Shown here: positions 1 to 64,000 of the stretch, piece after piece | Position numbering within the stretch: position 1 is the stretch's first letter | Layout: every line of letters starts with the position of its first letter | From: Obrimoposthia wandeli | Taxonomy: Eukaryota | Length of the DNA stretch: 64,000 nucleotides | Direction: 5' to 3' | Assembly: GCA_977020255.1 (NCBI GenBank) | Contig: CDROCS010000506.1 | Coordinates: 496,001 to 560,000, forward strand | Notes under the pieces: model-generated | Database searches by the model: none | What the model was told of the DNA's origin: nothing | Seen by the model: the letters and a program-made list of their open reading frames with translations, nothing else | Position numbers and translations under genes: made by a program

Positions 1-446
1 CCAATTTCGCCCGGCTGATTGGCATAATCTACTTTCGCTGCATTTTGCGTGTTATAGGCTTTATTTGGCATCTCACCACGGAATAAATCCATGGTGTTTA
101 ACGTGGTGATAAAGCGAATTAGACGGCGGTCATACTCTTCTTTTTTTATAATACCGAGTTCTAGTGCACTCGTCATACCCGCTAAATACGAAGCCGCATC
201 CCACCATGTTACTGATGGGTAATTATTTACCGCATTCACTAGCCCCGTAGATTCTTGATAATTATTCTCAAAATATTTCCATGCGATACGCGCCATGTCC
301 ATTTCTTTCTCGGTCAAATCACCTTGTCTTGCAGGTGGAATTGACCAATGATCTTTTCTATCAACGATGTCTTCTGAAAAACTATTATATTTACTGCCAC
401 AACCAGAGACCAGTAACCCTGCCAGGCAAACCATCGCTATCCGCAT
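1..446 (-). CDS. DUF3131-family lipoprotein, 3' end truncated by the window edge (absent from the ORF track)
   Basis: Read by hand from the reverse strand: AGGGAG RBS, ATG at 446, MRIAMVCLAGLLVSG-C (lipobox), then MARIAWKYFENNYQESTGLVNAVNNYPSVTWWDAASYLAG...EMPNKAYNT, collinear with the DUF3131 ORF at 471-1787. Confidence 0.85.
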   Translation of the reverse strand, partial: MRIAMVCLAGLLVSGCGSKYNSFSEDIVDRKDHWSIPPARQGDLTEKEMDMARIAWKYFENNYQESTGLVNAVNNYPSVTWWDAASYLAGMTSALELGIIKKEEYDRRLIRFITTLNTMDLFRGEMPNKAYNTQNAAKVDYANQPGEI

Positions 447-470
447 ATAAAACTCCCTGTGATATGCAAA

Positions 471-1787
471 CTATTTCGCACCAACACGTAATAATGTACC
501 ATTTTGAACATAAGCAAGAGACTCTAAGATAATGCCATTGGTATTTGCTGTAATTGCTTTGTTAAGACGGCCATCACTTTCATAACGACCTGAATACCAA
601 CCTTTTTGTGCTGAGTATAGGCTTTTAACATCACCCATTAACAGGCTTGTATACTCAGTATCGTACAAGGCGTACCAACCGAAGGATGCTTTAGTAGATA
701 ATGTCTTTAAATGTGACGCATCTTCACCTGTATCTGAAATTGCATTCCATTCTTTACCGTCAGAAAACACCGTGTTATAAACAAAATAAGGCGCAACATC
801 GACATTATCTTCACTCACAGCAGTTAAGATACCTAAGCGCTCGTAACGGTTTTCTTGCGCTTTATAAACACGATAGGCAAAGATTTCTGAAATACTGTCA
901 GCACCAAATTCTAAACTATCTAAAATATATGACTCACTCACCACGTAGTTATGTGCATGGTACTTAGCCGGATCACGTCTATCTGTTGGAATATCAACAC
1001 CATCAATATTAACCATTTCTAAATAATCAATATATTTCATCGCGTTAAATACATCGAGACCCATTAACGATAACGCTTTAGAGGCATATTCTTCATAGCC
1101 AATACGTCCTTCTTGCACCAGTTCTAAACCACCTGTTTTTGCTGGGCGAGAACCATATAAATAGCCTTTGTCGATCAAGCTGCCAACATGCCAGTGATTC
1201 AATACATCGTTCACTTGCTTGTTATAGTCAGGGTATTGCCAAATAAGAATGTTTAACGGCACCAAAATACGGCCAATATCAATCGCAGACCAACCAATAC
1301 CATCAGCCACAGGGTTATTTGCATAATCCACCATTTCAAGAGTTTTGGTGTTATAAGCTTTGTTTGGTAGCTTGCCTTCGATCAAGGGTAAGCGCGCTAA
1401 TGTGTGTAGCACTTTCTCCATTTTTAAATCAAATTCCGCTTGGCTAACGATATTTAATTTTTCAGCGCCAATAAGCCCCATTAAATAAGACGCAGTATCC
1501 CACATCGTTGTAGAAGGATAGCCATCAACAGAATTTACAAGTCCGGTATTCGGCTGCACATTATTATCAAAATAACGCCAAGCAGTCTTGGCCCACTCAT
1601 ACTCTTCTGCTGTTAAAATACGGCTTTCACGCAGTGGAATAGGCTCTTCCGTGGTAAAAGATAGATTACCTAGTACTTGCGTGTACTCACGTGTTTCAAT
1701 TGTAAAAGCAATGACTAACGCAGTCACTAGACCACCAATAAATACAAAATGGTGACGCGCTTTAATTAAGTTTTGTTTAAACGCCAT
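471..1787 (-). CDS. DUF3131-family protein (putative (alpha/alpha)6 glucanase/transglycosylase), N-terminal membrane anchor
   Basis: AKTAWRYFDNN, TGLVNSVDGYPSTTMWD, LPNKAYNT, GWSAIDIGR, EGRIGYEEY, VSED motifs; start reassigned to MAFKQ (ATG 1787), which overlaps the GT2 stop. Confidence 0.8.
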   Translation of the reverse strand: MAFKQNLIKARHHFVFIGGLVTALVIAFTIETREYTQVLGNLSFTTEEPIPLRESRILTAEEYEWAKTAWRYFDNNVQPNTGLVNSVDGYPSTTMWDTASYLMGLIGAEKLNIVSQAEFDLKMEKVLHTLARLPLIEGKLPNKAYNTKTLEMVDYANNPVADGIGWSAIDIGRILVPLNILIWQYPDYNKQVNDVLNHWHVGSLIDKGYLYGSRPAKTGGLELVQEGRIGYEEYASKALSLMGLDVFNAMKYIDYLEMVNIDGVDIPTDRRDPAKYHAHNYVVSESYILDSLEFGADSISEIFAYRVYKAQENRYERLGILTAVSEDNVDVAPYFVYNTVFSDGKEWNAISDTGEDASHLKTLSTKASFGWYALYDTEYTSLLMGDVKSLYSAQKGWYSGRYESDGRLNKAITANTNGIILESLAYVQNGTLLRVGAK

Positions 1788-3627
1788 ATTCAAATCCCTC
1801 TGATTCTTGTTCTTGTTTTTTTTCTGTTGGTGGAGTCCAAAATGCGGCAGCAATCATGCCCCACATCGCCATCATATTATTCACAATCCAAAAACTATTC
1901 AGTACTAACCCGCCAAACGAGTAATCACCAAAACTGCCCGTTACATAGCTAAACCAGGCAAAACACATACTGAATAAACTTAATACGAACACCCCTATTT
2001 GCGGCGCGACTAACTTCCAAAAAGTACCCGTTTGACGTTCTTTAGGGGTCGTTGGGAAGCTAATTTTACGGCCTCGAAGTACCGTCCATAACGCCCGCAG
2101 ATTAACTGGGAAGAAAGATAAGAAATTGGTTTTACCTTTATAACCAGCTACCCCCCAAGTACCTAACATCATGGCTAGTTCAGCGGTAATAACAAATGGC
2201 AAGAAGTGCATATAGAATGTCGTATCATAAGCACTTACTGGCGCAAGGCTGGTAAGGAAATAAACGATAGGACAAAGTAAGAAAATAATGTTCCATACAG
2301 CCGACAAATTTGACCAGAAACTGGCTAAATACATCGCCTTCTGCTTTAACGACATGCCTTTTTTCAATAACGGATTATCATTCATAAAGATATCAATCGA
2401 ACCACCAGCATATTTGAAACGCTGTACAGTCCAAGTTTGTAAATCCTGTGGCGACAGCATTTTACTTTCCACTTCAGGATGCTGTACTGAACGCCAATTA
2501 CGTTCGGTATCGGAATGCAAAACAATCGAGGTATAGATATCTTCTGATACATGAAATTTATACGGGGTAAAATCGGTATCAAACAAGATCTCTTGGCGTA
2601 AGTTAGCCGAAATATCTTTATCGACTTCTTTCTCTTTGGTTAACTTACGGATCTGCTTTTCAATATCTTCTTGTGACTGACTGATCTGCGCGCTGTAGCT
2701 TCGTAGTGCAGCTTCCATCACGGCTTCACGACGGTGGATAGAACCCGCACCACAACAGAAAGAAGCATTCACCCAGTTACGACGGCGCTGGATCACGTCA
2801 TAAAACATTTGTGGGTCGTTAACAAACGGGTCTTCGCCTAATGTGACAGGTCCATAGCACTTTTCAACTAAACGACCTAACCCATGTCCTACGCGACCCA
2901 TTTTACCTTGTAACCAATCAGGTAAGCGTTGGCCTTCAGGCAAGTCAAAGAACCATTGTGGTGTTTGTACCCATGCCACATCAGGGTCACGAAAGTAACC
3001 GAGAGTGTGTTCTAGTATTGTCGAGAATGGTCGAGTATCAGCGTCACAAATAACGATAAAATCACCATAGCTTTGCTCTAATGCATTTTTAAGGTTACCG
3101 GCTTTAAAACCTTCGTTGTTATCACGGGTAATATATTCAACATTATATTCCGCTGCTAACGCAGCCATCGCTGGACGACGACCGTCATCGAGAATGTATA
3201 TTTTAGTTTCAATTTCAAATGGGTAAGTAATATTTAACGCATCGCGAATACTCAAGCGCACCAATTCTGGGTCTTCATCATAAGTAGGGAAGAAAACATC
3301 AACACTGATTGGTCTATCTTCTTCTGTATCCGTGACACATTCAGCGAGTTTAAATGGCGGAGACTGTTTCGGCTCGTCTTGAGTTTTCCACAAGTTAAAG
3401 GTAAACAATACCGAACCAATAAAAGCACAAGATTCAGCGAATGCTAATGGCAGCGAAAACCACAACGCATCATAATTTAACGCAAAGCTCCAACGCCACC
3501 ACAGATACCACACACCTAGGGTCAGGTTACATGTCGCTAAATATTGATAAGCGAGCTCACGGCTAAAACTATATTCGGATGGTTTTGGCGGCTTACGATG
3601 CTCAAACTCTTTGAAATAAAAATCCAT
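1777..3627 (-). CDS. Processive GT2 glycosyltransferase, cellulose-synthase-like, without PilZ
   Basis: LDDGR, ICDAD (DxD), TPQ, FCCGAG, SED and QRFKY motifs; 2 N-terminal and about 4-5 C-terminal hydrophobic helices; start at MDFYF follows GGAG. Confidence 0.88.
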   Translation of the reverse strand: MDFYFKEFEHRKPPKPSEYSFSRELAYQYLATCNLTLGVWYLWWRWSFALNYDALWFSLPLAFAESCAFIGSVLFTFNLWKTQDEPKQSPPFKLAECVTDTEEDRPISVDVFFPTYDEDPELVRLSIRDALNITYPFEIETKIYILDDGRRPAMAALAAEYNVEYITRDNNEGFKAGNLKNALEQSYGDFIVICDADTRPFSTILEHTLGYFRDPDVAWVQTPQWFFDLPEGQRLPDWLQGKMGRVGHGLGRLVEKCYGPVTLGEDPFVNDPQMFYDVIQRRRNWVNASFCCGAGSIHRREAVMEAALRSYSAQISQSQEDIEKQIRKLTKEKEVDKDISANLRQEILFDTDFTPYKFHVSEDIYTSIVLHSDTERNWRSVQHPEVESKMLSPQDLQTWTVQRFKYAGGSIDIFMNDNPLLKKGMSLKQKAMYLASFWSNLSAVWNIIFLLCPIVYFLTSLAPVSAYDTTFYMHFLPFVITAELAMMLGTWGVAGYKGKTNFLSFFPVNLRALWTVLRGRKISFPTTPKERQTGTFWKLVAPQIGVFVLSLFSMCFAWFSYVTGSFGDYSFGGLVLNSFWIVNNMMAMWGMIAAAFWTPPTEKKQEQESEGFEYGV

Positions 3628-3648
3628 CTTCTTTCGCTCCAAGTAACT

Positions 3649-5352
3649 TTAATTAAAATAGCTATTATGTACAGCTAATAAACCAATTAGACTGGCGTTA
3701 TAATCAATTGCAAATTCATTCACGGCATATGATTTTTCACTGTCCACATAACTCATCATCCCTTCATTTTTCGGGGCTACCCCAGCTTGGGCTTTTTCGT
3801 TAGGCCCACCAACTAAGAAACCAGGTAAGCTAATACCCGTCGATATCCGGTATAAGTGATGCAGATTACGCACCGCATAAGTGCCAGTGTGAGTAACAAA
3901 ACTCATGTTAAATGCGTTAGCACCTAATAAATAATCAATCTGTGACTGCACTACACCACGGTAATTACGCGTCTGTGACGAGGCATCCACACCTGCCATT
4001 AACACGCCAGCCTCAGCGGTCATTTTATTTGACCCCCAAATAAAACGTTGGTTAGCAATGGCAAAAGGCGCTATTGAGGCTTGCTCTGAATAACGTTTGG
4101 CAACCTGCTCAACATCTTTACGTAATTGCGCGGTCAGTTCGCTATCAACAGATTCGATAAGATGAGAGATACCCATTAACGCCGGGTTTTTCCATTCAAA
4201 AATAGCCACAAACTCTTTATCGTATAAATCATCAAATCCAGTTAAGTACTTGCCTTGCTTCGTACTTAAATATAACTCTGCCAGTGCCCATAAACGGTCA
4301 TCTACATCCGTTTCTAATGATGCTTCACTGTCTTCTGGATTTTGCACATAAGGACCTGAACCACTATCGTCACCTTTTTGCCAATCTATATATTGTTCTG
4401 GCTGTTGCTCTAAATAGCGCCAAGCATGAATCGCAGACTTTAAATAATCACGCGCTAAATTTGGGCGCAAAGGTTTCAATACACGAGAGGCGAATGCCAT
4501 CGTTGCTGCAAATTTGGCCGTTTCAGGCGTACTCACACCGTAGATATAGCGAACCTGCTGATCTTGCCAAGGGACTATTTTATCCGGCCATTTAGCCCCT
4601 GATACTTTGCGATAAACAGCGCCATCTTCGCGCTGCATTTTACCTAACCAGTCCAAGCCATATATCGCTTCTTCCAATATGGCTGGTAATGTACTGTCGG
4701 CATGATTGCCAGTCATAAATAACGCTGGCGATTGACTATAAGCTTCCAGTAAACGCGCAACCGTGATCGTGGTCGTCGCAACATATTTACCGTAATCACC
4801 CGCGTCATACCAACCACCCGTCATATCTAATTGCTCTCCCGCTTGATGGTAATCATCACTGCGGAAAATAATTGCATCTTGAACATGGCTTTGTGGTCGA
4901 TTCATACCTGTTGTTTGATCGAAGATTGCGCTGCCTGAACGTTGTAAATACAATGCTTTAACAAGGCGAGCTGCCAGTCCCTGATAAACATTATCGGCAA
5001 TCTGAAACGGTGCAGAGGTCGTCGACTTACTTTGTAGTTGATACCAACCAGGCTGGGTAACATTAGAGAAATTAATTGCTTTAGAGCCAGATTCAATCGT
5101 CACACTGAAAACACCCACCTCATTTTCTTTTGTCTCATTACCTACAAGTGGTTCTGCACCTGCCGTATCCATGGCGACTAAATTGACTAATTCTTCAGAA
5201 GGGTTTAACCAATAGGCTTTTTTATCGCCACTAGGTAGATAACCAAGTTGATTAACAACGAGTTGATTACTGTCTTGCTCGCTCATAGCGGTACTAGAAA
5301 AAGCTAAACTTAATAATGTAACAACGACAATCCTTGCCATAGCTCTTGCCAT
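3649..5352 (-). CDS. GH9 endoglucanase with signal peptide and N-terminal Ig-like domain
   Basis: NQLGY Ig motif, GGWYDAGDYGK, LHH and NEFAIDYNA catalytic motifs. Confidence 0.9.
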   Translation of the reverse strand: MARAMARIVVVTLLSLAFSSTAMSEQDSNQLVVNQLGYLPSGDKKAYWLNPSEELVNLVAMDTAGAEPLVGNETKENEVGVFSVTIESGSKAINFSNVTQPGWYQLQSKSTTSAPFQIADNVYQGLAARLVKALYLQRSGSAIFDQTTGMNRPQSHVQDAIIFRSDDYHQAGEQLDMTGGWYDAGDYGKYVATTTITVARLLEAYSQSPALFMTGNHADSTLPAILEEAIYGLDWLGKMQREDGAVYRKVSGAKWPDKIVPWQDQQVRYIYGVSTPETAKFAATMAFASRVLKPLRPNLARDYLKSAIHAWRYLEQQPEQYIDWQKGDDSGSGPYVQNPEDSEASLETDVDDRLWALAELYLSTKQGKYLTGFDDLYDKEFVAIFEWKNPALMGISHLIESVDSELTAQLRKDVEQVAKRYSEQASIAPFAIANQRFIWGSNKMTAEAGVLMAGVDASSQTRNYRGVVQSQIDYLLGANAFNMSFVTHTGTYAVRNLHHLYRISTGISLPGFLVGGPNEKAQAGVAPKNEGMMSYVDSEKSYAVNEFAIDYNASLIGLLAVHNSYFN

Positions 5353-5361
5353 AGTTATCTC

Positions 5362-7680
5362 CTAACGGTCTTGGGGTAAATAGTCATTTCTACTTACTTC
5401 ATTATCTTGCTGGTCATATAAAATTATCGTCACTGCATCAGATAAACCTGCTAATGACTGTTTATTTAAAATAATACTTGCGGTGTTTGCGTCGATATTG
5501 ATGCTCTGCATACTCCAAGTATCACCATCTTCATTATCTCTAATCAGCATTTTCATATCTTGATAAGCACGTAAACTATCATTGATAACAGTGATAGTTA
5601 TCGACTGACTCGCGCTGCTATTTTCACGTTCTAACACTGCCAATAGCGGCTGGTAAGCACTTTGCATAGCAACAAAACCAGGTTTTGCAATACGATCTAC
5701 ATCAAGTACCGACCAAGTGATTGCATTCCAACTATCGTTAAACATAAATTGATAAATTGCAGCCAATCCTGACCCTTTATTTAATCTTAGTTGCTCGATT
5801 GCCGACTTGGTTATTAATCGTTGATATTCCTGACTATTACTCACGAATTGTGACAGAGATTCACCTTCGTCAATTTTGGCTATTTGTAGGGTTTCACGAG
5901 GTTGGTAATTGTGGTAGCTGAGTTGCTTAATAAGCTTAGCTGAAAGCGGCCATGCAGGCACTTCGTCCAACATGTCAATAACAGCGTTATAACTTGGCAT
6001 TGCTTGCGCACCAAATTCACTGACAATCGCCGTTTTCGGTTTCTGGCTATAATCACTATAATGCCCAGAGTACCAGCCAAGCCAAGGATGTTCAGCAGTA
6101 TAAGATGCCTTACGCACGATCCTGTCATCATTTACAGTAAGCAACTGCTGGTAGACAGCCTCTGTTAACGCGACATTTTTATCTGTTTTATAACTCGGGT
6201 ATTTGTATTGCATCCAAGTTGCATCCCAAGGCGGTTCATTTTGACCGCACCAAAATGCAATAGAGGCATGGTTATATAACATGTCAGTCATATCTTTAAC
6301 TTGTGATACCGCTTCAGCTCTAAATTCAGCGCTATCGCTATAGCCCCATTGCAGTGGGAAATCTTGCCACACGATCATGCCAAGTTTATCCGCTTGCTGA
6401 TAAAATGCTTTTCCAGCTACATGCGCATGTACGCGAATACTGTTGATGTTAGCCTTGCGCATTAGCTTTATATCATTGGCATAATCGAGTTCACTTACCC
6501 CGCCCAACCATTGACTAGCAATATAGTTCGTACCACGAATAAAATAAGCACGGTCATTAATATAGAAAACCCCTTGGCCTTCATCAAAAGCTACTTTTCT
6601 AAAACCGATATTTTGCTTACTTATATCGGATGTTTCATTATTCATGCTTACTTGTACTGATAGCTGGTATAAATTCGGATTGCCCCAGTCCCACGGCCAC
6701 CACAACGCCCGCTTAACTTGTGGTAACTGCCAATCAATAACCTGTTTGCCAGTCACTACTTGTGTGTTCAATTTATAAGTTTCTAGCTCATCACCAAACA
6801 CCTGTGTTTTATCATCAAGATCAAGGTCACCACTGCTATTACTCTGAATTCGAATTAACTTAAACTCTAATGTCACATCACCCGCATACAGGCTATCTAA
6901 CGTAATCGCGACCTGCCCCGCTGTTTTCTGGAGAGCCACATCGAGCACTTCCGCCTTTACCTTAATATTATCAATCGCGATTAAGCCAGTTGTACGTAAT
7001 GCGACATCGCCCCAAATACCACCAGAATTACGATCTTGACCGCGGTCAGACCATGCGCCTCCAGGGCGAGTGTCATGGTGATTAAGAACGCCTTTAATTA
7101 AGGTTTTATTTAAAGACCAATCTTGGGTTAGTGTTTCATTCGGGCTATCCACTAATACTTCTAGTTGATTATCTCCGCCATTAATCGCATTCGATACGTC
7201 TAACGAAAATGGCGCAAAGTAACCTTGATGAGAACCGACATCGATATTGTTTAAACGCACTGTCGCCGCGTAATCGACCGCGGTAAAATCCAGCCAATAA
7301 CGTTTAACTAGATCTGATGTTAAAGATGACGAGAGAGCGACATTTGGCAGTGAAAATTGGCGATGATAAATAGCTTTACCTGCATGATTTACGCCTTCAT
7401 TATACCAATTGTTTGGTACTGAAATGGCAGTGACCACGCCAGAAGCTACGGATTGATTATTGTCGACTTGCGTTTGAGAGTTCTTGAGTTGCGTATTATC
7501 GAGTTGTGTATTGTTGAATTGAGAACTTTTGAGTTGAGTAAACGTCGGGGGGATTATGTCGAACTGCCAATCACCGTTAAGTGATTGGCTATTCGGGTTG
7601 ACATCATGACTGTATTTAGATGTACTGCAAGAAGTAACTAACAAGATGTTCAACAAAATAAATACAGTTTTTATGTTCAC
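5362..7680 (-). CDS. GH2 glycoside hydrolase (beta-mannosidase/glucuronidase-like) lipoprotein
   Basis: GTG start at 7680 after GAGGA gives MNIKTVFILLNILLVTS-C (lipobox); IRGTNY, RVHAH, WCGQNE (acid/base) and VSEFG (nucleophile) motifs. Confidence 0.85.
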   Translation of the reverse strand: MNIKTVFILLNILLVTSCSTSKYSHDVNPNSQSLNGDWQFDIIPPTFTQLKSSQFNNTQLDNTQLKNSQTQVDNNQSVASGVVTAISVPNNWYNEGVNHAGKAIYHRQFSLPNVALSSSLTSDLVKRYWLDFTAVDYAATVRLNNIDVGSHQGYFAPFSLDVSNAINGGDNQLEVLVDSPNETLTQDWSLNKTLIKGVLNHHDTRPGGAWSDRGQDRNSGGIWGDVALRTTGLIAIDNIKVKAEVLDVALQKTAGQVAITLDSLYAGDVTLEFKLIRIQSNSSGDLDLDDKTQVFGDELETYKLNTQVVTGKQVIDWQLPQVKRALWWPWDWGNPNLYQLSVQVSMNNETSDISKQNIGFRKVAFDEGQGVFYINDRAYFIRGTNYIASQWLGGVSELDYANDIKLMRKANINSIRVHAHVAGKAFYQQADKLGMIVWQDFPLQWGYSDSAEFRAEAVSQVKDMTDMLYNHASIAFWCGQNEPPWDATWMQYKYPSYKTDKNVALTEAVYQQLLTVNDDRIVRKASYTAEHPWLGWYSGHYSDYSQKPKTAIVSEFGAQAMPSYNAVIDMLDEVPAWPLSAKLIKQLSYHNYQPRETLQIAKIDEGESLSQFVSNSQEYQRLITKSAIEQLRLNKGSGLAAIYQFMFNDSWNAITWSVLDVDRIAKPGFVAMQSAYQPLLAVLERENSSASQSITITVINDSLRAYQDMKMLIRDNEDGDTWSMQSINIDANTASIILNKQSLAGLSDAVTIILYDQQDNEVSRNDYLPQDR

Positions 7681-7690
7681 AATGTTCCTC

Positions 7691-8146
7691 TTACTGCGTC
7701 CACAATTTCTTGTGAAATTCAAAAGTGTTTTTATTATCTTCACAGGTATAGATAAGACTATCCGTTAGCTGAACAATAATGATGAAACCGCGTCCAGACG
7801 TAGTCCAAGTAGCCTCATCATCCGGATCTGGCACCACAAATTCAGCATTCACTGCCGCTTTAAAGGCACTGCGATCCATTGCTTGACCAAAATCAGAAAT
7901 CTCAATCACTAATTCAGCATCATCTTTTAAGTAACAGATCACTTCAATTGGGCAGCCATCAGTTAGCTCATATGCATGTTCGTAAGCATTATTAACTAAC
8001 TCTGCAATACATAATTCAACCTGCCCCATGATATTTTCTTCGATGTCATTTTCGAGAGCAAAAGCATTTATATCTTCCGCTATCACTCGCGCGACATCAT
8101 CCGAGCTTTGATAATTTTGCTTAAAAAGCTGCTGAGTGTTCGCCAT
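7691..8146 (-). CDS. RsbW/SpoIIAB-like Ser/Thr kinase (HATPase, anti-sigma type)
   Basis: ELVNNAYEH N-box, ISDFG, SGRGF; AAGGAG upstream of MANTQQ. Confidence 0.88.
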   Translation of the reverse strand: MANTQQLFKQNYQSSDDVARVIAEDINAFALENDIEENIMGQVELCIAELVNNAYEHAYELTDGCPIEVICYLKDDAELVIEISDFGQAMDRSAFKAAVNAEFVVPDPDDEATWTTSGRGFIIIVQLTDSLIYTCEDNKNTFEFHKKLWTQ

Positions 8147-9392
8147 CAGTAAGCTCCTTATGCTCATTATTTTTTATTTCATCCTTACTCTGACTAGCAG
8201 TCGCTTTTTTTGTTTGTTCTTCTTGCTTAATTTGTTCGCGGATCTGAGGAAGATACAAGGCCACTTCACTACGAATTGGGATCGGGTGTTGCGTTACACG
8301 TCGATCTTTAACGATATTAATAGCCCCCATTTCGAGTAACGATTGCGAGAATCCATCATGGCTAATAAAGTAATCACCAAACACGGTTTTATTCTCTATG
8401 TACGCGGCACTCGCGATATGAATGTAATCACGTAATAAACTATGTTTAACGACGGCTTCTGTCTCGATGGTACAATTCGCCCCTATCACTGCAGGACCAA
8501 CGATGGTGCAGCCAGGTCTAATGTCACAACCACTACCAATAATAATGGGCGGTGTAACATCACATGCATCGATATCAAACACAGTATTAATCCCTAACCA
8601 CACACCAGGTCTAACCTGCGTACCAGGGATTGGATAACCAGACACTTCGCCATTAAGAATATCTTTTGTCACCTGCCAAATATCGCTGATATTACCAACA
8701 TCAAGCCACTGAAAATCCATATCTACAGCACTAAACTTCACTTTATTTGCAACTAATGAAGGGAACAATTGGCTACCGATATCAAACTCTTCATCGTTAG
8801 GAATATAATCAAAAATCGCCGGTTCAAAAATATAAATACCGGTATTAATGCGATTAGAAAGTGCATCTTCTACCGCAGGTTTTTCTTGGAAACACGTAAC
8901 CATGTCAAAATCGTCAGTAACAACCACACCGTATTTATCGACTTCTTCAGGTTCGACCTGACGAGTGATAATCGTCGCAATAACACCTTTTTCTTTATGT
9001 CTGCGCACTGCTTCCGTTAAGTCCAAGTCAATCCAGGCATCACCACAAACAACCACAAACGTCTCATCAAAAAAACCTGAGAATTGCTGGATTTTATTCA
9101 TGCCACCCGCAGAACCCATGGCTTTAGTTTCAAACTTGCCGTCGCGTACTTCACCTTCGTACGAGTAAGTTAACTGCACATTAAAATGATGACCATCGCC
9201 GAAATAATTTTCGATAATTTCAGCTAAATGGCTGGTATTAACGGCGATCTTATCGATGCCATGAGCGGCAAATAATTGGATCATAGACTCCATAACCGGC
9301 TTACCTAAAATAGGAATCATCGGTTTTGGGATCATCTGTGTAATTGGCCTAACGCGGGTACCTTTACCTGCGGCAAGTATCATTCCTTTCAT
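8121..9392 (-). CDS. cugP: Sugar-phosphate nucleotidyltransferase with left-handed beta-helix, CugP-like (cyanobacterial-type UDP-glucose pyrophosphorylase)
   Basis: MILAAGKGTRVRPIT..IPKPMIPIL.KPVME, GSAGG..KIQ.F..FFD.TFVV.CGDA.IDLDL, FQEKP, INTGIYIFEP, IPG..VRPGV..GIN match my recollection of Synechocystis CugP (Sll1558); needs an alignment to confirm. Confidence 0.7.
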   Translation of the reverse strand: MKGMILAAGKGTRVRPITQMIPKPMIPILGKPVMESMIQLFAAHGIDKIAVNTSHLAEIIENYFGDGHHFNVQLTYSYEGEVRDGKFETKAMGSAGGMNKIQQFSGFFDETFVVVCGDAWIDLDLTEAVRRHKEKGVIATIITRQVEPEEVDKYGVVVTDDFDMVTCFQEKPAVEDALSNRINTGIYIFEPAIFDYIPNDEEFDIGSQLFPSLVANKVKFSAVDMDFQWLDVGNISDIWQVTKDILNGEVSGYPIPGTQVRPGVWLGINTVFDIDACDVTPPIIIGSGCDIRPGCTIVGPAVIGANCTIETEAVVKHSLLRDYIHIASAAYIENKTVFGDYFISHDGFSQSLLEMGAINIVKDRRVTQHPIPIRSEVALYLPQIREQIKQEEQTKKATASQSKDEIKNNEHKELTDGEHSAAF

Positions 9393-9404
9393 TTCAAACC
9401 TCCA

Positions 9405-9737
9405 TTAAGCATCAACTGCAATAGCATGATCAACGCTGTCGTAACACGTGATTAATTGATCCATACGAGTTAGTTTTAACAGCTCTTTCACTGCACGTTG
9501 TGGATTAACCACGCTCAGTTTTTTGCCACGTAACATTTTATAACCGGCCATCACGGCGCCTAATCCACTGCTATCCATAAACCTTACCTGTGTTAAATCA
9601 ATAACCAGATGTGCATCAACACTCTGAGACAACTCTGTTAATTGCGTTCTAAAATCTGGTGCTAAGCGAGCGTCAAAACGTTCCTCATTTATTTGAAGAA
9701 CTGTGCATTGACCTTGGTTGATAATTTCGTGTTGCAT
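9405..9737 (-). CDS. STAS-domain anti-sigma-factor antagonist (RsbV/SpoIIAA-like)
   Basis: LVIDLTQVRFMDSSGLG containing the conserved phosphoacceptor Ser; about 110 aa. Confidence 0.92.
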   Translation of the reverse strand: MQHEIINQGQCTVLQINEERFDARLAPDFRTQLTELSQSVDAHLVIDLTQVRFMDSSGLGAVMAGYKMLRGKKLSVVNPQRAVKELLKLTRMDQLITCYDSVDHAIAVDA

Positions 9738-10948
9738 GTGTGTTTCCCTTCTGAGTAGCCTGTCCATTCGACTGCTAATACACTAACATCGTCATCAAAT
9801 TGAGCGGATTGTTGCCATTCTCTGACTCTGTCAACGAGCAATTCGGTTTGAATCGTGGTTGGATGGTGTTGAAAATCAATTACTGCGTTTCTAAGACCTT
9901 CTTCTGAAAATTGTGTTTTATCTTTTTCTGCCTCGGTTAAACCATCTGAGTACATCCATATTTTATCACCGGGTTCTAACTGGATCTGCGCCGTTTTATA
10001 TTCTACAAAATCAAAGGCGCCGACAACAAAACTATCCTGACCAATAAACTCTGCACTGCATTTGTCATTGTGTAACCAGACAAGTGGTGGATGTCCCCCA
10101 ACTGAAAATGATAGCAAACCTGTTTTTACATTTAATACTGAATAGATCATGGTGAAATACAGTAGATTTTGCTCATCTGTCACATAGATATCATTCAGCT
10201 GTTTAATCACTTCATGAGGCGGTGTTATTTCGTAAAATGGTGGTGTATTGATAGTTCTTTTTAATAACGCACCTTTATCATTATTTGCGGTAATACTTTG
10301 CTGAATAGAGAACGACATTAATGCTGAAGACACACCATGGCCTGCTACATCAAGCAGGTAAAAAGCGACATGATCTTCATCTAACTGCATATACCCCAGC
10401 ATATCACCACCAATTTGGGCGCTGGGAATAGACACGTAACTCAATTCGACACCCGTATACTTACGCTTCGTCGGTAATAATCGTTTAACGAGTTCACCAG
10501 CAGATTCCAAATCTTTTTTTATCGTCGCGTAAGCCGTATCTAATTTAATATTTTTATCGGTAATTTCATTATGTAGGTCTAACGTTCTAAAACCGGCTTT
10601 AACACGGGCATCAACTTCATTAATGTCTGCATTTTTAACAAAAAAATCATCCGCACCGGCATTAATACCTTCAATTATCGAATGTTGATCGTCTTTTCCA
10701 GACAATAATACAAAGAATATATAGCGACCGAAATCAGCAGACTTAAGTCGACTACAAAGCTCAATACCATTCATATTTGGCATCATCCAATCACTCAATA
10801 CGAATTGGACTTGTGGGTTTTCAGCAAGTGTCGCTAATGCTTCAATACCATCCATCGCGGTTATTACATGGTAGCCACGTTTAATGAGGATTTGCTTCCA
10901 AACGAGTAGCATGGTGCGGTTATCGTCAACTAACAGTATGTTTTTCAT
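9689..10948 (-). CDS. Response regulator receiver fused to SpoIIE/PP2C phosphatase (RsbU/RsbP-like)
   Basis: LLVDD, SDWMMP, GADDFFVK receiver; GGD, DVAGHG, GHPP, YSDGLTE, DDVS PP2C motifs. Confidence 0.92.
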   Translation of the reverse strand: MKNILLVDDNRTMLLVWKQILIKRGYHVITAMDGIEALATLAENPQVQFVLSDWMMPNMNGIELCSRLKSADFGRYIFFVLLSGKDDQHSIIEGINAGADDFFVKNADINEVDARVKAGFRTLDLHNEITDKNIKLDTAYATIKKDLESAGELVKRLLPTKRKYTGVELSYVSIPSAQIGGDMLGYMQLDEDHVAFYLLDVAGHGVSSALMSFSIQQSITANNDKGALLKRTINTPPFYEITPPHEVIKQLNDIYVTDEQNLLYFTMIYSVLNVKTGLLSFSVGGHPPLVWLHNDKCSAEFIGQDSFVVGAFDFVEYKTAQIQLEPGDKIWMYSDGLTEAEKDKTQFSEEGLRNAVIDFQHHPTTIQTELLVDRVREWQQSAQFDDDVSVLAVEWTGYSEGKHTCNTKLSTKVNAQFFK

Positions 10949-11189
10949 TGATAAACTAACCACCCTAGAAGCTAAAAGAAATTAAATACACAAGGTGTAT
11001 CTATACCAAAAGTGTTAATATTCGGCCCATAACTTCAGTCTAGTTAAGCAGCTAATAGCTGCAGACAATTAGCACCAAAGTTTGATCTGTGCCACAAATA
11101 TTTATGTTACGGATAAGATTAACTTGATGTTATTGCTCCATTAATAAGAGGATAGGATCCTATTTTAGAATTAAGCATGACACTTACAA

Positions 11190-12200
11190 ATGCAAAAACT
11201 GTTAGCCCTCCTCACTTTTATCAGCTTTACCGCACACTCGACGGGCTATCAGACTGAGTCATCAAAACGAGCACCGACAACATCGTCCCCCAATATTAGC
11301 CAATCATCGTCTGCTACATCTAATGCCAATAAAAATGCCGAAGAAGACGAGGAAGATGAATTAGATCTCATATGGCGCGGTGCGAGCAGCTCATTTGCCT
11401 TACCTTTTGATTCATGGGCTTATCAAGAAGACACTAATAATGACAGCTTATTTCATGGCTTAAGTGGTAATGTCGCACTCAATTTTCCCTTATTAAAAAC
11501 GGAATCAGCAAATCTTCCTGCCGATGTACAATCTGGACCAACAAACACCAACGCTACCGCTACCTTGTCATTAAAATACAGTATCCTGGGTAATTGGTTT
11601 GTCTCTGGCACTATGTATTATTATTTAGATCAAGACCAGCAACAGCCTTGGAACCCCGACTTTACCTACGTCTTTGGCTACAGTGATTGGCGTCCCTATA
11701 CCGTCAGTCTGATGTATGCCAACTATGGTGGTAATCGTTTTAAATCAACGCCAGAACAAGCCGTTACTAACTTCGATCAAGGTACTTGGTCGTTAGGCTG
11801 GAAGTTCCCTATCACTAAGCCTTTTATCGATTGGTTATCTTTCACTGATAAAGGCGCCATTGGCTGCCAAGCTAATTATAATTACACTAAAGAGTATTTT
11901 GACCTTGCTTCAACAAGTTACCAAGCTGACCATCAAACCGTAAGCCTAGGCTGTAAGTATGCGATTATTGGTAATTGGTACGTCAATGCGACTGCATTTT
12001 ATTATTTTGATAGTGCACAAAAACAACCTTGGAATCCTGATTTCACCTATGGGTTTGGCTATTTTGATTGGCACCCAGGTACTATCACATTGCAATATAA
12101 TAACTATTCGGGGAACCGATGGAATTCATCTGATCGTGCAGAAGGAACGGGCCGATTTATTGACGGGGCAATTTCACTTTCCTATTCATTTAGTTTCTAA
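11190..12200 (+). CDS. Putative outer-membrane beta-barrel protein with internal duplication
   Basis: Signal peptide, acidic/Ser linker, aromatic alternating strands, C-terminal SYSFSF; the ~56-aa motif (KY.I.GNW...PWNPDFTY.FGY.DW.P.T..L.Y.NY.GNR) occurs twice, 127 aa apart. Confidence 0.7.
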   Translation: MQKLLALLTFISFTAHSTGYQTESSKRAPTTSSPNISQSSSATSNANKNAEEDEEDELDLIWRGASSSFALPFDSWAYQEDTNNDSLFHGLSGNVALNFPLLKTESANLPADVQSGPTNTNATATLSLKYSILGNWFVSGTMYYYLDQDQQQPWNPDFTYVFGYSDWRPYTVSLMYANYGGNRFKSTPEQAVTNFDQGTWSLGWKFPITKPFIDWLSFTDKGAIGCQANYNYTKEYFDLASTSYQADHQTVSLGCKYAIIGNWYVNATAFYYFDSAQKQPWNPDFTYGFGYFDWHPGTITLQYNNYSGNRWNSSDRAEGTGRFIDGAISLSYSFSF

Positions 12201-12214
12201 CGCCACACCTTGTG

Positions 12215-12291
12215 CTTCAATTCTTCAATTCTTCAATTCTTCAATTCTTCAATTCTTCAATTCTTCAATTCTTCAATTCTTCAATTCTTCA
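12215..12291. repeat. Octanucleotide microsatellite (CTTCAATT)x9 plus CTTCA
   Basis: Counted directly; perfect units. Confidence 0.98.
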
Positions 12292-12448
12292 GGAGGATAT
12301 TAGAGGGATATTTTAAATACCTCACACTTTGACTTTTATGTTGAAAATATCCGCTACGATAGAAAAATCCCTAACTATGTTTAGTAATGATGATCAAATT
12401 TATATACCACATTGGGTAGACATTATTGAACAAATAGTAGGAGTTCAT

Positions 12449-15400
12449 ATGCAAGGAACAAATAGCGATGATGAAGTTGTAGGTACATCTGCGGATGATA
12501 ATATTAACGTACGAGCAGGTAACGATACGGTGACAGCCAAAGCTGGCGATGATTTCGTTAGCGGTGGCGAAGGCAATGATAATTTATCCGGTGGTGAAGG
12601 TAACGATACCATTTTTGGTGATGTTGACTACGCTTCACTCCCCTCTGTAGAGCCAACTGGCAATGATAGTTGGGGGAATTCACAATCTATCTACAGCTTT
12701 ACAGCTCCAGTAAATAGCACTGAGCCAGCGGAACAGATTAATCACAGTGTGCGACTCGGTAATTACGTGGTCGATGATATCAGTGCTATCACCGCCAAAT
12801 TCACTCTAGAGCAACAAAATACTTCTGTTGTAGTCAATTTAACAGACAGCAATGGTGTGATCATCACATCTGTTCCTGCTACCGTTAATAATAGCGGCGA
12901 ACTCGAAATAGATCTTGATGTGACAGCTGCTCAAATCGGTAATGATGAATTAATCACGTTTAGTATCTCCGAACCCGATGGCACACCTATCACCACTATA
13001 GATAGCGTTGAATTCCTTGCAAACAATGTTTATGACGATGTCATCACTGGTGGTGAAGGTAATGATCTGCTCTTTGGGCAACAAGGCTCAGATACTATTT
13101 ATGGCGGCTCAGGTGATGACTTTATTGATGGTGATATCAATGATGACACCTTGTATGGCGGTGAAGGTAATGATGTCTTAGTGGGTGGTAATGGTGACGA
13201 TATATTAGATGGCGGCACTGGTAATGACACCCTATTAGGCAGTGACGGTAATGATACTTTAAATGGCGGCGCTGGTGACGATTTACTACTTGGTGAATTG
13301 GGGGACGATATCCTCGATGGCGGCGCAGGTAATGACACCTTAATCGGTGATGAAGGCAGCGACCAACTATTTGGCGGTGCTGGTAATGATGTGCTGCTAG
13401 GTGGTGCCGGTAATGACACTATTTCAGGAGGGCTTGATAATGATGAAATTCAAGGCGAATCCGGTGATGATGTCATCTACGGCGATGAAGGTGATGACTT
13501 TGTCTTAGGTGGCAGCGGCAGTGACATTATTGACGGTGGCACAGGTAATGATTTACTCCAAGGTGGTGACGATAACGATACCCTCCAAGGTGGTGAAGGT
13601 GATGATCGCGTATTTGGTGAAATGGGGGATGATATTGTCGCCGGTGGTGCTGGCAATGATCAAGTCTATGGTGGTGAAGGTAACGATCAACTAACTGGTG
13701 ATGAAGGGAACGACCAACTCTTTGCTGGTTCAGGGAACGATATCCTTGATGGCGGCGCTGGTGACGATATTCTGCACGCTAATGAAGGTGATGATGTTAT
13801 TTCAGGCGGAGCTGGCGACGACACCGTTTATGCGGGTAGTGGCAATGATGTCATCACCACAGGTCTAGGTAATGACATTGTTTTTGGCGAAACAGGGAAT
13901 AACACCATCAGCACGGGTGATGGCGAAGATACCGTTTACACCGATAGCGGCGATGATCTGATTAATACTGGCGCTGGAAATGACACCGTGTTTGCCGGTG
14001 AAGGTGAAAACACCATCACTACCGCAACTGGTGACGATACCATTTACTCGGCATCCGGTGCCGACACGATCAGCAGCGGTGATGGTAACGATATTGTTTA
14101 TGCTGGTGATGGTGATAATACGATCCTAGCAGAAAGTGGTGATGACCAAATCTTTACAGGGTCTGGAGATGATGCCATTGATGCCGGTATCGGCGATGAT
14201 CAGGTATATACTGGCGCAGGTGTTGATACGATCAGCGCAGGTGCTGGTAATGACACCGTTTATGCTGGTGCAGGTAACGATCTGATATCAGGCGACCAAG
14301 GTAATAATCAACTTTTCGGCGAAGACGGTAATGACACTATCACAGCAGGCAGCAATGCCAGTAACCTATTCGGTGGCCAAGGTGATGATGCACTAACGGG
14401 ATCGCAAGAATCTGACCAACTTTTCGGTGGGGCCAATAACGACACCCTACTCGGCCAAGAAGGTGATGATTATCTTGAAGGTAATTCAGGTAACGATAAC
14501 CTAGATGGTGGCACAGGTAATGATACCCTCATAGCCGGTAGTGGTGATGACATCGTCATCGGTGGCGAGGGTAACGATATTCTTGTGGGCGGTTCTGGTG
14601 CCGATACACTGAAAGGTGATGCCGGTGATGATGTACTTGTCGGTGGTGCTGGTAATGACAGCCTCGATGGTGGTCAAGGTGTAAGCGAGTTATACGGCGA
14701 TGCCGGTGATGATACGCTCGTCAGTGCCGACCAAAACGACATTCTTGGTGGCGGTGAAGGTAACGACACGATCACAGCAAACGCTGGTGACGACACCATT
14801 TATGCTGGTTCAGGTAATGATGTCATTGATGCGGGTGACGGCGCGGATACCATCTATGGTGAGGCGGGTAATAATACCATCACTGCAGGTACAGGCGACG
14901 ATATGATATACGGCGGTATCAATCAAGATACCATTGATGCTGGCGATGGTAATGACCAAATTTTCGCGGGCGATGGCCAGGATACGATAATAGCCGGCAG
15001 TGGTGATGATCATGTCGACGCTGGCGCTGGTGACGATACGCTATTGGGTGGTACTGGTAATGATGCACTCTTCGGGGGGGCTGGTAATGATACCCTTATC
15101 GGGGGCGAAGGCTATGATTTCTTAGCAGGTGGTGACGGTAACGATACCCTTGTTGATGACGGGCAAGACACCCTGCTCGGTCAAGGCGGTAACGACACAT
15201 TAACCGCAGCAGCAACAGGCAGCCATCAAATATATGGTGGCGCTGGTGATGATACGATTATCGGTAGTGCACAAGCTGATACCTTATATGGCGGTGCCGA
15301 CCAAGACACTATTCAATCTGGTGCTGGTGATGATATTGTCTATGCTGGTACGGGTGACGATAACGTTGATACAGGTGCCGGTAACGATACTGTCTATGCT

Positions 15401-17311
15401 GAAGATGGCAATAACACCATCAATTTAGGTGAAGGCACAAACACATTATACGGTGGTGCTGGTGCAGATACTGTCATCTCAGGCAGTGGTAACGATCAAC
15501 TCTCCGGATCTGGCGGAGACGATAACCTTTCAGGTGGTGCGGGTAGCGATCAACTCGAAGGTGGTGATGGCAGCGATATCTTATCGGGGGATACTGGTGA
15601 GGACACCCTCTTCGGTAATGACGGTAACGATACCTTACTTGGTGGTGATGGCGCAGATAAACTGTTTGCTGGTGCGGGTGATGACCAATTATTTGGTGGT
15701 GCTGGCGCCGATGAATTACATGCTAGCAGTGGTAACAACACCCTATCTGGTGGTGATGACAATGACACCCTTTATGGCGCAGCAGGTAATGACATTCTTA
15801 GAGGTGATGATGGTGATGACCGACTCGAAGGCTTTGACGGTAACGATACGTTAGAAGGCGGTGCTGGCGATGATAGCTTAAACGCTAGCAGTGGTAATAA
15901 CCAACTCGATGGCGGTATCGGTAATGACGAACTTTCGAGTGGCGATGGAGATGATACGCTCCTCGGTGGTGAAGGTAATGATACGCTCGATGCCGGGGCT
16001 GGTCATAACAACATATCTGGTGGTTTAGGTAACGACACTATCACCGCAGGCGCTGGCAATGATGTTATTAGCGGCGACTCGGGGAACGATACGATTAATG
16101 CCGGTGATGGTGATAACCAAGTTACTGGCGGCATAGGCAGTGATGTCATTAACGCGGGAACGGGTAACGATGCCATTAGTGGCGGTGATGACAATGACCA
16201 AATAACAGTGAGCGGTGGTAACAACCAAATCCTGGGTGATGCAGGTGATGATCAAATCAGAACTGGCGCAGGTAGTGACCAACTATTCGGTGGTGAAGGT
16301 GCGGATAAACTTTACGCCGGTAGTGGTGACGATCAGCTTGAAGGTGGTTCTGGTAACGATAGGCTTTATGGCCAAAATGATAATGACCAATTACTCGGTG
16401 GTCTTGGCGATGATTACCTTAGTGGTGGCTCTGGTGATGACTCCCTACTGGGTGGCGAAGGTAATGATTACATTCGCGGTGACAGTGGTAACGACACACT
16501 ATACGGTGGCGTTGGTGATGACACTGTTCGCGGCGGCAATAATGATGATATCGTCTTTGGTGAGTCCGGTAATGATACCTTAACTGGCGACAACGGTAAT
16601 GATCAGCTCTTCGGCGACATTGGCGACGACAGCCTGCAAGGTGGTTCAGGGGAAGATATTTTATCTGGTGGCGCAGACAACGATAACCTAGCTGGCGGTT
16701 CTGGTAATGATAATCTAGATGGCGGCCTAGGTGACGATCAATTAACCGGTGACAGTGGTGATGATATCCTCTTCGGCCAAGCGGGTAATGACACCTTAGA
16801 TGGCGGCACAGGTAGCGATCAATTATTCGCAGGCGCAGGTAATGATACCTTGATCTTTGATATCACTGAAACAACGAATACCGATGGGGCAACCGTACAC
16901 TTTAGTGGTGGTGCTGGCTTTGACGTATTAGCCGTTGGCAGTGATTCAGATAGCCAAATTATTGATATGACACAAACAGCCTTCCAAGAAATTGAAGGGG
17001 TGGTCGTCAATGCGAGCGATGCTCAACTGAAGATCTCTCTTGATAAAGTGCTGCTTAATGACACAGCTGAAGTGAGCAATAGTCAATTTGTTTGTACAGG
17101 CGCTGATAAGCTAGATTTAAACGGTTTCAACTGGGAAGTATCAAGTAATAATGCCACGCTAAATGATGACTTACGCGATGCCTACGAAGCAAGTAACATC
17201 AATACTGACTCACTATTTGGTTACACTTTTGCCAATGATGAAGGTAAAGAAGTGACAATCTGGAGTGACAGTGAGCAAGAGAATATTAGCTTTAACGGTG
17301 CAGATGTTTAG
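12449..17311 (+). CDS. Giant RTX (GGxGxD nonapeptide) calcium-binding protein, T1SS substrate
   Basis: AGGAG RBS before MQGTNSDD (12449); GGxGxDxLx repeats almost continuous from about 13040 to 16860; acidic C-terminal secretion region; no Sec signal. Confidence 0.9.
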
Positions 17312-17361
17312 CCACTAATAAGCAAATAACGTGAAGTCATAAACCAATAACTGAAGCAGTA

Positions 17362-17396
17362 AAAAAAGGCGGTGATATTTAATCACCGCCTTTTTT
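17362..17396. terminator. Bidirectional intrinsic terminator
   Basis: AAAAAAGGCGGTGAT-ATTTA-ATCACCGCCTTTTTT between convergent genes. Confidence 0.9.
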
Positions 17397-17558
17397 ATCT
17401 CTAAAATATAAACCACAGCTGCGAGAATAAACTCGGCAGGTATAAAAACGACAGACATAAAAAAACACACAGTACAGCTTTAGTTAAAAGCAATACTATG
17501 TGTTTCAAGCAGTTTAAGTAGACTTAACTATCTAGTTTCATCATAAGTTAAACCTAAG

Positions 17559-18395
17559 TTAACTATTCAGACATAGCTTTCTATTCTTAGCAGTAATCAA
17601 ACTATCATTGGAAATAACATAAAAGAAGTAATCATCATCCATTTCATTAGTCTGAATATAAGTACGGATATGATTTAGAATACTTTTAGCCTCGTTGTAA
17701 CTATACAAGTAGCCCTTATCACACTCATTCACCACGTCTAAATCGACCTGTAAGCGATCAAATTGACTCATTAGATCATCTACCCGAGTCACATGTGCTG
17801 CTTGCTGAGCTTCACTGGCATAGCGTACTTCGAACTCAGCCTTCTGTTTTTCCCACGCAGCTACATCACCCACTTTCGCCAATACCTGTGCCTCTTGCTG
17901 CTGTAAGCGCGCAGATTCTAAGTTCAGTTGGTTACGGATAATCGCCAAACCAGCTTGCTCTGCGATCAAGATTTGTTGCTGTTCGGCAATACTCGATGCT
18001 AATTCTTTCTGAAAAGAGCGGCGTAAATCTTTTATATTTTGATCTTTACGTTTCAGCTGTTTACTTTGATACTCTGATTTTAACTGTAATTCATCAATCA
18101 CTTTTTGCTGCGTAGCAAGTTCCTGCTTTTGTATTAACAGCATTTTTTCCAACGTAACATATTCCGTTGACATTATTTGTGCATCGCCTTGTTGATTAGC
18201 TTTCAATGAATCAATCGACACTTGCTGCTCGGTAATAATATTGTTTTTAGTGGCGAGTAAAGCCACATCATTATGACGCTCTGTATACTGCCACGCTGTC
18301 GTGCCAACTAACCCCAACAATATGACCATCACGGTACCAGCGAAAACCAATGCTTGGTTCATTGGCATTGATAAACGATTCTGCTTTTGTTTCAT
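17559..18395 (-). CDS. Hypothetical single-pass membrane coiled-coil protein
   Basis: One N-terminal TM helix, long Q/K/E/L heptad region, short C-terminal domain with 2 Cys; GGGGAG RBS. Confidence 0.75.
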   Translation of the reverse strand: MKQKQNRLSMPMNQALVFAGTVMVILLGLVGTTAWQYTERHNDVALLATKNNIITEQQVSIDSLKANQQGDAQIMSTEYVTLEKMLLIQKQELATQQKVIDELQLKSEYQSKQLKRKDQNIKDLRRSFQKELASSIAEQQQILIAEQAGLAIIRNQLNLESARLQQQEAQVLAKVGDVAAWEKQKAEFEVRYASEAQQAAHVTRVDDLMSQFDRLQVDLDVVNECDKGYLYSYNEAKSILNHIRTYIQTNEMDDDYFFYVISNDSLITAKNRKLCLNS

Positions 18396-18424
18396 CTCAA
18401 CTCCCCCCATTAAGCTACCCTCTA

Positions 18425-18664
18425 CTAAGCGATATATAGTTGTTTCGTTTTACACTGCGGACAAAAATATGACTTAATGTGAATGCTAGATTGGCAATTT
18501 TGACAGATCATATGTTTACGATCTTTGCTTAAATACATACAAATAACACCCACTGGCCCCAGCACATAACCGAGTAAAATACCGGCCACTAAATTACCTT
18601 TTTGATAGCCCATATAAGTCGACAACAAGAAGAAAAATAAATAAAACCCTAACCAAAATAACAT
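18425..18664 (-). CDS. Small membrane protein with C-terminal zinc ribbon
   Basis: Two hydrophobic segments then CQNC...CPQC. Confidence 0.75.
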   Translation of the reverse strand: MLFWLGFYLFFFLLSTYMGYQKGNLVAGILLGYVLGPVGVICMYLSKDRKHMICQNCQSSIHIKSYFCPQCKTKQLYIA

Positions 18665-18679
18665 GCTACATCCTTATAA

Positions 18680-19975
18680 TTATGTTTCTCTAAACGCACG
18701 GTTATACGACGTAAATAAAGGCGCGGTGAAATAATCCCACAACGTACGATCTTCTAATAAAATGAGTACTTCTGTGGGCATACCCGGGTACAAATTAATG
18801 TGAGTAAGCGCCTTTAATTCCGCGCTATTTAATTTTACTTTGATCCGGTAGCCTGCTTTGCCGTCATTGTTTTGTGGGATCCGGTCCGCCGCAACATACA
18901 CGACCTCCCCTGTCACCGGGGCTGTATTACGAATACTGTAAGCAGAAAGCCTGACTTTAGCTTTAAGACCCTGCCTAACCATATCAATATCTTCTGACTT
19001 AACGATAGCATCGACAATTAATTCATCGCCTTCAGGTACAATTTCCATCAGCACTGCTCCAGCGTTAACAACACCACCAACACTATGCACATTCAAACCA
19101 ACCACAGTACCTGCATGCTCACTGCGAATTGTCACCTTGGAACGCGCATCTCGCGCTACATTTAATGCTTGCAACACATCCCGAAGTTCCTTGGATAAGC
19201 TGTCCATTTTCATTGTATATTGCTGCTTTAGCTCTACGTTTTCAGTTTTAAAATCTTGTTCTAATGACGCTGCTTGACGGTTTAATACTCTGCTCTCTGA
19301 ATCAAGCCCTGCTCTTTTAGCTAGCACTTCGGCCTTATTACGTTGCAGCGCCATCACCCGTGTTTTGGATACATAACCTTTATCTAATAACCCTGATAAC
19401 ATCTCTAATTCTTGATCAATTAATACCAACTGGTTATCAACGGCAATAATTTGATATTGAGCGCCTCTAGACTTCTCTTCCAACAAGGTTTTTCGTTGTG
19501 AAAATTGCTCAATACGCAATTCATTATGTAGCACCTCTTGCTGATATTGTAATTGTTGACTGGCAATGATATTACTGTATTCAATACTTTCGACATCTTG
19601 AATAGTAGCGTCGCTCCACACCACGTTATCGTGCCCATTCAATGCAGCAGATAAACGATCATGCTGCGCTTGCAGAAATGTTGCACGCTGTTGTAATCGA
19701 CGAAAATCAGCATCCACTTGGCCACTTGCAAGCTCTAGTAACATATCACCAGCCTGTACTTTTTGCCCCTCAACAACATGTATCGCCTTCACCCAACCAC
19801 CGTCTAAGTGCTGGATTTTTTTACGCTGAGACTCGACAATAATCGTTCCAGGGGCAATAGCGGCAGAGCTTAAATGCATCGAGGTCGACCAAGCAATAAA
19901 ACCACCGATCGTAATAACAATACTAAGGCAACCCGCAATGATAAGCCCACGTGTATCAAATAGCTGTTTATCCAT
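18680..19975 (-). CDS. Type I secretion membrane fusion protein (HlyD/PrtE family)
   Basis: TM anchor, IQHLDGGWVKAIHVVEGQKV, IRSEHAGTV, LYPGMPTEV. Confidence 0.93.
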   Translation of the reverse strand: MDKQLFDTRGLIIAGCLSIVITIGGFIAWSTSMHLSSAAIAPGTIIVESQRKKIQHLDGGWVKAIHVVEGQKVQAGDMLLELASGQVDADFRRLQQRATFLQAQHDRLSAALNGHDNVVWSDATIQDVESIEYSNIIASQQLQYQQEVLHNELRIEQFSQRKTLLEEKSRGAQYQIIAVDNQLVLIDQELEMLSGLLDKGYVSKTRVMALQRNKAEVLAKRAGLDSESRVLNRQAASLEQDFKTENVELKQQYTMKMDSLSKELRDVLQALNVARDARSKVTIRSEHAGTVVGLNVHSVGGVVNAGAVLMEIVPEGDELIVDAIVKSEDIDMVRQGLKAKVRLSAYSIRNTAPVTGEVVYVAADRIPQNNDGKAGYRIKVKLNSAELKALTHINLYPGMPTEVLILLEDRTLWDYFTAPLFTSYNRAFRET

Positions 19976-21704
19976 GCTGTTTCACCTTCTTAACTTCACT
20001 ATCAACGGTAGACACACCATTCATTGCACCAAGGAATTGCTCACATGTCCCCGCTTTTTCAACCTTACCGTCTTTAAGCACCACGACCCAGTCCATCTGC
20101 CTTAAAAACCCAGGTCGGTGGCTAATCATCACTACTGTTATGCTATTTTCTTTACAGTATTGCAGTACAATTGACAGGGCGACTTCACCTTCAGGATCTA
20201 AATTAGAGTTGGGTTCATCAAGGACGAGTAATCTAGGATTAGAAAAAATAGCTCTAGCCAAGCCAATACGTTGTTTTTGACCGCCAGACAGCTGCAAACC
20301 GCCTTCACCAAGGTAAGTATCATAGCCTTTGGGTAATGAAATAATCAGTTCATGAATACAGGCAAGTTGCGCGGCATGAATTATTTTTTCAGCTGGTGCA
20401 TTCGAGTAACGGCAAATATTTTCAGCCACAGTGCCCGCGAGTAAACCCACTTCTTGTGGTAGAAAACCTATGTGTTCACCAATTTCATTTTCGGGCCATA
20501 ATTCCATCGCAGCGCCGTCAATTTTAACCGCCCCTACCGATGGTTTGTGGATCCCCATGATTAAAGCAGCAAGCGTTGATTTACCTGAACCAGTATTACC
20601 CATGATTGCGAGTGCTTGCCCTGCTCCGAGTTTAAAATTAATGTTTTGTAATACTGCGCGCTGTTGATTAGGAAACTTTAACCCCACATTTTCTAACTTC
20701 AATTCGCCTTTTGGTACTGGCAAGCTCGTTTTAAACTCGTCATCCAGCGCACCTTCATTTAATAATTGTAAACGTTTGAATGCATTCCAAGCGCTGTACC
20801 AGCCTTTCCATCCGGCAACCGCTTGTTCAAAAGGAGATAATAAACGCCCCATAATAATCGAACTGGCAATAATAGACCCAGCACCCAGCTGTTGCTGTAA
20901 TACCAGCATGACACCGACAGTCAAGATAGCCACTTGTAACAATGTTCTAAAGTAACGACTAACAGCTAATAGCTGCCCTGTTCTTGCGTTTACTTGCCAT
21001 TGCAGTGCTAACACTTGCTGGTTTTTATCGTGCCACACCTTGCCTATATTATCGGCCATGCCCATCGCGCGTAACATCGGCGCATTTCTTAAAAAGTCAT
21101 TAAGTTCCATACTGGTTTTCATGGCTAATTCTTGCGACTCGCCGCTCGGCTTACGTGCTGCATACATCATCAGCAATGCCAATACTACAAACACTGCACT
21201 ACCAATAAGGGCGACGATACCAAGATAGGGGTGCAGCATGAATAGAATAACCAGAAATACGGCAATCCAAGGAATATCAAAAATGGCAGATGTTGAAGGG
21301 CTAACTAAAAAATTCCTTAGTTCGGTTAAATCTTGTAAACCTTGTTTGTGAATGCAGTTATGCTTAGATGACTGACGAATACTGTCGGCAAGTAATAATG
21401 GACTGAGCGTCAGATCCAGGTTCAACCCCGTTTTTTGTAACAGTAGTGTACGAATATGTTCGATGACAGCTTGGGCTGTTAATAATATAACCGCGATGGC
21501 TAATAAGGCGTATAGCGTATCTAAACTGGCGCTACTCAATACCCGATCAAACAACTGCAAGCTATATAAAGGTAAGGTTAATACCAAAAAATTAATAGCA
21601 AGGCTAAATATAACCACGTAAACAAGATTTTTCTTGCACACACTAAACGCGCTTTGTAGCTCATTTTTCAACAAGGTAGATATCCTTAAAAGCGTAAGTC
21701 CCAA
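19968..21704 (-). CDS. Type I secretion ABC transporter (PrtD/AprD family), canonical ATPase
   Basis: GNTGSGKST, FLPQE, LSGGQKQR, LVLDEP, ISHR all intact; exact start uncertain (TTG). Confidence 0.93.
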   Translation of the reverse strand: MGLTLLRISTLLKNELQSAFSVCKKNLVYVVIFSLAINFLVLTLPLYSLQLFDRVLSSASLDTLYALLAIAVILLTAQAVIEHIRTLLLQKTGLNLDLTLSPLLLADSIRQSSKHNCIHKQGLQDLTELRNFLVSPSTSAIFDIPWIAVFLVILFMLHPYLGIVALIGSAVFVVLALLMMYAARKPSGESQELAMKTSMELNDFLRNAPMLRAMGMADNIGKVWHDKNQQVLALQWQVNARTGQLLAVSRYFRTLLQVAILTVGVMLVLQQQLGAGSIIASSIIMGRLLSPFEQAVAGWKGWYSAWNAFKRLQLLNEGALDDEFKTSLPVPKGELKLENVGLKFPNQQRAVLQNINFKLGAGQALAIMGNTGSGKSTLAALIMGIHKPSVGAVKIDGAAMELWPENEIGEHIGFLPQEVGLLAGTVAENICRYSNAPAEKIIHAAQLACIHELIISLPKGYDTYLGEGGLQLSGGQKQRIGLARAIFSNPRLLVLDEPNSNLDPEGEVALSIVLQYCKENSITVVMISHRPGFLRQMDWVVVLKDGKVEKAGTCEQFLGAMNGVSTVDSEVKKVKQHG

Positions 21705-21909
21705 CTAAAAAGTATAGTAAAAAAAATACCACAATTTAATTAGTTTTAGTGTTTTAAGATCAAGCTCACGTTTATGACTGCCCACTGCTAAAGATCGTAG
21801 GTAAAACCAAGTCACTATTCTAGTATCGAATGAATAAATCATGTATTACAGGTAATTAAGCACATTATGGCTAACCTAAGAGGTCTATATATTAACGCTT
21901 AACGCGAGA

Positions 21910-23496
21910 GTGATGATCTCAATAGCGATCTTATCGATCGTGAGCTTTACTAGCATTGCAGAACCGTCACCAACCCAACAAGATAACGAACCTGAAAAAT
22001 TAAGTTTTTATGGGGGCAGAGCTGTACCTCATGTACCTGTAAGTGATTCACAGACTCAAACATCATCATCAGGCGCTAGTGAAAACTCAAACAAGCGCGG
22101 GTCACAACGCCGAGCAATACACCCTACTGATACCGAAGACAGTAATACGGAAAGTGCGCCTCCCCAACTAACTAAACAAAGCCAAAAAAAGTTAAGCGTA
22201 AATAATGCTATAAAAATAACAGTTCAATCACCTGAAAAGGTTATTTTAAAAAACAATGGAATAAAAGTAACTTCGCTGTCTGACGATACAACAATAACCA
22301 CCAAACAGCTGACGCGAGAAGATTTAGTATTAGCCAAAAAAGCGCAGTATTATATCGAGCGTAATTGGAATAAAAACACCGGTTTAATTGATTCTGTACA
22401 AGGTTATCATCACGCAACACTTTGGGATATGGCCAGTGGTATTGGCGCCATTCTCGCGTTAGAAAAACTTGAGTTAATCAGCAGTTTTGATGCGTCATCT
22501 CGACTCACTAAAACCTTAATAACCCTGTTTAAACTACCACTGTATAACAACGAATTACCGAATCGAGAGTACAATACTCAATCAGGCTTACCGTCGGGTT
22601 CTCTCAGTAAAACAGCTTCTAACGGTAACGGTTGGTCGGCATTAGATATTGGCCGCCTGTTAATTTGGTTAGAAATAACCAAACAATACAAGCCAGAATT
22701 AACGCCGCTAATTACGTTAATTACCAAAAAGTGGAAGTTTGAACGAACAGTGTTTAATCAGACTCTGTATGGTGAACTGAAACAGAAACGCAGCACTTCA
22801 TATCGTCAAGAAGGTCGCTTAGGCTATTTACAATATGCAGCGCAAGGTTATCAATTCTCGGGACTTGATGTGGCAAATGCATTTAAACAAGATAATACCA
22901 CCGAGATTATGCAAGAAGGCATCCCCCTTCATATCGACCAACGTAACCTGCCTTTTTTTACTAGCGACAGTTATGTACTCCAAGCGATTGAACTCGGTAG
23001 CCCTATTGTGTGGTGGAATCAATTAGAAAACGTTTACCAATTACATAAAACGCATTATGCAGACACCAAAATACTGCGGATATTTGCTGAAGATGCGATG
23101 AGCAAAGCACCGTGGTTTTCTTATAACAATATTAATATCTATGGTAAATCATGGTTAAGTACCAATACCCGAGGCAAATCGATTACTAATCCGCAAATAT
23201 TTAGTAATAAAGTCGCCTTTGCTTTTAGTGTGCTTTTTGATGATGATTTTAGCCAACAACTCGCTACTCAAGTGCTTTCTAATAGCTTATCTAAGCGCTC
23301 AGTACCGACTGGGTTATATCAAGACAGTTCGACCAATACCGCTTACAACATCAATACTAACTCATTAATATTAGTCGCATTATGGTTTAAATCCCGTAAT
23401 AACACGCCGATTTATCAACCCGCAGATAGCCGCTTGAATAAAATAGTGAATACGACCGTTAATAAAAACAATAGTAACGACTTAACAGCACTTTAA
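21910..23496 (+). CDS. DUF3131-family protein, third paralogue, with signal peptide and disordered N-terminal linker
   Basis: TGLIDSVQGYHHATLWD, LPNREYNT, GWSALDIGR, EGRLGYLQY. Confidence 0.8.
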   Translation: MMISIAILSIVSFTSIAEPSPTQQDNEPEKLSFYGGRAVPHVPVSDSQTQTSSSGASENSNKRGSQRRAIHPTDTEDSNTESAPPQLTKQSQKKLSVNNAIKITVQSPEKVILKNNGIKVTSLSDDTTITTKQLTREDLVLAKKAQYYIERNWNKNTGLIDSVQGYHHATLWDMASGIGAILALEKLELISSFDASSRLTKTLITLFKLPLYNNELPNREYNTQSGLPSGSLSKTASNGNGWSALDIGRLLIWLEITKQYKPELTPLITLITKKWKFERTVFNQTLYGELKQKRSTSYRQEGRLGYLQYAAQGYQFSGLDVANAFKQDNTTEIMQEGIPLHIDQRNLPFFTSDSYVLQAIELGSPIVWWNQLENVYQLHKTHYADTKILRIFAEDAMSKAPWFSYNNINIYGKSWLSTNTRGKSITNPQIFSNKVAFAFSVLFDDDFSQQLATQVLSNSLSKRSVPTGLYQDSSTNTAYNINTNSLILVALWFKSRNNTPIYQPADSRLNKIVNTTVNKNNSNDLTAL

Positions 23497-23614
23497 CTGC
23501 ACTAATAGAAAATAATGATCCATCTATAAATAGATCATCAAGTGTACTAGGGCCAAAGAAGTTAACCACTGCTATACTTTTTTTGTATCCCCCCAACACG
23601 CTTATTGGAACCCC

Positions 23615-24421
23615 ATGTCCCTGCCACTTTTTAAACACAAAAAACTACCTTTAGCACTCTTGCTTTGTAGCGCGACGCTGCCAATGTCGAGCCTTGCCAA
23701 AGATGTTGATTTTTCTGATCCGCTCACTGAACTTAACTCAGCATTATGGTGGAAATCAGATGGCTGGAGCAATGGTTTTCCTTTCACTAATAGTTGGGAA
23801 GGTGAAGCTGTTAGCTTTAGTGATGCAGGTATGGCACTTAGCTTAGCGCCAACAAATTATGCTGATACTGGCTATCCATATCAGTCGGGGGAATTTCGTA
23901 GTCAAGGGTTTTATGGCTATGGTTGTTTTGAAATTGAAATGAAACCAGTAGCAAAACCTGGGATTGTTTCTTCCTTTTTCCTCTTTGCAGGACCTTATGA
24001 TAAACCAGAGAAAGGTAATGGCAAACATAACGAAATTGATATTGAATTTTTAGGCAAAGATACCAGCGTGGTACAAATTAACTTTTGGACCAATGATGAC
24101 CGCTATGAATTGGCACATGAACATATTATTCCACTGGGTTTTGATGCAGCCGAAGGTTTCCATCGCTATGGTATTGAATGGCGTAGAAAGTCAATATCTT
24201 GGTATGTAGATGGTCAGTTAGTGCATAAAGTAAAACATGATACCAGCGATCCTATCCCACAAATATCAAGCAGCAAGCTGAGAGTGATGGCTAACTTATG
24301 GGCAACGGATAACCGTATTTCTGATTGGGCAGGTTATTTTGAAGCAGGCGACTTCCCTATCACCGCTCATTACCGTAATGCTAGCTTTAAGAGCCGCTCT
24401 ACTTGTAAAAGCGATGAGTGA
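23615..24421 (+). CDS. GH16 beta-glucanase, lichenase-like, secreted
   Basis: SGEFRS..FYGYG.FEIEMKP...GIVSSFF, NEIDIEFLGKD (ExDxE), LGFDAA..FH.Y; signal peptide. Confidence 0.9.
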   Translation: MSLPLFKHKKLPLALLLCSATLPMSSLAKDVDFSDPLTELNSALWWKSDGWSNGFPFTNSWEGEAVSFSDAGMALSLAPTNYADTGYPYQSGEFRSQGFYGYGCFEIEMKPVAKPGIVSSFFLFAGPYDKPEKGNGKHNEIDIEFLGKDTSVVQINFWTNDDRYELAHEHIIPLGFDAAEGFHRYGIEWRRKSISWYVDGQLVHKVKHDTSDPIPQISSSKLRVMANLWATDNRISDWAGYFEAGDFPITAHYRNASFKSRSTCKSDE

Positions 24422-24434
24422 TTTAACAATCTAC

Positions 24435-25292
24435 CTACAAGGTGATTTTACTAAAAACGAGTTGCTTGAGCATAAGCAGAAAGCCAATTGGTAGTAAGAT
24501 CGTTTTAAGTAAAAATAATGCCATTAATTCCATAAAGCTAATAATGGAATCTTCAATACTTTGTTGCATGTAAGCAACTTTGTCAGTTTCTGCTTTTAGT
24601 TTGTTTGTGGCATTTTCCCAACTGGCTTTCATTGCATCAACAAAGCCCTGCTCTGCTTTAATGTCTAATTCCGCGCCACCATCTTGAGCTCCTTTAACTA
24701 ATGCCGTTACACCTTCAATTTGGCTGGATTGGAGTTGGATTTGTTCATCAATAAACAGCTTATCCACCATAATATTAAGTCCAAGCGATAGGACGACGGC
24801 AAAGCGTATTAATACGATGACTTTAAATACTGACAGCGCTATTTTTCTATATTGCTTAGCACCTCGGACCCACATTGTTATGAGCAACGCAAAAGACGCG
24901 AGCATTAACAAGATATTAGCTAATTTAGACGCCATCATCATTAACAGGATTTTTTGTAACGCTAATGAACCGACAGCTAATGTCATAACCCAAGTAAATT
25001 TGTTAATCAAGTCGCTCACCGGGTTGAGCATTTCACCTACATCAATCGATGCGACCCCAACTGATAACTCAGTACTTTTAACAACCGATATAACGGCATC
25101 AAGCGTACGTGCGACAGCGAAACTAGCACCTGCAGCAACAATTGACTCATCTACCATGGTATGCGCTTTCTCATCTGCGACACGAACAAGGCCTAAAACA
25201 GTGATAGCAATAATTAAAACTGTCATCAGCCATTTAATAGACAGGTTAGGTTTCGATTCAAGGGTTGTTGTCACTACATCTAAATTATTCAT
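24435..25292 (-). CDS. Hypothetical multi-pass membrane protein
   Basis: Long ORF with about 5 hydrophobic helices and a helical soluble segment; AGGA RBS. Confidence 0.7.
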   Translation of the reverse strand: MNNLDVVTTTLESKPNLSIKWLMTVLIIAITVLGLVRVADEKAHTMVDESIVAAGASFAVARTLDAVISVVKSTELSVGVASIDVGEMLNPVSDLINKFTWVMTLAVGSLALQKILLMMMASKLANILLMLASFALLITMWVRGAKQYRKIALSVFKVIVLIRFAVVLSLGLNIMVDKLFIDEQIQLQSSQIEGVTALVKGAQDGGAELDIKAEQGFVDAMKASWENATNKLKAETDKVAYMQQSIEDSIISFMELMALFLLKTILLPIGFLLMLKQLVFSKITL

Positions 25293-25398
25293 GCTGTTCC
25301 TATAATACGAAGCTCATGCCTTTGCACGATCGAGCAAGACTCGATAATCTTCCCATAACAACAAGAATTTAGCTACAGGTTACCGTGACAACCAGTCC

Positions 25399-27585
25399 TT
25401 AATCCACCATCGCAGCAACAGCATTCACGTTATGATGCAAAATACTCGACTTAGCCTGTAGCACTTTATCTGGCGCGCCAAAGAACTTCTGCCCGCCGTC
25501 ATCATCCAATAACAAACATAAATCAGACGCAGCGACCATGGTCTTGTCCGTTGTCGTAAAGATCACCGATGCTTGCGATAAGTGCTGGGCAAATAATGCG
25601 GTGAGATATTTACTGCTTTCTTGCTCGGAACCGACAAAAGGTTCATCAATCAATACGACTTTTTTACGACAATGACCCAAACCAATCGCTAAGGTCAGTT
25701 TACGAATAACACCATCGGGTAAAGAGGCAACAAACTCATTACTCAGGTACGTGTCCTTTCCATCAGGTAAAAACTTATCAAGGTGAAAAAAGGTCAGCAT
25801 GCTAGTTATAAACGATGCCGGTACGAAACCATTATAAATGATGTAATTTGATTCAACGGTCCCTTGATAAAAGTGCATATCAAACGGGATATAACAAATG
25901 CTATTACGAAAGCGAAAGTTATTAAATTGGTTAATATTGTAACCATCTAACGACACCTTGCCTTGAAATCTAGCTTCAACGCCACCGAGTATATTAAGCA
26001 AGGTAGTTTTACCTATACCGGAAGGCGTACACACAGACAGTTTTTGCCCAGGCGATAGCTTGAACGAGAGATTGGTTAACCCCTTTGTCGCATTGGGGTG
26101 TCGATGCGATAAACCAGCCACTGACACAGTTCCTTGAAACTGGTTAATGGGTGGGCTTTTCTCCATTTTGCTTTTATCATCATCCAACGACATCAGCGCA
26201 TTAATCTGAGCTGATGAGGCTTTGATACTGTCTAAACGAGTTAACGAATTATAAATGCCCATAATCGGCGTTAACGCTTTCCACACCAAAATGATAATCG
26301 CTAACATAGCGCCCGCATTAGTCGTGCCATCCATCACAGATGCCACCGCGACGACAATACTGGTCGTCCCGATGATTTGGATAAAGCTACTGCCGAGCTG
26401 CTGCACTTTAGTACTGGTAACCGCAACTAGGTGTGAATCTTGTAATCGTTGACCAAGTGCAGATGTGAAGCGCGATTTGATAACCGACACTAATGGTAGC
26501 CCCTGAATAGAGGCAACATTTTCGAGTACTTCATTCCACTGATTGGCGACAATAGCATTCGCTCGCGAACTCTTTGAGGTCACTTGACTAAATCGGTAGC
26601 GTGAATAAATACAAAACAACATCATAAACAATATACCGATGATAACCGTAACCGCAGCCGTTCCAGACATAATCAAAATAGCGACAATAAACACCAGAAT
26701 AAACGGTAAATCAAAATAGCTTAAACTCGATTCTGCAGTCACTAAGCGCCTAAATTGGTCAATATCCTTCAACCTAGCCAACTGAGATGATTTACCAGCA
26801 CCAGATGTTAGCGCATAAGGCAGCCAGAGGAGCTTGGAGATCACATGGTAGGAGATGTATTCGGCGAGCTCTTGCCCTGAGCTGTTAAGCACTGCCATAC
26901 GCTGGTGCTTACAAATATACTCAATAACAGCAACCATAACAGCACCTAACGCTAACCACAGTAAGGTTGACTGTGAATCAGCTGTTAGCGCAAAATTGTA
27001 TACGCTCATAATAAAAAACGGCTGTATTGCACCTAATAAGCTGATAATAAAACTGAGTAATGCCAGATTTTTTAACTCGCTAGAATAGTGATAAAAAGCG
27101 TGCTTTATCCAATTGCGTTTATCTTGTGACTCTGGTGGCGGCTCTCGAAATAACCGTGAATAGCGGGAAATACTGCATACTTCGGCCTCAAACGTGCCGG
27201 TATGTTGATGTTCAACCAACACATCATTTTCGTAATCATACAGATAGAGAACACCATCTCGATAATCAAGTAAGATATAAGACTGCGCCTGTAAGCGAAT
27301 AAAACTCGGACAATCGATATCGAGAAGTTGTTCAACGTCCTTAACTACATGATGCTCACACTGATAACCTAAACGCGTTAACGTTTTATCAAAGCTAAGG
27401 TGATGGTCTGCTTGGTAGATGAATGTATCGGATAAAATATCAGGCGTACCCTCCCACTCTAATGCGACGAGTGTATAAGCAAGACCTAATAATAAAGGGT
27501 TCTTAGCATATCGTTCCGATAACGAACCATGCTTGAATTGATCTAACCGTTGTTGGATCTCATCAAAAGCAATTAACGTATCCAT
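25399..27585 (-). CDS. T1SS-type ABC transporter with N-terminal C39-like domain; degenerate NBD
   Basis: ABC TMD; TPSGIGKT Walker A, LPDGV signature, VLIDEP Walker B. Confidence 0.8.
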   Translation of the reverse strand: MDTLIAFDEIQQRLDQFKHGSLSERYAKNPLLLGLAYTLVALEWEGTPDILSDTFIYQADHHLSFDKTLTRLGYQCEHHVVKDVEQLLDIDCPSFIRLQAQSYILLDYRDGVLYLYDYENDVLVEHQHTGTFEAEVCSISRYSRLFREPPPESQDKRNWIKHAFYHYSSELKNLALLSFIISLLGAIQPFFIMSVYNFALTADSQSTLLWLALGAVMVAVIEYICKHQRMAVLNSSGQELAEYISYHVISKLLWLPYALTSGAGKSSQLARLKDIDQFRRLVTAESSLSYFDLPFILVFIVAILIMSGTAAVTVIIGILFMMLFCIYSRYRFSQVTSKSSRANAIVANQWNEVLENVASIQGLPLVSVIKSRFTSALGQRLQDSHLVAVTSTKVQQLGSSFIQIIGTTSIVVAVASVMDGTTNAGAMLAIIILVWKALTPIMGIYNSLTRLDSIKASSAQINALMSLDDDKSKMEKSPPINQFQGTVSVAGLSHRHPNATKGLTNLSFKLSPGQKLSVCTPSGIGKTTLLNILGGVEARFQGKVSLDGYNINQFNNFRFRNSICYIPFDMHFYQGTVESNYIIYNGFVPASFITSMLTFFHLDKFLPDGKDTYLSNEFVASLPDGVIRKLTLAIGLGHCRKKVVLIDEPFVGSEQESSKYLTALFAQHLSQASVIFTTTDKTMVAASDLCLLLDDDGGQKFFGAPDKVLQAKSSILHHNVNAVAAMVD

Positions 27586-27586
27586 G

Positions 27587-29197
27587 TTAGTTCACCTCAT
27601 TTATTTTTAATCTATTAATCATCATATCAACTTGGCTGATTTTATTACTGGCAATGATAAACGTGTACGCTTGAGTGCGTGGTCGTAAACAAGCTAATAA
27701 ATTAACACTGAAGACTTCGTCATAAACAAGATCAATATCGTCGATCAAGATAATGTGTTTATTACTCAATAATGCTCTCACGATAAGCAAGGCAAAGTGA
27801 ACTTGGCGAGAAAATGGCTGAGCGTTGACACTATTAATATCGGTAAAGAAGCCTTGTTTTAACTCATCAATTTGTCCCTTTACAGCAAGCGCTTCACACA
27901 AGGAATACGCCGCTTTGTGGTATTGCGGGCGGAAACAAGTGATATTATCGATGATAGAACCTTCTATAAAATGACTATTTTTATCTATTTTAACAATGTC
28001 GTCCATATACTCAGAAACATAATAATGCGGGATAACACCACCATTAACTGCAACTTGATAACCTTCTATTTCTTGTTCGTACACAAGTGCATTTAACACA
28101 CTGCTTTTGCCACAACCTGATGGTCCAGTAATGATATTTATTTTTCTAGCATCAAACTGATAATCTTTATGGTGGTGATAACTGATTGAATCTATATTCG
28201 TTACACTATTCGCCGCTGCCCTGCCTTTAATTAGCACGCTTTTTTTCTCTGGATCTACTTCTTCTAAATCCAACATCTCATTGAGTCTATGAATATAGCT
28301 TTTATTAACCTGCCACTGACTTAATGTCCGCATCGCTTGTTGGTAAGGGGCGAAATAACGGTTCGTCAACAAAATAATCGCAGCCATCACACCTTGACTC
28401 ATGCCTAAGCTAATTACCGCAGTCGCACAGCTAATCACAACTAATATAATCGTGATTTGTTGGATAAAATTGAGCAATAAATTGTAACGAGATTCTTGCT
28501 GTTCAAATTCAGTATTATGTTGTTCCCTTTGTTTGATCATCGTATCCATCAAGTTTTCAACTCGATATTCCATCGCTCGACTTTTTATATCCATTGGATA
28601 AGACACGATTTCAATCACTTTCGAATTCGTCAGTCCTTCGATGTCAGATTTAGCTTCCAGTAACTGTACTTTTTTAGTCGCTAAATACCGCGCGACCACG
28701 AACAAAAATAAAGACGCGGCAAGTAACGTTAATCCTGCACCGAGATCTATAATTGCTATCACTAACAAAGTAATGCCGCAGGTAGCAATATTAATCGCGG
28801 CAGTGATCAAGTCACCGCTAAAGAACGATTTTAAATTTGGGATCGTACGTAATCGCTCTAAATATTCGCCCGTTTGCAAGCGACTTAAGTGGCTTAAATT
28901 GGCATGACAAATAGCATTAAAAAGTTGATTCGTGATATTTTTTTCAAATCGATTGGCGATCTTTGACACAATTTTTTCTTCGATGCCTTTGACTTTGTAA
29001 TCTAAAAAAATAGCCGTCAAAACAATAGCAAAGATGAAATACAATGAAGACGTTGAATTATTCGGTAAAATACGGTCAAAAATAATCAAGATAGAAAAAG
29101 GCAGCACAAAACCTAATAAGGTGGTGACAAGGCTGGAGATAAACAAAAAACACGAATCATAAACACTGAGTTTAGGTATATAGTTTAACTTCTTCAT
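27587..29197 (-). CDS. Second T1SS-type ABC transporter subunit; degenerate NBD
   Basis: HlyB-like TMD (LPFSILIIFDRIL), GPSGCGKS, FSRQV signature, IILIDD Walker B. Confidence 0.78.
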   Translation of the reverse strand: MKKLNYIPKLSVYDSCFLFISSLVTTLLGFVLPFSILIIFDRILPNNSTSSLYFIFAIVLTAIFLDYKVKGIEEKIVSKIANRFEKNITNQLFNAICHANLSHLSRLQTGEYLERLRTIPNLKSFFSGDLITAAINIATCGITLLVIAIIDLGAGLTLLAASLFLFVVARYLATKKVQLLEAKSDIEGLTNSKVIEIVSYPMDIKSRAMEYRVENLMDTMIKQREQHNTEFEQQESRYNLLLNFIQQITIILVVISCATAVISLGMSQGVMAAIILLTNRYFAPYQQAMRTLSQWQVNKSYIHRLNEMLDLEEVDPEKKSVLIKGRAAANSVTNIDSISYHHHKDYQFDARKINIITGPSGCGKSSVLNALVYEQEIEGYQVAVNGGVIPHYYVSEYMDDIVKIDKNSHFIEGSIIDNITCFRPQYHKAAYSLCEALAVKGQIDELKQGFFTDINSVNAQPFSRQVHFALLIVRALLSNKHIILIDDIDLVYDEVFSVNLLACLRPRTQAYTFIIASNKISQVDMMINRLKINEVN

Positions 29198-30591
29198 TGC
29201 CCACCCTCTTCGCTGGTTAATTTATCTAAAAGACTGATATCGAACTCACGCTTAAATGGGATCATGGTATCGGAAACTGCCGCTAACGTAGTTAAATTAA
29301 GAGGACCAAATAAAGCATGCAGCTTAGTGATATTAATAATGTAGTCGTATTGATTAGTATAATAATCGCGAATACTATCAAAAAGATCGGACTCTGCGCT
29401 GAGTAAATCAGTTAACGTCTTAGACCCTATTTTGTAAGCTCTTTGCATACCTTTATAAACAGAGTAATTCGATTTTACGACAGACGTTAATAAACTTAAC
29501 GATTCAACGTTATTGTTAATTTGAAAAACCAGCTCTTCAAAGCTTAGTTGGGAATCATTAATCGATTGTTCATAACGCGATGACAGCTGCGCTAGCTCAT
29601 TTTTACTTTTTTGATAATTAAAATAATTCGCCCCGCCATTAGTTATCGGGATACTGAGGTTGAGGCTGTAAATCATTTCATCGGTATCACTGCCCCCACT
29701 TAAATTACTATCAGTAAACTCGTAGTTAGCAGATGCTGACAAGGTTGGGTAAAAATCTGCGCGTGATTGTTTCAATGAATCTTCGCTGCGAGCAAGGTTA
29801 TTCTTCGCGATCACAATGTCATAATTACGCTCAAATAAACGCGTTTGTAACGCTGCTTTTTCGGTATCATCAATACCGACGTATTTATAAGACAACTCTA
29901 GATCATAAGCAGGTAAGACACTGCTTTGAGATACGGACCTTAGTTTAATCAAGCCAATATTAATATTACGCTGAATATTGGCTAGTTGGCGTCCATTTGA
30001 ATCTTGCTGTGCTTTCGCTTCATAGACATCGGTTTTCGGTAGATTACCTAATTCATGATTACGCTTGATTTGCTTTAATCGCGCTTGAGAAGAAGTGAGT
30101 TCTGCTTTTGTGGCTTTTAGTTGTGCTTGAAACTTAAGAAATGAAAAGTAATTATCGACAACGCCCACGATAGTATCGTTAACAATCTTGTGATGACGTA
30201 ACGCCTCAATTTGATAATCAGTATCACTGATATTATACGCGTAGATATCTGCAAAATTAAAAATGGTCTGGTTAACGGATACGTTATAGCCATTACTGTT
30301 ATAGCTATCAGCACTCGCTATACCTGAACGTGGTTTAACCTCCTTGTCATTCCAGCGCGTATTGACACCAGCTTCTATACTTGGGAAAAAAGCAGACATA
30401 CTTGTTTTTCGATCCCAGCCTGATGACTGCAATTCAAATTCTGCATTTTTGATATTATAGTTATTCGCAATGGTGTGCTCTATCAACGTTGAGAGTTCAC
30501 TGTTTACCGTTTGATTTACATTCGCCGCGGTCGCTTTAGTGGCAGTCCCTGCCACTGCAAATACCGAAATAAATAAATAAGCTGCTTTCAT
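29194..30591 (-). CDS. TolC-family outer-membrane efflux protein
   Basis: Signal peptide; duplicated TolC pattern (SAFFPSIEAG / ADFYPTLSAS), DLLSAE. Confidence 0.88.
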   Translation of the reverse strand: MKAAYLFISVFAVAGTATKATAANVNQTVNSELSTLIEHTIANNYNIKNAEFELQSSGWDRKTSMSAFFPSIEAGVNTRWNDKEVKPRSGIASADSYNSNGYNVSVNQTIFNFADIYAYNISDTDYQIEALRHHKIVNDTIVGVVDNYFSFLKFQAQLKATKAELTSSQARLKQIKRNHELGNLPKTDVYEAKAQQDSNGRQLANIQRNINIGLIKLRSVSQSSVLPAYDLELSYKYVGIDDTEKAALQTRLFERNYDIVIAKNNLARSEDSLKQSRADFYPTLSASANYEFTDSNLSGGSDTDEMIYSLNLSIPITNGGANYFNYQKSKNELAQLSSRYEQSINDSQLSFEELVFQINNNVESLSLLTSVVKSNYSVYKGMQRAYKIGSKTLTDLLSAESDLFDSIRDYYTNQYDYIINITKLHALFGPLNLTTLAAVSDTMIPFKREFDISLLDKLTSEEGGQ

Positions 30592-32813
30592 TAACCGACT
30601 TTCCTTATCGCCGTGTATTTTTTGATCACCGAATAGATTTCATCAGTTTTATAAGGTTTACTGATAACGTAATCCATACCGGCATCAATACACTGTTTAT
30701 GCTCAGCTTTACTGGTTAAACCGGTAGCACCGATAATGGTGCAATTGGCTTGCCTTTGTGTTGATTCATATCTTCGTATTAGTTGCGTAGCCTCCATACC
30801 GCCCATCCCCGGCATAATACAATCCATGAAAATCATGTCATATTGATGCACGGCAACGTTATCAAGGGCTTTTTTACCATCATCAACCGTCTCACATTCA
30901 AAGCCCAGATTATTTAAAATCTTCTTCAAGATAAATTGTTGGATCTTGTCATCTTCAACAATTAAGAATTTACTACTTTGTTCGGTGTTAACTTCGTTAT
31001 CTTGATTAAACGTGTCAACAATATTGCTGATAAATTCAGTCGGGATAAAGGGCTGATAAAATACGCGATCAACGTGGTTATAAATACCATCGAGTACGGC
31101 ACTTCCCGTCATTGAAATGAAGAGTTTAATACGTTTTTTGGCTAACCTAGACCGTAAGGTTTTACAGAATGAATTAAGGTTAACACCGGAAATTGAGTCT
31201 GTTAAAAACACCGCATCATTCTCATTCAGAAGGTGCATTGCTTTCAATATACTGGATGCTGTTGGCGCAATAATAATGTCAGCACCTTGTGCTTCAAGCG
31301 TCTTAGCAATAACGTCTATCTGCATTGCAGATTCACCACATACAATAATCTTTTTAGTCGCTAACAAATCATTATGTTTTTGGTATTCAGCTGCATTGAT
31401 GTCAAAGGAAACAGTCAATCTATTCACATTTTCAAGGCTGGATTGATTTGCTTGATAATCACCGACACCACTGAATAAGTTCTGAGATAACTCTTGATGG
31501 GCGATATCGTTACGCTTATTACCTTGCCAATCTAAAGCTTGCAGTGATTGCATTGAATCAAAGCTATCGTCATATTGATAAAGTTCAAAATCTACCCGTA
31601 ATTTATCCACGCGTTTAGCACTACTGCAGTTAACCATTAACACATTTTTGGTATATTTTGAACTCGAGAGAGTGTTAGAAAACTGCATCAATAACAACCA
31701 GAATAGACGTGACTGATTCCCATGAAACTTAGTCGGCAGTGTATTTTCTACATAACATTCTATCGATTGTGATGACTGCTTAGACTTACTATCAATTAAT
31801 ACAAACAGCTCGCTGAGCAACCCATATGAATCAATCAAGGTTTCATTATTGTCTGCTTCAATTGCCGATAAACTATTAAAATTATCCGCTAAATTTTCCA
31901 GTGTATTCGTTGCAGTGATCACCTCTTTCGCCAGTAATGCACCATCTTCGTCACTGTCTTTAACAAGTAACTTAACGCAGCCTTGAATGGTATTCGTGAT
32001 CCCCCTGACTTCATAACCTAATAAATTATATAAACGCTGGAGTAAATCTGTTTTTGATTTTTGTATTTCCAATTCTTCAAAATTAAACAACAATTTCGCA
32101 TAAATATTCTTTTCTATTTGGCTGGTATTGATGTTGCGAATACGCTGTTCTATTTCACTATAATCAATGTTCTTAATATCATTAGAAATACTCTTAAACG
32201 TGCTTTCAGTTTCCAACTTCGCGTTAACCGCAGCCGCTAAACTACGGCGACTATTATAGTGGTAATAACTAAACAACATTAATAAACCCAAGCTAAATAA
32301 TCCCCCTAGATAGAGCTGCGAGCTAGAGTCTGCAGTATTTTTTTGCTGGTAGTTTGAAATAATATTGTTCAATTCAACAGAACTGCTGAGTAATACAGTA
32401 TCCAATTGTCTATTTAACTCACCAATATCCTGTATTTCATTATATTTATTTATATATAATTCAATTAAGTCAAAATCTAATATACCGGTAGACATAACTA
32501 GTTGCTTTTCTTTCGAGACCTCAGCATGAAATCCATCAATAGCTTGAACCAGTTTGCCAGTGAATAAACTTAGCTGAGCCGTATTGCAACTAAACTCGCC
32601 ACCATTACACATACTTAACGCTGTCGTGAGTTGCGAGATTTGGTCGATCACTACTTGTGATTTAGTCACTAATAATGCCTGACTATCTTGTTCTTTATTA
32701 CGGTCTGAAATAAGATTTTCACCGTAAATATAAACAAACTGGAAGACCAAGGCCAAAACAGTGACGATAAAAATCACACGTAAGCGCGTGGCTGAGAAGT
32801 GAGTATTGGTCAT
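30591..32813 (-). CDS. Hybrid sensor-kinase-like protein with degenerate HisKA/HATPase and C-terminal receiver
   Basis: Two TM helices, GYEVRGIT at the H-box, pseudo-receiver, C-terminal VEDD...FMDCIMP...SKP. Confidence 0.75.
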   Translation of the reverse strand: MTNTHFSATRLRVIFIVTVLALVFQFVYIYGENLISDRNKEQDSQALLVTKSQVVIDQISQLTTALSMCNGGEFSCNTAQLSLFTGKLVQAIDGFHAEVSKEKQLVMSTGILDFDLIELYINKYNEIQDIGELNRQLDTVLLSSSVELNNIISNYQQKNTADSSSQLYLGGLFSLGLLMLFSYYHYNSRRSLAAAVNAKLETESTFKSISNDIKNIDYSEIEQRIRNINTSQIEKNIYAKLLFNFEELEIQKSKTDLLQRLYNLLGYEVRGITNTIQGCVKLLVKDSDEDGALLAKEVITATNTLENLADNFNSLSAIEADNNETLIDSYGLLSELFVLIDSKSKQSSQSIECYVENTLPTKFHGNQSRLFWLLLMQFSNTLSSSKYTKNVLMVNCSSAKRVDKLRVDFELYQYDDSFDSMQSLQALDWQGNKRNDIAHQELSQNLFSGVGDYQANQSSLENVNRLTVSFDINAAEYQKHNDLLATKKIIVCGESAMQIDVIAKTLEAQGADIIIAPTASSILKAMHLLNENDAVFLTDSISGVNLNSFCKTLRSRLAKKRIKLFISMTGSAVLDGIYNHVDRVFYQPFIPTEFISNIVDTFNQDNEVNTEQSSKFLIVEDDKIQQFILKKILNNLGFECETVDDGKKALDNVAVHQYDMIFMDCIMPGMGGMEATQLIRRYESTQRQANCTIIGATGLTSKAEHKQCIDAGMDYVISKPYKTDEIYSVIKKYTAIRKVG

Positions 32814-32814
32814 G

Positions 32815-34143
32815 TTATCTCTCATCAAAAGACTCATCGAGTGCAGTTATAACGGGTTTAAGTGCGTAATCAATTACTTTGCGAGTGCCCGTTTTAATAT
32901 CCGCGGTAAATTCCATATAAGGCGTGAGATAATATTTACTGCCCGCTTTATCAAGGTAGTGGCTATCCATGACTATTTTCGCAATATAATATTCAGCGTC
33001 ATCATCTTTGTAAGAACTACGTGATATTGACGATATAACACCATTTACAACACCGTATTTAGAAAAGCTATATGAATCAAATTTCAATTTAACAGCCTGC
33101 CCTTTTTCAACAAAACCAACGTCTTTACGTGGGATTTTGATTTCGCCGTGCAGGGTATTATTTAACGGGGTGATATCAGCGATACTGTCACCAGGGGCAA
33201 TGACGGCTGAGATATAGTTGTAGTGCACTTTATCAACGGTGCCATCAACTGGTGAGAACACTAATAAGCGCTCAACCTTGTCACGGATGGTCGGTAACTG
33301 AGTTTGCTTTACACCTAAGATTTTATTGGTATCGGTGATTTGACTTTGATATTCGCTATTTCTAGATTGGCGACTATCTATTAATGCCTTTTCCAATCGA
33401 ATAAGTGCATAACGTTCATTCAATGTCGCTTCTTCTAGATTCTCAATTTCCCTGACCATGTTCATACGCTGCACTTTCATATTTAGTACATCGACATAAG
33501 ACAGCATTTCTTCTTTATATAATTGAGTTTTAATCGACAATTGTTCAGAGATTAAAGCCAGCTGATTATTTGAAGACTTAATGCGCTTAGCCATCGATAC
33601 TATCAAGCCACTTTTGTGGTTAATATCATGTTCAACAAGCTGATCGTTCGACAGGTTTTTTTGCGATTCTTCTAACCATGATCGTCGATATTGTTGAACA
33701 AGAGCTGGATAACCAGAAAAACCTAAAAACGATGGTTCAAGCTGATTTATTAATGCTTTGTTCTTAATCAGGCTTAATTGTAAGTCCGCAATTTCAAGTT
33801 GGGTTTTATTTAATTCACTGGTTCTGTCTTGCGATGTTAGCGCTGCTATTTTCTGACCTTTGTAAACAAGATCACCTGGTGATATATAAATTTCATCTAA
33901 AATACCCCCCTCTAAATGCTGGACCTTTTCAACATCGGTATCTAACAATACTTCCCCGCGAGTAGACACAGTTATATCAAGTTGTGCAATTGAAGCCCAA
34001 ATAATAGCTATCAAAGCAAATACAGACATAAGTAGAAATACTTTATGTTTCGTCACTTTTTGTACTGCCATACTATTAGTGTGTTCACCACTGGTATGGC
34101 AATGATTAATCGAGCTTTCTATAATTTTATCCAAATTAGACAT
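32815..34143 (-). CDS. Type I secretion membrane fusion protein (HlyD family)
   Basis: VQHLEGGILDEI, SPVDGTV, VKLKFDSYSFSKYG, LTPYMEFTADIKTG. Confidence 0.92.
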   Translation of the reverse strand: MSNLDKIIESSINHCHTSGEHTNSMAVQKVTKHKVFLLMSVFALIAIIWASIAQLDITVSTRGEVLLDTDVEKVQHLEGGILDEIYISPGDLVYKGQKIAALTSQDRTSELNKTQLEIADLQLSLIKNKALINQLEPSFLGFSGYPALVQQYRRSWLEESQKNLSNDQLVEHDINHKSGLIVSMAKRIKSSNNQLALISEQLSIKTQLYKEEMLSYVDVLNMKVQRMNMVREIENLEEATLNERYALIRLEKALIDSRQSRNSEYQSQITDTNKILGVKQTQLPTIRDKVERLLVFSPVDGTVDKVHYNYISAVIAPGDSIADITPLNNTLHGEIKIPRKDVGFVEKGQAVKLKFDSYSFSKYGVVNGVISSISRSSYKDDDAEYYIAKIVMDSHYLDKAGSKYYLTPYMEFTADIKTGTRKVIDYALKPVITALDESFDER

Positions 34144-34445
34144 ATTTTGAATGCCTCCCTTTCTGTGCTACAACGCCATCATCCATGTGCTATAAAACAT
34201 AATAATAATTCACTAAAGATAAACCCAAATAGACAATCCAACCAAAGCGCACCAACAATTTAGCATCACATATATTTGATATTAGTAGTTAAATATATGT
34301 GATCAAATCGTATATATCTAAAGTAATACATAAATATGTCGTATCGCTCTTATTTTTCATAAATAAATCACCAAAATTACCAAAACTACAACTACATTAA
34401 CTATAAGCGTTTGTTAATTAACATATGACAAGAAAGGAATGATCT

Positions 34446-37400
34446 ATGTCTACAGAGAACAATGGCAATATTCTAAACGATGCAGTTGAGCAAGTTAATA
34501 CTGATGAAACCTCGATAAGACCGTCGGAAGGAACTGCTAACCAAAACAACCAACAGTCAACAACTGCAAATACTGTTGCCACTGGCGCAGATCTTCAGGC
34601 CCCGCAAGTTTCTGCCGATAGTCAGCCCGCAGAAAGTAGTTCTGAAGATAATCAAGGACGAGACGAGAACTCAAACTCTCAAGGCCAGCAAAATCAATCA
34701 CCAAATACAGCAAACGAGCAGTCAAACTCAGCGCAATCATCACCGGTTGGTAATGGCGAAAATCAAGAAGAGACTAATAAACCGAACAGCTCACAAAATA
34801 ATGACGTACAAGATGTGGGTGGAGCAGAACCGTCACAACAAGGCCTAGATAATGGTCGACAATCCAACCAACAAAATGAACCACAAAATCAAGAGTCAGA
34901 AAATGCGCCCTCTGCCAATGGCAGGGAACAAAATAACAGTGATGAAATTACTGATAATCACTCGTTTGACGTTAACGTCGCAGGTCCAACAAGATCTGAT
35001 GAACTAGAGAATAGCGACTCAATTGAAGATGAATTTAGCTTTGATGTCGACATAACTGCCGTCAATGACGCTGTCGTCATCGATACAAACAGTATTCCCG
35101 CATTTAATACCGATGAAGACAACCTGATCCACATTACTGAAGCCGCGCTATTAGCCAATGCAAGTGATGTTGATGGCGATGATTTAACGGTTACGAATCT
35201 CAGTATCGATAACGCCACGTTCACCACTGTGATTGACCCAGAAACAGGCGACCGCACATTTATCGTCACACCTGATGAAAATGTAAATGGCGATCTAGCG
35301 ATCAACTTTAATGTCACCGACTCACAAGGTAGCACTGTCGTTTCCGGAGCTGAGTTAGTTGTTGAAGCTGTTAACGATGCCCCGGTATTAGCTGAAACAA
35401 TCTTCACCATTAACGAAGACAATAGCATTATCATCACACCAGCGGATCTGCTCCCAAACATCAGTGATGTTGATGGCGATACTGTGACCGTCACTGATAT
35501 CAACGCAAATGACCACGGTAGTGTGACTCAAAATACAGATGGTAATTGGGTATTCACCCCTGATGAAAACTATGCCGGTGACGCAACACTAACGATTTCA
35601 CTATCTGATGGAACAGCTACTACCGAACACAACGCAACGGTTTCAATCACGCCCGATGCCGATGCGCCATCACTCACAGTGTCACCTGCAGAAACGGTAT
35701 TAATTGACTCTGAATCAGCCCCATCAATAACGACAGGCTGGCTCACTGACAATGCTAATGGTTACATTGAAACCCACCCAGACCACGTTTACACTGGTAT
35801 CAATGAAGGCCGTGGTAACGTCATTGAACTTGAAGCAAACCGTGGCGATGAGTCAAATATCTATCAAGACTTGAATGTCTCTGCTGGCGACACAGTTACG
35901 TTAAGCTTCGATCTTTCTGCCCGTAAAAACTACGAAGGCGAAGACTCTCAGGTTAATGTCTATTTCGACGGTGAGTTAGTGGATGTCATTATTCCTGAAC
36001 AAGTTGGCTGGAATACTTTCACCTACCAACTAACAGCGACAACTGATAACCCACGTCTTGAGTTTAATGCTCCTGGCGATAATAGCCTCGGCGCAGTACT
36101 GGATCAGATCAACGTTGTTGAAACCGAAATATTTGCCGAAGATACCGCTGTGAGTCTAGATATCAATGCGGCGCTAACAGATACCGACGGCAGTGAAGAG
36201 ATTGATTCAATTGTCCTTGATGCTGTCATGGTCGGCGCGACAATAACCGATGGCACCAACGAGTTTGTTGCTAGCGAAGGTAATGACAGTGTTGATGTGA
36301 AAGACTGGGATCTAAGCACCCTCACCTTCCAAGGTCCACAAGATTTTGTCGGCGATGTGTCATTAGATGTCACCGTCACAGCAGTTGAAACAGCCAATGG
36401 TGACAGTGCACAAACAACTGAAACCATCGAATTCAATGTATTCAACGTCAATGACCCTGTCGTCATTGATGAAAACAGTACCCCTGCATTTAATACCGAC
36501 GAAGATAGCGTGATCCACATTACCGAGGCGGCGCTATTAGCCAATGCAAGTGATGTTGATGGCGATGATTTAACGGTAACGAATCTCAGTATCGATAACG
36601 CCACGTTCACAACTGTGATTGACCCAGAAACAGGCGACCGCACGTTTATTGTGACTCCTGATGAAAATGTAAATGGCGATCTAGCGATCAACTTTAATGT
36701 CACCGACTCACAAGGTAGCACTGTCGTTTCCGGAGCTGAGTTAGTTGTTGAAGCTGTTAACGATGCCCCGGTATTAGCTGAAACAATCTTCACCATTAAC
36801 GAAGACAATAGCATTATCATCACACCAGCGGATCTGCTCCCAAACATCAGTGATGTTGATGGCGATACTGTGACCGTCACTGATATCAACGCAAATGACC
36901 ACGGTAGTGTGACTCAAAATACAGATGGTAATTGGGTATTCACCCCTGATGAAAACTATGCCGGTGACGCAACACTAACGATTTCACTATCTGATGGAAC
37001 AGCTACTACCGAACACAACGCAACGGTTTCAATCACGCCCGATGCCGATGTACCATCACTCACAGTGTCACCTGCAGAAACAGTATTAATTGACTCTGAA
37101 TCAGCCCCATCAATAACGACAGGCTGGCTCACTGACAATGCTAATGGTTACATTGAAACCCACCCAGACCACGTTTACACTGGTATCAATGAAGGCCGTG
37201 GTAACGTCATTGAACTTGAAGCAAACCGTGGCGATGAGTCAAATATCTATCAAGACTTGAATATCTCTGCTGGCGACACAGTTACGTTAAGCTTCGATCT
37301 TTCTGCCCGTAAAAACTACGAAGGCGAAGACTCTCAGGTTAATGTCTATTTCGACGGTGAGTTAGTGGATGTCATTATTCCTGAACAAGTTGGCTGGAAT

Positions 37401-40400
37401 ACTTTCACCTACCAACTAACAGCGACAACTGATAACCCACGCCTTGAGTTTAATGCTCCTGGCGATAATAGCCTCGGCGCAGTACTCGATCAGATAAACG
37501 TTGTTGAAACCGAAATATTTGCCGAAGATACTGCCGTAAGCCTAGATATCAACGCAGCGCTAATCGATACCGACGGCAGTGAAGAGATTGATTCAATTGT
37601 CCTTGATGCTGTCATGGTCGGCGCGACAATAACCGATGGCACCAACGAGTTTGTTGCTAGCGAAGGTAATGACAGTGTTGATGTGAAAGACTGGGATCTA
37701 AGCACCCTCACCTTCCAAGGCCCACAAGATTTTGTCGGTGATGTGTCGTTAGATGTTACTGTCACAGCAGTTGAAACAGCCAATGGTGACAGTGCACAAA
37801 CAACTGAAACCATCGAATTCAATGTATTCAACGTCAATGACCCTGTCGTCATTGATGAAAACAGTACCCCTGCATTTAATACCGACGAAGATAGCGTGAT
37901 CCACATTACCGAGGCGGCGCTATTAGCCAATGCAAGTGATGTTGATGGCGATGATTTAACGGTCACAAACCTCAGTATCGATAACGCCACGTTCACCACT
38001 GTGATTGACCCAGAAACAGGCGACCGCACATTTATTGTGACACCTGATGAAAACGTCAATGGCGATCTAGCGATCAACTTTAATGTCACTGATTCACAAG
38101 GTAGCACTGTCGTTTCCGGAGCTGAGTTAGTTGTTGAAGCTGTTAACGATGCCCCCGTATTAGCTGAAACAATCTTCACCATTAACGAAGACAATAGCAT
38201 TATCATCACACCAGCGGATCTGCTCCCAAACATCAGTGATGTTGATGGCGATACTGTGACCGTCACTGATATCAACGTAAATGACCACGGTAGTGTGACT
38301 CAAAATACAGATGGTAATTGGGTATTCACCCCTGATGAAAACTATGCCGGTGACGCAACACTAACGATTTCACTATCTGATGGAACAGCTACTACCGAAC
38401 ACAACGCAACGGTTTCAATCACGCCCGATGCCGATGCGCCATCACTCACAGTGTCACCTGCAGAAACGGTATTAATTGACTCTGAATCAGCCCCATCAAT
38501 AACGACAGGCTGGCTCACCGATAATGCTAATGGTTACATTGAAACCCACCCAGACCACGTTTACACTGGTATCAATGAAGGCCGTGGTAACGTCATTGAA
38601 CTTGAAGCAAACCGTGGCGATGAGTCAAATATCTATCAAGACTTGAATGTCTCTGCTGGCGACACAGTTACGTTAAGCTTCGATCTTTCTGCCCGTAAAA
38701 ACTACGAAGGCGAAGACTCTCAGGTTAATGTCTATTTCGACGGTGAGTTAGTGGATGTCATTATTCCTGAACAAGTTGGCTGGAATACTTTCACCTACCA
38801 ACTAACAGCGACAACTGATAACCCACGCCTTGAGTTTAATGCTCCTGGCGATAATAGCCTCGGCGCAGTACTCGATCAGATCAACGTTGTTGAAACCGAA
38901 ATATTTGCCGAAGATACCGCAGTTAGTCTAGATATCAACGCGGCGCTAACAGATACCGACGGCAGTGAAGAGATTGATTCAATTATCCTTGATGCTGTCA
39001 TGGTCGGCGCGACAATAACCGATGGCACCAACGAGTTTGTTGCTAGCGAAGGTAATGACAGTGTTGATGTGAAAGACTGGGATCTAAGCACCCTCACCTT
39101 CCAAGGCCCACAAGATTTTGTCGGTGATGTGTCGTTAGATGTCACCGTTACAGCAGTTGAAACAGCCAATGGTGACAGTGCACAAACAACTGAAACCATC
39201 GAATTCAATGTATTCAACGTCAATGACCCTGTCGTCATTGATGAAAACAGTACCCCTGCATTTAATACCGACGAAGATAGCGTGATCCACATTACCGAGG
39301 CGGCGCTATTAGCCAATGCAAGTGATGTTGATGGCGATGATTTAACGGTAACGAATCTCAGTATCGATAACGCCACGTTCACAACTGTGATTGACCCTGA
39401 AACAGGCGACCGCACGTTTATTGTGACTCCTGATGAAAATGTAAATGGCGATCTAGCGATCAACTTTAATGTCACCGACTCACAAGGTAGCACTGTCGTT
39501 TCCGGAGCAGAGTTAGTTGTTGAAGCTGTTAATGATCCAGTGATTGCCAATGATGATGACACAATATCAAGCCAGCCAGCCATGATCCGCATGGATGAAG
39601 AACCCGATTTCGGTAGTCTACAATATCAAAACGAAGCAGGTGAATGGGCTGATATGGTCACAGGTCAGGAATATGACGCTGATACTGATTTACAATTTAT
39701 GCCTGATGAAAATATGGTGCTTGCTGCCACTCGAGATATCAGAATTGGTAGTTTTGATAACGACACATCAACACATGTTTTTGATGGTACAGCTGAAACC
39801 AGTGATTGGGGCGAAGTCCGCGATAACGCAGCAGTATACACAGATGGTGACCTCACGATCACCACGCAAGTCAGTAGTGGCGATCTAACCGCTTGGAATG
39901 GTGCTGGTACATCAGTCGGTGCAGGCATCGGTAATGATTCGAGACATGGATTAAGTAATGAAGAAACCTTAACCGTTACGATAGAAGGTGAAGACGTTAA
40001 CCAAATAACCTTCCAACTGGATGGTCTTGGTGGTTATTTTGATAGTACCAATAGCCATGCAACCGAAGTCATCATTACTGCCTATGACAAAGAAGGTAAT
40101 GAAATTGATTCACAAGGTGATTTCCGCGAGTCGGGTAATTACCAAGATACTTATTCATTCTCGACAACGCAGCCTGTGCATCACTTTGAATTAGGTACAA
40201 CTGGCGGTAATGGTACTTACGTAGTACAGAACATGACTGTGTCACGAGTGGCTAACGAAGAATTACAGCTAACAACCATACAAGGTGACGGCAGTGAAAC
40301 CAGTAATGCGTTAAGCTTAGTTCTCGACCATGATAATGCGGCGAACCCTAGTGATGTCACTGAAGCACTTATCGATATTGACACGACAATAACAACATCG

Positions 40401-42413
40401 CTCATTAATGTTGATGAAGATGGCGAGTTAATAATCTCTGCGCAAGATTTACTGCAAAATGATACTGACGCCGACGGCGATATTCTCACTATCAGTGCAG
40501 TCACTGCGACTGAGGACACCCACGGTACTGTCAGTTTAAATGAAGATGGCGATATCGTCTTCACACCAGAAACGGATTATAACGGTCCAGCGAGTTTTAC
40601 TTATACAGCAATCGACGGCAATGGCAGTTCTGATACAGCGACAGTTTCAGTAAATGTCATTCCGGTGAATGATGCGCCAGTTGCACCAACGCTATCAGTT
40701 TCAGGCGTAGAAGATCAAACACTGACAATCGATCCAGCATACATTCTTGATAAAGTATCTGATATTGATAGTAATAACCTGACCTTAGAAAACCTTGTTA
40801 TTCGTCATCCAGATAACGCGACATTATCGCTAAATCAAGATGGTACTTATCAAGTCCTTGTACCCGAAAATTTTAACGGCCTTATCGATTTAAACTACGC
40901 TGTCAGTGATGGTGAGCTGACGACAGAGGGTAGTTTGAATCTTAATATTATGGCTGTAGATGATAAGCCATTCCAAACTGGTAATGCACATTTAGCCGCT
41001 GTGGAAGATGGCTCTGTCACATTTTACGGCGAAGATTTAATCGACCTGTTCAGTGATGTAGACAGTGCTTTAACCATTTCTCGCGTTATCACTGCGGACG
41101 GTGAAGAAGCTGAAGGTAACCTGCTGGATAATGGTGATGGCAGCTGGACATTTACCCCGACGGATGACTTCGCCGGTACGACGGGTTTAGTTGTAATCGC
41201 AACTGATGGGACAAGTGAAGCGACCCTAGATATGAATGTCTATGTGCGTCCAATAGCTGACGGTGTCGCAATAAGTACTGACTTTGAAGGCCCTCTCGTG
41301 TTTTCAGAAGATAGCTCAGGCTTTTACAGTTTGAACATTGAACAACTAGATACCTCTGAAGTAATCACCAGTGTAATGATGACTGGTTATCCGGTTGGCT
41401 TTACTGTCGGAGATGGTGTGAATAGCATAGCGATCACAGAAGAAGGACAAGCCGTAGATATCTCAAACTGGGATATGGATAGCATGTCAATCACACCACC
41501 AAGTGATTTTAATGGTAGTTTTTCCGTGACCGTATCAGTGGTATCTCTAGATGAGGTGGAATCTCCTTCACTCTATGATGTAACCGAAGAACTCGGTTCA
41601 CAGCCAAGTGAAAATACCCCTTTCATTGTTGACGAAGACGGCAGCGTACTAATTATTGCAGCAGAACTATTAGAAACCCTTAGCGATGCAGAGACCCTAG
41701 ATGTTAGTACTGTCGATTACAATGGTGATGACGGCACACTTATCGACAACAATAATGGTACTTGGACATTCTGGGCATCCCCAGATTATATAGGTGATAT
41801 CGACATTGCATTCACCACCAGCGATGGCCAAGAGCATATTCAATTAATCAGTGTACCTAGCGATACCGATGATGAACCAGAAATACAGCCATCAACAGTA
41901 GAGCCGACCGTTAACGATAATAATAGTGATTACACTGTCGCACCTGGTGATAGTGTCAATATCATGATTGATGAAGATATTGTTAACAATGCAGATATTG
42001 ATAGTGTCTTAATTAGTGGTTTACCTGATGGTATAGAGCCACAAAATGGCGTTGAATTAGACGGTGGTGACTTTGTTATAAGTGGTGAGCTTTCACAGCC
42101 AATCACGTTAGATATAGCCGATGAATTTAGCGGTGAAGTGACGATGACACTATCTGGTATTGATAGCCTAGATCAACCTGTTGACGGTGCAACTCAAGAA
42201 GTCATTATTGATGTCGACGAATCATATGCAATGCAAGGTAGCAGTGCTAACAACGCAGATCCGTTAGCAATTGAAAACGGAGGTGAAAATGCAGATTGGA
42301 CAACTGCAGATAATTCAGCATTTGTGGTAGACCCGATGGATGATCATGTCGCTATTGAGCAAGATAATGAGCCGACTATCGATGATGATATAAGCGGGGG
42401 CCTCGATATTTAG
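34446..42413 (+). CDS. Giant acidic adhesin with cadherin/Ig-like (tandem-95/VCBS-like) domains
   Basis: Repeated VNDAP...EDxxxxI...LLxNxSDVDGD...WxFTPDENY modules; no Sec signal; divergent from the T1SS operon. Confidence 0.88.
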   Translation: MSTENNGNILNDAVEQVNTDETSIRPSEGTANQNNQQSTTANTVATGADLQAPQVSADSQPAESSSEDNQGRDENSNSQGQQNQSPNTANEQSNSAQSSPVGNGENQEETNKPNSSQNNDVQDVGGAEPSQQGLDNGRQSNQQNEPQNQESENAPSANGREQNNSDEITDNHSFDVNVAGPTRSDELENSDSIEDEFSFDVDITAVNDAVVIDTNSIPAFNTDEDNLIHITEAALLANASDVDGDDLTVTNLSIDNATFTTVIDPETGDRTFIVTPDENVNGDLAINFNVTDSQGSTVVSGAELVVEAVNDAPVLAETIFTINEDNSIIITPADLLPNISDVDGDTVTVTDINANDHGSVTQNTDGNWVFTPDENYAGDATLTISLSDGTATTEHNATVSITPDADAPSLTVSPAETVLIDSESAPSITTGWLTDNANGYIETHPDHVYTGINEGRGNVIELEANRGDESNIYQDLNVSAGDTVTLSFDLSARKNYEGEDSQVNVYFDGELVDVIIPEQVGWNTFTYQLTATTDNPRLEFNAPGDNSLGAVLDQINVVETEIFAEDTAVSLDINAALTDTDGSEEIDSIVLDAVMVGATITDGTNEFVASEGNDSVDVKDWDLSTLTFQGPQDFVGDVSLDVTVTAVETANGDSAQTTETIEFNVFNVNDPVVIDENSTPAFNTDEDSVIHITEAALLANASDVDGDDLTVTNLSIDNATFTTVIDPETGDRTFIVTPDENVNGDLAINFNVTDSQGSTVVSGAELVVEAVNDAPVLAETIFTINEDNSIIITPADLLPNISDVDGDTVTVTDINANDHGSVTQNTDGNWVFTPDENYAGDATLTISLSDGTATTEHNATVSITPDADVPSLTVSPAETVLIDSESAPSITTGWLTDNANGYIETHPDHVYTGINEGRGNVIELEANRGDESNIYQDLNISAGDTVTLSFDLSARKNYEGEDSQVNVYFDGELVDVIIPEQVGWNTFTYQLTATTDNPRLEFNAPGDNSLGAVLDQINVVETEIFAEDTAVSLDINAALIDTDGSEEIDSIVLDAVMVGATITDGTNEFVASEGNDSVDVKDWDLSTLTFQGPQDFVGDVSLDVTVTAVETANGDSAQTTETIEFNVFNVNDPVVIDENSTPAFNTDEDSVIHITEAALLANASDVDGDDLTVTNLSIDNATFTTVIDPETGDRTFIVTPDENVNGDLAINFNVTDSQGSTVVSGAELVVEAVNDAPVLAETIFTINEDNSIIITPADLLPNISDVDGDTVTVTDINVNDHGSVTQNTDGNWVFTPDENYAGDATLTISLSDGTATTEHNATVSITPDADAPSLTVSPAETVLIDSESAPSITTGWLTDNANGYIETHPDHVYTGINEGRGNVIELEANRGDESNIYQDLNVSAGDTVTLSFDLSARKNYEGEDSQVNVYFDGELVDVIIPEQVGWNTFTYQLTATTDNPRLEFNAPGDNSLGAVLDQINVVETEIFAEDTAVSLDINAALTDTDGSEEIDSIILDAVMVGATITDGTNEFVASEGNDSVDVKDWDLSTLTFQGPQDFVGDVSLDVTVTAVETANGDSAQTTETIEFNVFNVNDPVVIDENSTPAFNTDEDSVIHITEAALLANASDVDGDDLTVTNLSIDNATFTTVIDPETGDRTFIVTPDENVNGDLAINFNVTDSQGSTVVSGAELVVEAVNDPVIANDDDTISSQPAMIRMDEEPDFGSLQYQNEAGEWADMVTGQEYDADTDLQFMPDENMVLAATRDIRIGSFDNDTSTHVFDGTAETSDWGEVRDNAAVYTDGDLTITTQVSSGDLTAWNGAGTSVGAGIGNDSRHGLSNEETLTVTIEGEDVNQITFQLDGLGGYFDSTNSHATEVIITAYDKEGNEIDSQGDFRESGNYQDTYSFSTTQPVHHFELGTTGGNGTYVVQNMTVSRVANEELQLTTIQGDGSETSNALSLVLDHDNAANPSDVTEALIDIDTTITTSLINVDEDGELIISAQDLLQNDTDADGDILTISAVTATEDTHGTVSLNEDGDIVFTPETDYNGPASFTYTAIDGNGSSDTATVSVNVIPVNDAPVAPTLSVSGVEDQTLTIDPAYILDKVSDIDSNNLTLENLVIRHPDNATLSLNQDGTYQVLVPENFNGLIDLNYAVSDGELTTEGSLNLNIMAVDDKPFQTGNAHLAAVEDGSVTFYGEDLIDLFSDVDSALTISRVITADGEEAEGNLLDNGDGSWTFTPTDDFAGTTGLVVIATDGTSEATLDMNVYVRPIADGVAISTDFEGPLVFSEDSSGFYSLNIEQLDTSEVITSVMMTGYPVGFTVGDGVNSIAITEEGQAVDISNWDMDSMSITPPSDFNGSFSVTVSVVSLDEVESPSLYDVTEELGSQPSENTPFIVDEDGSVLIIAAELLETLSDAETLDVSTVDYNGDDGTLIDNNNGTWTFWASPDYIGDIDIAFTTSDGQEHIQLISVPSDTDDEPEIQPSTVEPTVNDNNSDYTVAPGDSVNIMIDEDIVNNADIDSVLISGLPDGIEPQNGVELDGGDFVISGELSQPITLDIADEFSGEVTMTLSGIDSLDQPVDGATQEVIIDVDESYAMQGSSANNADPLAIENGGENADWTTADNSAFVVDPMDDHVAIEQDNEPTIDDDISGGLDI
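35061..39533 (+). repeat. Intragenic tandem repeat, 1386-bp (462-aa) unit, about 3.2 copies
   Basis: GTCAATGAC anchor at 35061, 36447, 37833, 39219; near-identical copies. Confidence 0.95.
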
Positions 42414-42441
42414 CCTGAATGAATGAATAAATGAATGAATC

Positions 42442-42469
42442 AAAGCCTGCTATCTCAGCAGGCTTTTTT
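42442..42469 (+). terminator. Intrinsic terminator after the adhesin
   Basis: AAAGCCTGCT-ATCTC-AGCAGGCTTTTTT. Confidence 0.85.
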
Positions 42470-42633
42470 ATAAGTATCTCGCGACGTCCGCATTATGTGA
42501 GGAGGTATGTGAATAGATATTTAAACTTGATTGATGTTAAATTTGAGCATGAATGAAGTGAGTTAACTATTATTGCTATAAGCTTTTATTGATATAGACT
42601 TTATAAAGCACGCTAATTTTTAAAAGGATCATC

Positions 42634-43110
42634 ATGAGATTAATACTCTTAACTACTTTTCTTTTACTCAGCAACCTTAGCCATTCAGCCTCACTCACAG
42701 CAGGCAGTAAGTCTGTGGGAATAAAACTAGGCAGCGCTTCCATTGGTACCGAGAACTACACTATTGCAGGTGCCTCAATGAACTACTTTGCCTTAGATAA
42801 CTTTGCTGTTGGTGCCGCTTATGAATATTGGTTTTCAGGTAAGCCAACAGTTTCAAAAGCAACTGCAGAGTCCACCTATTACATTCCCGCATCAGCACAA
42901 TTTAAACCCTATGTCGGTTTGCTATACAGCCGTTACTTTATCGAAGACAGCAGTGATATAGATGCGTATGGTTATCGTGTTGGCATCGCTTATATTAACT
43001 CGCCTATGTTCTTTAGCGCCGGTCTTAGACAAGAAAAATACACCTCAGACAGAGCTATATTTTCTAATGAGGACGCCACAGGCGAATTCATGATTGGTTT
43101 TTCTTTTTAG
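42634..43110 (+). CDS. Small outer-membrane beta-barrel protein
   Basis: Signal peptide, about 8 amphipathic strands, FKPYVG, C-terminal IGFSF. Confidence 0.7.
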   Translation: MRLILLTTFLLLSNLSHSASLTAGSKSVGIKLGSASIGTENYTIAGASMNYFALDNFAVGAAYEYWFSGKPTVSKATAESTYYIPASAQFKPYVGLLYSRYFIEDSSDIDAYGYRVGIAYINSPMFFSAGLRQEKYTSDRAIFSNEDATGEFMIGFSF

Positions 43111-43168
43111 AAAGGTATTGTTTCAAATAAAACCTGCAATAAACATTTAAATCTAACCTTTTAGGCAT

Positions 43169-43207
43169 AAAAAAAGCATTGATTAACGCTATGTTAATCA
43201 ATGCTTT
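43169..43207 (-). terminator. Intrinsic terminator
   Basis: 15-bp stem AAAGCATTGATTAAC/GTTAATCAATGCTTT with an A-run on the left. Confidence 0.75.
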
Positions 43208-43278
43208 ATAAGATAAAAAATTGTAGATTTACGTTATTAACAACTATTAGTTAAATGTGAAATCTACATTATTAACAA

Positions 43279-43614
43279 TTACAGCGCAGCAGCTTCTACA
43301 TCAGCTACTAGCGCGTTGATTTGCGCAATAGTGTCTTTTAGTTCAGCGCGGAAATCATCAGCAACTGTTGTAGCAGGTAGCGTTAGGTAGATTTCTAACT
43401 GTACTACTAACAATTTTAATAACGCAGAGTAAGTCGCAGTGTTTTGCTCTTCTTCTAGCGCTAATAATGCAATGTTAATCGCAAAATGTTGTGTTTCTGG
43501 TTGGTCTTTTTTCGCTAAGTGTTTATTTACTTTTAATTCAGCGTAATCAACAAATTGTAATTTAACGTCGATGTCATTGTTTAGCTTTTCTAAAAATTGT
43601 GTATTGTCAGTCAT
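43279..43614 (-). CDS. Hypothetical helical protein
   Basis: 111-aa ORF with AAGGA RBS and downstream terminator. Confidence 0.6.
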   Translation of the reverse strand: MTDNTQFLEKLNNDIDVKLQFVDYAELKVNKHLAKKDQPETQHFAINIALLALEEEQNTATYSALLKLLVVQLEIYLTLPATTVADDFRAELKDTIAQINALVADVEAAAL

Positions 43615-43698
43615 AATACTTTAATCCTTGATAAATAGGCGTTATTTGAACTGCTGACTTAAAACAATAAGCAGCAACTTTTAAAAAACAGTATAACG

Positions 43699-43726
43699 AA
43701 AAAAGCCTGCTCAATGAGCAGGCTTT
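43699..43726 (-). terminator. Terminator of the tRNA operon
   Basis: AAAAAAGCCTGCTC-AAT-GAGCAGGCTTT just downstream of the last tRNA. Confidence 0.8.
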
Positions 43727-43756
43727 CTCGAATTCCAATTTCTTGGAATAAATAAG

Positions 43757-43833
43757 TGGTCGGTGATAGAGGATTCGAACCTCTGACCCCCTGGTCCCAA
43801 ACCAGGTGCGCTACCAAGCTGCGCTAATCACCG
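43757..43833 (-). tRNA. tRNA-Pro(UGG)
   Basis: CGGTGATTAGCGCAGCTTGGTAGCGC...TTTGGGA...GGTTCGAATCC...ACCA; 77 nt. Confidence 0.97.
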
Positions 43834-43837
43834 AACA

Positions 43838-43922
43838 TGGTGCGGAAGGAGAGACTTGAACTCTCACACCCTAAGATACTAGAACCTAAATCTAGCGCGT
43901 CTACCAATTCCGCCACTCCCGC
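43838..43922 (-). tRNA. tRNA-Leu(UAG)
   Basis: GCGGGAGTGGCGGAATTGGTAGACGCG, CTAGA-TTTAGGT-TCTAG anticodon arm, long variable arm, CCA; 85 nt. Confidence 0.97.
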
Positions 43923-43993
43923 ACTAACTTACAACTTATCAGCAGGTAATACTGACAAGGGTCGATAACATCACCTTAGTGAGTTATCAAATA

Positions 43994-44070
43994 TGGGGCG
44001 ACTGAAGGGGATTGAACCCTCGACAACCGGAATCACAATCCGGGGCTCTACCAACTGAGCTACAACCGCC
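43994..44070 (-). tRNA. tRNA-His(GUG)
   Basis: G-1, CCGGA-TTGTGAT-TCCGG anticodon arm, C73, CCA. Confidence 0.97.
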
Positions 44071-44132
44071 ACAAACTTTTACATCAACCCGCTTTGGTAA
44101 GCGAATTAACTCTCTACTTTACGTAGATAATA

Positions 44133-44209
44133 TGGTGACCCCTATAGGATTCGAACCTATGGCCTACGGCTTAGAAGGCCGTTGCTCTATCCAACTGAGC
44201 TAAGGAGTC
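44133..44209 (-). tRNA. tRNA-Arg(UCU)
   Basis: ACGGC-CTTCTAA-GCCGT anticodon arm, GGTTCGAATCC, CCA. Confidence 0.97.
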
Positions 44210-44210
44210 G

Positions 44211-44287
44211 TGGTCGGTGATAGAGGATTCGAACCTCTGACCCCCTGGTCCCAAACCAGGTGCGCTACCAAGCTGCGCTAATCACCG
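44211..44287 (-). tRNA. tRNA-Pro(UGG), identical second copy
   Basis: Same 77-nt sequence as 43757-43833. Confidence 0.97.
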
Positions 44288-44313
44288 AACGTTGGAGGCA
44301 ATGCCTTGTCAAC

Positions 44314-44359
44314 GAGGTGGATATTACAGAGTTGGACTGTACTCGTCAAACTTTTTTAA
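44314..44359 (-). promoter_or_regulatory. Sigma70 stable-RNA promoter
   Basis: TTGACG (44349-44344), 17 nt, TAATAT (44326-44321), GC-rich discriminator CCACCTC, upstream A-tract. Confidence 0.8.
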
Positions 44360-44505
44360 TGCCTCTATTCATTCTGCTCATTAGTTATACGACAAATGTA
44401 ATAAACACCGCAATATGTAGAATTTAACTGCAAAATAACGCTTGTTCGCTGTTTTCATTCAAATATTAAGCTCTTTGAACTATCAACTGAACCGTTTAGC
44501 TAATA

Positions 44506-45039
44506 TCAATCTAGTTTAGCTAGTGCGATCCGTAGGTTATTCAAAGCGCCTACAGAAAAACCGCGATCATAGAAATAAACAATCTCATTATTACTATTTA
44601 ACAATATGATACGGGCGTTATTCGGATTTTCATTACCCGTATACTCCTGCATTTTTTCACCATCGTTATATAAAGTAATCACCCCACCCCATAATTCCTT
44701 AGGTATTCCCCGACGCATACCGTTATTAATCATAGAGCTAAACATTTTTGGAAACATACCTTGAATAGCAGGCAATTCGTAAATATCGACAAGTGTACTG
44801 GTCATGTCTAAACCAATTAACCAGCGGTCGATATCAAACTGGGTATCTTGTTTGTAACCCACCAGCAATAACGTCGTTTTATTGCCAAACAAACCGGGCA
44901 TAGATACATCTTCTTTTTCTAATGTCTGGCCTGAAAAAGTCGGTAATGTTTGTCCCACCAAAGATTGATTAGTGTAGCTTGACGAACAGCCAGCTAATAA
45001 GGTGGTTAATACGATAAGGATCCATTTTAATTTGTCCAT
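44506..45039 (-). CDS. Lipoprotein, thioredoxin-like fold lacking CxxC (ATP10-like by recollection)
   Basis: MDKLKW...LLAG-C lipobox; GQTLPTFSGQTL and TLLLVGY resemble AhpC/TSA-type folds. Confidence 0.6.
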   Translation of the reverse strand: MDKLKWILIVLTTLLAGCSSSYTNQSLVGQTLPTFSGQTLEKEDVSMPGLFGNKTTLLLVGYKQDTQFDIDRWLIGLDMTSTLVDIYELPAIQGMFPKMFSSMINNGMRRGIPKELWGGVITLYNDGEKMQEYTGNENPNNARIILLNSNNEIVYFYDRGFSVGALNNLRIALAKLD

Positions 45040-45096
45040 GTTTACCTGCTTATAGTTAGAGTTAGAGTTATGGCTAAGCCATTGTATACATAGCAA

Positions 45097-45121
45097 TACG
45101 CTCGACTTATAACTTCGATCA
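45097..45121 (-). promoter_or_regulatory. sigmaE(ChrR)-type promoter
   Basis: TGATC-N16-CGTAT on the minus strand. Confidence 0.6.
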
Positions 45122-45154
45122 CTTTATTTACGCATTATTTATCTCACTTTAAAA

Positions 45155-45181
45155 TGATCGATCACATCTCTTCTCTCGTAT
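45155..45181 (+). promoter_or_regulatory. sigmaE(ChrR)-type promoter
   Basis: TGATC-N17-CGTAT. Confidence 0.7.
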
Positions 45182-45214
45182 TGCCTAGAGTCAGATTAAC
45201 TCGAGGATACATTT

Positions 45215-45823
45215 ATGATGTTAGCAGTCTTTCCCTTACCTATCGTCTTACTGCCCGGCGGTGTAACGCGGTTAAACATATTTGAACCTAAATATATACG
45301 TTTAGTCACAGAGTCTTATCGAGATGGCGGATTTGCGTTGTTACCTTATAAACAATCAACATCCGACACAGTTCTCAGCTGCGCCAAAGACAGTATTGCC
45401 GCTTGGGTCGAGATAATTGACTTTAGTACATCAGCAGACGGCTTGCTTAGCATAGATATTAAAGCCAAGCAGTTAATTGAAATTACCTCGGTAGAATCTG
45501 AAGCTGATGGTCTACTCAGAGCTTCTTTTACCGCTCTTCAGCATTGGTCCGACACAAACGAATTAAGAAACATAAAACAAGACAATGTCGCTAACAAACA
45601 ATTATGCTCGGTATTAACGAATATTTTTGAAGAACATGAAAACTTAGCCGTGCTTTACCCTCACGCTAATCAGCAAGATTTACCCTGGGTTTGCGCGCGC
45701 TTTATCGAATTACTACCTCTGGACATGACACATAAAATTAACTTTATGGCGCCAGAAAGCTTTGATCAATGCCTAGCCTTCTTGCATACTACAATTAATG
45801 GACATAATAATGCGCCTGCCTGA
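45215..45823 (+). CDS. LON peptidase substrate-binding (N-terminal) domain protein
   Basis: LAVFPLPIVLLPGG..LNIFEPKY.RLV, WVCARFIELLPL. Confidence 0.85.
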   Translation: MMLAVFPLPIVLLPGGVTRLNIFEPKYIRLVTESYRDGGFALLPYKQSTSDTVLSCAKDSIAAWVEIIDFSTSADGLLSIDIKAKQLIEITSVESEADGLLRASFTALQHWSDTNELRNIKQDNVANKQLCSVLTNIFEEHENLAVLYPHANQQDLPWVCARFIELLPLDMTHKINFMAPESFDQCLAFLHTTINGHNNAPA

Positions 45824-45871
45824 CTTGTTGAAATAAAAAGTGATAGAAATAACGTGTTATCGAAAATAAAG

Positions 45872-45898
45872 TGATCGATGTTATTCATCACCCCGTAT
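45872..45898 (+). promoter_or_regulatory. sigmaE(ChrR)-type autoregulatory promoter
   Basis: TGATC-N17-CGTAT upstream of the ECF gene. Confidence 0.75.
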
Positions 45899-45940
45899 AA
45901 CTCTTTAACACAGCATGGCGACATTATATGAAGGATCCAG

Positions 45941-46570
45941 ATGATAAATCCTATCAGTATAAGTAATTCACCTCAGGTTAATTACGCAACTAAAAAGTCC
46001 ATTATGGAAGATGATGACACACAAGACCTAAGCACATGCTTAGTAAAAATAGGTAACGAACGAGATAAAGTCGCCTTTGCAACTTTGTTCAAATGGTTTG
46101 CACCTAAAATAATGCGTTTTGGTATTAAAACATTCAACAATGAAGCCAGTGCCAAAGAGTTGTTACAAGAAACAATGACCAAAGTATGGAAAAAAGCTCA
46201 CACCTACGATGAAACCAAAGGTAAAGCCAGTACCTGGGTTTATACCGTCATGCGTAATGTGTCTTTTGATATGCTCAGAAAGATCCAATCAAATAGAGAA
46301 GATACCATTAGTGATGATATCTGGCCGATGCTCGACAGCGATGAAAACAGTAGTGAAGATGCCTATCCTGATCACCTGATGAGTCGTACTATGTCCGATC
46401 ATGTAGATCAGTTACCCGACAATCAGCAGCAGGTCATTAAAGGTGTGTACTTCAACGAGCTATCGCAAGAACAACTTGCTAAGCAACTTGATATCCCCGT
46501 CGGTACCGTCAAATCAAGGCTACGTTTAGCACTTGCTAAGTTAAAACAGTATATCGGAGAAGATTCATGA
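45941..46570 (+). CDS. rpoE: ECF sigma factor of the sigmaE-ChrR group
   Basis: LLQETMTKVW, ASTWVYTVMRN, PVGTVKSRLRLAL; overlaps chrR. Confidence 0.92.
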   Translation: MINPISISNSPQVNYATKKSIMEDDDTQDLSTCLVKIGNERDKVAFATLFKWFAPKIMRFGIKTFNNEASAKELLQETMTKVWKKAHTYDETKGKASTWVYTVMRNVSFDMLRKIQSNREDTISDDIWPMLDSDENSSEDAYPDHLMSRTMSDHVDQLPDNQQQVIKGVYFNELSQEQLAKQLDIPVGTVKSRLRLALAKLKQYIGEDS

Positions 46571-47244
46571 TTAAATATCATCCTAGCCATGAGTTACTCG
46601 ACACCTTCGTTACGGGTCAACTACCAGCCTCGTTTAGTGCCGCTATCGCAATACATGCTGAGCTATGCGATGTCTGTCGCAACAAGATAACGCAATTAGA
46701 ATCAACCCATGCGAATAACGCCTTCAGCGCAGCTGCGGATGAAGACTTTGCTTTAACGGCTGATATGTTATTTAACGACTGGGAAATGGACAGCTTAATA
46801 TGCGCGATAACTGACGATACAGAAATAATTCATACGACAGTAACAACACCGATATCAGTCAACTTTAATAACACCGCATATCAACTACCACGTGCATTGC
46901 AGCATATCGACTTAGGCAAGCAGCTTAACGTAGGCAAGCTAACGCGATCTCGGTTAGACCTTAATGAAGGCGTTACCCACACTAGTTTGTTACATATTCA
47001 AGCTGGCGGCCACATTCCTAACCATACACACAAGGGCAGTGAGTTAACTCTATTACTTGAAGGTAGTTTTGAAGATGAAATGGGTACGTACAATAAAGGC
47101 GACTTTATTCTGCTTAATAGTAATCATACTCACAGCCCGATGACCAAACACGGTTGCCTCTGCTACACAGTCGTAGATAGCCCATTAACCTTCACCGAAG
47201 GCATGGCAAAAATCCTCAATCCTCTCGGTAACTTTATTTATTAG
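46567..47244 (+). CDS. chrR: ChrR anti-sigma factor (ZAS plus cupin)
   Basis: YHPSHELL, HAELCDVC, IPNHTHKGSELTLLLEGSFEDE. Confidence 0.93.
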   Translation: MIKYHPSHELLDTFVTGQLPASFSAAIAIHAELCDVCRNKITQLESTHANNAFSAAADEDFALTADMLFNDWEMDSLICAITDDTEIIHTTVTTPISVNFNNTAYQLPRALQHIDLGKQLNVGKLTRSRLDLNEGVTHTSLLHIQAGGHIPNHTHKGSELTLLLEGSFEDEMGTYNKGDFILLNSNHTHSPMTKHGCLCYTVVDSPLTFTEGMAKILNPLGNFIY

Positions 47245-47416
47245 CACTGGTAGCAGTTTATTGATAATTAATTGATAAACTGTTACTTATTAATATGCAG
47301 CTTGTCATTTTATTCGCTAAAATAGTATTTATCACTAAACTGTTTTTTCATAAAACCTGTCTTTCATACACCTGTTTTTCATGTAATAGGCTTTTGCATA
47401 AAAATAGTCATGTATG

Positions 47417-47443
47417 TGATCCTTTTTCTACTTCCAACCGTAT
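47417..47443 (+). promoter_or_regulatory. sigmaE(ChrR)-type promoter of the lipid-modification operon
   Basis: TGATCC start, TGATC-N17-CGTAT. Confidence 0.8.
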
Positions 47444-47494
47444 TAAAGACATAACCGTTATTAACAGTCTTTATTAACATAGCTTAATCATTAG

Positions 47495-47971
47495 ATGGAA
47501 TTGACAATGATAAATACCACGCTAAGTAATACTCAGTTGGAACAAGAGCAAGGACAGTGGCTCAGTAGATTTTCTGATATCTACACGGGTTTAAATAAAA
47601 ATAATTTACACACCCTTAAAAACATCTATCACCATGATATTAAATTTCAAGATCCCCTGCATGAAGTCGCAGGTATTACCCAACTTATCAGCTATTTTGA
47701 AAACCTCTACACCAACTTAGCCAGTTGTACATTCGATATTACTCACCAAGTACTGAATGATAAAGAAGCCGCTATTTATTGGGATATGACTTACGTCCAC
47801 CCAAAATTAAATGCGGGTAAAGCGATCTCGGTATCAGGTCATTCACACCTTAAAGCGCTTGATGGTAAAGTTATTTATCATCGTGATTATCTCGATGTCG
47901 GTGCGATGTTGTATGAACATGTTCCAGTATTGGGTCACATGGTCCGTTATTTAAAAAATAATATTGCATGA
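47495..47971 (+). CDS. SnoaL/NTF2-like protein
   Basis: IYHHDIKFQDP, YHRDYLD. Confidence 0.85.
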   Translation: MELTMINTTLSNTQLEQEQGQWLSRFSDIYTGLNKNNLHTLKNIYHHDIKFQDPLHEVAGITQLISYFENLYTNLASCTFDITHQVLNDKEAAIYWDMTYVHPKLNAGKAISVSGHSHLKALDGKVIYHRDYLDVGAMLYEHVPVLGHMVRYLKNNIA

Positions 47972-48012
47972 GAATGTATTCGATAAAAGCTAATTGGTAG
48001 GAGTATTAAATA

Positions 48013-48732
48013 ATGAAATCAGTATTAATTACAGGTGCCTCATCAGGGATCGGCAAAGCGCTAGCGATTCATTATGCTGACAAGGGTTATCAGGTTTTTG
48101 CTGGCGGCCGCAATATACAACGCCTCAATAAACTCAGTGAGGGTTATGACAACATTACTCCTTTAGTTTGTGATGTGACTTCTAAAGAAAGCATCAAAGA
48201 AGCAAGTTTAAACTTACCGCCCTTAGATATAGTGATCCTCAATGCTGGGGACTGTGAATACATTAATGATGCCAAGGATTTTGATGGCGATTTGTTTGCC
48301 CGCATCATCACCACCAATTTAATCTCTGTCGGCTACTGCCTGCAAGCATGGTTAAAGTTAATCAAGTCCGGTGGCAAACTCGCATTAACCAGTTCTAGCG
48401 CGGCTTTTTTACCATTACCCCGCGCAGAAGCTTACGGTGCATCAAAAGCTGGTCTTAGTTACCTAGCCAAAACATTACACATAGATTTAAAGGCCCATAA
48501 CATCCATGTGTCAGTGATTCACCCAGGGTTTGTTGATACACCATTAACGCAGAAAAACACCTTTGTGATGCCACAAATTATCACCGCAGAGAAAGCGGCA
48601 GGTTATATCGCCTCTGGTCTTGATAACAATAAAGTTGAAATTAACTTCCCGCGTTATTTTATTTGGATGATGAAATTTATACGCCTATTACCTTTTTCGT
48701 TATGGCAAAAAATAGCCTTAAAAATGTCTTAA
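48013..48732 (+). CDS. Short-chain dehydrogenase/reductase
   Basis: TGASSGIG, NAG, YGASK. Confidence 0.92.
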   Translation: MKSVLITGASSGIGKALAIHYADKGYQVFAGGRNIQRLNKLSEGYDNITPLVCDVTSKESIKEASLNLPPLDIVILNAGDCEYINDAKDFDGDLFARIITTNLISVGYCLQAWLKLIKSGGKLALTSSSAAFLPLPRAEAYGASKAGLSYLAKTLHIDLKAHNIHVSVIHPGFVDTPLTQKNTFVMPQIITAEKAAGYIASGLDNNKVEINFPRYFIWMMKFIRLLPFSLWQKIALKMS

Positions 48733-48859
48733 GGCTATTGTTATCAATAGATAATAATACTGTACACAAATACTAAAGAATATAGCGCTTAAAATGACTA
48801 ACGATATCTAACTAAATAAGAACGTATGTCGACAAAGAGCACTACAAGGAAGTTTAATT

Positions 48860-50128
48860 ATGAAAAAGAATATTGCGATTATCGGTACCGGCATCTCAGG
48901 ACTCACCAGTGCTTATTTATTAAGTCAGCAGCATGATGTCACCGTGTTTGAAAAAAATGATTACATCGGTGGTCATACCGCAACCAAAGACATTCATTAT
49001 GATGGCCAAGATTATGCAATTGATACTGGTTTTATCGTCTGTAATAACAAAACCTACCCGTATTTTTTAAAACTACTCAAGCAACTCAATGTGCCATTAC
49101 AAGACACAGAGATGAGCTTTAGCGTATTCAACAAGAATAATAATTTGGAATACAACGGTTGTGATTTAAATGGTTTATTTTCCCAACGCCGTAATATTTT
49201 CAATCTTAAATTTTGGCGGTTAATCTCAGAAATATTGAATTTTAACAAACGCTGCAAAGCGCATTATCATGCCGATGATATTGATGACCAACACACGTTA
49301 GGGACATTTTTAACTGAAAATGGATTTTCGGATTACTTTTGTCAGAATTATATTCTACCGATGGGCGCTGCCATTTGGTCCACCAGCTTGAACGAGATGA
49401 AAGATTTCCAGCTTAAATTCTTTGTACGATTTTTCTTTAATCATGGACTGCTCAATATCCAAGACCGACCACAATGGTACGTAATACCTGGTGGTTCACG
49501 CGAATATATCAGTCCTTTAATCGCCTCATTTAAAGACAATATCCGACTAAACAGCAATATTACCCGTGTCACGCGCACCGAAAATAATGTCTGCATACAA
49601 TTTATCGATGGCAGTGAACAGTTATTTGATGAAGTAGTATTTGCCTGTCATTCCGATCAAGCGCTCGCGTTACTCGGCGATCCATCAGTACAAGAAACTG
49701 CTATTTTAGGCGCTATTCCTTATAGCCGAAATGAAGTGGTCCTGCACACTGATATTAATATTTTACCGCGAAATGTTCGGTCATGGGCAAGTTGGAATTA
49801 CCTACTCAGTGCAGATAAACAAGCACAGCTGACTAAACCATCTTGCGTGACTTACAACATGAATATACTGCAAGGCATTGAATCAAAACATACCTTCTGT
49901 GTGACCTTGAATCAAACCGAACAAATAGCACCGCAAAAAATCATTCAAAAATTTGTCTATCACCACCCAGTGTTTAATCACCTCAGCTTAGCGGCGCAAC
50001 AACGTCGAGATGAAATATGTGGTCAGAACCGCACCCATTTCACTGGTGCTTATTGGCATCATGGTTTCCATGAAGACGGCGTCAACAGTGCGGTAATAGT
50101 AGCGCAACGCTTTGGTATTAGCTTATGA
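48860..50128 (+). CDS. FAD-dependent oxidoreductase (UfaD/RSP1091-like)
   Basis: IAIIGTGISGL, GGHT, DTGFIV, HGFHEDG. Confidence 0.85.
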   Translation: MKKNIAIIGTGISGLTSAYLLSQQHDVTVFEKNDYIGGHTATKDIHYDGQDYAIDTGFIVCNNKTYPYFLKLLKQLNVPLQDTEMSFSVFNKNNNLEYNGCDLNGLFSQRRNIFNLKFWRLISEILNFNKRCKAHYHADDIDDQHTLGTFLTENGFSDYFCQNYILPMGAAIWSTSLNEMKDFQLKFFVRFFFNHGLLNIQDRPQWYVIPGGSREYISPLIASFKDNIRLNSNITRVTRTENNVCIQFIDGSEQLFDEVVFACHSDQALALLGDPSVQETAILGAIPYSRNEVVLHTDINILPRNVRSWASWNYLLSADKQAQLTKPSCVTYNMNILQGIESKHTFCVTLNQTEQIAPQKIIQKFVYHHPVFNHLSLAAQQRRDEICGQNRTHFTGAYWHHGFHEDGVNSAVIVAQRFGISL

Positions 50129-50907
50129 CAGCCAGTCCCCGTCATAGCATCCATCACAGTGGTCTTTATCAAGGTTCCGTTACCCACCGCCGGTTTAGCC
50201 CACGGAAAAACAGCTTTACCTATCAAATAGCGATGTTAGGTATCGATCTAGACGAACTCGAAGATGTCATTGACCAACATTGGTTACTGGGTAAAAACTG
50301 GTTTAATCCAATTCGTTTTTTTGAAAAAGATTACCTAAAAAATGATCCAGGTACATTACGCCAACGTATAGAGAATAAGGTAGCCAAACTGGGTGGAGAT
50401 TGGGATGGTACTCGAGTATTAATGCTAGCCCAGTGTCGCTGTTTGGGGATCTATTTTAGTCCGATAAATTTGTACTACTGTTTTGAACAATCAGGTAATT
50501 GTAAATACATGTTAGCCGAAGTCAGTAATACCCCTTGGAATCAGCGTCATTACTACTTGGTTGATATGAAATCGAGTGCGTTGACGCCAAAAGAGTTTCA
50601 TGTATCACCGTTTATGACGTTAGACATGAAATATCGCTGGCGGTTAACCACACCTGGACAGAATATAAAGGTCAACATCGATAACATTAGCTCAAAACAT
50701 GGCCTAGAAAATGGCTTGAAAAATGAAAAGTTATTTGATGTAGCAATGCGCTTAAACAAAACGAAGATAACCACCATTGAGCTCGGTAAAAGCTGGATAA
50801 CATTGCCATTTAGCGTCATCAAAGTGCTAAGCCTTATCTACTGGCAAGCACTAAAATTAGTAGCTAAACGTATCCCTTTTATCTCTTATCAGAAGCACGG
50901 AGAGTAA
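50125..50907 (+). CDS. DUF1365 protein (UfaO/RSP1090-like)
   Basis: HRRFSP..NSFTY, FSPINLYYC, EVSNTPW, KEFHVSPFM. Confidence 0.88.
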   Translation: MTASPRHSIHHSGLYQGSVTHRRFSPRKNSFTYQIAMLGIDLDELEDVIDQHWLLGKNWFNPIRFFEKDYLKNDPGTLRQRIENKVAKLGGDWDGTRVLMLAQCRCLGIYFSPINLYYCFEQSGNCKYMLAEVSNTPWNQRHYYLVDMKSSALTPKEFHVSPFMTLDMKYRWRLTTPGQNIKVNIDNISSKHGLENGLKNEKLFDVAMRLNKTKITTIELGKSWITLPFSVIKVLSLIYWQALKLVAKRIPFISYQKHGE

Positions 50908-50909
50908 TA

Positions 50910-52208
50910 ATGACAACAACTCACAACTTAGATTTAAAACCAGCATCAAGTACTGAACGTGCAAATGTGAAAACAAAATTAAGCTGGTTTAATAATAAAT
51001 GCCGTTCATTAGTGTTATCGACATTAGATAAAATGGAAGATGCCTGCTTACAAATTGAAGAGCATGGCAATATTATCGAGCTAGGCAACCCTAACGCCAG
51101 CCTTAAAGGAACGATGATTGTCCACGATCCCTCGTTATATATTGATTTCATTCGTGGAGGCAGTGTCGGTGCATCCGAAGGTTACCTTACACAAAAGTGG
51201 TCAAGTCCTGATTTAACCGCGGTTATTCGAGTGTGCGCGCGCAGTCAAAATGCCCTCGATGATATTGAAAATAACGGCAGTTTAATTAATAAGATAAAAG
51301 GTAAACTATTACATTATCAAAATACCAATACTCAAGCGGGTTCGAAGAAAAATATTGTCGCGCATTATGATCTTGGTAATGACTTATATACCCGTTTTTT
51401 AGATCCTGAAATGATGTATTCATGTGCAATCTATTCACCACAACACAGCACCTTAGAGCAAGCACAAATACTGAAATTAAAGACTATTTGCGACAAGCTA
51501 AATTTAAAATCATCAGACACCTTGATTGAAATAGGTACTGGTTGGGGCGCACTAGCCATATATGCGGCGAGTAATTACGGCTGCCAAGTCACCACAACAA
51601 CCATTTCAGAAGAACAATATAGCTATGCACAAGCGCGTGTAAAAGCACTTAAACTCGACGATAAAATAACCCTACTAAAACAAGATTACCGACTGCTTGA
51701 AGGCACTTACGATAAATTAGTCTCTATCGAAATGATAGAAGCTGTTGGCCATGCCTTCATGCCCAGCTTTTTTGAAAAATGTAATGCTTTGCTAAAACCT
51801 AACGGCAAGATGCTGATTCAAGCTATTACCATTGCCGATCAACGCTATGATAGCTACAGACAAAACATTGATTTTATCCAAAAGTACATCTTCCCCGGTG
51901 GTTGCCTCCCCTCTGTATCGGTGATGAGCGAACATATTGCTAAATCAACCGACATGATGATCGATAACATTGAAGATATAGGCTTGCATTACGCCCGCAC
52001 TTTGAATGATTGGCGCGTTAAATTTGATGAAAACTGGGCCGATATCCAGTCCTTTGGTTACGATGATGCATTTAAACGTCTATGGCATTACTACTTTGGC
52101 TATTGCGAAGGCGCGTTCATTGAACGTGTCATTAGCACCCATCATATCGTCGCAAGGAAACCACTTAATAAGGAACAAGATGATGAAATCATACTTAATT
52201 ATTTATGA
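50910..52208 (+). CDS. cfa: Cyclopropane-fatty-acyl-phospholipid synthase family SAM methyltransferase
   Basis: HYDLGNDLY, MYSCA, EIGTGWG, SIEMIEAVG, YIFPGG. Confidence 0.92.
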   Translation: MTTTHNLDLKPASSTERANVKTKLSWFNNKCRSLVLSTLDKMEDACLQIEEHGNIIELGNPNASLKGTMIVHDPSLYIDFIRGGSVGASEGYLTQKWSSPDLTAVIRVCARSQNALDDIENNGSLINKIKGKLLHYQNTNTQAGSKKNIVAHYDLGNDLYTRFLDPEMMYSCAIYSPQHSTLEQAQILKLKTICDKLNLKSSDTLIEIGTGWGALAIYAASNYGCQVTTTTISEEQYSYAQARVKALKLDDKITLLKQDYRLLEGTYDKLVSIEMIEAVGHAFMPSFFEKCNALLKPNGKMLIQAITIADQRYDSYRQNIDFIQKYIFPGGCLPSVSVMSEHIAKSTDMMIDNIEDIGLHYARTLNDWRVKFDENWADIQSFGYDDAFKRLWHYYFGYCEGAFIERVISTHHIVARKPLNKEQDDEIILNYL

Positions 52209-52237
52209 GCTAAATACAGGGCTTAATAACGTAGCCA

Positions 52238-52813
52238 ATGTCATTCAAAGCCTTGCTCTCTCGATGGCTAGTGACAAATACAGGGTACGTTAATATGTGC
52301 ATGCTTCATCGTTACTTTAACGTTATCAATTTTTCTATCTATCAAGCTATGTTGCTACTGGCACTATTTTACCAACATAGCGCAGTTAAATTGATGTTGG
52401 TACTGCTGCTATTGCACTTTTTACTCAGTCCTAGTCGACAAACAGATATGCGATTTATGTTACTCGCATTGATTGGAGCGACTGTAGACCAAGTATTAGT
52501 AACAATGAATGTACTCACCGTTGATGGCGGTATTATTCCGTTTTATTTGGTATTGATCTGGTGCGCATTAGCGCTCACCTTTAATCACAGTCTGCGCTGG
52601 ATAACAACACTAAAACCTTTGTATATCATGCTAACAGGGGCAATCGCGGGTCCATTAAGTTATTACGCAGCGCTAAAAACGGGGGCATTAGAGACCCCAA
52701 TAACGACCACGAGTTACGTCGCCATTTATGCGTTTGTATGGCTGTTGCTATTGCCGTTGTTAAGCTATTTAGCTCAAGTCATCACGTATGACCATAGGAT
52801 TAGCCATGAATAG
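52238..52813 (+). CDS. DUF2878 membrane protein (start uncertain)
   Basis: Multi-TM, GAIAGPLSYYAA; usual position after cfa. Confidence 0.72.
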   Translation: MSFKALLSRWLVTNTGYVNMCMLHRYFNVINFSIYQAMLLLALFYQHSAVKLMLVLLLLHFLLSPSRQTDMRFMLLALIGATVDQVLVTMNVLTVDGGIIPFYLVLIWCALALTFNHSLRWITTLKPLYIMLTGAIAGPLSYYAALKTGALETPITTTSYVAIYAFVWLLLLPLLSYLAQVITYDHRISHE

Positions 52814-53339
52814 AATAACCCAAACTATGTGCCTGCTGGCGCTGTTATTATTACAGCTATTTATGCCCTTACGTTTATCGGCAATGCCGCTACTCAATAA
52901 CATGTACAAACATGGTGAAGGCGAGATGAGCTTTCTGTTTTGGACCTTATATAAAGCTGAACTCTATTCGGGCCAACCGGATTTTGATATTAAGCGTTAC
53001 CCACAAGCACTCAAAATTACCTATTTACGTGACATATCACAGCAAGACTTGATTGAAGCAACGCAAAAACAGTGGCGAGAGCTTGGATTGAATTTACCAG
53101 ATGAAGGCCAATGGCTTAAGGATTTAGCCAGCATATGGCCAGATGTTAACGAAGGTGATGTCATTACCCTGATTGTTGATGCACAACAAGTCAGTCATTT
53201 TTATCTATCTAACAACAATGATGTCACCACATTAGGCCGCTTAGATAACCAAGCTTTTGGCTCATCATTTCTCGCTATTTGGTTATCAAAAGACACATCT
53301 AGGCCTGACTTACGCTCGCAGCTAATAGGATATAAATAA
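52806..53339 (+). CDS. Chalcone-isomerase-like secreted protein
   Basis: GEGEMSFLFWTLYKAEL, WPDV, FLAIWLS..T..P.LR. Confidence 0.8.
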   Translation: MNRITQTMCLLALLLLQLFMPLRLSAMPLLNNMYKHGEGEMSFLFWTLYKAELYSGQPDFDIKRYPQALKITYLRDISQQDLIEATQKQWRELGLNLPDEGQWLKDLASIWPDVNEGDVITLIVDAQQVSHFYLSNNNDVTTLGRLDNQAFGSSFLAIWLSKDTSRPDLRSQLIGYK

Positions 53340-53896
53340 TGCATGTTTTAACACCTGTTTTAAATAAATTAAAGACAATGATAGCTGGCGTATTTACCCT
53401 ATTGTTTATTGTCTCCTGTAGTTCACCGGCATTAGAAGATTATCAACAAACAACACCCGTGTTCGCGTTTGATAGCTTCTTTGATGGTGAGTTGATTGCT
53501 TATGGCATTGTGTTTGATCGGGACGGTAAAATGACACGCCGCTTTCATGTAGATCTCAGCGCCACATGGCAAGATAATCAAGGGACGATTAAAGAGTGGT
53601 TTACCTTTGATGATGGTGAAAAATCAACACGTATTTGGAGCATCACCAAAAAATCAGCTAATCTATACGAAGGTACAGCCAGTGATGTAATCGGTGTAGC
53701 CCAAGGTAGAACCCAAGGTTCTGCATTACATTGGCAGTATGATCTTGTGATCAATGTCGACGGTTCTGACTATGAAGTGGCATTGGATGACTGGATGTAT
53801 TTATTAGATGAAAAACGCTTATTCAACAAAACCGATATTATCAAGTTTGGCATTAAGGTCGGTGAAATAAATCTGGTTATCGAAAAGCAAAACTAA
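53339..53896 (+). CDS. DUF3833 lipoprotein
   Basis: IVS-C lipobox, FFDG.L.AYG, DDWMYL. Confidence 0.85.
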   Translation: MHVLTPVLNKLKTMIAGVFTLLFIVSCSSPALEDYQQTTPVFAFDSFFDGELIAYGIVFDRDGKMTRRFHVDLSATWQDNQGTIKEWFTFDDGEKSTRIWSITKKSANLYEGTASDVIGVAQGRTQGSALHWQYDLVINVDGSDYEVALDDWMYLLDEKRLFNKTDIIKFGIKVGEINLVIEKQN

Positions 53897-53969
53897 CATC
53901 GACTCTTTTAATACTATAATACAGCTAAATCCATGATTCAATAAACAAAAAACACTTACTTTAAATACC

Positions 53970-54002
53970 AAGAAACCATACTATTACTAGTATGGTTTCT
54001 TT
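53970..54002. terminator. Bidirectional terminator
   Basis: Perfect 14-bp stem AAGAAACCATACTA/TAGTATGGTTTCTT between convergent genes. Confidence 0.8.
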
Positions 54003-54063
54003 ACGCATATCAGGATTATTTACAGCCATAGCACTATAACAACAGCTGTAATGACCTTAACAA

Positions 54064-54660
54064 TTATGCCGTTAGATGATCAACAACAGTTTCAGACCAT
54101 GATTCTAAGTTTAGCTTAGCCAATTCATCTGCAGTCAAGAAACCTGCTAGATTCAATGCATCTTCTTTACTGGTAATAACCAAGTCTGCATGTACTTCAG
54201 CTACTAATACGATACCTAAATGAACTTCATCCACAGGCGTTACGTCTTTAGACAAATAACCGATTGTCGTCATACCCAAAAAGTCAGCTTCTGTTAAACC
54301 TAACTCTTCGTGCAATTCACGATACATACCCGTGCGTAATGTATCTGTTAATTGGAATACACCTTTGTCATTATAAACAGCGTCAACGGCGTCAACATGA
54401 CCACCAATACCGATACTAAATAAGTTATGTAGACGTGATTCACCACCAGACTTAGAGCGTTCATAAGCTAAATACTTATCGCCCTGTTTTACCACTACAT
54501 AAGGGATAAGTTGACGGAATTTAGGGTTCGTTTCTAACAGCGCACGCTGCATAATAACAACGTCTTTACTTTCGATATTAACAGTCGCGCTGTCAATTAA
54601 ACGGGTTGAGGGTGCTGCTACGTCTGCAAAAACGGAAATAATATGCTCTTGATGTTTCAC
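54064..54660 (-). CDS. Predicted Nudix-family phosphoesterase (COG4112/YmaB-like)
   Basis: RQLIPYVV, SIGIGGHVD, RELHEELG, HLGIV. Confidence 0.75.
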   Translation of the reverse strand: MKHQEHIISVFADVAAPSTRLIDSATVNIESKDVVIMQRALLETNPKFRQLIPYVVVKQGDKYLAYERSKSGGESRLHNLFSIGIGGHVDAVDAVYNDKGVFQLTDTLRTGMYRELHEELGLTEADFLGMTTIGYLSKDVTPVDEVHLGIVLVAEVHADLVITSKEDALNLAGFLTADELAKLNLESWSETVVDHLTA

Positions 54661-54814
54661 TGTTATCTACCTAAGTAATTCAAAGCATCTTTATAACTAA
54701 ATCGCTCCACTTTGTCACTCTAATTAGATGATTATTTATTTTAAGAATTGCTGACAAAGTCACATTTTAGTGCGAAAATAGCGCAACTTTCTAACCAAGA
54801 GATTAAACAACTCA

Positions 54815-55672
54815 ATGACTGCTCAAATCATTAATGGAAAAAATATTTCTCAGCAAGTTCGCCAGAAAGTTGCTGATGAAGTGGCTACGCGTACTGCACA
54901 AGGATTACGCGCCCCGGGTCTTGCTGTGATTTTAGTGGGTGCCGATCCGGCATCACAAGTATATGTTGGGAGCAAACGTCGTGCCTGTGAAGAAGTAGGC
55001 TTCGTTTCTAAATCTTATGATCTTGAAAAAGATAGCTCACAAGAAGCGTTATTAACGCTAATTGATGAATTAAACGCAGATGCAACGATTGACGGAATAT
55101 TAGTGCAACTGCCTTTACCTGCGCATATTGATACAACCGTGGTGTTGGAACATATTCGCCCAGACAAAGATGTTGATGGTTTCCACCCATACAACGTCGG
55201 TCGTTTATCACAACGTATTCCTGCATTACGTCCTTGCACACCAAAAGGTATTATTACGCTACTTGAATCAACAGGTGTTGACCTACACGGTCTTGACGCA
55301 GTTGTTGTAGGCGCGTCTAATATTGTTGGTCGTCCAATGACGCTTGAATTATTACTTGCAGGTTGTACAACGACTACATGTCATCGCTTCACCCTAAACC
55401 TAGAAGAGCATGTTCGTCGTGCCGACTTAGTTGTGGTTGCAGTTGGCCGCCCTAACTTTATTCCAGGTGAATGGATCAAGAAAGGTGCTATGGTTGTCGA
55501 TGTAGGTATTAACCGTTTAGAAAATGGCAAACTTGTTGGTGATGTTGGCTTTGAAGTAGCAAAAGAAAACGCTGCTTTCATTACCCCTGTACCAGGTGGT
55601 GTTGGTCCAATGACAGTTGCAAGCTTGATTGAAAATACATTAATATCTTGCCGTGATTACCATTCAAAGTAA
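54815..55672 (+). CDS. folD: Methylene-THF dehydrogenase/cyclohydrolase
   Basis: [26 protein letters not shown]. Confidence 0.98.
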
Positions 55673-55699
55673 TCGATAGGTAGTCGATAGTTTATAAAT

Positions 55700-55736
55700 A
55701 AAAAGCCGCATCACCTTTAGGTCATGCGGCTTTTTT
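55700..55736. terminator. Bidirectional terminator
   Basis: AAAAGCCGCAT...ATGCGGCTTTTTT. Confidence 0.85.
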
Positions 55737-55784
55737 GTAAGCTCGATTTATTTAAATCTAAACGACTATTTAAAGCTAAACTGT

Positions 55785-56258
55785 TTATTTGAAACTTAAC
55801 AGCTCAACTTCAAAAATCAGCGTTGAACCGGCTTGGATACTGCCCGCGCCACGGTTGCCATAGGCTAAACGGCTTGGAATAAAGAAACGACGTTTCTCAC
55901 CCACAACCATCAACTGCACACCTTCAGTCCAACCAGGAATAACTTGATTCAAACCAAATGTAATTGGCTCGCCGCGTTGTACAGAGCTATCAAACACACT
56001 GCCATCTAATAATGTACCGTGATAATGCACTGTTACTTTAGAACGACCCGTTGGGTGCTCCGTACCTGTGCCTTCTGTAAGTATCATTGACTGTAGACCT
56101 GAAGCCGTTTCTTCAACACCTTCTTTCTCTAAGTTCGCAGCTAAAAACAGTTTACCTGCTTCAATGTTTACCGCCGCTTGCTTCTTGTTACCACCCATAC
56201 GTTGCATAACAAAGAAAATCAACGCACAACCAATGATAACCGAAATAACTTTAAACAT
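55785..56258 (-). CDS. FKBP-type peptidyl-prolyl isomerase with N-terminal membrane anchor
   Basis: VHYHGTL.DG.VFDSS, QVIPGWTEG, LAYG, TLIFEVEL. Confidence 0.93.
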   Translation of the reverse strand: MFKVISVIIGCALIFFVMQRMGGNKKQAAVNIEAGKLFLAANLEKEGVEETASGLQSMILTEGTGTEHPTGRSKVTVHYHGTLLDGSVFDSSVQRGEPITFGLNQVIPGWTEGVQLMVVGEKRRFFIPSRLAYGNRGAGSIQAGSTLIFEVELLSFK

Positions 56259-56322
56259 GTTTAATCCTTTATATAGTAAAAATGCCAATTACTGCTTAAA
56301 TTAAACAACAGAGCATGGCATT

Positions 56323-56351
56323 AAAAGTCGTGATTTATCTTTAGTCACGAC
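56323..56351 (-). terminator. Probable cysS terminator
   Basis: AAAA-GTCGTGA...TCACGAC. Confidence 0.5.
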
Positions 56352-56358
56352 ATCAAAA

Positions 56359-57762
56359 TTACTTGCGGCGCCAACTAGTACCGTTCGCGCCATCTTCCAA
56401 TACAATACCTAATGCATTCAACTTGTCACGCGCGTCATCCGCCATGCCCCAGTCTTTGCTTGCTCTTGCATCATTACGTTGCTTAATTAACGCTTCGATT
56501 ACTGCAACTTCGTCATCTTCACCTGCATCACCTTGCAAGAAAGCTTCTGGCGCTTGTGAAAGTAGACCAAGTACATTACCAAATGCAACTAACTGCGCCG
56601 CTAATTCACCAGCACGTTTCGCATCAGTTTCTTTAATACGGTTAATTTCTTTCGCGAGTTCAAACAACACAGGGAATGCTTCAGGTGTATTGAAGTCATC
56701 GTCCATTGCCGTTTTAAACGTTTCAACGTACGCTTCACAACCTGGTACAACGCCATCTGCATATTCAGTTACATCTGCAATTGTTACATCACGTAATGCT
56801 GTATATAAACGCTCCAAGCTTGAACGAGCTTGTTTTAAGTTGTCTTCAGAATAATTTAACTGGCTACGGTAATGCCCTGAAAGAAGGAAATAACGTACCG
56901 ATTCACCATCGTATTCTTCTAATACATCACGGATAGTGAAGAAATTGTTTAGTGATTTCGACATTTTAACTTTATCGATTTGTACCATACCTGAATGCAT
57001 CCAAGTATTTACGTACTCACCGTTATGCGCGCAGCATGATTGCGCTACTTCGTTTTCGTGATGTGGGAACATTAAATCAGAACCACCACCGTGAATATCA
57101 AATACTTCACCCAGTAGTTTGTTGTTCATTGCTGAACATTCAATATGCCAACCTGGACGGCCTTCGCCCCACGGAGAAACCCAGCTAGGTTCACCTGGTT
57201 TAGCCATTTTCCACAATACGAAGTCCATCGGGTTACGTTTGTTAGATTCAACTTCAACACGCGCGCCTGCTTGTAACATGTCTAAGTCTTGGCCACTTAA
57301 CTTACCGTAGTCAGCAAATGTCTTCACTTCAAACAATACATCACCACTGCTCGCAACATAGGCATTGCCTTTAGCCACTAACTTTTCAATGATTTCGATA
57401 ATATCAGGCATGTGACCTGTTACCGTTGGTTCGATATCCGGGCGGATCATATGCAGAGCATCAAAATCTTCATGCATTGCTTGGGTAAAACGTGTTGTTA
57501 ACTGGTCGCAAGTTTCACCGTTTTCATTAGCACGTTTAATGATCTTGTCATCAACGTCGGTAATGTTACGAATAAACTTAACGGCATAACCGCGATGGCG
57601 AAGATAACGCACCACAGTATCAAACGCGACAAAAGTACGACCATGACCAATGTGACAGTAATCGTAGATAGTCACGCCACATACGTACATACCGATTTCA
57701 CCTTCGGTGATAGGTTTGAATTGTTCTTTTTGGCGAGTCAGGGTGTTGTAAATCTTCAGCAT
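56359..57762 (-). CDS. cysS: Cysteinyl-tRNA synthetase
   Basis: CGVT, HIGH, PGWHIEC, KMSKS. Confidence 0.98.
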
Positions 57763-58008
57763 CGAATAATGATCCTTGCGCAAACAGTAAAATGCAATTA
57801 ATTGACTGATTTTACCATTCGCACTAATGATTACTAGCTTTGCAGTAGCATAAAACCACGAAATTTAGCTCAACCACTAAAAAAGTGTATAAATCAGGCA
57901 AATGAAAGGATAATTATAGCCATAGACCTTGCTTGTAGAGGTTAAGGCTTTTCGATCGCAGGGCTTTAGGATAGAATTTAGCAGTTAATTAACCAAAGGA
58001 TCATTAAA

Positions 58009-58506
58009 ATGATAACTCTACATACAGATTTCGGTGACATCAAAATCGCACTTAACTTTGAAAGTGCACCAAAAACAGCAGCTAACTTCCTAGAATACGC
58101 AAAAAGCGGCTTCTACGAAGGTACTATCTTTCACCGTGTAATCGATGGTTTCATGGTTCAAGGTGGCGGCATGCTTCCTGGTATGGAAGAGAAAAGTTCA
58201 AATGCATGTATCGAAAATGAAGCAGACAACGGTCTGTCGAATAAATTAGGTACATTAGCAATGGCACGTACTTCTGATCCACATTCAGCAAGTTCACAGT
58301 TTTTCATCAACGTGAAAGACAATAGCTTCCTAGACTTCTCAAGCAAGACGTCACAAGGTTGGGGTTATTGTGTATTTGCTGAAGTTGTTGAAGGCATGGA
58401 CATCGTTGAAAAAATGAAAAAAGTTGCTACAGGCAACAAACGTGGCCACGGTGACGTACCACTAGAAGACATTATCATTACTAAAGTAACTGTAGAAGAA
58501 GCTTAA
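58009..58506 (+). CDS. ppiB: Cyclophilin-type PPIase B
   Basis: [36 protein letters not shown]. Confidence 0.96.
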
Positions 58507-58529
58507 TAGCTCACTCAGTTGACTAAAAT

Positions 58530-58559
58530 AAATACACTGCTTCGGTAGTGTATTTTTTT
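58530..58559 (+). terminator. Terminator-like hairpin after ppiB
   Basis: AATACACTGC-TTCG-GTAGTGTATT followed by a T-run. Confidence 0.75.
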
Positions 58560-58585
58560 ATTCACGACAAGGATGCAACACCAAT

Positions 58586-59320
58586 ATGACTACTTTATTT
58601 ATTTCAGATCTACACCTTGATGATCGTCGTCCGCAAATTACCGAATTATTTTTGCATTTTCTTGCTACCGAGGCACGCCAAGCTGACGCACTCTATATTT
58701 TAGGCGATCTATTTGAATTTTGGTCTGGTGATGATATTAGCAATCCCCTTAACGACAGTGTGCAAGATGGGCTTAAAGCCTTAACTGAAAGCGGCGTGAA
58801 ATGTTTCTTAGTAAAAGGCAATAGAGACTTCTTAGTCAGCAAGCGCTTTGCTAAACGAACAGGCATGACGATTCTTGGTGATTACACAGCGATAAACCTC
58901 GATGGTCAGAATGTATTAATTGCCCACGGCGATACTTTTTGTACCCTTGATGAAAAATACCAAGCATTTAGAACGGCCGTTAATATTCCATGGCGTCAAA
59001 AGCTATTTACTGCGCTGCCAATCTTCGTGCGTGAAGCCATTGCCGATAAGATTCGTGGTAAGAGCCAAGCAGGTAATCAACAAAAAAGCATGAATATTAT
59101 GGATGTCACTGAATCAGAAGTGATCAGTAAAATGCTTGAGTTTAAATGCGACACATTAATACACGGTCATACTCATAAACCCTACATACACGACGTAGCC
59201 CTTTCAGCTAACAAACAAGGTAAACGTATTGTACTTGGCGATTGGTTTGATCAAGGCAGTGTATTAGTATGGAGTGAAGGTAAGTATGACTTGCAACAAC
59301 GTGCCTTTTTAACGAGCTAA
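58586..59320 (+). CDS. lpxH: UDP-2,3-diacylglucosamine hydrolase
   Basis: ISDLHL, GDLFE, GNRDFL, HGD, HGHTH, LGDW. Confidence 0.96.
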   Translation: MTTLFISDLHLDDRRPQITELFLHFLATEARQADALYILGDLFEFWSGDDISNPLNDSVQDGLKALTESGVKCFLVKGNRDFLVSKRFAKRTGMTILGDYTAINLDGQNVLIAHGDTFCTLDEKYQAFRTAVNIPWRQKLFTALPIFVREAIADKIRGKSQAGNQQKSMNIMDVTESEVISKMLEFKCDTLIHGHTHKPYIHDVALSANKQGKRIVLGDWFDQGSVLVWSEGKYDLQQRAFLTS

Positions 59321-59377
59321 GTGATTTACAACCTATAGCGACATTCAGCATCGTCTAGCACATCAAAAATCAAGATC

Positions 59378-59404
59378 AAAAAAAGGAGCATTACGCTCCT
59401 TTTA
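59378..59404. terminator. Bidirectional terminator
   Basis: AAAAGGAGC-ATTAC-GCTCCTTTT between lpxH and purF. Confidence 0.85.
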
Positions 59405-59421
59405 TGATCTATTTATGCTTA

Positions 59422-60933
59422 TTAGCCTTCGTTATGAATTTCTAAATTAGCAATTTCTTCTTTTTCTTTGTCCGTTTTAGCACCATCACTACGTACATCG
59501 TTAAGACGCTGTAAATACGCCTCATCAATATCGCCAGTCACATACTCACCACTAAACACAGAAGTTTCAAACTTTTTAATGTCTGGATTGCATTTTGAAA
59601 CTGCACTAATCAAGTCATCTAAGTCTTGGAAAATAAGTGCATCAGCACCAATCATCGTTGCAATTTCATCAACGTTACGACCATGTGCAATGAGCTCTTC
59701 AGTGCTAGGCATATCAATACCGTACACGTTCGGATAACGTACTTCTGGTGCCGCTGATGCTAAATAAACATTTTTAGCGCCTGCTTCACGAGCCATTTCA
59801 ATGATCTGCTCTGACGTAGTACCACGAACAATTGAGTCATCAACTAACAGTACGTTTTTACCAACAAATTCTGATGAAATTGCGTTTAGTTTACGGCGTA
59901 CAGACTTACGACGCAGCGTTTGTCCTGGCATAATAAACGTACGGCCAATATAACGGTTTTTAACAAAACCTTGGCGGTATGGTAATTCTAATACTTTAGC
60001 AATTTCTAATGCACTATCACATGATGTTTCTGGAATTGGAATAACAACATCAATCTCGATATCAGCCCATTCACGCTTGATCTTATGGCCAAGTTTCTCA
60101 CCCATAGCAAGACGTGACTCATAAACTGATACTTTATCAATTGTAGAATCTGGACGAGCAAAATAAACAAATTCAAAAATACATGGGTTATGTTGTGCGT
60201 CTTCAGCACAGTGCGCGCTAAATAACTCACCAGCGTCAGTAATATAAACCGCTTCACCTGGTTCAACATCACGTAAGAATTCAAAACCAACCGCATCAAG
60301 TGCAACAGACTCTGAAGCAACCATATATTCTTTATGACCGTTTTCAGTACGCATACCCAATACTAATGGGCGAATACCGTTAGGATCACGGAAAGCAACA
60401 AGACCATGGCTAATAATCAGAGATACCACAGCGTAAGCGCCGCGCGCCTGCTTGTGTACTGCTTTAACAGCAGTAAAGATATCTTCTGGAGATAAATGTA
60501 AGCTTGGGCATTTATCTAACTCATGAGCCATCACATTAAGTAATACTTCAGAATCTGAAGTTGTATTAATGTGGCGACGCGCTTTCTTAAACTGCTCTTC
60601 TTTTAATTCAGCGGCGTTGGTTAGATTTCCGTTATGCGCAAGGGAAATACCGAACGGAGAGTTAACATAGAAAGGTTGCGCCTCAGCGGCACTCGAGCTT
60701 CCTGCTGTCGGGTATCGCACGTGGCCGATACCGATATTACCTTTCAAGCGTTGCATATGTTTAGTTTCGAATACATCACTAACTAAACCATTCGCTTTGC
60801 GCTGCCTAAAGTTTCCATCACTTAGGGTTACAATCCCAGCAGCATCCTGTCCACGATGCTGTAATACTGTTAATGCGTCATAGATAGACTGATTAACAGG
60901 GGTTGTAGAAACAATGCCAACAATTCCACACAT
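59422..60933 (-). CDS. purF: Amidophosphoribosyltransferase
   Basis: [30 protein letters not shown]. Confidence 0.98.
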
Positions 60934-60989
60934 AACCTAAATTCCTCGTTTACGGTGCTTTCGATAAAATGCTATTTATACGTTAGTTG

Positions 60990-61499
60990 TTATAAGCCCT
61001 GCATGTTGTCCCATGCGGAAGCTTGATGTTCAAAAAACCATTTAATGAGTGGTTTCAACTCAGTGATTAATGGCGAGTTCTGCCACCAAACCGTTTCCGG
61101 AAAACTGGTGAATAACTGTAAAAATAACAGTAATACGCACACAACTAATACTCCTCGGGCAATACCAAAGCATACACCGAGCAATCTATCTGTACCTGAC
61201 AAGCCGGTTTTATCCACTAGCTGACCAAGTATATAATTTAGCAAAGCCCCTAAAATAAGGGTCGAAATAAATAATAACGCTATCGCCACGCCATTTTTAA
61301 CTAACTGTTCACTAAATGCGGCACTAAACGCATCAAAATTTTCTAAGTAAGCAGCAATATCTTGATAATAAAAGCGAGATATAAAGAAAGCACAGAACCA
61401 AGTGCAAAGAGAGAACGCTTCCTTGACAAAACCACGTACTAAACTTATTACTGAAGATAAACCAACAATCCCTATTATCAGGTAATCAATCCACGCCAT
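60990..61499 (-). CDS. cvpA: Colicin V production protein
   Basis: RGFVKEA, TGLSGTDR.LG..FG..RG; upstream of purF. Confidence 0.95.
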   Translation of the reverse strand: MAWIDYLIIGIVGLSSVISLVRGFVKEAFSLCTWFCAFFISRFYYQDIAAYLENFDAFSAAFSEQLVKNGVAIALLFISTLILGALLNYILGQLVDKTGLSGTDRLLGVCFGIARGVLVVCVLLLFLQLFTSFPETVWWQNSPLITELKPLIKWFFEHQASAWDNMQGL

Positions 61500-61524
61500 G
61501 TTTTGCTCTTCTCATTTTGAAATT

Positions 61525-61539
61525 CGCGCCATTGTAACA
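61525..61539 (-). promoter_or_regulatory. Extended -10 promoter for cvpA-purF
   Basis: TGtTACAAT followed by GGCGCG discriminator. Confidence 0.45.
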
Positions 61540-61571
61540 ACTAAAATACCAGATTGATAATAGTTATAAAC

Positions 61572-61601
61572 AAAAAAAGCCGACATAAATGTCGGCTTTT
61601 T
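61572..61601 (-). terminator. Terminator after dedD
   Basis: AAAAAAAGCCGACAT-AA-ATGTCGGCTTTTT. Confidence 0.85.
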
Positions 61602-61603
61602 AA

Positions 61604-62227
61604 TTACTTGTCTCGAGGGTCAAATTTTTCAATGACGCCTTTCAAACCTGTGATTTCTTGTAGTTTTGGCAATAAACTTTTTAGTTCATTTTTATCGGTA
61701 CTGGGCCCGACATATAACCTATTTAACTGCCCGGCTTGTTTATAGCGTGGCAGTCGATAAGCATCAAAACCAGACTTCCTGATCTTCTTAACCAAGTCAT
61801 CCACTGCGGCAGAATTTTTGAATGTGCCTAAGCGAACATTCCAGCTATGACCAACCGGAGGAGTAGCTCTCACCGTGCTAACTTTAGCTAATGGCACTAA
61901 CTTCGGCGCTTTAGTGAGAGGTTGTGGTTTTGATTCCGTTTTATTAACCTGCTTTGCAGCGGTTAAATTAACGGTTGGGGCCGGTTCAACCAGTAATTCA
62001 GTATCGACTAACGTGTTGTCGATAGAATTGTTATCAAATTCAGCATTGTCGAGCGAATCAAAATTAACGGGATCAGCAAGTTCAACAAGCGCTGGGCGCA
62101 AAGGAATACTCGCGGTATTTTCACGATAAGTTACCTTCTGACCATCAAGTAAGTCAGGTAAAAAGATAATACCAATCGCCACTAAAATGATAGTGCCGAC
62201 CAAGCGATGTTGAAATTTCGATGCCAC
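61604..62227 (-). CDS. dedD: SPOR-domain cell division protein
   Basis: MASKFQHRLVGTIILVA..IIFLPDLLDG, C-terminal SPOR domain. Confidence 0.93.
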   Translation of the reverse strand: MASKFQHRLVGTIILVAIGIIFLPDLLDGQKVTYRENTASIPLRPALVELADPVNFDSLDNAEFDNNSIDNTLVDTELLVEPAPTVNLTAAKQVNKTESKPQPLTKAPKLVPLAKVSTVRATPPVGHSWNVRLGTFKNSAAVDDLVKKIRKSGFDAYRLPRYKQAGQLNRLYVGPSTDKNELKSLLPKLQEITGLKGVIEKFDPRDK

Positions 62228-62233
62228 GTTTAT

Positions 62234-63559
62234 TTAACCACTTATATGTTGGGTAATTTCCGCTACGGTGAAAAATGAGCCGAAACCAATAATAATGTCA
62301 TTGCAATCAGCACGTTGATTTGCCGATTGCCAAGCTTGCGCTATTGTATCATGACTCATAGGCTGCTGCCTAAGGCTATCATGGCTTTTACTACTCGACT
62401 GCATTGCATCAGCTAACCCTTGCTCGATCTGCTGGCATGGCGCGGCACGTTCACCTTGCAATGCTGCAAGGTGCCAGCAATCGACCACATCCGTCAACGC
62501 AGCTAAGCTTGCGGCAATATCTTTATCTTTCAGCATACCAACAACGGCGATAACCTTAACTGGCGATCCAGCTTGTTGTTTTAAGCGATTAAGCTGGGTA
62601 GCCAAGTAACGTGCTGATTCAGGATTATGTGCAACATCTAAATACTGTTGAGGCGCAGTGCCCAACTGCTGCATACGTCCAGGTAATCTTGCGTTAGCAA
62701 CACCACTGCGAATTGCATGTTCAGGGACGGTTAGATCTAATGCTTGTACTGCTGCAATCGCAGTCGCGGCATTTTGTAATGGCAATTGTGGAATGGCTAA
62801 CCCGGTAAATGCAAATACAGGATCATGCTGCTTTTCACTAGTACTTAATTGCCAATCCCAGCTGTTCGCATGCTGCGTATAATGGTAGTCACGATTAACC
62901 GCGATCAAGTCAGCACCGATTTCATCGGCATACGCTGCAATCGTTAATGGTGGATTAATCACACCACAAATCGCTTTTTTACCTGCACGGAAGATACCGG
63001 ATTTCTCGCGGGCTATGACCGCTTTGTCCGTGCCTAACCAATCGGCGTGATCAATATCAATCGTGGTAACAACAGCTACATCAGCTGAAACGATGTTTGA
63101 CGCGTCTAAACGACCACCTAAACCGACTTCCAAGATCACCACATCTAATGCAGCGTCTTGAAATAATTTCAACGCTGATAATGTCGTAAACTCAAAATAA
63201 GTAAGGGTGGTATCGCCACGGCCTGATTCTATAAAAGCAAAAGAATCAGCGTGTGCTTGTGCAGTCAGCATTTTACCGTTAACGCGAACACGTTCTCGGT
63301 AATCTTGAATATGTGGAGAGCTAGTAACACCGACATTGAAGCCTGCATCCAGCAAAATACGCTCTAAAAAGGCGCAAGTAGACCCTTTACCATTAGTGCC
63401 AGCAACTGTAATTACTTTAGCATCAAATGTCGTTAATGCTAAGTCAGCAGCAACGCGGCCAATACGCCCTAAGCCCATTTCAATATTAACGGGATGAATA
63501 CTTTCTAAATAGCAAAGCCAGTCTGCAAGAGACTGGCTTTTATTAATATTGTTCAACAT
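62234..63559 (-). CDS. folC: Folylpolyglutamate synthase/dihydrofolate synthase
   Basis: VAGTNGKGST, TYFEFTT, EVGLGGRLDA, LDVAHNP. Confidence 0.97.
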   Translation of the reverse strand: MLNNINKSQSLADWLCYLESIHPVNIEMGLGRIGRVAADLALTTFDAKVITVAGTNGKGSTCAFLERILLDAGFNVGVTSSPHIQDYRERVRVNGKMLTAQAHADSFAFIESGRGDTTLTYFEFTTLSALKLFQDAALDVVILEVGLGGRLDASNIVSADVAVVTTIDIDHADWLGTDKAVIAREKSGIFRAGKKAICGVINPPLTIAAYADEIGADLIAVNRDYHYTQHANSWDWQLSTSEKQHDPVFAFTGLAIPQLPLQNAATAIAAVQALDLTVPEHAIRSGVANARLPGRMQQLGTAPQQYLDVAHNPESARYLATQLNRLKQQAGSPVKVIAVVGMLKDKDIAASLAALTDVVDCWHLAALQGERAAPCQQIEQGLADAMQSSSKSHDSLRQQPMSHDTIAQAWQSANQRADCNDIIIGFGSFFTVAEITQHISG

Positions 63560-63582
63560 CGGTAATAGTTACTCGCTAGTGT

Positions 63583-64000
63583 TTACTTGTTAATGCTTTC
63601 AGTTTCACTTGGCGTTTTAATTTCATCGGCTGCAGGAACAACGCTAGGTGTCACTTCAGTACTTGCTGCTTCAGTGGCGATGTTATCAGACGTTTCCAAG
63701 TTCATCATCTTCGCTAATAAGCTTGCAAGTTTATCACGCATTTCACGGCGGTCTACAATCATATCGATCGCGCCTTTTTCTAACAAGAACTCACTACGCT
63801 GGAAACCTTCAGGTAATTTTTCTCGTACCGTTTGCTCAATAACACGTGGGCCAGCAAAACCGATAAGTGCTTTAGGCTCAGCTAAGTTAAGATCACCTAA
63901 CATAGCAAGACTCGCAGATACACCACCCATTGTTGGATCAGTCATTACCGAGATATAAGGTAAGCCTTTCTTTGACAATTTAGCCAGTGCAGCACTTGTT
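63583..64000 (-). CDS. accD: Acetyl-CoA carboxylase beta subunit, 5' end outside the window
   Basis: [46 protein letters not shown]. Confidence 0.97.

Follow-up and report, generated by a model that had tools for sequence, protein, structure and literature searches.

The locus examined here raises the question of what is made by a closely packed group of minus-strand genes at positions 1-10963 of the window (the whole stretch of 64,000 nucleotides analysed), and how its output is controlled. Pfam analysis and translation of the ORFs gave nine genes in the order REC-PP2C, STAS, CugP-type, RsbW-like, GH2, GH9, GT2 and two DUF3131 genes, the last of them cut by the left edge. Each gene either overlaps the next or is separated from it by 6-24 nt, according to both the ORF coordinates and the gene calls in a close relative (L081, 94% identical), and this agrees with an earlier note on this DNA, which had described nine co-oriented, close-packed genes. 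Terminator-like sites were not enriched in positions 1-12400 (11 found vs 9.6 expected from shuffles). In L081, the operon extends past the point matching the left edge with a third DUF3131 gene, followed by genes for two further proteins, one of ~351 aa with a signal peptide and one of ~419 aa that is cytosolic and GT2-like. The GT2 is 85% identical to its homologues in P. profundum and P. frigidiphilum, and the DNA, judged by sequence, is that of a Photobacterium. The metatranscriptome signal was of low depth, and DNA could account for it.

Table 1. Position, strand and supporting evidence of the features at the left end of the window.
Feature	Position	Strand	Evidence
DUF3131 paralogue 2, N-terminal part, lipoprotein, LVSGC lipobox	1..446 (also given as 1-470)	-	translation; runs off left end
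DUF3131 paralogue 1	471..1790 (ORF 471-1853)	-	Pfam DUF3131 1.1e-144
BcsA-like processive GT2 synthase/translocase	1777..3642	-	Pfam GT2; PDB BcsA 9fmv 4.4e-38
Secreted GH9 endoglucanase, N-terminal Ig-like domain	3649..5352	-	Pfam GH9 1.8e-74, CelD_N; signal peptide
GH2 lipoprotein, beta-mannosidase-like subfamily	5362..7743	-	four GH2 Pfam domains; lipobox LLVTSC
RsbW/SpoIIAB-like serine kinase, anti-sigma-type GHKL ATPase	7691..8167	-	Pfam HATPase_c_2 7.6e-18
CugP-type UDP-glucose pyrophosphorylase	8121..9392	-	Pfam NTP_transferase 2e-52 + LbH
STAS, single-domain, anti-anti-sigma type	9405..9767	-	Pfam STAS 1.1e-16; TIGR00377 above cut-off
REC-PP2C phosphatase, receiver + SpoIIE/PPM domain	9689..10963	-	Pfam Response_reg 6.8e-22, SpoIIE 2.4e-38
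Outer-membrane beta-barrel, divergent from operon	11190..12200	+	signal peptide; weak PLA1 match below cut-off
RTX protein, 50 RTX stretches	12329..17311	+	Pfam
283-aa ORF	within 12329..21704		
HlyD	18680..19975	-	Pfam
ABC exporter	19968..21704	-	Pfam
Distal divergent DUF3131 paralogue	21910..23496	+	Pfam DUF3131 2.1e-87
Secreted GH16 glucanase	23615..24421	+	Pfam GH16 1e-35; signal peptide

Our reading, which we hold as probable with a good deal of room for error, is that the locus encodes a synthase-dependent system of uncharacterised kind for a periplasmic or secreted beta-glucan, gated post-translationally by a partner switch. The identities of its components, their predicted compartments (from a signal anchor, lipoboxes and Sec signals) and their co-conservation are direct observations. 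The neighbourhood was counted in 83 fetched loci around GT2 orthologues of 58-94% identity, where the GT2 (83) was accompanied by STAS in 80, DUF3131 in 80, RsbW in 79, REC-PP2C in 77, CugP in 68 and the barrel in 55. This co-conservation is far beyond chance and spans Gamma-, Beta- and Alphaproteobacteria together with one MAG labelled Deltaproteobacteria; relatives of the GT2 number at least 581 among GTDB species representatives, and the gene set is carried by hundreds of proteobacterial species. It also persists through rearrangements. The regulatory module is relocated and inverted in Aliivibrio with its linkage to the GT2 set kept, and plasmids of Salmonella and Pantoea show a divergent-operon layout with a GT2 of 55% identity, three DUF3131 genes, STAS, RsbW, barrel, GH2 and a full-length REC-PP2C homologue (E 4e-65). 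These enterobacterial clusters contain a gene for the acyltransferase OpgC (PMC3401170; PMC12974863), which hints at an OPG-like role. Searches of the literature gave only three passing mentions, and none of the loci characterised in the papers found has this set of genes, as the claim of a novel system had implied.

Translation of the GT2 probably begins at the ATG at 3627, and the nearest characterised relative of the enzyme is the cellulose synthase BcsA. In the alignment to 9fmv, the motifs DDG, KAGN, DAD, QTPQ, FCCGAGS and SED and the gating-loop FPTTPK are all kept, with inserts at about 235-274 and 311-364. The QxxRW position reads QRFKY, as it does in at least 74 of the 83 orthologues and in the enterobacterial GT2s, so that the acceptor-stacking Trp is replaced in nearly all members; and the protein stops after its last TM helix with no PilZ domain, which bears out the proposal of a synthase lacking PilZ. 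AF2 gave a poor model of the GT2 (pLDDT 56), so the channel and inserts of the enzyme were assessed from its sequence alone. Across the window, the listed ORFs of at least 100-120 aa, other than short ones nested in or overlapping called genes, were scanned against Pfam, and no PilZ, GGDEF, EAL, BcsB/C/Z, Wzx/Wzy or OpgG was detected, in line with the absences reported earlier for bcsB/bcsC/bcsZ, wzx/wzy, opgG and PilZ/GGDEF. The 'CugP-like' assignment likewise held: the closest solved structure to this product, whose gene is nested between those of STAS and RsbW, is the UTP-glucose-1-phosphate uridylyltransferase 8x7s (E 1.4e-123, residues 1-367).

The sequence of a GT2 does not reveal the linkage of the sugar. 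DUF3131 paralogue 1, the start of which overlaps the GT2 stop, has an N-terminal membrane anchor followed by a periplasmic (alpha/alpha)6 barrel (AF2 pLDDT 93.9), and its top VIA-align match was the GH189 cyclisation domain of Cgs (8wy1, Z 35.9, rmsd 2.7 A over 346 aa). VIA Z values were 35.9 and 32.3 for GH189 domains, ~32 for GH144 and 28-30 for new beta-1,2-glucanase families, whereas all other (alpha/alpha)6 enzymes gave at most 21.8, GH8 CelA being at ~20. The Foldseek top 20 consisted of beta-1,2-glucan enzymes throughout, and the DUF3131 profile matched 8wy1 at E 5.9e-6. The modelled fold and the sequence thus place DUF3131 nearest to the Cgs cyclisation domain GH189, although identity to characterised SGL-clan enzymes is only 10-16%; the catalytic residues could not be mapped onto GH189 or GH144, and specificity may differ. 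Conserved acidic and aromatic positions are kept in all three tandem paralogues. Paralogue 2, of which the L081 orthologue is a 461-aa protein with DUF3131, occurred in 64 of the 83 loci. A DUF3131 gene module belongs to a salt-shock network of Shewanella piezotolerans (PMC8371737), another hint of an OPG-like role.

Known systems for periplasmic or cyclic glucans combine a processive GT with a glucanase-like transglycosylase, as in Cgs (GT84+GH189+GH94), NdvB (GT2+GH17) and OpgH with OpgG/D, the glucanase-like partner being GH186 (PMC11842490, PMC10237404). Of the two products put forward in the earlier note, a cyclic or branched periplasmic glucan comparable to that of Cgs gains support because DUF3131 is closest to GH189 in sequence and structure; beta-1,2 would be the most likely linkage, at somewhat less than an even chance, and the product is possibly cyclic. 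As a separate observation, in 29 loci the synthase has a GH9 of the endo-beta-1,4-glucanase type next to it, and in Vibrio it has a GH16, so that a beta-1,4 or mixed-linkage product would fit these neighbours better than a pure beta-1,2 glucan.

The other product to be weighed is an exopolysaccharide or biofilm matrix of cellulose-like (beta-1,4) or mixed linkage, made by a variant cellulose synthase; we regard this as unlikely, if still deserving attention. GH9 would then act as BcsZ/KORRIGAN, DUF3131 and the barrel would stand in for BcsB/BcsC, and in Vibrionaceae the adjoining RTX and T1SS would contribute a protein component of the matrix. The relationship of the GT2 to BcsA with its aligned motifs, the similarity of GH9 to endo-beta-1,4-glucanases, the GH16 within Vibrio operons, the RTX/T1SS adjoining in 16 loci and the appearance of BcsZ-type GH8 enzymes at lower rank in the structural search with DUF3131 all fit such a product. 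However, DUF3131 is universal but GH9, GH16 and RTX are confined to particular lineages, the QxxRW Trp is replaced in nearly every member, neither BcsB, BcsC nor a TPR-porin was found, and the barrel is of OmpG/KdgM size, which suits oligosaccharides rather than a polymer. The wide gap in Z between beta-1,2-glucan enzymes and other (alpha/alpha)6 enzymes also argues against it, and the OpgC of the enterobacterial clusters is a pointer to periplasmic glucans.

Far less probable still is a locus mainly for degradation and uptake, in which a porin and periplasmic glycanases would serve environmental beta-glucans and GT2/CugP would be minor or unrelated. The abundance of GH-like proteins that are secreted or are lipoproteins (GH2, GH9, GH16 and four DUF3131 copies) and the porin-like barrel would suit it, and Photobacterium is known to encode beta-1,2-glucanases (PMC12102758). 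Nevertheless, the maps L081-L083, L084 and L085 show no sugar importer, kinase or phosphorylase within the conserved set (in L001 the cluster is followed by a TRAP transporter), the presence of a dedicated UDP-glucose pyrophosphorylase speaks for biosynthesis, and the universal pair is a processive synthase with DUF3131 directly after it, the DUF3131 gene overlapping the end of the synthase gene in the window and in close relatives.

In the glucan synthesis system that we favour, the CugP-type enzyme would supply UDP-glucose, from which the BcsA-like GT2 would build a beta-glucan and pass the chain through the inner membrane. Three DUF3131 proteins, one membrane-anchored and presumably coupled translationally to the synthase and two lipoproteins, would take over the chain in the periplasm, GH2, GH9 and GH16 would be lineage-specific trimming enzymes, and the small conserved barrel would offer products an outer-membrane route. 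By analogy with OPGs and cyclic glucans, the role would most likely be osmoadaptation or envelope/host interaction.

The three regulatory proteins carry intact motifs. The receiver Asp context LSDWMMP is visible in the REC-PP2C translation (likely start, ATG near 10948); STAS, for which ~110-aa orthologues suggest a start near 9737, has a phosphorylatable DSSG motif, with FMDSSGLGA kept across the orthologue alignment; and the N-box (E..NN..EHAY) and G-boxes of the RsbW-like kinase are kept in orthologues. From these motifs and the co-conservation, we infer that the glucan system is switched by Ser phosphorylation. REC-PP2C, driven by a histidine kinase, would remove phosphate from STAS and the RsbW-like kinase would put it back, and either unphosphorylated STAS or the freed kinase would act on the synthase or CugP, setting activity after translation in place of the PilZ/c-di-GMP gate of cellulose synthase. 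The synthase seems the more likely target, since Leucothrix, several Thiothrix-like and the enterobacterial loci keep the switch genes by the GT2 without CugP; within the fetched flanks, CugP was absent from Leucothrix and present in 8 of 15 Thiothrix-like loci. This regulatory principle is not new: SypE/SypA and HenR/All4160 are earlier partner switches controlling polysaccharide synthesis, and a preprint gives a precedent for a polysaccharide enzyme under such a switch (10.64898/2026.04.08.717354).

The switch genes might instead be linked for transcription only, with RsbW sequestering a distant sigma factor that drives the operon or a wider regulon and no direct gating of the synthase. RsbW/SpoIIAB proteins in their canonical form act as anti-sigma factors, the motifs of STAS and of the kinase at this locus follow the canonical pattern, and the window holds an ECF sigma with a ChrR-like anti-sigma (45941-47244), though that pair is self-contained. 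Against this, no sigma gene was seen in the inspected maps of the cluster (L001, L081-L083, two plasmid records and the window), which represent three proteobacterial classes with differing layouts; the synthase has neither PilZ nor another visible gate, and there are documented cases of partner switches that control polysaccharide output independently of sigma factors. We consider the transcriptional explanation improbable.

All flanking features listed in the earlier note (duplicated barrel, RTX with T1SS, distal DUF3131, GH16) were matched; a core system stands within its single block of positions 1-24421, but the block mixes in neighbours and stops at the left edge. The RTX/T1SS genes are a neighbouring module outside the conserved core: RTX was found near the cluster in 16 of the 83 loci (Photobacterium 3, Vibrio 11, Shewanella 2) and was absent there in Aliivibrio, Ferrimonas, Thiothrix-like, Methylobacillus and enterobacterial versions. 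GH9 (nearest PDB entries, the endo-beta-1,4-glucanases 3x17, 2.7e-87, and BoGH9A, 5e-48) and GH16 (13 loci, 12 of them Vibrio, there on the same strand downstream of the DUF3131 genes) also drop out as general parts. GH2, nearest to beta-mannosidase 5n6u (1.6e-33), holds an intermediate position, as it recurs in the Enterobacterales cluster at 38% identity but is a variable accessory (39/83).

The barrel is a conserved companion of the system. It is internally duplicated (halves 58% identical over 65 aa, E 1e-28), the structures closest to it in the atlas are outer-membrane barrels of the OmpG/KdgM kind, and a homologue (37% identity, E 1e-43) adjoins OpgC in the clusters of Salmonella and Pantoea; given the weak PLA1 match, it could be an OMPLA-like enzyme instead of a pore. 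The distal DUF3131 paralogue, which differs from the tandem copies at D298, Q312, R315 and E404, is a probable accessory member, being present in 12 of 12 Shewanella loci and adjoining the barrel gene in the Shewanella maps printed.

The left part of the window was resolved by ORF listing and Pfam searches into a compact, co-oriented operon, as the earlier note had described, in which adjacent genes overlap or have 6-24 nt between them. Its flanks (a barrel, an RTX/T1SS block, a further DUF3131 gene and a GH16 gene) match that description too, including the duplication of the barrel, the two halves of which are 58% identical over 65 residues. PilZ, BcsB, BcsC, BcsZ, Wzx, Wzy and OpgG, also reported as missing, were indeed not found by Pfam in the listed window ORFs of at least 100-120 aa, and neither GGDEF nor EAL domains were matched in the same set. 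The other Pfam matches in the window came from housekeeping genes, from a second T1SS accompanied by a cadherin-repeat adhesin and from a cyclopropane-fatty-acid cluster that goes with an ECF sigma/ChrR pair. Terminator-like sites were at shuffle level in a promoter and terminator scan, which gave counts at or below those of shuffles.

Coordinates, strand and basis of the features annotated in the window
Feature	Coordinates	Strand	Basis
REC-PP2C	9689-10963	-	ORF listing and Pfam
STAS	9405-9767	-	ORF listing and Pfam
Nucleotidyltransferase	8121-9392	-	ORF listing and Pfam
RsbW-like GHKL kinase	7691-8167	-	ORF listing and Pfam
GH2	5362-7743	-	ORF listing and Pfam
GH9 with CelD_N	3649-5352	-	ORF listing and Pfam
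GT2	1777-3642	-	ORF listing and Pfam
DUF3131 copy 1	471-1853	-	ORF listing and Pfam
Second DUF3131, N-terminal start	1-470	-	At the window's left edge
Barrel	11190-12200		
Distal DUF3131	21910-23496		
Second type I secretion unit and the adhesin next to it	25399-42413		
ABC proteins, second T1SS	25399-27585, 27587-29197		
TolC-like OEP, second T1SS	29194-30591		
748-aa protein, only C-terminal receiver domain recognised	30591-32837		
HlyD, second T1SS	32815-34143		
2655-aa cadherin/Big_9-repeat adhesin with DUF642/CBM-like modules, beside second T1SS	34446-42413		
ECF sigma	45941-46570		
ECF sigma and ChrR-type cupin anti-sigma	45941-47244		
ECF sigma/ChrR and the genes that follow	45941-53896		

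The full unit was observed in a close relative, 94% identical in GT2 (three metagenome loci, L081-L083), where it comprises REC-PP2C, STAS, nucleotidyltransferase, RsbW, GH2, GH9, GT2, three DUF3131 genes, a 351-aa protein and a 419-aa GT. Should the source genome have the same layout as this relative, part of the system lies beyond the left end of the window. Beyond the operon, these loci carry a small opposite-strand ORF and then an OmpR-type two-component pair. This ORF, of 114 aa and with no Pfam match even at E 10 in the relative whose GT2 is 94% identical, was seen in only 3 of 83 loci, and we treated it as unrelated to the glucan system and did not take it as a stand-alone PilZ protein.

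The window GT2 shares 94% identity with a protein from a marine metagenome and 85% with its counterparts in P. profundum and P. frigidiphilum; in an exact-sequence lookup it was not on record. The source organism of the window DNA is Photobacterium, and a cyanobacterial origin, guessed from GC content and CugP, was ruled out because the best GT2 matches are from Photobacterium. Read mapping of one marine metatranscriptome produced near-identical low-depth contigs across the operon, which are compatible with transcription and could be carried-over DNA.

GTDB species representatives were scanned with the GT2, and at least 581 genomes were found to encode a relative. The best 80 of these, with 10-kb flanks, were sampled together with the 3 metagenome loci, giving 83 loci. 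The genes are co-conserved across these genomes: STAS and DUF3131 copy 1 were each found in 80 of the 83 loci, RsbW in 79, REC-PP2C in 77, CugP in 68, DUF3131 copies 2 and 3 in 64 and 61, the barrel in 55, the 419-aa GT in 53, the 351-aa protein in 51, GH2 in 39, GH9 in 29, RTX in 16 and GH16 in 13, all of them lower bounds, with several loci ending at contig ends. Carriers were Photobacterium, Vibrio, Aliivibrio, Thaumasiovibrio, Shewanella, Ferrimonas, Thiothrix-like bacteria, Leucothrix, Methylobacillus, Paracoccus and several MAGs. Linkage is kept in spite of a rearrangement in Aliivibrio, where the module of regulatory genes and CugP is inverted and lies downstream of the DUF3131 genes. 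In the DC283 megaplasmid of Pantoea stewartii and a conjugative plasmid of Salmonella, the gene set is split over two divergent operons, one encoding OpgC, a barrel homologue (37% identity, E 1e-43), REC-PP2C, STAS and RsbW, and the other GT2 (55% identity, with QRFKY), three DUF3131 proteins, a globin, a hybrid sensor-regulator and GH2. From the counts and the rearranged loci, we take the core to consist of GT2, DUF3131, the barrel and the partner switch, to which CugP is usually added. The earlier note had listed GH9 among the operon genes and RTX/T1SS and GH16 among the flanks; RTX/T1SS is confined to Vibrionaceae and two Shewanella loci, and the two glycosidases are lineage-specific additions. 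In line with the note's view of the system as undescribed, a literature search found passing mentions in three papers and no characterised locus with the same gene set. Among published data, a salt-shock network of Shewanella piezotolerans includes the DUF3131 module swp_2164-2170 (PMC8371737), and an accessory block of K. pneumoniae that includes the cluster has been linked to an ecological axis (PMC12974863). Mobile settings of the system comprise plasmids, Salmonella SGI3 and the Klebsiella accessory block.

The best PDB match of the nucleotidyltransferase was 8x7s, a UTP-glucose-1-phosphate uridylyltransferase (E 1.4e-123, residues 1-367), whereas matches to GalU-type and GDP-mannose enzymes were far weaker (E 1e-29 or worse). 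By full-length similarity, the predicted function is that of a CugP-type (non-GalU) UDP-glucose pyrophosphorylase. With 8x7s as the closest solved structure, the donor is very probably UDP-glucose and the product a glucan. A regulatory tail on CugP was considered and rejected, the C-terminal extension of the window protein not being conserved. The nearest relatives of GH9 are endo-beta-1,4-glucanases and those of GH2 belong to the beta-mannosidase subfamily. DUF3131 copy 1, whose start overlaps the GT2 stop, has a predicted N-terminal membrane anchor, lipoboxes were predicted in DUF3131 copies 2 and 3 and in GH2, and Sec signals in GH9, GH16, the barrel and the 351-aa protein. All glycan-processing parts are therefore predicted to face the periplasm.

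The GT2 could be aligned to BcsA through every functional motif, namely DDG, KAGN, DAD, QTPQ, FCCGAGS (FFCGS in BcsA), SED (TED), QRFKY (QRGRW) and the gating-loop FPTTPK (FAVTAK). The change from QxxRW to QRFKY, by which Arg becomes Lys and the acceptor-stacking Trp is replaced by Tyr, was present in at least 74 of the 83 GT2 orthologues and in the enterobacterial members. No PilZ domain was matched in the GT2 by Pfam or NCBIfam, and the protein stops after the last TM helix. Two additional cytosolic inserts were found (residues ~235-274 and ~311-364). The second is helical and lies between the FFCGS-like and TED-like motifs, where plant CesA proteins have their class-specific region; STAS or RsbW might dock on this insert, or it might serve oligomerisation. 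An AF2 model of GT2 (mean pLDDT 56 from a 14-sequence alignment) was too poor and was left out of the fold search.

Photobacterium and Endozoicomonas beta-1,2-glucanases have recently been solved (PMC12102758). Single DUF3131 sequences gave almost no PDB matches in searches with four paralogues, and identity with PgSGL1-3 or EeSGL1 (PMC12102758) was rejected on the grounds that these searches miss 8xuj and 8xuk. The kinship of DUF3131 to the published beta-1,2-glucanases shows only at profile and fold level. The DUF3131 profile matched the TiCGS cyclisation domain with E 5.9e-6 and Agrobacterium Cgs with E 0.04, in alignments of the N-terminal ~90 residues only. We take BMEI1837 to be the cgs gene of Brucella. 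Its product is labelled a DUF3131 protein by RefSeq (PMC6382750). The AF2 model of a window DUF3131 (pLDDT 93.9, pTM 0.89) consists of one (alpha/alpha)6 barrel, and the top 20 Foldseek matches to it were all beta-1,2-glucan-acting enzymes. VIA-align ranked the GH189 cyclisation domain 8wy1 first (Z 35.9, rmsd 2.7 A over 346 residues), followed by Agrobacterium Cgs (Z 32.3), GH144 (Z about 32), the newly founded beta-1,2-glucanase families represented by 8xul, 8xuk and 8xuj (Z 28-30) and GH162 (Z 24), with every other (alpha/alpha)6 enzyme at Z 21.8 or less. Judged from the predicted model, the SGL clan is thus nearest to DUF3131 in fold, with a detectable sequence relationship to GH189.

Invariant or near-invariant acidic residues of DUF3131 are D171, E227, D270, E294, D298, E327 and E404, and many aromatics are conserved as well. 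The three tandem paralogues look catalytically competent, since all conserved acidic and aromatic positions are kept. That the third copy might be a pseudoenzyme was rejected: in relatives the conserved positions stay, E327 to D being the only common change. Several conserved positions have diverged in the distal DUF3131 protein.

The partner-switch genes are encoded together, and their hallmarks (the DSSG motif of STAS, the N- and G-boxes of the kinase, the SpoIIE domain of the phosphatase) can all be recognised and are conserved. No cognate sigma gene was seen in the gene maps of the window operon, of a further orthologous locus (L001), of L081-L083 or of the plasmid records, and the ECF sigma of the window is paired with its own ChrR partner. 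A preprint on Anabaena HenR/All4160 discusses cases from Vibrio fischeri Syp, Sinorhizobium and Nostoc. Partner-switch control of polysaccharide output has precedents, and the regulatory principle is not new. As in SypE/SypA of V. fischeri and HenR/All4160 of the Anabaena Hep layer, a REC-linked PP2C, a STAS protein and an RsbW-type kinase would govern polysaccharide without a dedicated sigma. Those pathways are of the Wzx/Wzy type or use a STAS-GT fusion, whereas here three separate switch proteins surround a UDP-glucose pyrophosphorylase gene and are tied to a synthase-type GT2.

Two targets of the switch, CugP and the synthase, were considered. In Leucothrix and several Thiothrix-like loci the three switch genes lie beside GT2, and the fetched flanks contain no CugP; in the enterobacterial clusters they likewise occur with GT2 and CugP is absent. 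Since CugP-less loci keep the switch with GT2, the synthase is the more likely target, and protein-level gating is proposed because PilZ was lost and the gating loop kept. In the plasmid loci of Pantoea stewartii (pDSJ10, L084) and Salmonella Rubislaw (L085), a globin gene lies immediately upstream of that for the ~890-aa hybrid sensor-regulator, which suggests that the REC-PP2C phosphatase takes its input from gas (O2 or NO) sensing. The P. stewartii DC283 record has no annotated STAS gene; between its phosphatase and kinase genes, where the Salmonella plasmid has STAS, lies an IS66 element.

To our knowledge, only three architectures for periplasmic or cyclic beta-glucan biosynthesis are known, OpgGH, Cgs and NdvB. 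They share a processive GT and a glucanase-like transglycosylase (PMC11842490, PMC10237404). Cgs resembles the cluster in combining a processive glucosyltransferase with a GH189-type (alpha/alpha)6 domain, the one to which DUF3131 is nearest in sequence and structure. However, Cgs is a single giant cytoplasmic-face protein of GT84 with protein priming and GH94 length control, and export of its product falls to a distinct ABC transporter; the cluster has a BcsA-type GT2 translocase as its GT, with three separate periplasmic or lipoprotein GH189-like enzymes, no GH94 and a partner switch attached. In NdvB of Pseudomonas and Bradyrhizobium, a BcsA-like GT2 is likewise paired with a periplasmic transglycosylase, by which the growing chain is cyclised (PMC10237404), but that enzyme is a fused GH17 (TIM barrel), the linkages are beta-1,3 and there is no partner switch. 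By analogy with OpgH/OpgG/OpgD, an inner-membrane GT2 would export a glucan processed by periplasmic glucanase-like enzymes, and the enterobacterial version has a gene for the OpgC succinyltransferase. The cluster's periplasmic enzymes are of a different fold family, though, and neither a dedicated barrel nor a partner switch is an OPG feature; no OpgH-type GT2 or OpgG/OpgD (GH186) was matched by Pfam or NCBIfam in the window, OpgC occurring only in the enterobacterial relatives. The GT2 belongs to the fold class of the cellulose synthase BcsA and has its set of motifs, among them F-x-(V/T)-T-x-K of the gating loop, together with its TM channel region; it differs in QRFKY, the two inserts and the lack of PilZ. 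BcsB, BcsC and GH8 BcsZ were not found in the scanned window ORFs or the gene lists of L081-L085. While BcsA is gated through PilZ and c-di-GMP, gating here presumably depends on Ser phosphorylation. The cluster is thus a widespread, mobile and uncharacterised variant of the synthase-dependent periplasmic/cyclic glucan systems, one that has a partner switch in place of the PilZ of cellulose synthases.

Starting from the component identities, predicted compartments, co-conservation and DUF3131-GH189 fold relationship, we infer a scheme modelled by analogy on the pattern of Cgs, NdvB and OpgGH. CugP would supply UDP-glucose to the channel-forming GT2, which would extrude a beta-glucan into the periplasm under protein-level gating by the partner switch. 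The anchored DUF3131, translationally coupled to the synthase, and its two lipoprotein paralogues would cut, transfer or cyclise the chain, and the small OmpG/KdgM-like barrel would pass oligo- or cyclic glucans across the outer membrane. A beta-1,2 linkage is favoured by the DUF3131 relationships and the association with OpgC; given the GH9 and GH16 accessories, products with beta-1,4 or mixed linkages are also conceivable. Tentatively, and with more doubt than confidence, we suggest a third route in Proteobacteria to beta-1,2 (possibly cyclic) glucan, in which a QRFKY-remodelled BcsA-type GT2 makes and exports the chain, separate GH189-like enzymes in the periplasm cyclise it or alter its size, a small dedicated porin releases it and a synthase-binding STAS/RsbW switch replaces PilZ/c-di-GMP.

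The cluster would be a fourth architecture beside the three known, reaching Vibrionaceae, Shewanella and Thiothrix among the at least 581 species-level genomes and mobile in Salmonella, Klebsiella pneumoniae and Pantoea stewartii. Virulence, symbiosis and osmoprotection all involve periplasmic and cyclic beta-glucans. If the tentative third route holds, the mobility of the system means that it could be of importance to pathogens and symbionts in adapting to osmotic conditions and associating with hosts. The cluster would make directly testable the function of the large DUF3131 family, the gating of a BcsA-like channel synthase without c-di-GMP and the effect of the change from QxxRW to QRFKY on linkage chemistry, and could name the biological source of the marine beta-1,2-glucans degraded by the recently discovered Photobacterium beta-1,2-glucanases.

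Several neighbouring genes were also inspected. The last gene of the operon (L081:17139-18398 in the close relative, at a position to the left of the window; L001:17311-18588) encodes a cytosolic protein of ~419 aa that resembles GT2, whose Atlas look-alikes include glucosyl-3-phosphoglycerate/mannosylglycerate synthase-type enzymes and dolichyl-phosphate glucosyltransferase-like folds. Enzymes of the former type make compatible solutes or primers, and this protein could make a primer, a branch or an osmolyte. In Vibrionaceae and Shewanella, the third DUF3131 gene is followed by one for a 351-365-aa signal-peptide protein (L081:15980-17035; L001:16024-17121) with no Pfam match and weak TPR-like look-alikes, which may be a periplasmic scaffold analogous to the TPR part of BcsC. 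In Shewanella (e.g. L017:18642-21400, another of the sampled loci), the barrel gene directly follows the distal DUF3131 paralogue, and in the window the RTX/T1SS block separates the two; an older barrel-DUF3131 pair may have been split by insertion of the RTX module. Further to the right, the window holds the second type I secretion unit. After the ECF sigma/ChrR pair come genes for SnoaL, SDR, amine oxidase, DUF1365, cyclopropane-fatty-acid synthase, DUF2878, chalcone-isomerase-like and DUF3833 proteins, and this stretch looks like a regulon of the singlet-oxygen or photo-oxidative stress type.

Follow-up and report, generated by a model that had tools for sequence, protein, structure and literature searches.

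A probable envelope beta-glucan synthase gene cluster with four DUF3131 paralogues of predicted glucanase fold, one of them diverged at a Glu-Glu site

The window analysed here is a Moritella-like stretch of 64,000 nucleotides from the Obrimoposthia wandeli assembly GCA_977020255.1 (contig CDROCS010000506.1, positions 496,001 to 560,000), and its left end is occupied by a beta-glucan synthase gene cluster. This widespread cluster has been uncharacterised so far and is also present in Klebsiella, Salmonella and Pantoea. The explanation that we somewhat favour is a conserved envelope beta-glucan synthase cluster with four glucanase-fold proteins (DUF3131 paralogues A to D). The family-2 glycosyltransferase (GT2) would polymerise a glucan and push the chain into the periplasm. 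Paralogue A would be held on the inner membrane by its N-terminal helix, B and C would most likely be outer-membrane lipoproteins, and all three would most likely act enzymatically on the growing chain, cutting, transferring or cyclising it as an endo-glucanase or glucanotransferase. Export, trimming and decoration would fall to a barrel-like protein and to the accessory enzymes of GH9, GH16 and GH2, with OpgC in some lineages. Paralogue D would be a secreted, deeply diverged accessory member, keeping the invariant residues of the family and carrying Leu-Gln at a Glu-Glu site.

The features of the cluster are given below; B, A and D are paralogues 1, 2 and 3 of the original prediction.

1..446, minus strand: DUF3131 paralogue B, N-terminal 148 aa only, at the window edge (PF11329, 125 bits)
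471..1787, minus strand: DUF3131 paralogue A, 438 aa, signal-anchor helix and (alpha/alpha)6 domain (PF11329, 482.6 bits)
1086..1112, minus strand: motif E226-G-R-I-G-Y-E232-E233-Y of paralogue A, candidate general-acid Glu E226 or E232
1777..3642, minus strand: BcsA-like GT2 (synthase/translocase), 621 aa, without PilZ (Pfam Glycos_transf_2)
3649..5352, minus strand: secreted GH9 endoglucanase with a CelD_N domain, accessory (Pfam Glyco_hydro_9, 252 bits)
5362..7743, minus strand: GH2-family glycosidase, accessory, start codon uncertain (Pfam GH2 domains)
7691..8167, minus strand: anti-sigma-type serine kinase of a partner-switching module (HATPase_c_2)
8121..9392, minus strand: sugar-1-phosphate nucleotidyltransferase with a left-handed beta-helix tail (Pfam NTP_transferase, 178.6 bits)
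9405..9767, minus strand: STAS anti-sigma-factor antagonist (profile search)
9689..10963, minus strand: PP2C (SpoIIE) phosphatase with a fused response-regulator receiver, leading gene of the operon, conserved among loci
11190..12200, plus strand: secreted 336-aa protein ending ...SYSFSF, candidate outer-membrane component (Pfam PLA1, 25.7 bits, below the cutoff of 27)
21910..23496, plus strand: DUF3131 paralogue D, 528 aa, domain from about residue 136 (PF11329, 294 bits)
22003..22125, plus strand: two short conserved linker motifs of D, SFYGGR (aa 32-37) and QRRAIHP (aa 66-72), from the N-termini of 120 proteins
22810..22836, plus strand: motif E301-G-R-L-G-Y-L307-Q308-Y of paralogue D, Leu-Gln where A, B and C have Glu-Glu
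23615..24421, plus strand: secreted GH16 beta-glucanase of the lichenase type, adjoining D (NCBIfam BglS, 225 bits against a cutoff of 300 bits; ExoK, 138 bits)

At the synthase end of the cluster, the partner-switch module and the sugar-nucleotide pyrophosphorylase lie upstream of the PilZ-less GT2, and the start of paralogue A shares 11 nt with the end of the GT2 gene. The nucleotidyltransferase gene (8121..9392) is kept in nearly all related loci, the comparison of which placed the pyrophosphorylase and a second glycosyltransferase among the core members. The GH9 gene was found in approximately half of these loci. The GH16 gene lies inside the cluster in many Vibrio genomes, and the Paracoccus cluster is flanked by two GH16 genes.

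The GT2 carries the motifs QTPQWF, FCCGAG, SEDIYT and QRFKYAG (motif census, 52/52 orthologues), the third of these varying as SED(I/L)YT. No PilZ domain was matched in the GT2 by Pfam/NCBIfam profile search, and its NCBIfam CelA score of 213 bits is below the cutoff of 699. As QRFKY is present in place of QxxRW in 51/52 orthologues, the protein may not behave like BcsA. Both the Bcs system and this cluster have a membrane GT2 with QTP, FxCG and (T/S)ED motifs, in which synthesis and export are probably coupled; both also have an operon that includes an endoglucanase, and a gene for a periplasmic partner immediately downstream. The Bcs system differs in having PilZ and QxxRW, a c-di-GMP receptor rather than a partner-switch module for control, a GH8 rather than a GH9 hydrolase, and BcsB and BcsC, neither of which gave a Pfam or NCBIfam match among the cluster genes scanned here.

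We counted the GT2 motifs (QTP, FCCG, SED) and the pyrophosphorylase in favour of a biosynthetic role. A catabolic cluster, in which the DUF3131 proteins degrade environmental beta-glucans together with GH2, GH9 and GH16 and the GT2 is unrelated, would be consistent with the three other glycoside hydrolase families encoded nearby and with the characterised clan members, which are mostly degradative beta-1,2-glucanases. However, the GT2 and A genes overlap and are inseparable across phyla, the core members include a sugar-nucleotide pyrophosphorylase and a second glycosyltransferase, and the related loci inspected showed neither a sugar uptake transporter nor a TonB receptor. More distant DUF3131 genes likewise directly follow large glycosyltransferase genes. 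We consider a catabolic role very improbable.

The original prediction of three DUF3131 genes with three different N-termini was borne out. All three genes score far above the PF11329 gathering score of 20.3 bits (E 5e-36 to 1e-144), and A and D cover profile positions 1-366 of 367. The N-terminus of paralogue B reads MRIAMVCLAGLLVSGC followed by GSKY, with the lipobox L-V-S-G-C and Gly at +2. Paralogue A begins MAFKQNLIKARHH-FVFIGGLVTALVIAFTI-ETRE, in which basic residues are followed by a 19-residue hydrophobic stretch (mean Kyte-Doolittle 2.07); neither a Cys nor an AxA site is present in this N-terminus. Paralogue D has a Sec-like signal, (M)MISIAILSIVSFTSIA followed by EPSP, and then a linker of approximately 120 disordered residues (residues 13-93 have pLDDT <50 in the AlphaFold model), with the fold beginning at about residue 136. 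Across the N-termini of 120 proteins compared, the D linker was variable except for the two short motifs. The signal, lipoprotein and TM assignments are all rule-based, the lipobox being the regular expression [LVI][ASTVI][GAS]C after a signal-type h-region. The anchors of A and B recur in their orthologues: group A had a lipobox in 0/52 and a TM-like stretch in 51/52, and group B (465 aa) had a lipobox in 47/52, with +2 Gly in 46 of these. Group C, which likewise has Gly at +2, had a lipobox in 39/50 by the same expression.

As B is cut by the window edge, and a third tandem DUF3131 gene (C, a second lipoprotein) lies just past B in related genomes, off this window, the system comprises four paralogues, of which the three originally described are those in the window. 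A (TM), B (lipoprotein) and C (second lipoprotein) occur in a fixed tandem order in 50+ loci of the gamma-, beta- and alpha-proteobacteria. In the tree, A, B, C and D are each monophyletic, with the topology (A,(B,C)) at support 94/98 and D outside on a long branch. D is a fourth, deeper, accessory lineage, with 119 close orthologue clusters. The plasmid-borne clusters of Pantoea and Paracoccus that have three copies lack D, and so, as reported, does the three-copy Klebsiella cluster.

These lineages bear on the further proposal that the three paralogues in the window form an inner-membrane, periplasmic and outer-membrane relay replacing BcsB and BcsC, with D as a non-catalytic scaffold. The three anchors are real, BcsB and BcsC homologues were not found among the cluster genes scanned, and a gene for A that overlaps the GT2 gene would suit a synthase partner. 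The conserved set is A-B-C, however, with D outside it, missing from the three-copy clusters and on a long separate branch. Most of the invariant acidic residues are kept in all four paralogues, which suits enzymes more than passive conduits. Furthermore, conservation with the cluster extends to a barrel-like protein that ends in Phe. This is the 336-aa protein, encoded divergently from the operon, which has a weak match to the outer-membrane phospholipase A barrel and a homologue in 48/54 of the other loci fetched, including a Pantoea plasmid and a Sphaerotilus MAG. The cluster also includes a secreted protein without a match to any Pfam family, and these two proteins appear to be better export candidates than a DUF3131 relay, which we judge improbable and have set aside.

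The proposed relationship of DUF3131 to the GH144/GH189 clan holds. The AlphaFold model of paralogue A has a pLDDT of 92.2 and that of the D domain is >90. Foldseek searches of both models against the PDB returned a top 20 drawn entirely from the SGL clan (GH144, GH189, GH192, GH194, GH162; E about 1e-11 to 9e-5, TM 0.47-0.65), and other (alpha/alpha)6 folds among the matches begin at E >1e-5. A and D are thus predicted to have the (alpha/alpha)6 fold of the beta-1,2-glucanase clan. The GH189 structure 8wy1 was the only solved structure reached from sequence, by phmmer (E 0.008) and by the family profile (E 4e-4). An hhalign comparison with 52 metagenomic GH189 domains gave a probability of 95-96% (E 6e-9); its C-terminal half is of low confidence, and global mode yields a different register. 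Ten A-D proteins gave no match to PF10091 (Glycoamylase, GH144) down to an E threshold of 10, whereas a GH189 domain does match it (53.9 bits), and the DUF3131 proteins gave no HMMER match to GH144 chains.

The SGL clan comprises GH144/162/189/192/193/194, with activity so far shown on beta-1,2-glucan only, and its Group 4 has no known substrate. The hydrolases associated with the present cluster point to beta-1,4 and beta-1,3/1,4 bonds, in contrast to the beta-1,2 bonds on which the fold clan has been shown to act. The clan's general-acid Glu acts via the +2 glucose (XcSGL E239, CpSGL E211, TiCGS E1356), and the clan also has a conserved Phe near the nucleophilic water and a Tyr stacking at subsite -3 (XcSGL F286, Y367). 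With motifs read by eye, an aromatic at 281/282 (Y-V in A/B, F-F in D) and the invariant Y337 have a compatible spacing.

GH189 of cyclic-glucan synthase (CGS) has the same fold as that predicted for A and D, and shares with the DUF3131 proteins the TSPTN/TTMWD, L-x-N-x-YNTKT, S-x-(V/I)-D-x-G and E-x-R-L-(A/G) stretch. CGS and this cluster each combine an SGL-fold domain with a glycosyltransferase that makes glucan. The domain of CGS is fused within a 2800-aa cytoplasmic enzyme with a GT84, whereas here the proteins are separate, predicted to face the periplasm, and encoded beside a GT2. The helical insertion of approximately 200 residues in GH189 (helices 4-5) is absent here (domain of ~375 aa versus ~570), in line with ~200 extra columns in the GH189 alignment relative to the DUF3131 proteins. 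The GH189 nucleophile Glu is E1442 (G-I-S-E-S), and the His-His adjacent to it (H1536/H1537) reads N-T (N-T-N) in the DUF3131 proteins. The nucleophile may correspond to E326 of A (A-V-S-E-D), the counterpart in the colinear hhalign and the best local block match (E 0.37), or to A323, the position given by a GH144-style reading.

The best rmsd and TM in Foldseek were obtained with GH144 endo-beta-1,2-glucanases (CpSGL 5GZH/5GZK; Bacteroides 4QT9, 3EU8; TMt 0.61-0.65), which are secreted single domains of similar size. The T-G-Y-N-E of GH144, which holds the acid, resembles I-G-Y-E-E here, and G-L-T-A resembles I-L-T-A; however, GH144 has no detectable sequence relationship to A-D, and its genes lie in degradative loci rather than behind a synthase. 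GH193 is SkSGL, the 'Group 2' of Nakajima et al. 2025, and NCBI calls SkSGL and several Group 2 proteins 'DUF3131 domain-containing'. Its acid lies in S-E-T-R and the helix ends in G-D-V-P, a likeness to A-D that was read by eye; unlike A-D, SkSGL is a hydrolase secreted by a Gram-positive bacterium and has an Ig-like tail. The window proteins are absent from the groups of Nakajima et al. 2025, and the P. gaetbulicola orthologue of D is A0A0C5WPQ3, not one of PgSGL1-4.

Paralogue D had been described as having lost one acidic residue. The motifs EGRIGYEEY (aa 226-234 of A) and EGRLGYLQY (aa 301-309 of D) are real, but the positions first assigned to them were partial (the complete spans are 1112..1086 on the minus strand and 22810-22836). 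The Glu-to-Gln change is likewise real and fixed in the group, but two acidic residues differ between A and D: E232 becomes L307 and E233 becomes Q308. The difference between SESY (aa 284-287 of A) and SDSY (aa 352-355 of D; 22963-22974) is present as described. In A numbering, L232 was found in 130/130 D orthologues and Q233 in 125/130; fixed across these orthologues, the change represents a lineage signature and not decay. The residues D170, E226, R228, D269, E293, F335, Y337 and W347 are invariant in all four groups, and D170 aligns with the candidate base motif S-x-V-D-x-G of GH189/192/193. D also retains D246, E361, E394 and D353. Unlike D, C lacks the conserved W-D pair and E285.

The GYxE Glu named in the original prediction is real for GH144, where CpSGL E211 lies in T-G-Y-N-E (Data S4, PMC12102758; position by our count, which also places D400, E142 and F268 correctly). 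In characterised relatives the general acid is borne by a helix, and the Leu-Gln of D is placed in the first turn of that helix. The acid of A may be read in two registers. In one, it would be E232, which is Leu in D. The models show residues 226-230 as a Gly-rich loop with the helix beginning at 231, and by pattern reading the acid of the characterised families apparently lies at the start of the following helix. The hydropathy correlation with the GH189 acid helix was best at 232 (r 0.59-0.63), which longer windows prefer, and only the 231/232 register brings the helix-end G-x-D-V onto the G-D-V-P of GH189/193.

Some glycosidase families include lectin-like members that have lost catalysis, such as the chitinase-like lectins. 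If E232 is the acid, D would fit this pattern, with the acid changed to Leu/Gln and the rest of the pocket conserved under selection; D may differ in that the invariant E301 possibly serves as the acid. In the second register the acid would be E226, the invariant Q-E-G-R loop Glu that D retains as E301, so that all four paralogues including D would be active, and the change from Glu-Glu to Leu-Gln would retune substrate or acceptor preference or the acid pKa. Consistent with this, E226 and R228 do not vary across 284 sequences, an E-x-R motif holds the acid of GH189, GH192 and GH193 (Data S4, PMC12102758), the gapless profile score against GH189 was best at 226 (+5.1 versus -6.0 at 232), and in the colinear local alignment by hhalign K237 falls on the +11 Lys of GH189. 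The sites matching 232/233 in this register are hydrophobic in the characterised families, and Leu in D would resemble the outgroup state. With all the other invariant acidic residues retained, D may be fully active. The loop and helix start in the models, the helix end and the hydropathy correlation stand against this alternative, to which we give serious weight that falls somewhat short of an even chance. That D has changed chemistry is the best single reading; the odds are about even that D has no general acid and is a glucan-binding protein instead of a glucan-cleaving one.

The osmoregulated periplasmic glucan (Opg) pathway (OpgH, OpgG/OpgD, OpgC), in which a GT2 makes a periplasmic glucan that periplasmic GH-fold proteins remodel, can be likened to the cluster. 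An OpgC gene occurs in the Paracoccus, Klebsiella and Salmonella versions but not in the window, and the Shewanella cluster genes, reported as a salt-shock co-expression module, also fit; OpgG/OpgD, however, are GH186 beta-sandwich proteins of an unrelated fold. We counted OpgC and the salt-shock module in favour of a periplasmic-glucan flavour.

A more far-reaching interpretation, which we offer tentatively and regard as rather unlikely in its entirety, is that the cluster represents a previously unrecognised envelope or periplasmic beta-glucan pathway, widespread in Vibrionaceae, Shewanella and Moritella and mobile in Klebsiella, Salmonella, Pantoea, Paracoccus and Nostoc. DUF3131 would then be a new GH189-related family of periplasmic glucanotransferases, and D an acid-less member that binds the product via its pocket and docks to a partner via its linker (motifs SFYGxR and FQRRAIAPP). 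The DUF3131 proteins would in this way be a split, exported counterpart of cyclic-glucan synthase.

The window contained no N and had a GC content of ~40%. A single operon was present on the minus strand, from position 10963 down to 1, and includes two tandem DUF3131 genes, termed A and B; a further DUF3131 gene, termed D, lies outside the operon.

Genes of the operon and of the adjoining stretch up to the GH16 gene
9689-10963, minus strand, operon: response-regulator/PP2C phosphatase
9405-9767, minus strand, operon: STAS antagonist
8121-9392, minus strand, operon: sugar-1-phosphate nucleotidyltransferase
7691-8167, minus strand, operon: anti-sigma-type kinase
5362-7743, minus strand, operon: GH2
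3649-5352, minus strand, operon: GH9 with CelD_N
1777-3642, minus strand, operon: BcsA-like GT2 glycosyltransferase, 621 aa, without PilZ
471-1787, minus strand, operon: DUF3131 paralogue A
1-446, minus strand, operon: DUF3131 paralogue B, cut by the window edge
11190-12200, plus strand, between the operon and D: secreted barrel-like protein, 336 aa
12329-17311, between the operon and D: RTX-repeat protein, 1660 aa
18680-21704, between the operon and D: type I secretion pair (ABC/MFP)
21910-23496, plus strand: DUF3131 paralogue D, PF11329 match
23615-24421, directly after D: GH16 lichenase-type glucanase

Among named relatives, the operon was closest to Photobacterium (83%) and 21910-23496 to Moritella marina (81%), and the M. 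marina locus (L006) was syntenic, with the RTX, type I secretion, DUF3131 and GH16 genes in the same order. The DNA of the window was thus attributed to a Moritella-like gammaproteobacterium. Within a partner-switch module (7691-9767, minus strand), the nucleotidyltransferase gene separates the STAS gene from the kinase gene, with overlapping ends; as the cluster has no sigma factor gene, the partner switch may target an enzyme instead of transcription. The stretch 12329-21704 also carries a coiled-coil-like 283-aa ORF alongside the RTX gene and the secretion pair; the RTX protein has 50 HemolysinCabind stretches, and GC reaches 0.50 within its gene. The stretch 25399-42413 carries, on the minus strand, a second secretion set made up of an HlyD protein, two ABC proteins, a TolC-like OEP and a response-regulator protein, adjoined by the gene of a 2655-aa cadherin/Big-repeat adhesin (34446-42413) with DUF642 and CBM-like stretches.

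The original prediction of three DUF3131 genes with three different N-termini was borne out: all three matched PF11329 far over threshold, and the N-termini of B, A and D read as proposed. By rule-based assignment of signals, lipoproteins and transmembrane (TM) segments, B has an LVSGC lipobox with Gly at +2, and A has a 19-residue hydrophobic helix that is preceded by basic residues and lacks a cleavage motif. In D, a short Sec-like signal precedes a stretch left unstructured by AlphaFold (pLDDT <50, residues 13-93), and the domain begins at ~136. These group-specific anchors hold across the orthologues; in those of D, the signal peptide is shared and two short motifs, SFYGxR and (F/Y)QRRAIAPP, are conserved within a linker that otherwise varies. 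The D linker in the window is of low complexity, with SFYGGR at 22003-22020 and QRRAIHP at 22105-22125 (both plus strand), which are kept in Vibrionaceae, Shewanella and Moritella orthologues; as far as the sequence indicates, they look like docking motifs.

To place these genes, 48 genomic loci and further plasmid loci were gathered, and each DUF3131 ORF was assigned to a group. In Photobacterium swingsii, the GT2 gene precedes a tandem of three DUF3131 genes, after which come a secreted protein without a Pfam match and then a second glycosyltransferase. The tandem order was invariant among the classified loci, namely A (TM-anchored), B (lipoprotein) and C (a second lipoprotein), and was seen in Photobacterium, Vibrio, Aliivibrio, Shewanella, a Sphaerotilus MAG, a Pantoea stewartii plasmid and a Paracoccus plasmid. 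Of these genes, A and the beginning of B fall inside the window, which places C past position 1. A fourth group, D, takes in the gene at 21910, which has close orthologues (119 clusters) in Vibrionaceae, Shewanella and Moritella; in Shewanella, the D gene lies 3-5 kb downstream of C, within one cluster. In the maximum-likelihood tree, A, B, C and D were each monophyletic, with (A,(B,C)) supported at 94/98 and D outside on a long branch. In Shewanella abyssi (NZ_JAKIKR010000010.1), two loci (L031, 57357-78679, and L045, 28730-50052) do not overlap, run in opposite directions and agree in all gene coordinates and identities; the entire cluster appears to be duplicated as an inverted repeat, ~7 kb apart.

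More distant DUF3131 genes, on plasmids of Mesorhizobium and Rhodobacterales, also directly follow large glycosyltransferase genes, so that the pairing of a glycosyltransferase with DUF3131 seems to be a general theme. The pairing recalls cyclic-glucan synthase (CGS), in which the two are fused. On three plasmid loci (L055:1275-4106, L056:4615-7152 and L057:4612-7101), distant DUF3131 domains (24-26% identity) are C-terminal in proteins of 830-940 aa, and the Mesorhizobium protein, the one of the three that was scanned, has a DUF2334/polysaccharide-deacetylase-like N-terminal part. A metagenomic protein (P0240, 923 aa) has two complete tandem DUF3131 domains (1060 bits, two stretches), and its sequence suggests that two paralogues have fused naturally.

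The fold link made in the original prediction, between DUF3131 and the GH144/GH189 clan, proved right by both Foldseek and hhalign. The AlphaFold models were of high confidence (pLDDT 92 for A, >90 for the D domain), and for A and for D alike the best 20 PDB matches were all structures of the beta-1,2-glucanase clan, with TM-scores of 0.5-0.65: GH144 (5GZH, 4QT9, 3EU8), GH162 (6IMU), GH189 (8WY1, 8RF0), GH192 (8XUJ) and GH194 (8XUK). Other (alpha/alpha)6 enzymes ranked after these, with E-values at least 10 times weaker. Sequence searches reached GH189 alone, over the N-terminal helices only. For GH189, 80 metagenomic loci were fetched by a back-translated W-S-G-x-M-F-E-Y-x-M-P pattern, and a 52-sequence domain alignment was built; hhalign against it gave a probability of 95-96% over the N-terminal 130 columns, and 0.3% for the C-terminal half by itself. 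The registers of the local and global modes disagreed, and block-wise DUF3131/GH189 searches gave nothing significant, probably owing to the internal pseudo-repeat of the barrel. When residues were mapped onto PDB sequences, phmmer with A, B and D, a full-family profile and a sub-profile of residues 205-345 returned only an N-terminal match of 59-95 residues to 8wy1 or spurious matches. A-D had no match to PF10091, tried as a bridge family, and are therefore not GH144 members by sequence; unlike GH189, they lack the GH189 insertion. A search for GH144-type genes in 2.3 Mb of fetched loci found CGS genes only. PgSGL4, the clan protein without a known substrate, was considered as a D orthologue and ruled out, as its accession differs and it is a multidomain protein of 1142 aa.

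The predicted motif contrast was confirmed, with EGRIGYEEY in A (nt 1112-1086, minus strand) against EGRLGYLQY in D (22810-22836), and SESY against SDSY. A single lost acidic residue had been proposed; the acidic change stands, and the count is corrected to two differing positions, 232 and 233 (A numbering). In published work, the residues that define the clan are a Phe, a Tyr and a Glu that serves as general acid via the +2 glucose, with a candidate base 66-72 residues upstream of the acid and, in GH189, an additional nucleophile Glu. D170 aligns with S-x-V-D-x-G, the motif in which GH192 and GH193 have their candidate base. Motifs of GH144, GH192 and GH193 were compared by eye from a paper supplement (PMC12102758, Data S4), where E211 of CpSGL was confirmed by counting in the published sequence, and D400, E142 and F268 fit the same count.

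Two registers, of roughly equal probability, were found for the general acid. It may be E226, in which case D keeps the acid: E-x-R holds the acid in GH189, GH192 and GH193 representatives (LLASEARQ, KANESRL, QVSETRI; PMC12102758, Data S4), which matches the invariant Q-E-G-R, the gapless profile score against GH189 is highest here, and a colinear hhalign run pairs the subsequent Lys residues. The chances are about even that it is instead E232, with E233 adjacent, where D carries Leu. The models predict a Gly-rich loop at 226-230 and a helix from 231, and the sequence pattern of the characterised families suggests an acid at the beginning of the helix that follows. At the helix end, G-L-D-V resembles G-D-V-P in GH189 and GH193, the correlation with the hydropathy of the GH189 acid helix is highest here (r 0.59-0.63, versus 0.23-0.35 at 226), and GH144, the structurally closest family, has its acid in T-G-Y-N-E, which by eye resembles I-G-Y-E-E. 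In either register, 232/233 fall within the opening turn of the helix that bears the acid; the E/Q position would lie at or next to the active site and not outside it, in line with the original prediction. For A, we infer the equivalents of the clan Phe and Tyr, and also that of the nucleophile, E326 or A323.

A residue census was performed on 52 A, 52 B, 50 C and 130 D sequences. D170, R173, E226, R228, Y234, D269, E293, F335, Y337 and W347 were invariant across the four groups. E232 and E233 were retained in A, B and C; D had Leu at 232 in 130/130 sequences and Gln at 233 in 125/130, which indicates a fixed lineage signature under selection and not a local loss. The distant plasmid outgroup (Mesorhizobium, Sulfitobacter, Limimaricola) had no Glu at 226, 232 or 233, and so does not polarise this change. 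W96-D97 and E285 were retained in A, B and D (with Asp at 285 in D) and lost in C. The C sequences (L001:12766-14151 and 49 other loci) consistently lack the W-D pair and E285, and have K or Q at 415. C retains E226, E232 and E233; on its residues, it would be as good a candidate as D for an altered or non-catalytic member.

Processive beta-glycan synthases carry a QxxRW motif. The GT2 has QRFKY at this position of BcsA (aa 407-411), as do 51/52 orthologues, including alpha- and beta-proteobacterial ones, and its motifs QTPQWF, FCCGAG and SED(I/L)YT are conserved. Some versions of the cluster encode OpgC, no uptake genes were present in the loci inspected, and in Shewanella piezotolerans the cluster genes belong to a salt-shock co-expression module. 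These last three features, together with the conserved GT2 motifs, the pyrophosphorylase and the second glycosyltransferase, point to beta-glucan synthesis and periplasmic remodelling, and not catabolism. On the linkage, GH9 and GH16 suggest that the polymer may have beta-1,4 and beta-1,3/1,4 bonds, and the fold clan suggests that it may be beta-1,2-linked. A full-text literature search turned up DUF3131 in four papers, with no functional study among them, and related searches no study of the cluster.

An envelope relay of A, B and D had been envisaged. The spatial spread holds, with A at the inner membrane, B and C as lipoproteins with a non-Asp residue at +2, and D soluble; the trio is not the unit that is conserved, and D is dispensable in many lineages. 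It is absent from the three-copy clusters of Pantoea, Paracoccus and, as reported, Klebsiella. The 336-aa protein ends in ...SYSFSF, and its match to an outer-membrane phospholipase A barrel was below threshold. Of the 54 other loci fetched by that stage, 48 had a homologue next to the cluster, the Pantoea plasmid and the Sphaerotilus MAG among them. It also has an internal repeat, QPWNPDFTY.FGY, twice. This protein and the secreted protein without a Pfam match that comes after C would be more natural candidates for export than any DUF3131 protein.

Beta-1,2-glucans are envelope sugars linked to osmoadaptation, symbiosis and virulence. To our knowledge, all characterised clan members act on them, and their makers are thought to be two: the giant CGS enzyme, or OpgH with OpgG and OpgD. 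If the present reading is true, this would be a third arrangement, in which a cellulose-synthase-like GT2 is followed by a fixed trio (at times a quartet) of separately anchored clan proteins, and could account for an accessory block whose presence in Klebsiella, Salmonella and Pantoea has been recorded without an explanation. According to the GH189 authors, a clan for GH189 awaits a further retaining family of the same fold, for which the DUF3131 cluster proteins are a candidate. The four paralogues represent a natural experiment, as C drops W-D and E285 and D drops E232 and E233, and their comparison could reveal which residues count for catalysis.

Follow-up and report, generated by a model that had tools for sequence, protein, structure and literature searches.

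A BcsA-like synthase clade with tyrosine in place of the QxxRW tryptophan: probably a non-cellulose glucan under STAS control

Processive β-glycan synthases are usually recognised by QxxRW, a motif whose tryptophan keeps the acceptor sugar in place. In the 64,000-nucleotide window (the whole stretch of DNA analysed here), a cellulose-synthase-like GT2 gene from a marine bacterium encodes Q-R-F-K-Y at this position (2410..2424, minus strand). The questions here are whether such a synthase is intact, which glucan it makes, and how it is controlled.

The GT2 gene comprises an intact open reading frame of 616 aa on the minus strand (1777..3627), with its ATG at 3627 and its stop codon at 1777-1779. 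The protein belongs to Pfam Glycos_transf_2 (7.9e-15) and matches the solved E. coli BcsA 7lby at 4.5e-38 (phmmer). Translation confirms that the D, DxD and SED motifs are intact, as the original prediction had stated. The UDP-binding D motif L-D-D (D147/D148; 3184..3192) lies within LDDG at residues 146-149, which is invariant in an alignment of 75 sequences. The DxD motif C-D-A-D (residues 194-197, with D195/D197; 3037..3048) is likewise invariant, and both belong to a GT-A fold with the motifs for UDP-sugar and metal binding. H-V-S-E-D (2539..2553) is the TED equivalent, with SED at residues 361-363. It aligns to VTED of BcsA ('vsed' opposite 'vted') and retains the aspartate as the predicted catalytic base D363, while serine replaces threonine clade-wide. 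The same phmmer alignment sets 'qrfkyagg' opposite 'qrirwarg' and places Q-R-F-K-Y exactly as first described: the glutamine of QxxRW is retained, arginine is replaced by lysine, and tryptophan by tyrosine. The gating loop, FxVTxK in BcsA, reads F-P-T-T-P-K (residues 524-529; 2041..2058) and aligns to 'kfnvtak'. F524, T527 and K529 are invariant, and the motif is retained across subclades.

The AF2 model of the GT2 protein (pLDDT 82.6) has two plus four to five predicted membrane helices, only two of them N-terminal. Its best Foldseek match is BcsA 9b8v_E (E 1e-27, TM 0.72 over 589 columns), and the model predicts interface helices and a transmembrane channel of the enzyme's own. The last of the predicted helices stops at residue 595, 21 aa before the protein end at 616, in line with the ~20 aa proposed earlier. 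The remainder is a short acidic tail (1780..1836, minus strand; conservation 0.28). The PilZ domain, through which c-di-GMP gates BcsA, is absent from the protein according to a Pfam scan, again as proposed. The cytosolic N-terminus contains a conserved peptide, YFxxFExRxPP, at residues 1-20 (3568..3627, minus strand). Y4, E9, R11 and P13 show no variation across 75 sequences, the mean column identity is 0.71, and the peptide is also present in the consensus of distant clade members. It is a candidate docking motif for a regulator.

Two insertions distinguish the cytosolic part, and spacing and model give sizes close to those first described (~35 aa after TPQ, and ~40 aa of charged helix before SED). 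The first spans residues 229-265 after QTPQWFFD (2833..2943, minus strand; predicted helices 235-258). The TPQ-to-FCCG spacing is 69 residues, compared with 36-44 in Trp-type relatives, or ~25-33 extra. The second spans residues 305-352 between FCCGAGSIHRR and SED (2572..2715, minus strand) and is a charged helical hairpin, with a pair of long helices in the prediction (H300-330 and H337-350). Here the FCCG-to-SED spacing is 65-69 residues against 23 in Trp-type relatives, or ~42-46 extra. The class-specific region of plant CesA occurs at the position of the second insertion, which fits the order of motifs. Like plant CesA and CslF6, the enzyme lacks PilZ and has an insertion between the FxCG strand and TED. 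It differs from them in having no zinc-finger N-terminus and no P-CR, in the short hairpin form of its insertion, and in its altered motif, since the plant enzymes keep QxxRW. The suggestion that the insertions dock the STAS protein finds no support: a subclade without a nearby STAS gene carries both at unchanged length, and they are the least conserved cytosolic parts (column identity 0.58 and 0.50, against 0.83-0.94 in the catalytic core).

Conservation shows whether these features are peculiar to one strain. In 75 homologues, K405 and Y406 never vary, and 80/80 species loci have QR[FY]KY together with SED, which answers the check set beforehand on whether KY is conserved in orthologues: it is not unique to one strain. 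A tree of 93 rows groups every one of the 27 Tyr-type sequences in a single clade (support 100), and the 66 Trp-type relatives of cellulose synthase fall outside it. The W/Y state changes a single time, and in every row SED pairs with Tyr and TED with Trp. The clade shares H-x-S-E-D, FCCGA, QTP[QH]WF, Q-x-x-[K/R]-Y and the two cytosolic insertions, and usually has no PilZ. It ranges from Vibrionaceae to Thiothrix, Methylobacillus, Rhodobacteraceae and Bacteroidota-like contigs, and relatives are encoded in at least 550 species genomes. GT2 identity is 58-85% across Alpha-, Beta- and Gammaproteobacteria. Expression is indicated by near-identical marine metatranscriptome contigs that span the GT2 gene and both junctions, though they may stem from carried-over DNA. 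No paper on the Tyr-type clade was found in the literature. The motif, insertion and C-terminal features are family-wide and are therefore not a chance or strain-specific oddity. Judged from the alignments and tree, the Tyr-type clade is a separate, old, monophyletic branch of the BcsA architecture. The fixation of the SED/Tyr pair across so deep a clade points to an altered geometry of the active site.

A decaying or catalytically dead synthase, with KY as a strain-specific lesion, would be favoured by nothing beyond the departure from QxxRW. The intact frame, the invariance of the other catalytic motifs, the spread of the family across three proteobacterial classes at the identities given, and above all the constancy of KY and SED in homologues and loci argue against it. 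This reading has a negligible probability and is rejected.

The next question is whether the intact enzyme makes ordinary cellulose. In such a case lysine and tyrosine would be conservative replacements that keep phosphate binding and sugar stacking, preserving the charge and the aromatic ring, and only regulation would differ. The best sequence and structure matches of the GT2 protein are BcsA, and its nearest solved and named relatives all make β-1,4-glucan. The enzymes for β-1,3-glucan, mixed-linkage glucan, mannan, chitin and hyaluronan, as far as is known, all keep QxxRW. A motif change therefore need not mean a new linkage and tyrosine alone is not predictive of one, so the step from W-to-Y to altered linkage in the original prediction is not supported. 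A GH9 gene with a signal peptide (3649..5352, minus strand; Pfam 1.8e-74) also fits a cellulose system as a second cellulase beside a DUF3131 protein that would trim like BcsZ. It matches endoglucanase 3x17 at 2.7e-87, and its best solved relatives are β-1,4-endoglucanases. This accessory gene is also seen close to the synthase gene in loci of Ferrimonas, Methylobacillus and metagenomes, but is missing from most loci.

Several other features separate the locus from cellulose operons. The GT2 protein falls far below the cut-offs of the NCBIfam equivalog models TIGR03030 (213 bits vs 699) and NF008558 (183 vs 992). Genes for BcsB, BcsC, BcsZ (GH8) and BcsD were not found among the operon ORFs scanned with Pfam, and a membrane-anchored DUF3131 protein takes the downstream position. 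Set against BcsA (E. coli 7lby/9b8v and Rhodobacter sphaeroides 4hg6/4p00), the enzyme shares the GT-A domain with D, DxD and a TED-type base, the interface helix with Q-x-x-basic-aromatic, the gating loop, the channel and, as the context implies, the UDP-glucose donor. It differs in SED for TED, K-Y for R-W, FCCGA for FFCGS, the two insertions (~30 and ~45 aa), the two N-terminal helices and the loss of PilZ. These differences, the fixed SED/Tyr pair and the fold of the DUF3131 partner described below make the cellulose reading rather unlikely.

The DUF3131 gene (no. 1; 471..1787, minus strand; Pfam 1e-144) overlaps the GT2 stop by 11 nt at its start. It encodes an N-terminal membrane anchor and a predicted periplasmic (α/α)6 barrel. 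DUF3131 lies directly downstream of GT2 in 121/135 loci, including those where the GT2 is merely 38-45% identical, and one protein (P0174) is a GT2-DUF3131 fusion. One subclade contains the synthase and STAS and lacks DUF3131. The top 19 Foldseek matches of the AF2 model (pLDDT 90) are all β-1,2-glucan enzymes of families GH192, GH144, GH189/Cgs, GH194 and GH162 (E 1.5e-11 to 5e-7). BcsZ matches at ~1e-4 only, about a million-fold poorer. The DUF3131 profile has a weak sequence relation to the GH189 cyclisation domain 8wy1 (E 7e-5), and DUF3131 is also the annotation given to Brucella cgs (BMEI1837). It is this partner on which a linkage can be argued. Fold membership is no guarantee of substrate, because the PgSGL4 group of the β-1,2-glucanase clan showed no activity on β-1,2-glucan (PMC12102758). 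No match of the catalytic residues of DUF3131 to those of GH189 or GH144 was found.

The pairing resembles that of cyclic glucan synthase (Cgs), in which a glucosyltransferase is joined to a GH189-type (α/α)6 domain. Here, however, there are two separate proteins, the transferase is of the channel-forming BcsA type, and a membrane anchor or lipoprotein signal places the DUF3131 partner, by prediction, in the periplasm and not in the cytosol. The scanned operon ORFs contain no GH94 domain and no ABC exporter. Homology of the GT2 protein to the Cgs transferase domain was not found, and Cgs structures match its model merely as distant GT-A folds (E 7e-8, TM 0.50). The OpgH/OpgG system is alike in that a membrane GT2 exports a glucan which periplasmic enzymes process. 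It is unlike in that the GT2 protein has no match to OpgH models, and in that the periplasmic partner belongs to the GH189 clan and not to GH186. The OpgG/OpgD family was not found in this assembly, nor in four of five other carrier genomes. A hint of a salt-shock response comes from Shewanella piezotolerans, in which the DUF3131 genes make up the top module of the salt-shock-responsive genes, with the direction of change not stated there, and their locus tags were assigned to the operon from gene order (PMC8371737).

BcsA-like enzymes also make β-1,3 and mixed-linkage glucans, as CrdS, BgsA and CslF6 do. The product could thus be another β-glucan (β-1,3 curdlan-like, β-1,3/1,4, β-1,6-branched or mixed 1,2/1,4), to which DUF3131 would have diverged to match. 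CslF6 is among the structural matches of the GT2 model, DUF3131 is a separate family, GH9 and DUF3131 together could fit a mixed polymer, and branches could come from a further GT2-like gene (L004 5110-6369). Enzymes of the GH16, GH17 and GH81 types were, however, not found in the operon by Pfam, and β-1,2-glucan is the substrate of all fold relatives of DUF3131 whose function is known. Such a product is accordingly quite improbable.

The most likely product is a β-1,2-linked or β-1,2-containing glucan with a role like that of osmoregulated or cyclic glucans. We know of no BcsA-type enzyme that makes β-1,2 bonds, and the β-1,2 linkage itself has a little less than an even chance. The altered specificity claimed in the original prediction thus survives in part: the absent PilZ, the BcsB not found and the fold of DUF3131 speak against plain c-di-GMP-gated cellulose, and the motif does not by itself carry the linkage.

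Control is indicated by the rest of the operon, all on the minus strand. It contains an RsbW-like serine kinase (HATPase_c_2; 7691..8167), a STAS protein with the phospho-serine motif MDSSGLG (9405..9767; Pfam STAS 1.1e-16), and a PP2C (SpoIIE) phosphatase that carries a fused response-regulator receiver (9689..10963). The STAS gene occurs in the flanks of 103/109 loci and the kinase in 88/109, and the arrangement of phosphatase, kinase and phosphorylatable STAS (88-103/109 loci) has no sigma factor. In a kinase-less subclade, STAS has lost the phospho-serine and lies directly upstream of GT2 (-10 to +70 nt) in 9/9 loci. This gene order supports a direct functional link of STAS to the synthase. 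Whether STAS binds the synthase itself is an evenly balanced matter. STAS-pyrophosphorylase fusions directly upstream of GT2 in L156 and L166 are also found, and STAS might act on the pyrophosphorylase only. A precedent is known from Anabaena, where HenR, the kinase Alr3423 and the STAS fusion protein All4160 exert direct control over a polysaccharide enzyme (preprint 10.64898/2026.04.08.717354). There too, a phosphorylatable STAS acts below the level of transcription, together with a phosphatase of the RR-SpoIIE type and a kinase resembling RsbW, and without a sigma factor. The Anabaena STAS forms one protein with a Bac_transf priming transferase, whereas here STAS is a separate protein beside a BcsA-like synthase and is pyrophosphorylase-fused in some relatives.

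Control by c-di-GMP might instead persist through a stand-alone PilZ protein in trans. At the end of the cluster, ~5 kb downstream, the opposite strand contains a 127-aa PilZ ORF (L004 4647-5030), whose E of 1.3e-4 is at the Pfam cut-off, and one clade member (P0122) carries a PilZ domain. No PilZ homologue was found by tblastn beside the operon in 160 related loci, a search that a short divergent PilZ could escape, and the conserved neighbours are STAS, kinase and phosphatase. The PilZ route is therefore very unlikely.

The Tyr clade, the lack of a c-di-GMP sensor and the usual DUF3131 and STAS neighbours together indicate that the product is probably a non-cellulose glucan under other control. 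There is good confidence that the protein is an intact glucan synthase, that its clade is distinct, and that the enzyme works together with DUF3131 and STAS. That it is UDP-glucose-dependent, makes a product probably containing β-1,2 bonds, and is STAS- rather than c-di-GMP-controlled is favoured with some reserve.

In the proposed mechanism, UDP-glucose would be supplied by the pyrophosphorylase of the operon (NTP_transferase + LbH type; 8121..9392, minus strand), which matches 8x7s_B, 'UTP--glucose-1-phosphate uridylyltransferase', over residues 1-367 (E 1.4e-123). The synthase would polymerise glucose processively on the cytosolic face and thread the chain through its own channel. The anchored DUF3131 would take the chain in the periplasm and cut or transglycosylate it. 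Lipoprotein DUF3131 paralogues may remodel the product, with the help in this species of GH9 and an accessory GH2 lipoprotein (5362..7743, minus strand; Pfam and synteny), whose best solved relative is β-mannosidase 5n6u (2e-33). The product may leave through a small OmpG-like barrel, for which the candidate export pore is an outer-membrane β-barrel gene divergent from the operon (11190..12200, plus strand). This gene is present in 79/109 loci, directly follows DUF3131 in Bacteroidota-like loci, and scores 0.99 as an OM β-barrel and 0.95 as OmpG-like in the Atlas. STAS would be phosphorylated by the RsbW-like kinase and its phosphate removed by the RR-PP2C phosphatase, and it would act directly on the synthase, the pyrophosphorylase or both.

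A more specific joint reading, which is tentative and doubtful as a whole, makes the enzyme a third, BcsA-type class of β-1,2-glucan synthase, that is, a 'split' cyclic-glucan synthase. The Ser/Tyr active-site pair would turn the acceptor so that O2, not O4, attacks. In the periplasm, the anchored and GH189-like DUF3131 would either release the chain that emerges from the channel or cyclise it. Phospho-STAS would replace the PilZ/c-di-GMP gate and dock the pyrophosphorylase onto the synthase for regulated substrate channelling.

A clade with fixed tyrosine and serine is a natural experiment on how the active site sets linkage. To our knowledge, the target of the partner switch has long been unknown in systems such as SypA of Vibrio fischeri. 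For modules of this kind that lack a sigma factor, the close ties of STAS to the synthase and to the pyrophosphorylase offer a concrete target. If the product is a β-1,2-glucan, the orphan family DUF3131 would gain a role, and many marine bacteria without OpgGH and Cgs would have a route to such glucans.

The synthase gene lies on C506, a 3.78-Mb bacterial contig within an assembly of 1.35 Gb and 6912 contigs. This contig is Photobacterium-like, with its closest proteins coming from Photobacterium species (83–94% identical). The open reading frame occupies the minus strand of the window, from an ATG at 3627 to a stop at 1777–1779, and encodes 616 aa. Translation confirms QRFKY at 2410–2424, and LDD, CDAD, and HVSED are at the expected places. 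More than 2000 proteins match the synthase at E ≤ 1e-20, and a relative is encoded in 550 species genomes. Homologues that are 58–85% identical come from Photobacterium, Vibrio, Aliivibrio, Shewanella, Ferrimonas, Methylobacillus, Leucothrix, Thalassotalea, Paracoccus, and Thiolinea, and every one has QR[FY]KY. In a 75-sequence alignment K405 and Y406 are invariant, as are D, DxD, SED, and the gating-loop residues F524, T527, and K529. The best 80 loci all contain SED, and the motif is QRFKY[SA]GG in 79 and QRYKYAGG in one. KY is thus not specific to this strain. Decay of the synthase is rejected, since QRFKY is a family trait conserved across homologues and loci.

Among 1.84 billion cluster representatives searched, the clade signature H-x-SED, FCCGA, QTP[QH]WF, and Q-x-x-[K/R]-Y is kept down to about 35% identity, whereas the classical relatives have TED, FFCGS, and QxxRW. 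In the GT2 phylogeny (FastTree, 93 catalytic cores), a single clade unites the 27 Tyr-type sequences with a support of 100. The Tyr trait is explained by one change on the tree, the RY forms being basal and KY derived. The clusters of the clade bear generic names, such as "cellulose synthase (UDP-forming)", and literature searches on DUF3131, on partner-switching with cellulose synthase, and on anti-sigma antagonists together with cellulose synthase and PP2C gave no functional study of the clade. The QRFKY observation is real, and the intact gene belongs to a large Tyr-type clade of cellulose-synthase-like enzymes that is so far uncharacterised.

The synthase has the Pfam domain Glycos_transf_2 (7.9e-15), a Cellulose_synt match below threshold, and no PilZ domain. 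It scores far below the cut-offs of two NCBIfam cellulose-synthase equivalog models (213 bits against 699, and 183 bits against 992). Among solved structures, phmmer matches it to BcsA of E. coli (4.5e-38) and of Rhodobacter (3.5e-25 to 5.7e-25), and the BcsA alignment pairs "vsed" with "vted", "qrfkyagg" with "qrirwarg", and "kisfpttpke" with "gkfnvtakg". Both insertions of the original prediction are present: the spacing from QTPQWF to FCCG is 69 residues, compared to 36–44 in Trp-type relatives with QxxRW, and that from FCCG to SED is 65–69 residues, compared to 23. In an AlphaFold2 model built on 75 homologues (pLDDT 82.6), the second insertion folds into two long helices, 300–330 and 337–350, and the short C-terminus is borne out, with the last membrane helix ending at 595, 21 residues before the protein end. 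Foldseek places E. coli BcsA first for this model (E 1e-27, TM 0.72), followed by Rhodobacter BcsA, plant CesAs, and barley CslF6. The synthase is predicted to be similar to BcsA in chemistry and topology. Four features set it apart from a bona fide BcsA: the altered QxxRW motif, the missing PilZ domain, the lack of a BcsB gene among the operon ORFs scanned, and the low equivalog scores. In the nearest Trp-type sister group (SVTEDMAT, QRLRWAQG), which comprises the cluster representatives P0159, P0166, P0187, P0210, and P0216 and their relatives, the site of the second insertion bears about 150 extra aa, equivalent to the plant class-specific region. This loop is therefore an insertion hot spot.

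The operon is transcribed from the minus strand and comprises, in order, an RR-PP2C phosphatase, STAS (9405–9767), an NTP-transferase, an RsbW-like kinase, a GH2 lipoprotein, a GH9 enzyme, the synthase as the seventh gene, and three DUF3131 genes in a row. These are followed on the same strand by a gene for a secreted protein of 398 aa, whose only lead is a weak TPR-like one (Atlas 0.88; C506:492473–493669, or 6473–7669 of L004, a stretch of the same contig), and by the last gene, for a second, weakly GT2-like protein of 419 aa (L004 5110–6369, C506:491110–492369). This GT2-like protein is conserved in Vibrionaceae and Shewanella and might add branches. Just past the cluster, at L004 418–3878 of the minus strand (C506:486418–489878), are lactose/cellobiose-family PTS IIB, IIC, and IIA genes and a GH4 gene, which could serve the uptake and cleavage of β-glucoside breakdown products of the polymer. 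Upstream and divergent from the operon, on the plus strand at 11190–12200, is a β-barrel that resembles OmpG-type monomeric porins (Atlas 0.95–0.99). The assembly has two further copies of the operon on bacterial contigs, C2070:3473–10856 and C1674:296141–318484, with 99% and 86% protein identity. The second DUF3131 gene of the C2070 copy matches as two pieces, 8304–8936 and 8941–9438, and may be frameshifted or a pseudogene. A marine metatranscriptome run contains nine short contigs, 99–100% identical, over DUF3131 no. 1, the synthase, and GH9, with DNA carry-over being possible; two of the nine span gene junctions (1721–1875 and 3547–3740).

The neighbours were tallied in 160 related loci (80 genomic and 80 metagenomic), each tally comprising only the loci with sufficient flanking DNA. 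DUF3131 is directly downstream on the same strand in 121 of 135 loci, STAS is within the flanks in 103 of 109, the RsbW-like kinase in 88 of 109, and the β-barrel in 79 of 109. The STAS profile was built from ORFs of at most 210 aa, because fusion proteins pulled it onto the nucleotidyltransferase. GH2 and GH9 occur in some lineages only, and PilZ was found as an operon neighbour in none of the 160 loci. In Bacteroidota-like loci, a homologue of the barrel directly follows DUF3131, giving a three-gene synthase-DUF3131-barrel unit.

The synthase keeps the gating loop but lacks the PilZ domain that governs it in BcsA, and of the regulatory genes in the tally STAS accompanies it most faithfully. 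In the H-A-SED / Q-x-x-R-Y subclade, the synthase is preceded, at −10 to +70 nt, by a STAS gene of 102–137 aa in nine of nine loci, as confirmed by Pfam for locus L093, and no kinase was found in the flanks of these nine. Instead of the phospho-serine motif D-S-S-G, these STAS proteins have N-N-T-G, N-Y-N-G, and the like, whereas kinase-bearing systems retain MDSSGLG. A Bacteroidota-like subclade with T9SS-tail neighbours (metagenomic loci L087–L094, L152, and L163) has STAS and the synthase only; it has no kinase, mostly no DUF3131, and has lost the phospho-serine of STAS. Two metagenomic loci, L156:4184–5965 and L166:3375–5174, have an N-terminal STAS fused to NTP-transferase/LbH directly upstream of a Tyr-type synthase. 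These fusions are Rosetta-stone evidence, at the level of gene architecture, that STAS would act on the UDP-glucose pyrophosphorylase. The adjacent STAS proteins without phospho-serine and kinase, together with the fusions, therefore point to a direct action of STAS on enzymes, possibly as a bridge between the pyrophosphorylase and the synthase. The same logic has been shown genetically in Anabaena, where All4160 is a priming transferase to which a STAS domain is fused. It is controlled by HenR, an RR-SpoIIE phosphatase, together with a kinase, while transcription is unchanged (2026 preprint 10.64898/2026.04.08.717354). The proposal that the insertions are the docking site for STAS finds no support, as both keep their full length in loci lacking STAS and are conserved least among the cytosolic segments. 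Residues 1–20 (YFxxFExRxPP) are more conserved than the insertions and are an alternative candidate dock. The cluster representative P0122 (750 aa) is a Tyr-type synthase carrying a PilZ domain (E 1.5e-4), and c-di-GMP control therefore exists elsewhere in the clade.

DUF3131 no. 1 (471–1787, minus strand) overlaps the synthase stop with its start codon by 11 nt. P0174 (714 aa) is a synthase-DUF3131 fusion, although an assembly frameshift could give the same picture. ORFs of about 1030–1050 aa in loci L146 and L153 match both DUF3131 and β-barrel HMMs and may be fusions of a periplasmic domain and a porin. A fourth DUF3131 paralogue of 528 aa (Pfam 2.1e-87) is located at 21910–23496 on the plus strand, about 18 kb from the operon. 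A membrane anchor is conserved at the N-terminus of DUF3131 no. 1, and its two operon paralogues have lipoprotein signals; therefore, all three should face the periplasm. The model of DUF3131 no. 1 is an (α/α)6 barrel (pLDDT 90), and its 19 best Foldseek matches are all enzymes of β-1,2-glucan metabolism, comprising GH192 EeSGL1 (1.5e-11), GH144, the GH189 cyclisation domain and whole cyclic-glucan synthases, GH194, and GH162. Other six-hairpin enzymes appear from 3e-5 on, with BcsZ, the GH8 enzyme of cellulose operons, near 1e-4. A profile of 18 DUF3131 sequences matches the GH189 domain 8wy1 at 7e-5, in an alignment spanning the first two helices only, and Brucella cgs (BMEI1837) is labelled "DUF3131 domain-containing protein". 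Among the acidic residues of DUF3131, E226, E232, E293, and D297 are invariant. GH189 is a retaining transglycosylase that cyclises linear β-1,2-glucan, and it has a large group of homologues whose function is unknown (PMC10834661, PMC11842490). Orthology of the three DUF3131 genes with the Photobacterium gaetbulicola β-1,2-glucanases PgSGL1-3 was rejected, given different locus tags and no phmmer match to 8xuj/8xuk.

The operon NTP-transferase matches the solved UTP–glucose-1-phosphate uridylyltransferase 8x7s_B over residues 1–367 (E 1.4e-123). This suggests that the polymer is most likely a glucan. The salt-shock-responsive genes of Shewanella piezotolerans have as their top module a set of four, DUF3131 genes among them (PMC8371737), which are equated with this operon on gene order only. 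The OpgG/OpgD family was found neither in this assembly nor in four of five other carrier genomes. Against a β-1,2 product, such bonds are not known from any BcsA-type enzyme, the operon GH9 resembles β-1,4-endoglucanases, and one Bacteroidota-like subclade lacks DUF3131. One group of the clan (PgSGL4) is also without β-1,2-glucan activity (PMC12102758). Taken together, the anchor, fold, and profile of DUF3131, the Brucella cgs label, the GH189 literature, the absence of OpgG/OpgD, and the salt-shock module favour a β-1,2-linked or β-1,2-containing glucan whose role would resemble that of osmoregulated or cyclic glucans.

What the first reader, a model, noticed from the sequence alone, without database searches (positions are those of the whole stretch)
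7691..10948. Complete partner-switching module with no sigma factor, wrapped around a metabolic enzyme
Seen: the order is REC-PP2C > STAS > NTP transferase > kinase. The PP2C ORF overlaps STAS by 49 nt and the transferase overlaps the kinase by 26 nt. No sigma factor or sensor kinase is in the locus. Known precedents for sigma-independent switches: Vibrio fischeri SypE/SypA (polysaccharide) and the Synechocystis icfG cluster (carbon metabolism). Inference: STAS phosphorylation state directly controls UDP-glucose supply or the GT2.
Basis: partly seen in the sequence, partly recalled or inferred. Interest (0 to 1): 0.75.

Follow-up and report, generated by a model that had tools for sequence, protein, structure and literature searches.

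The report
Phospho-switch gating a bacterial glucan operon
A marine Vibrionaceae-like bacterium starts a sugar-polymer (glucan) operon with a three-protein phosphorylation switch that has a UDP-glucose-making enzyme between its genes; the layout is conserved in many bacteria, has no sigma factor nearby, and is a new variant of known switches that control polysaccharide production.

Summary
On the minus strand lie REC-PP2C (9689-10948), STAS with a DSSG motif (9405-9737), a 423-aa nucleotidyltransferase (8121-9392) and an RsbW-like kinase (7691-8146), with the 49-nt and 26-nt overlaps as stated. GH2, GH9, a BcsA-like GT2 and DUF3131 genes follow.

The transferase is a CugP-type UDP-glucose pyrophosphorylase (PDB 8x7s, E 1e-123).

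The order PP2C>STAS>UGPase>kinase recurs in about 30 loci from Photobacterium, Vibrio, Shewanella, Ferrimonas, Thiothrix and Methylophilaceae. The cassette UGPases form one clade. All catalytic and phospho-site motifs are conserved.

A kinase-centred search also found the same switch next to GT2+DUF3131 without the UGPase, and the cassette without GT2. The switch therefore goes with the glucan pathway as a whole, and its direct target (UGPase or GT2) is unresolved.

No sigma factor is in the locus. Relatives carry Hpt, hybrid histidine kinases and H-NOX beside the cassette, so a phosphorelay probably drives the REC-PP2C.

Closest analogues are SypE/SypA, HenR/All4160 and SiaABCD. I rate it a new variant of a known kind.

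The scan had already noted this system on another piece of this genome (s1-220448, s1-220557).

The parts
9689..10948 (-). REC-PP2C phosphatase (response-regulator receiver fused to a SpoIIE/PP2C domain); the longest ORF starts at GTG 10963
   Evidence: Pfam Response_reg 6.8e-22 and SpoIIE 2.4e-38. D14 and D58 (phospho-acceptor), GGD187, D205xxGHG, S339-D-G and D391-D392 are invariant in 22 orthologs. Gene call of 419 aa on near-identical contigs.
9405..9737 (-). Single-domain STAS protein (anti-sigma-antagonist type), 110 aa; the first Ser of DSSG (codon about 9570-9572) is the predicted phospho-site
   Evidence: Pfam STAS 1.1e-16, TIGR00377 9.8e-18. FMDSS[GSA]LG is invariant in 21 orthologs and most start at the MQxE Met. 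Gene call of 110 aa.
8121..9392 (-). CugP-type UDP-glucose pyrophosphorylase (NTP_transferase + left-handed beta-helix), 423 aa with a lineage-specific charged C-terminal tail
   Evidence: PDB 8x7s 'UTP--glucose-1-phosphate uridylyltransferase' E 1.4e-123 over residues 1-367; the next PDB hit scores only 106 bits. Orthologs 55-78% identical. Cassette-linked clade with SH-aLRT 99.
7691..8146 (-). RsbW/SpoIIAB-like serine kinase (HATPase_c_2), 151 aa
   Evidence: Pfam HATPase_c_2 7.6e-18. N-box E44-L..E49..N52-N53..H57, G1 D85xG87 and G2 G118xG120 are invariant or nearly invariant in alignment A2.
5362..7743 (-). GH2-family glycoside hydrolase with a lipoprotein-like N-terminus (start uncertain); an optional member of the cluster
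   Evidence: Pfam Glyco_hydro_2 domains. Present in 8 of 22 cassette loci.
3649..5352 (-). GH9 endoglucanase-like hydrolase; an optional member
   Evidence: Pfam Glyco_hydro_9 1.8e-74. Present in 6 of 22 cassette loci.
1777..3642 (-). BcsA-like GT2 processive glucan synthase without a PilZ domain
   Evidence: Pfam Glycos_transf_2 and Cellulose_synt; TIGR03030 CelA 5.8e-63, below its cut-off. Follows the cassette in 17-18 of 22 loci at 57-93% identity.
471..1853 (-). First of three tandem DUF3131 proteins; the operon runs on past the window start
   Evidence: Pfam DUF3131 1.1e-144. The near-identical contig L164 shows DUF3131 x3, a 350-aa unknown and a 419-aa GT2-like gene, then a weak PilZ on the other strand.
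11190..12200 (+). Divergently transcribed outer-membrane beta-barrel-like protein, a conserved neighbour of the cassette
   Evidence: Weak PLA1 hit. A homologous 332-aa gene is divergent upstream of the cassette in 10 loci.

Best explanation
The four genes form a sigma-independent partner switch that gates production of a glucose polymer after transcription. Inferred mechanism: the RsbW-like kinase phosphorylates the STAS protein on the first Ser of DSSG and keeps it inactive. A phosphorelay (Hpt and a hybrid histidine kinase, H-NOX/NO-linked in Thiothrix-type loci, unidentified in this genome) sets the phosphorylation state of the REC domain and so switches on the PP2C, which dephosphorylates STAS. 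Unphosphorylated STAS then binds the kinase and/or an enzyme encoded beside it, and turns on the pathway: G1P + UTP -> UDP-glucose (dedicated CugP-type UGPase) -> glucan (BcsA-like GT2, trimmed or handled by GH2, GH9 and DUF3131 proteins). Shown here: domain content, intact motifs, UGPase identity, conserved order, conserved link to the glucan genes, and lack of a local sigma factor. Inferred: every phosphorylation and binding step, and the target. My split within this reading is UGPase as direct target about 35%, GT2/synthase complex about 30%, both or another cluster protein the rest.
For: 1) Complete module with conserved catalytic and phospho-site residues in 21-22 orthologs. 2) The enzyme is a CugP-type UGPase, and its cassette-linked relatives form one clade separate from stand-alone cyanobacterial CugP. 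3) The order PP2C>STAS>UGPase>kinase, tightly packed, is kept in Photobacterium, Vibrio, Shewanella, Ferrimonas, Thiothrix and Pseudomethylobacillus and in metagenome loci. 4) GT2+DUF3131 follow in 17-18 of 22 loci. 5) A kinase-centred search independently recovers the switch beside GT2/DUF3131/GH2 even without the UGPase (L142, L145, L146, L148), and beside a non-orthologous NTP_transferase + DUF3131 (L130). 6) The cassette stays whole when the structural genes are gone: in L008, Hpt directly follows the kinase. 7) The input domain is exchangeable (CHASE3-PP2C in L020), and Hpt, hybrid HK and H-NOX flank the cassette in L016/19/21/44, L148 and L150, with Hpt in four Shewanella loci. 8) No Sigma70 family is found in the locus or among families hit by two or more of 128 neighbour ORFs of related switches. 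9) Precedents for switches acting directly on enzymes: HenR/All4160 STAS-glycosyltransferase (PMC13555669); SypE/SypA acting below syp transcription with HnoX/HahK input (PMC12369376); SiaABC acting on SiaD, encoded in the same operon (PMC7647112). 10) A metatranscriptome contig covers 7344-9824 across four gene junctions. This shows presence in an RNA library only.
Against: Synteny does not identify the target, because UGPase and GT2 are each dispensable neighbours. Lack of a sigma gene nearby is weak evidence: Slr1861 of the icfG cluster turned out to control SigC, encoded elsewhere. L027 has PP2C, UGPase and kinase but no STAS within 21 kb, which the model does not explain. The RNA evidence is contigs from one study and may include DNA carry-over.
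Confidence: 0.58

Rival explanations
1. The switch is a conventional anti-sigma system whose sigma factor is encoded elsewhere. The kinase sequesters a sigma factor (for example RpoS or FliA), and unphosphorylated STAS frees it. The glucan operon would be merely where the regulator genes sit, or one of the regulated targets.
For: The kinase matches SpoIIAB/RsbW models, though below their cut-offs. Slr1861/Ssr1600 of Synechocystis, once thought sigma-independent, control SigC, encoded elsewhere (PMC12329169). HsbR/HsbA-type switches in Pseudomonas affect RpoS (PMC6482189, title and abstract). Nothing here tests binding.
Against: No sigma gene is conserved near any of about 30 cassette loci or about 26 related switch loci. 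The only sigma factor found among the window ORFs scanned has its own ChrR-type anti-sigma. The strict embedding of a metabolic enzyme between STAS and kinase, and the link to glucan genes across five families, would be unexplained.
Confidence: 0.2
2. The switch feeds into c-di-GMP signalling. Unphosphorylated STAS (or the kinase) controls a diguanylate cyclase encoded elsewhere, and a stand-alone PilZ protein at the end of the operon passes the signal to the PilZ-less GT2. The UGPase would be a co-expressed passenger.
For: A weak PilZ hit (E 2e-4, just under the cut-off) lies at the end of the operon in the near-identical contig. The GT2 has no PilZ domain. SiaC/SiaD and HsbA/HsbD-type switches control cyclases. 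In Methylotenera (L023) a UGPase of the cassette clade sits beside a CHASE-GGDEF protein.
Against: No GGDEF or EAL gene is conserved beside the cassette. The PilZ hit is below Pfam's threshold. This reading does not explain why the UGPase keeps its place between STAS and kinase.
Confidence: 0.1
3. The kinase and PP2C act directly on the UGPase by reversible Ser/Thr phosphorylation of the enzyme. STAS would be only a competitor or buffer.
For: L027 keeps REC-PP2C, UGPase and kinase but has no STAS in 21 kb. Four of eight residues specific to cassette UGPases introduce hydroxyl side chains: S36, T53, Y78 and T242, versus F, V, F and I in stand-alone enzymes.
Against: L027 is a single metagenome-assembled genome. 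The class-specific residues may simply reflect phylogeny. STAS with an invariant DSSG motif is present in all other cassettes. RsbW-type kinases are known to phosphorylate STAS partners (established knowledge).
Confidence: 0.05

Closest known systems
Vibrio fischeri SypE/SypA (syp polysaccharide locus)
   Same: A STAS protein whose phosphorylation is set by an RsbW-like kinase and a PP2C under control of a REC domain. It is encoded inside a polysaccharide locus, acts below transcription, and takes phosphorelay input that includes NO/HnoX-HahK (PMC12369376; PMC4517449, abstract). The target of SypA is also unknown.
   Different: SypE is one kinase-REC-PP2C protein; here kinase and REC-PP2C are separate genes. 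The polysaccharide machinery differs: here it is a BcsA-like GT2 plus DUF3131/GH genes. No UGPase sits between the syp regulators. Homology to SypE/SypA was not tested, because no reference sequence was available.
Anabaena HenR / All4160 / Alr3423
   Same: A REC-PP2C phosphatase (HenR), a serine kinase and a STAS domain directly control a polysaccharide-synthesis enzyme. The unphosphorylated STAS form is the active one (PMC13555669).
   Different: There STAS is fused to the glycosyltransferase and the genes are scattered. Here STAS is free-standing and all parts lie in one operon, with a UGPase in the middle.
Pseudomonas aeruginosa SiaABCD
   Same: PP2C, kinase, STAS-like protein and the regulated enzyme are co-encoded in one operon. 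The unphosphorylated STAS-like protein binds and activates the enzyme (PMC7647112).
   Different: The regulated enzyme is a diguanylate cyclase, not a sugar-nucleotide or polymer synthase. The phospho-site is a Thr and SiaC is a divergent STAS-like fold. SiaA has no REC domain.
Bacillus RsbU/RsbV/RsbW-SigB and SpoIIE/SpoIIAA/SpoIIAB-SigF
   Same: The same three protein families and, by inference, the same chemistry: Ser phosphorylation of STAS by a GHKL kinase and removal by a PP2C.
   Different: Those operons carry the sigma factor next to the kinase. Here that neighbourhood holds a UGPase and glucan genes, and no sigma factor.
Cyanobacterial CugP (non-GalU UDP-glucose pyrophosphorylase; PDB 8x7s)
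   Same: About 53-55% identity over the whole catalytic and beta-helix domains, with all nucleotide- and sugar-phosphate-binding motifs kept.
   Different: Cyanobacterial CugP genes stand alone. The cassette enzymes form a separate clade with eight class-specific residues.

Membership tests
Partner-switching system (RsbU/V/W type) | PP2C/SpoIIE-family phosphatase with intact metal-binding aspartates | tested here: met
   SpoIIE 2.4e-38. GGD187, D205xxGHG, SDG339-341 and DD391-392 are invariant in 22 orthologs.
Partner-switching system (RsbU/V/W type) | Single-domain STAS protein with the conserved phosphorylatable Ser (DS[ST]G) | tested here: met
   STAS 1.1e-16, TIGR00377 above its cut-off. 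FMDSS[GSA]LG is invariant.
Partner-switching system (RsbU/V/W type) | GHKL serine kinase (HATPase_c_2) with N, G1 and G2 boxes | tested here: met
   HATPase_c_2 7.6e-18; conserved boxes. The SpoIIAB/RsbW equivalog models score far below their cut-offs, so it is not an ortholog of either.
Partner-switching system (RsbU/V/W type) | Cognate sigma factor as the kinase's alternative partner | tested here: not met
   No Sigma70-family gene lies in the locus or in the conserved neighbourhood. A distal sigma factor cannot be excluded.
Partner-switching system (RsbU/V/W type) | Demonstrated phosphorylation/dephosphorylation and phosphorylation-dependent binding | not testable with these tools
   This needs biochemistry.
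CugP-type UDP-glucose pyrophosphorylase | Full-length similarity to a solved or characterised CugP-type UGPase, clearly above other sugar-1-P nucleotidyltransferases | tested here: met
   8x7s scores 416 bits, against 106 bits for the best Man-1-P guanylyltransferase. Alignment over residues 1-367.
CugP-type UDP-glucose pyrophosphorylase | N-terminal GxGTRxxP nucleotide-binding motif and a C-terminal left-handed beta-helix | tested here: met
   LAAGKGTRVRP is invariant. LbH and Hexapep hits at residues 275-335.
CugP-type UDP-glucose pyrophosphorylase | UTP + glucose-1-phosphate specificity | not testable with these tools
   Inferred from homology only. No NCBIfam equivalog reaches its cut-off.
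SypE/SypA-type regulator | Three-domain SypE architecture (kinase-REC-PP2C in one protein) | tested here: not met
   The kinase is a separate 151-aa gene, and REC-PP2C has no kinase domain.
SypE/SypA-type regulator | STAS regulator encoded within a polysaccharide locus and acting below transcription | tested here: inconclusive
   Location in the locus is met. The level of action is untested.

The most novel reading that the evidence does not exclude
The UGPase has taken the place of the sigma factor. The RsbW-like kinase would hold and inhibit a dedicated CugP-type UDP-glucose pyrophosphorylase, perhaps through its GlgC-like beta-helix domain. Dephosphorylated STAS would free it by partner switching. 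A phosphorelay (NO/H-NOX in some lineages) would then gate carbon flux into a beta-glucan at the sugar-nucleotide step. That would be the first partner switch whose 'sigma' is a metabolic enzyme of precursor supply.
Probability: 0.2. Interest if true: 0.75.

Novelty: new variant of a known kind. Interest (0 to 1): 0.55.

Why it matters
Partner switches were long seen as sigma-factor regulators. A growing set (SypE/SypA, SiaABCD, HenR/All4160) acts directly on enzymes, but the target of SypA is still unknown after years of work.

This cassette is widespread in marine Vibrionaceae, Shewanella, Ferrimonas and Thiothrix. Its candidate targets, a soluble UGPase and a GT2 synthase, are encoded right beside the switch, so the question 'what does the STAS protein touch?' can be tested directly with purified proteins.

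It also ties an uncharacterised GT2/DUF3131 glucan system to environmental sensing: a phosphorelay, with NO via H-NOX in some lineages. And it shows that a cyanobacterial-type UGPase has a regulated, pathway-dedicated clade in proteobacteria.

Tried and rejected
1) Separating UGPase from GT2 as the target by synteny. Both kinds of exception exist, so this gave no decision.

2) A PP2C tree to ask whether the UGPase was inserted once. Deep branches were poorly resolved. The only firm result is that L148 (no UGPase) is sister to the Thiothrix cassettes.

3) Class-specific residues of cassette UGPases. Eight were found, but they are confounded with phylogeny, and no coordinates were available to map them.

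4) Pfam census of 128 neighbour ORFs of related switches, looking for sigma factors. None appeared among families with two or more hits; single hits are not listed, so one cannot be excluded.

5) Known RNA elements upstream, such as a c-di-GMP riboswitch. Rfam gave no match in 1-35000.

6) Promoter and terminator scans. Results were no better than shuffled sequence, with no convincing internal terminator.

7) Literature searches for this cassette or for DUF3131. No description was found. The CugP paper (Maeda 2014) is not held, and the 8x7s paper was not found.

8) The RNA evidence consists of contigs only, so neither strand, transcript ends nor co-transcription can be claimed.

9) Mirror-tree co-evolution and complex structure prediction were considered. 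They were not run, because of too few independent lineages and because the structure tool takes single chains only.
Full report
**What is in the window**

Eight tightly packed minus-strand ORFs run from 10963 down to the window start. Pfam and NCBIfam assign them as follows:
- REC + SpoIIE/PP2C, 9689-10963
- STAS, 9405-9767
- NTP_transferase with a C-terminal left-handed beta-helix, 8121-9392
- HATPase_c_2 (RsbW/SpoIIAB-like), 7691-8167
- GH2, 5362-7743
- GH9, 3649-5352
- a BcsA-like GT2 without PilZ, 1777-3642
- DUF3131, 471-1853

Ortholog alignments and independent gene calls on 99%-identical metagenome contigs place the starts at 10948 (PP2C), 9737 (STAS) and 8146 (kinase). The near-identical contig continues past the window start with two more DUF3131 genes, a 350-aa unknown and a 419-aa GT2-like gene. 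It then turns to the other strand at a 114-aa weak PilZ hit. No sigma factor, histidine kinase or Hpt gene lies in that stretch or in window 11000-27585. The only sigma factor found among the window ORFs scanned is an ECF sigma with its own ChrR-type anti-sigma at 45941-47244. Rfam finds no known RNA element in 1-35000. Promoter and terminator scans do no better than shuffled sequence.

**Is the module intact?**

Yes, every defining residue is conserved.
- REC-PP2C: acidic-pocket D14, phospho-acceptor D58, and the PP2C motifs GGD187, D205xxGHG, S339-D-G and D391-D392 are invariant in 22 orthologs.
- STAS: FMDSS[GSA]LG is invariant. By homology with SpoIIAA Ser58 and RsbV Ser56 (my own knowledge), the first Ser is the phospho-site.
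- Kinase: the N-box (E..N-N..H), G1 (DxG) and G2 (GxG) are conserved.

The kinase is not an ortholog of SpoIIAB or RsbW, because those equivalog models score far below their cut-offs.

**What the enzyme is**

The transferase matches PDB 8x7s, deposited as UTP--glucose-1-phosphate uridylyltransferase, at E 1.4e-123 over residues 1-367. The next solved relatives, Man-1-P guanylyltransferases, reach only 106 bits. It is also 51-55% identical to stand-alone proteins in the cyanobacterial genomes sampled. This fits the CugP family of non-GalU UGPases (Maeda 2014, cited in PMC8227023; the paper itself is not held). The nucleotide-binding motif and all sugar-phosphate motifs are invariant.

**Conservation of the cassette**

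I scanned one genome per species with an alignment of the UGPase and mapped the window proteins onto 80 loci.
- The order PP2C>STAS>UGPase>kinase, with gaps of a few to about 30 nt, occurs in 20 loci: Photobacterium, Vibrio, Shewanella, Ferrimonas, Thiothrix and Pseudomethylobacillus.
- Two further loci are imperfect. L027 lacks STAS. L044 has a broken kinase in a MAG that contains ambiguous bases.
- GT2 and one to three DUF3131 genes follow in 17 loci, plus L009, which is cut by its contig end. GH2 and GH9 are optional.
- In a tree of the 80 UGPases, the cassette-linked ones form one clade (SH-aLRT 99). The only other members of that clade are two Methylophilaceae stand-alone genes. The clade is separate from cyanobacterial CugP and from Arenicella housekeeping-type genes (quick tree, midpoint root).
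- Eight residues distinguish the cassette clade, but this is confounded with phylogeny.

**A test centred on the kinase**

To avoid circularity I searched metagenome contigs with a kinase alignment and mapped all parts onto the hits. Four kinds of locus appeared:
- (a) The same cassette: L084-L088, L098, L150.
- (b) PP2C>STAS>kinase followed directly by GT2+DUF3131 or GH2, with no UGPase: L142, L145, L146, L148, and the short contig L107. The short contig L116 also shows kinase then GH2, but with a faint 26-bit NTP_transferase hit just upstream of the kinase, so it is ambiguous.
- (c) Other orders that still link the switch to a sugar nucleotidyltransferase and DUF3131: L122 and L130, the latter with a non-orthologous NTP_transferase.
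- (d) Many related REC-PP2C/STAS/kinase trios with unrelated neighbours.

In a Pfam census of 128 neighbour ORFs of type (d) loci, no Sigma70 family is among the families hit twice or more.

In the PP2C tree, L148 (no UGPase) is sister to the Thiothrix cassettes (SH-aLRT 100). Conversely, the cassette including the UGPase persists without GT2 in L008, L015, L027 and L044. In L008 the kinase is followed directly by the Hpt gene that ends the glucan cluster in sister Shewanella loci, so the structural genes look deleted while the four-gene unit stayed whole.

Conclusion: the switch trio is the constant element. It goes with the glucan pathway, and neither UGPase nor GT2 is an obligatory neighbour.

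**Input to the switch**

The REC domain implies an upstream phosphodonor, and none is in the window's locus. Relatives do have candidates:
- Thiothrix loci (L016, L019, L021, L044) and L150 carry Hpt, H-NOX (HNOB) and a hybrid histidine kinase, divergent from the cassette.
- L148 has H-NOX and a hybrid kinase downstream.
- Four Shewanella loci have an Hpt gene at the end of the cluster, and L008 also has a hybrid kinase.
- L130 has a dCache-HK-REC-REC-Hpt protein.
- In L020 the REC domain is replaced by CHASE3.

 The input is thus modular, and in several lineages it is probably an NO-responsive phosphorelay.

**Expression**

A marine metatranscriptome run holds a 2481-nt contig matching 7344-9824, with three differences. 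It spans the GH2 5' end, kinase, UGPase, STAS and the PP2C 3' end. A second run of the same study holds three short pieces. These are contigs in RNA libraries from one study. They show presence, not strand, transcript ends or a single transcript.

**Comparison with known systems**
- In V. fischeri, NO/HnoX-HahK and SypF set the state of SypE (kinase-REC-PP2C). SypE controls the STAS protein SypA and hence SYP polysaccharide production below the level of transcription. SypA's target is unknown (PMC12369376; PMC4517449).
- In Anabaena, the REC-PP2C HenR and the kinase Alr3423 control the STAS-fused glycosyltransferase All4160, with unphosphorylated STAS as the active form (PMC13555669).
- In P. 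aeruginosa, the SiaABC switch acts on the cyclase SiaD, encoded in the same operon (PMC7647112).

The present cassette works like these, but it differs in three ways: the kinase and the phosphatase are separate genes, STAS is free-standing, and a dedicated UGPase sits between STAS and kinase at the head of a GT2/DUF3131 glucan operon. I found no paper describing it.

Slr1861 of the Synechocystis icfG cluster is now shown to be an anti-sigma factor of SigC, with Ssr1600 as its antagonist (PMC12329169). This keeps the 'sigma factor elsewhere' rival alive at about 20%.

**Verdict**

The most likely reading (about 0.58) is a phosphorelay-driven partner switch that gates the glucan pathway by protein-protein contact, with the direct target unresolved between the UGPase and the GT2 complex. 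Rivals are a distal sigma factor (0.2), output through c-di-GMP and the PilZ-like protein (0.1), and direct phosphorylation of the UGPase (0.05).

It is a new variant of a known kind. It is interesting mainly because the candidate targets are encoded beside the switch and are easy to test.

Earlier notes of this scan (s1-220448, s1-220557) had already described the same system on another piece of this genome, and my results agree with them. They add the UGPase-less and GT2-less variants, the H-NOX/Hpt inputs, and the correction on the icfG precedent.

Noticed in passing
L016:7222-8178 (also L019, L021, L044, L150:693-2989, L148:9835-12146): H-NOX (HNOB), Hpt and a hybrid histidine kinase sit directly beside the REC-PP2C cassette in Thiothrix-type loci. 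This suggests an NO-responsive phosphorelay into a partner switch controlling a glucan, analogous to HnoX/HahK-SypE in V. fischeri.
   Followed up: partly
L020:8137-9663: In Pseudomethylobacillus aquaticus the phosphatase of the otherwise identical cassette carries CHASE3 instead of REC, so the input domain has been swapped.
   Followed up: partly
L027:8730-13538: A gammaproteobacterial MAG has REC-PP2C > UGPase > kinase with no STAS gene within 21 kb, plus a convergent GAF-GAF-PP2C. No explanation so far accounts for this.
   Followed up: partly
L023:8265-11125: In Methylotenera mobilis a UGPase of the cassette clade has lost the switch and sits next to a CHASE-GGDEF diguanylate cyclase.
   Followed up: no
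L008:11206-16449: Shewanella schlegeliana keeps the four-gene cassette, but the kinase is followed at once by Hpt, with a hybrid histidine kinase nearby. The GT2/DUF3131 genes present in sister species appear deleted.
   Followed up: partly
L006:7822-8217 (also L007, L008, L012): A YgbA_NO ('nitrous oxide-stimulated promoter') family gene lies just upstream of the cassette in four Shewanella loci. This is another hint of a link to NO.
   Followed up: no
window:8121-8250: The window's UGPase has a charged, low-complexity C-terminal tail of about 30-40 aa that is absent from orthologs in other genera. This tail creates the 26-nt overlap with the kinase gene.
   Followed up: partly
window:9689-9767: The PP2C ends in a tail (ending ...AQFFK) conserved in Photobacterium and Vibrio that is read in a different frame from the STAS start. 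The overlap is therefore under constraint in both frames.
   Followed up: partly
window:45941-47244: An ECF sigma factor (Sigma70_r2/r4) is followed by a ChrR-type cupin anti-sigma. This is a self-contained pair 35 kb from the cassette.
   Followed up: partly
window:30591-32837: A 748-aa protein inside a type I secretion cluster has only a C-terminal receiver domain recognisable by Pfam.
   Followed up: partly
window:21910-24421: A fourth DUF3131 gene and a GH16 glucanase lie on the plus strand beyond the RTX/T1SS genes. A GH16 homolog recurs in 5 cassette loci, so the glucan system probably extends there.
   Followed up: partly
L130:9605-11764: A protein with an eCIS core domain and LysM lies next to a switch + NTP_transferase + DUF3131 locus.
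   Followed up: no
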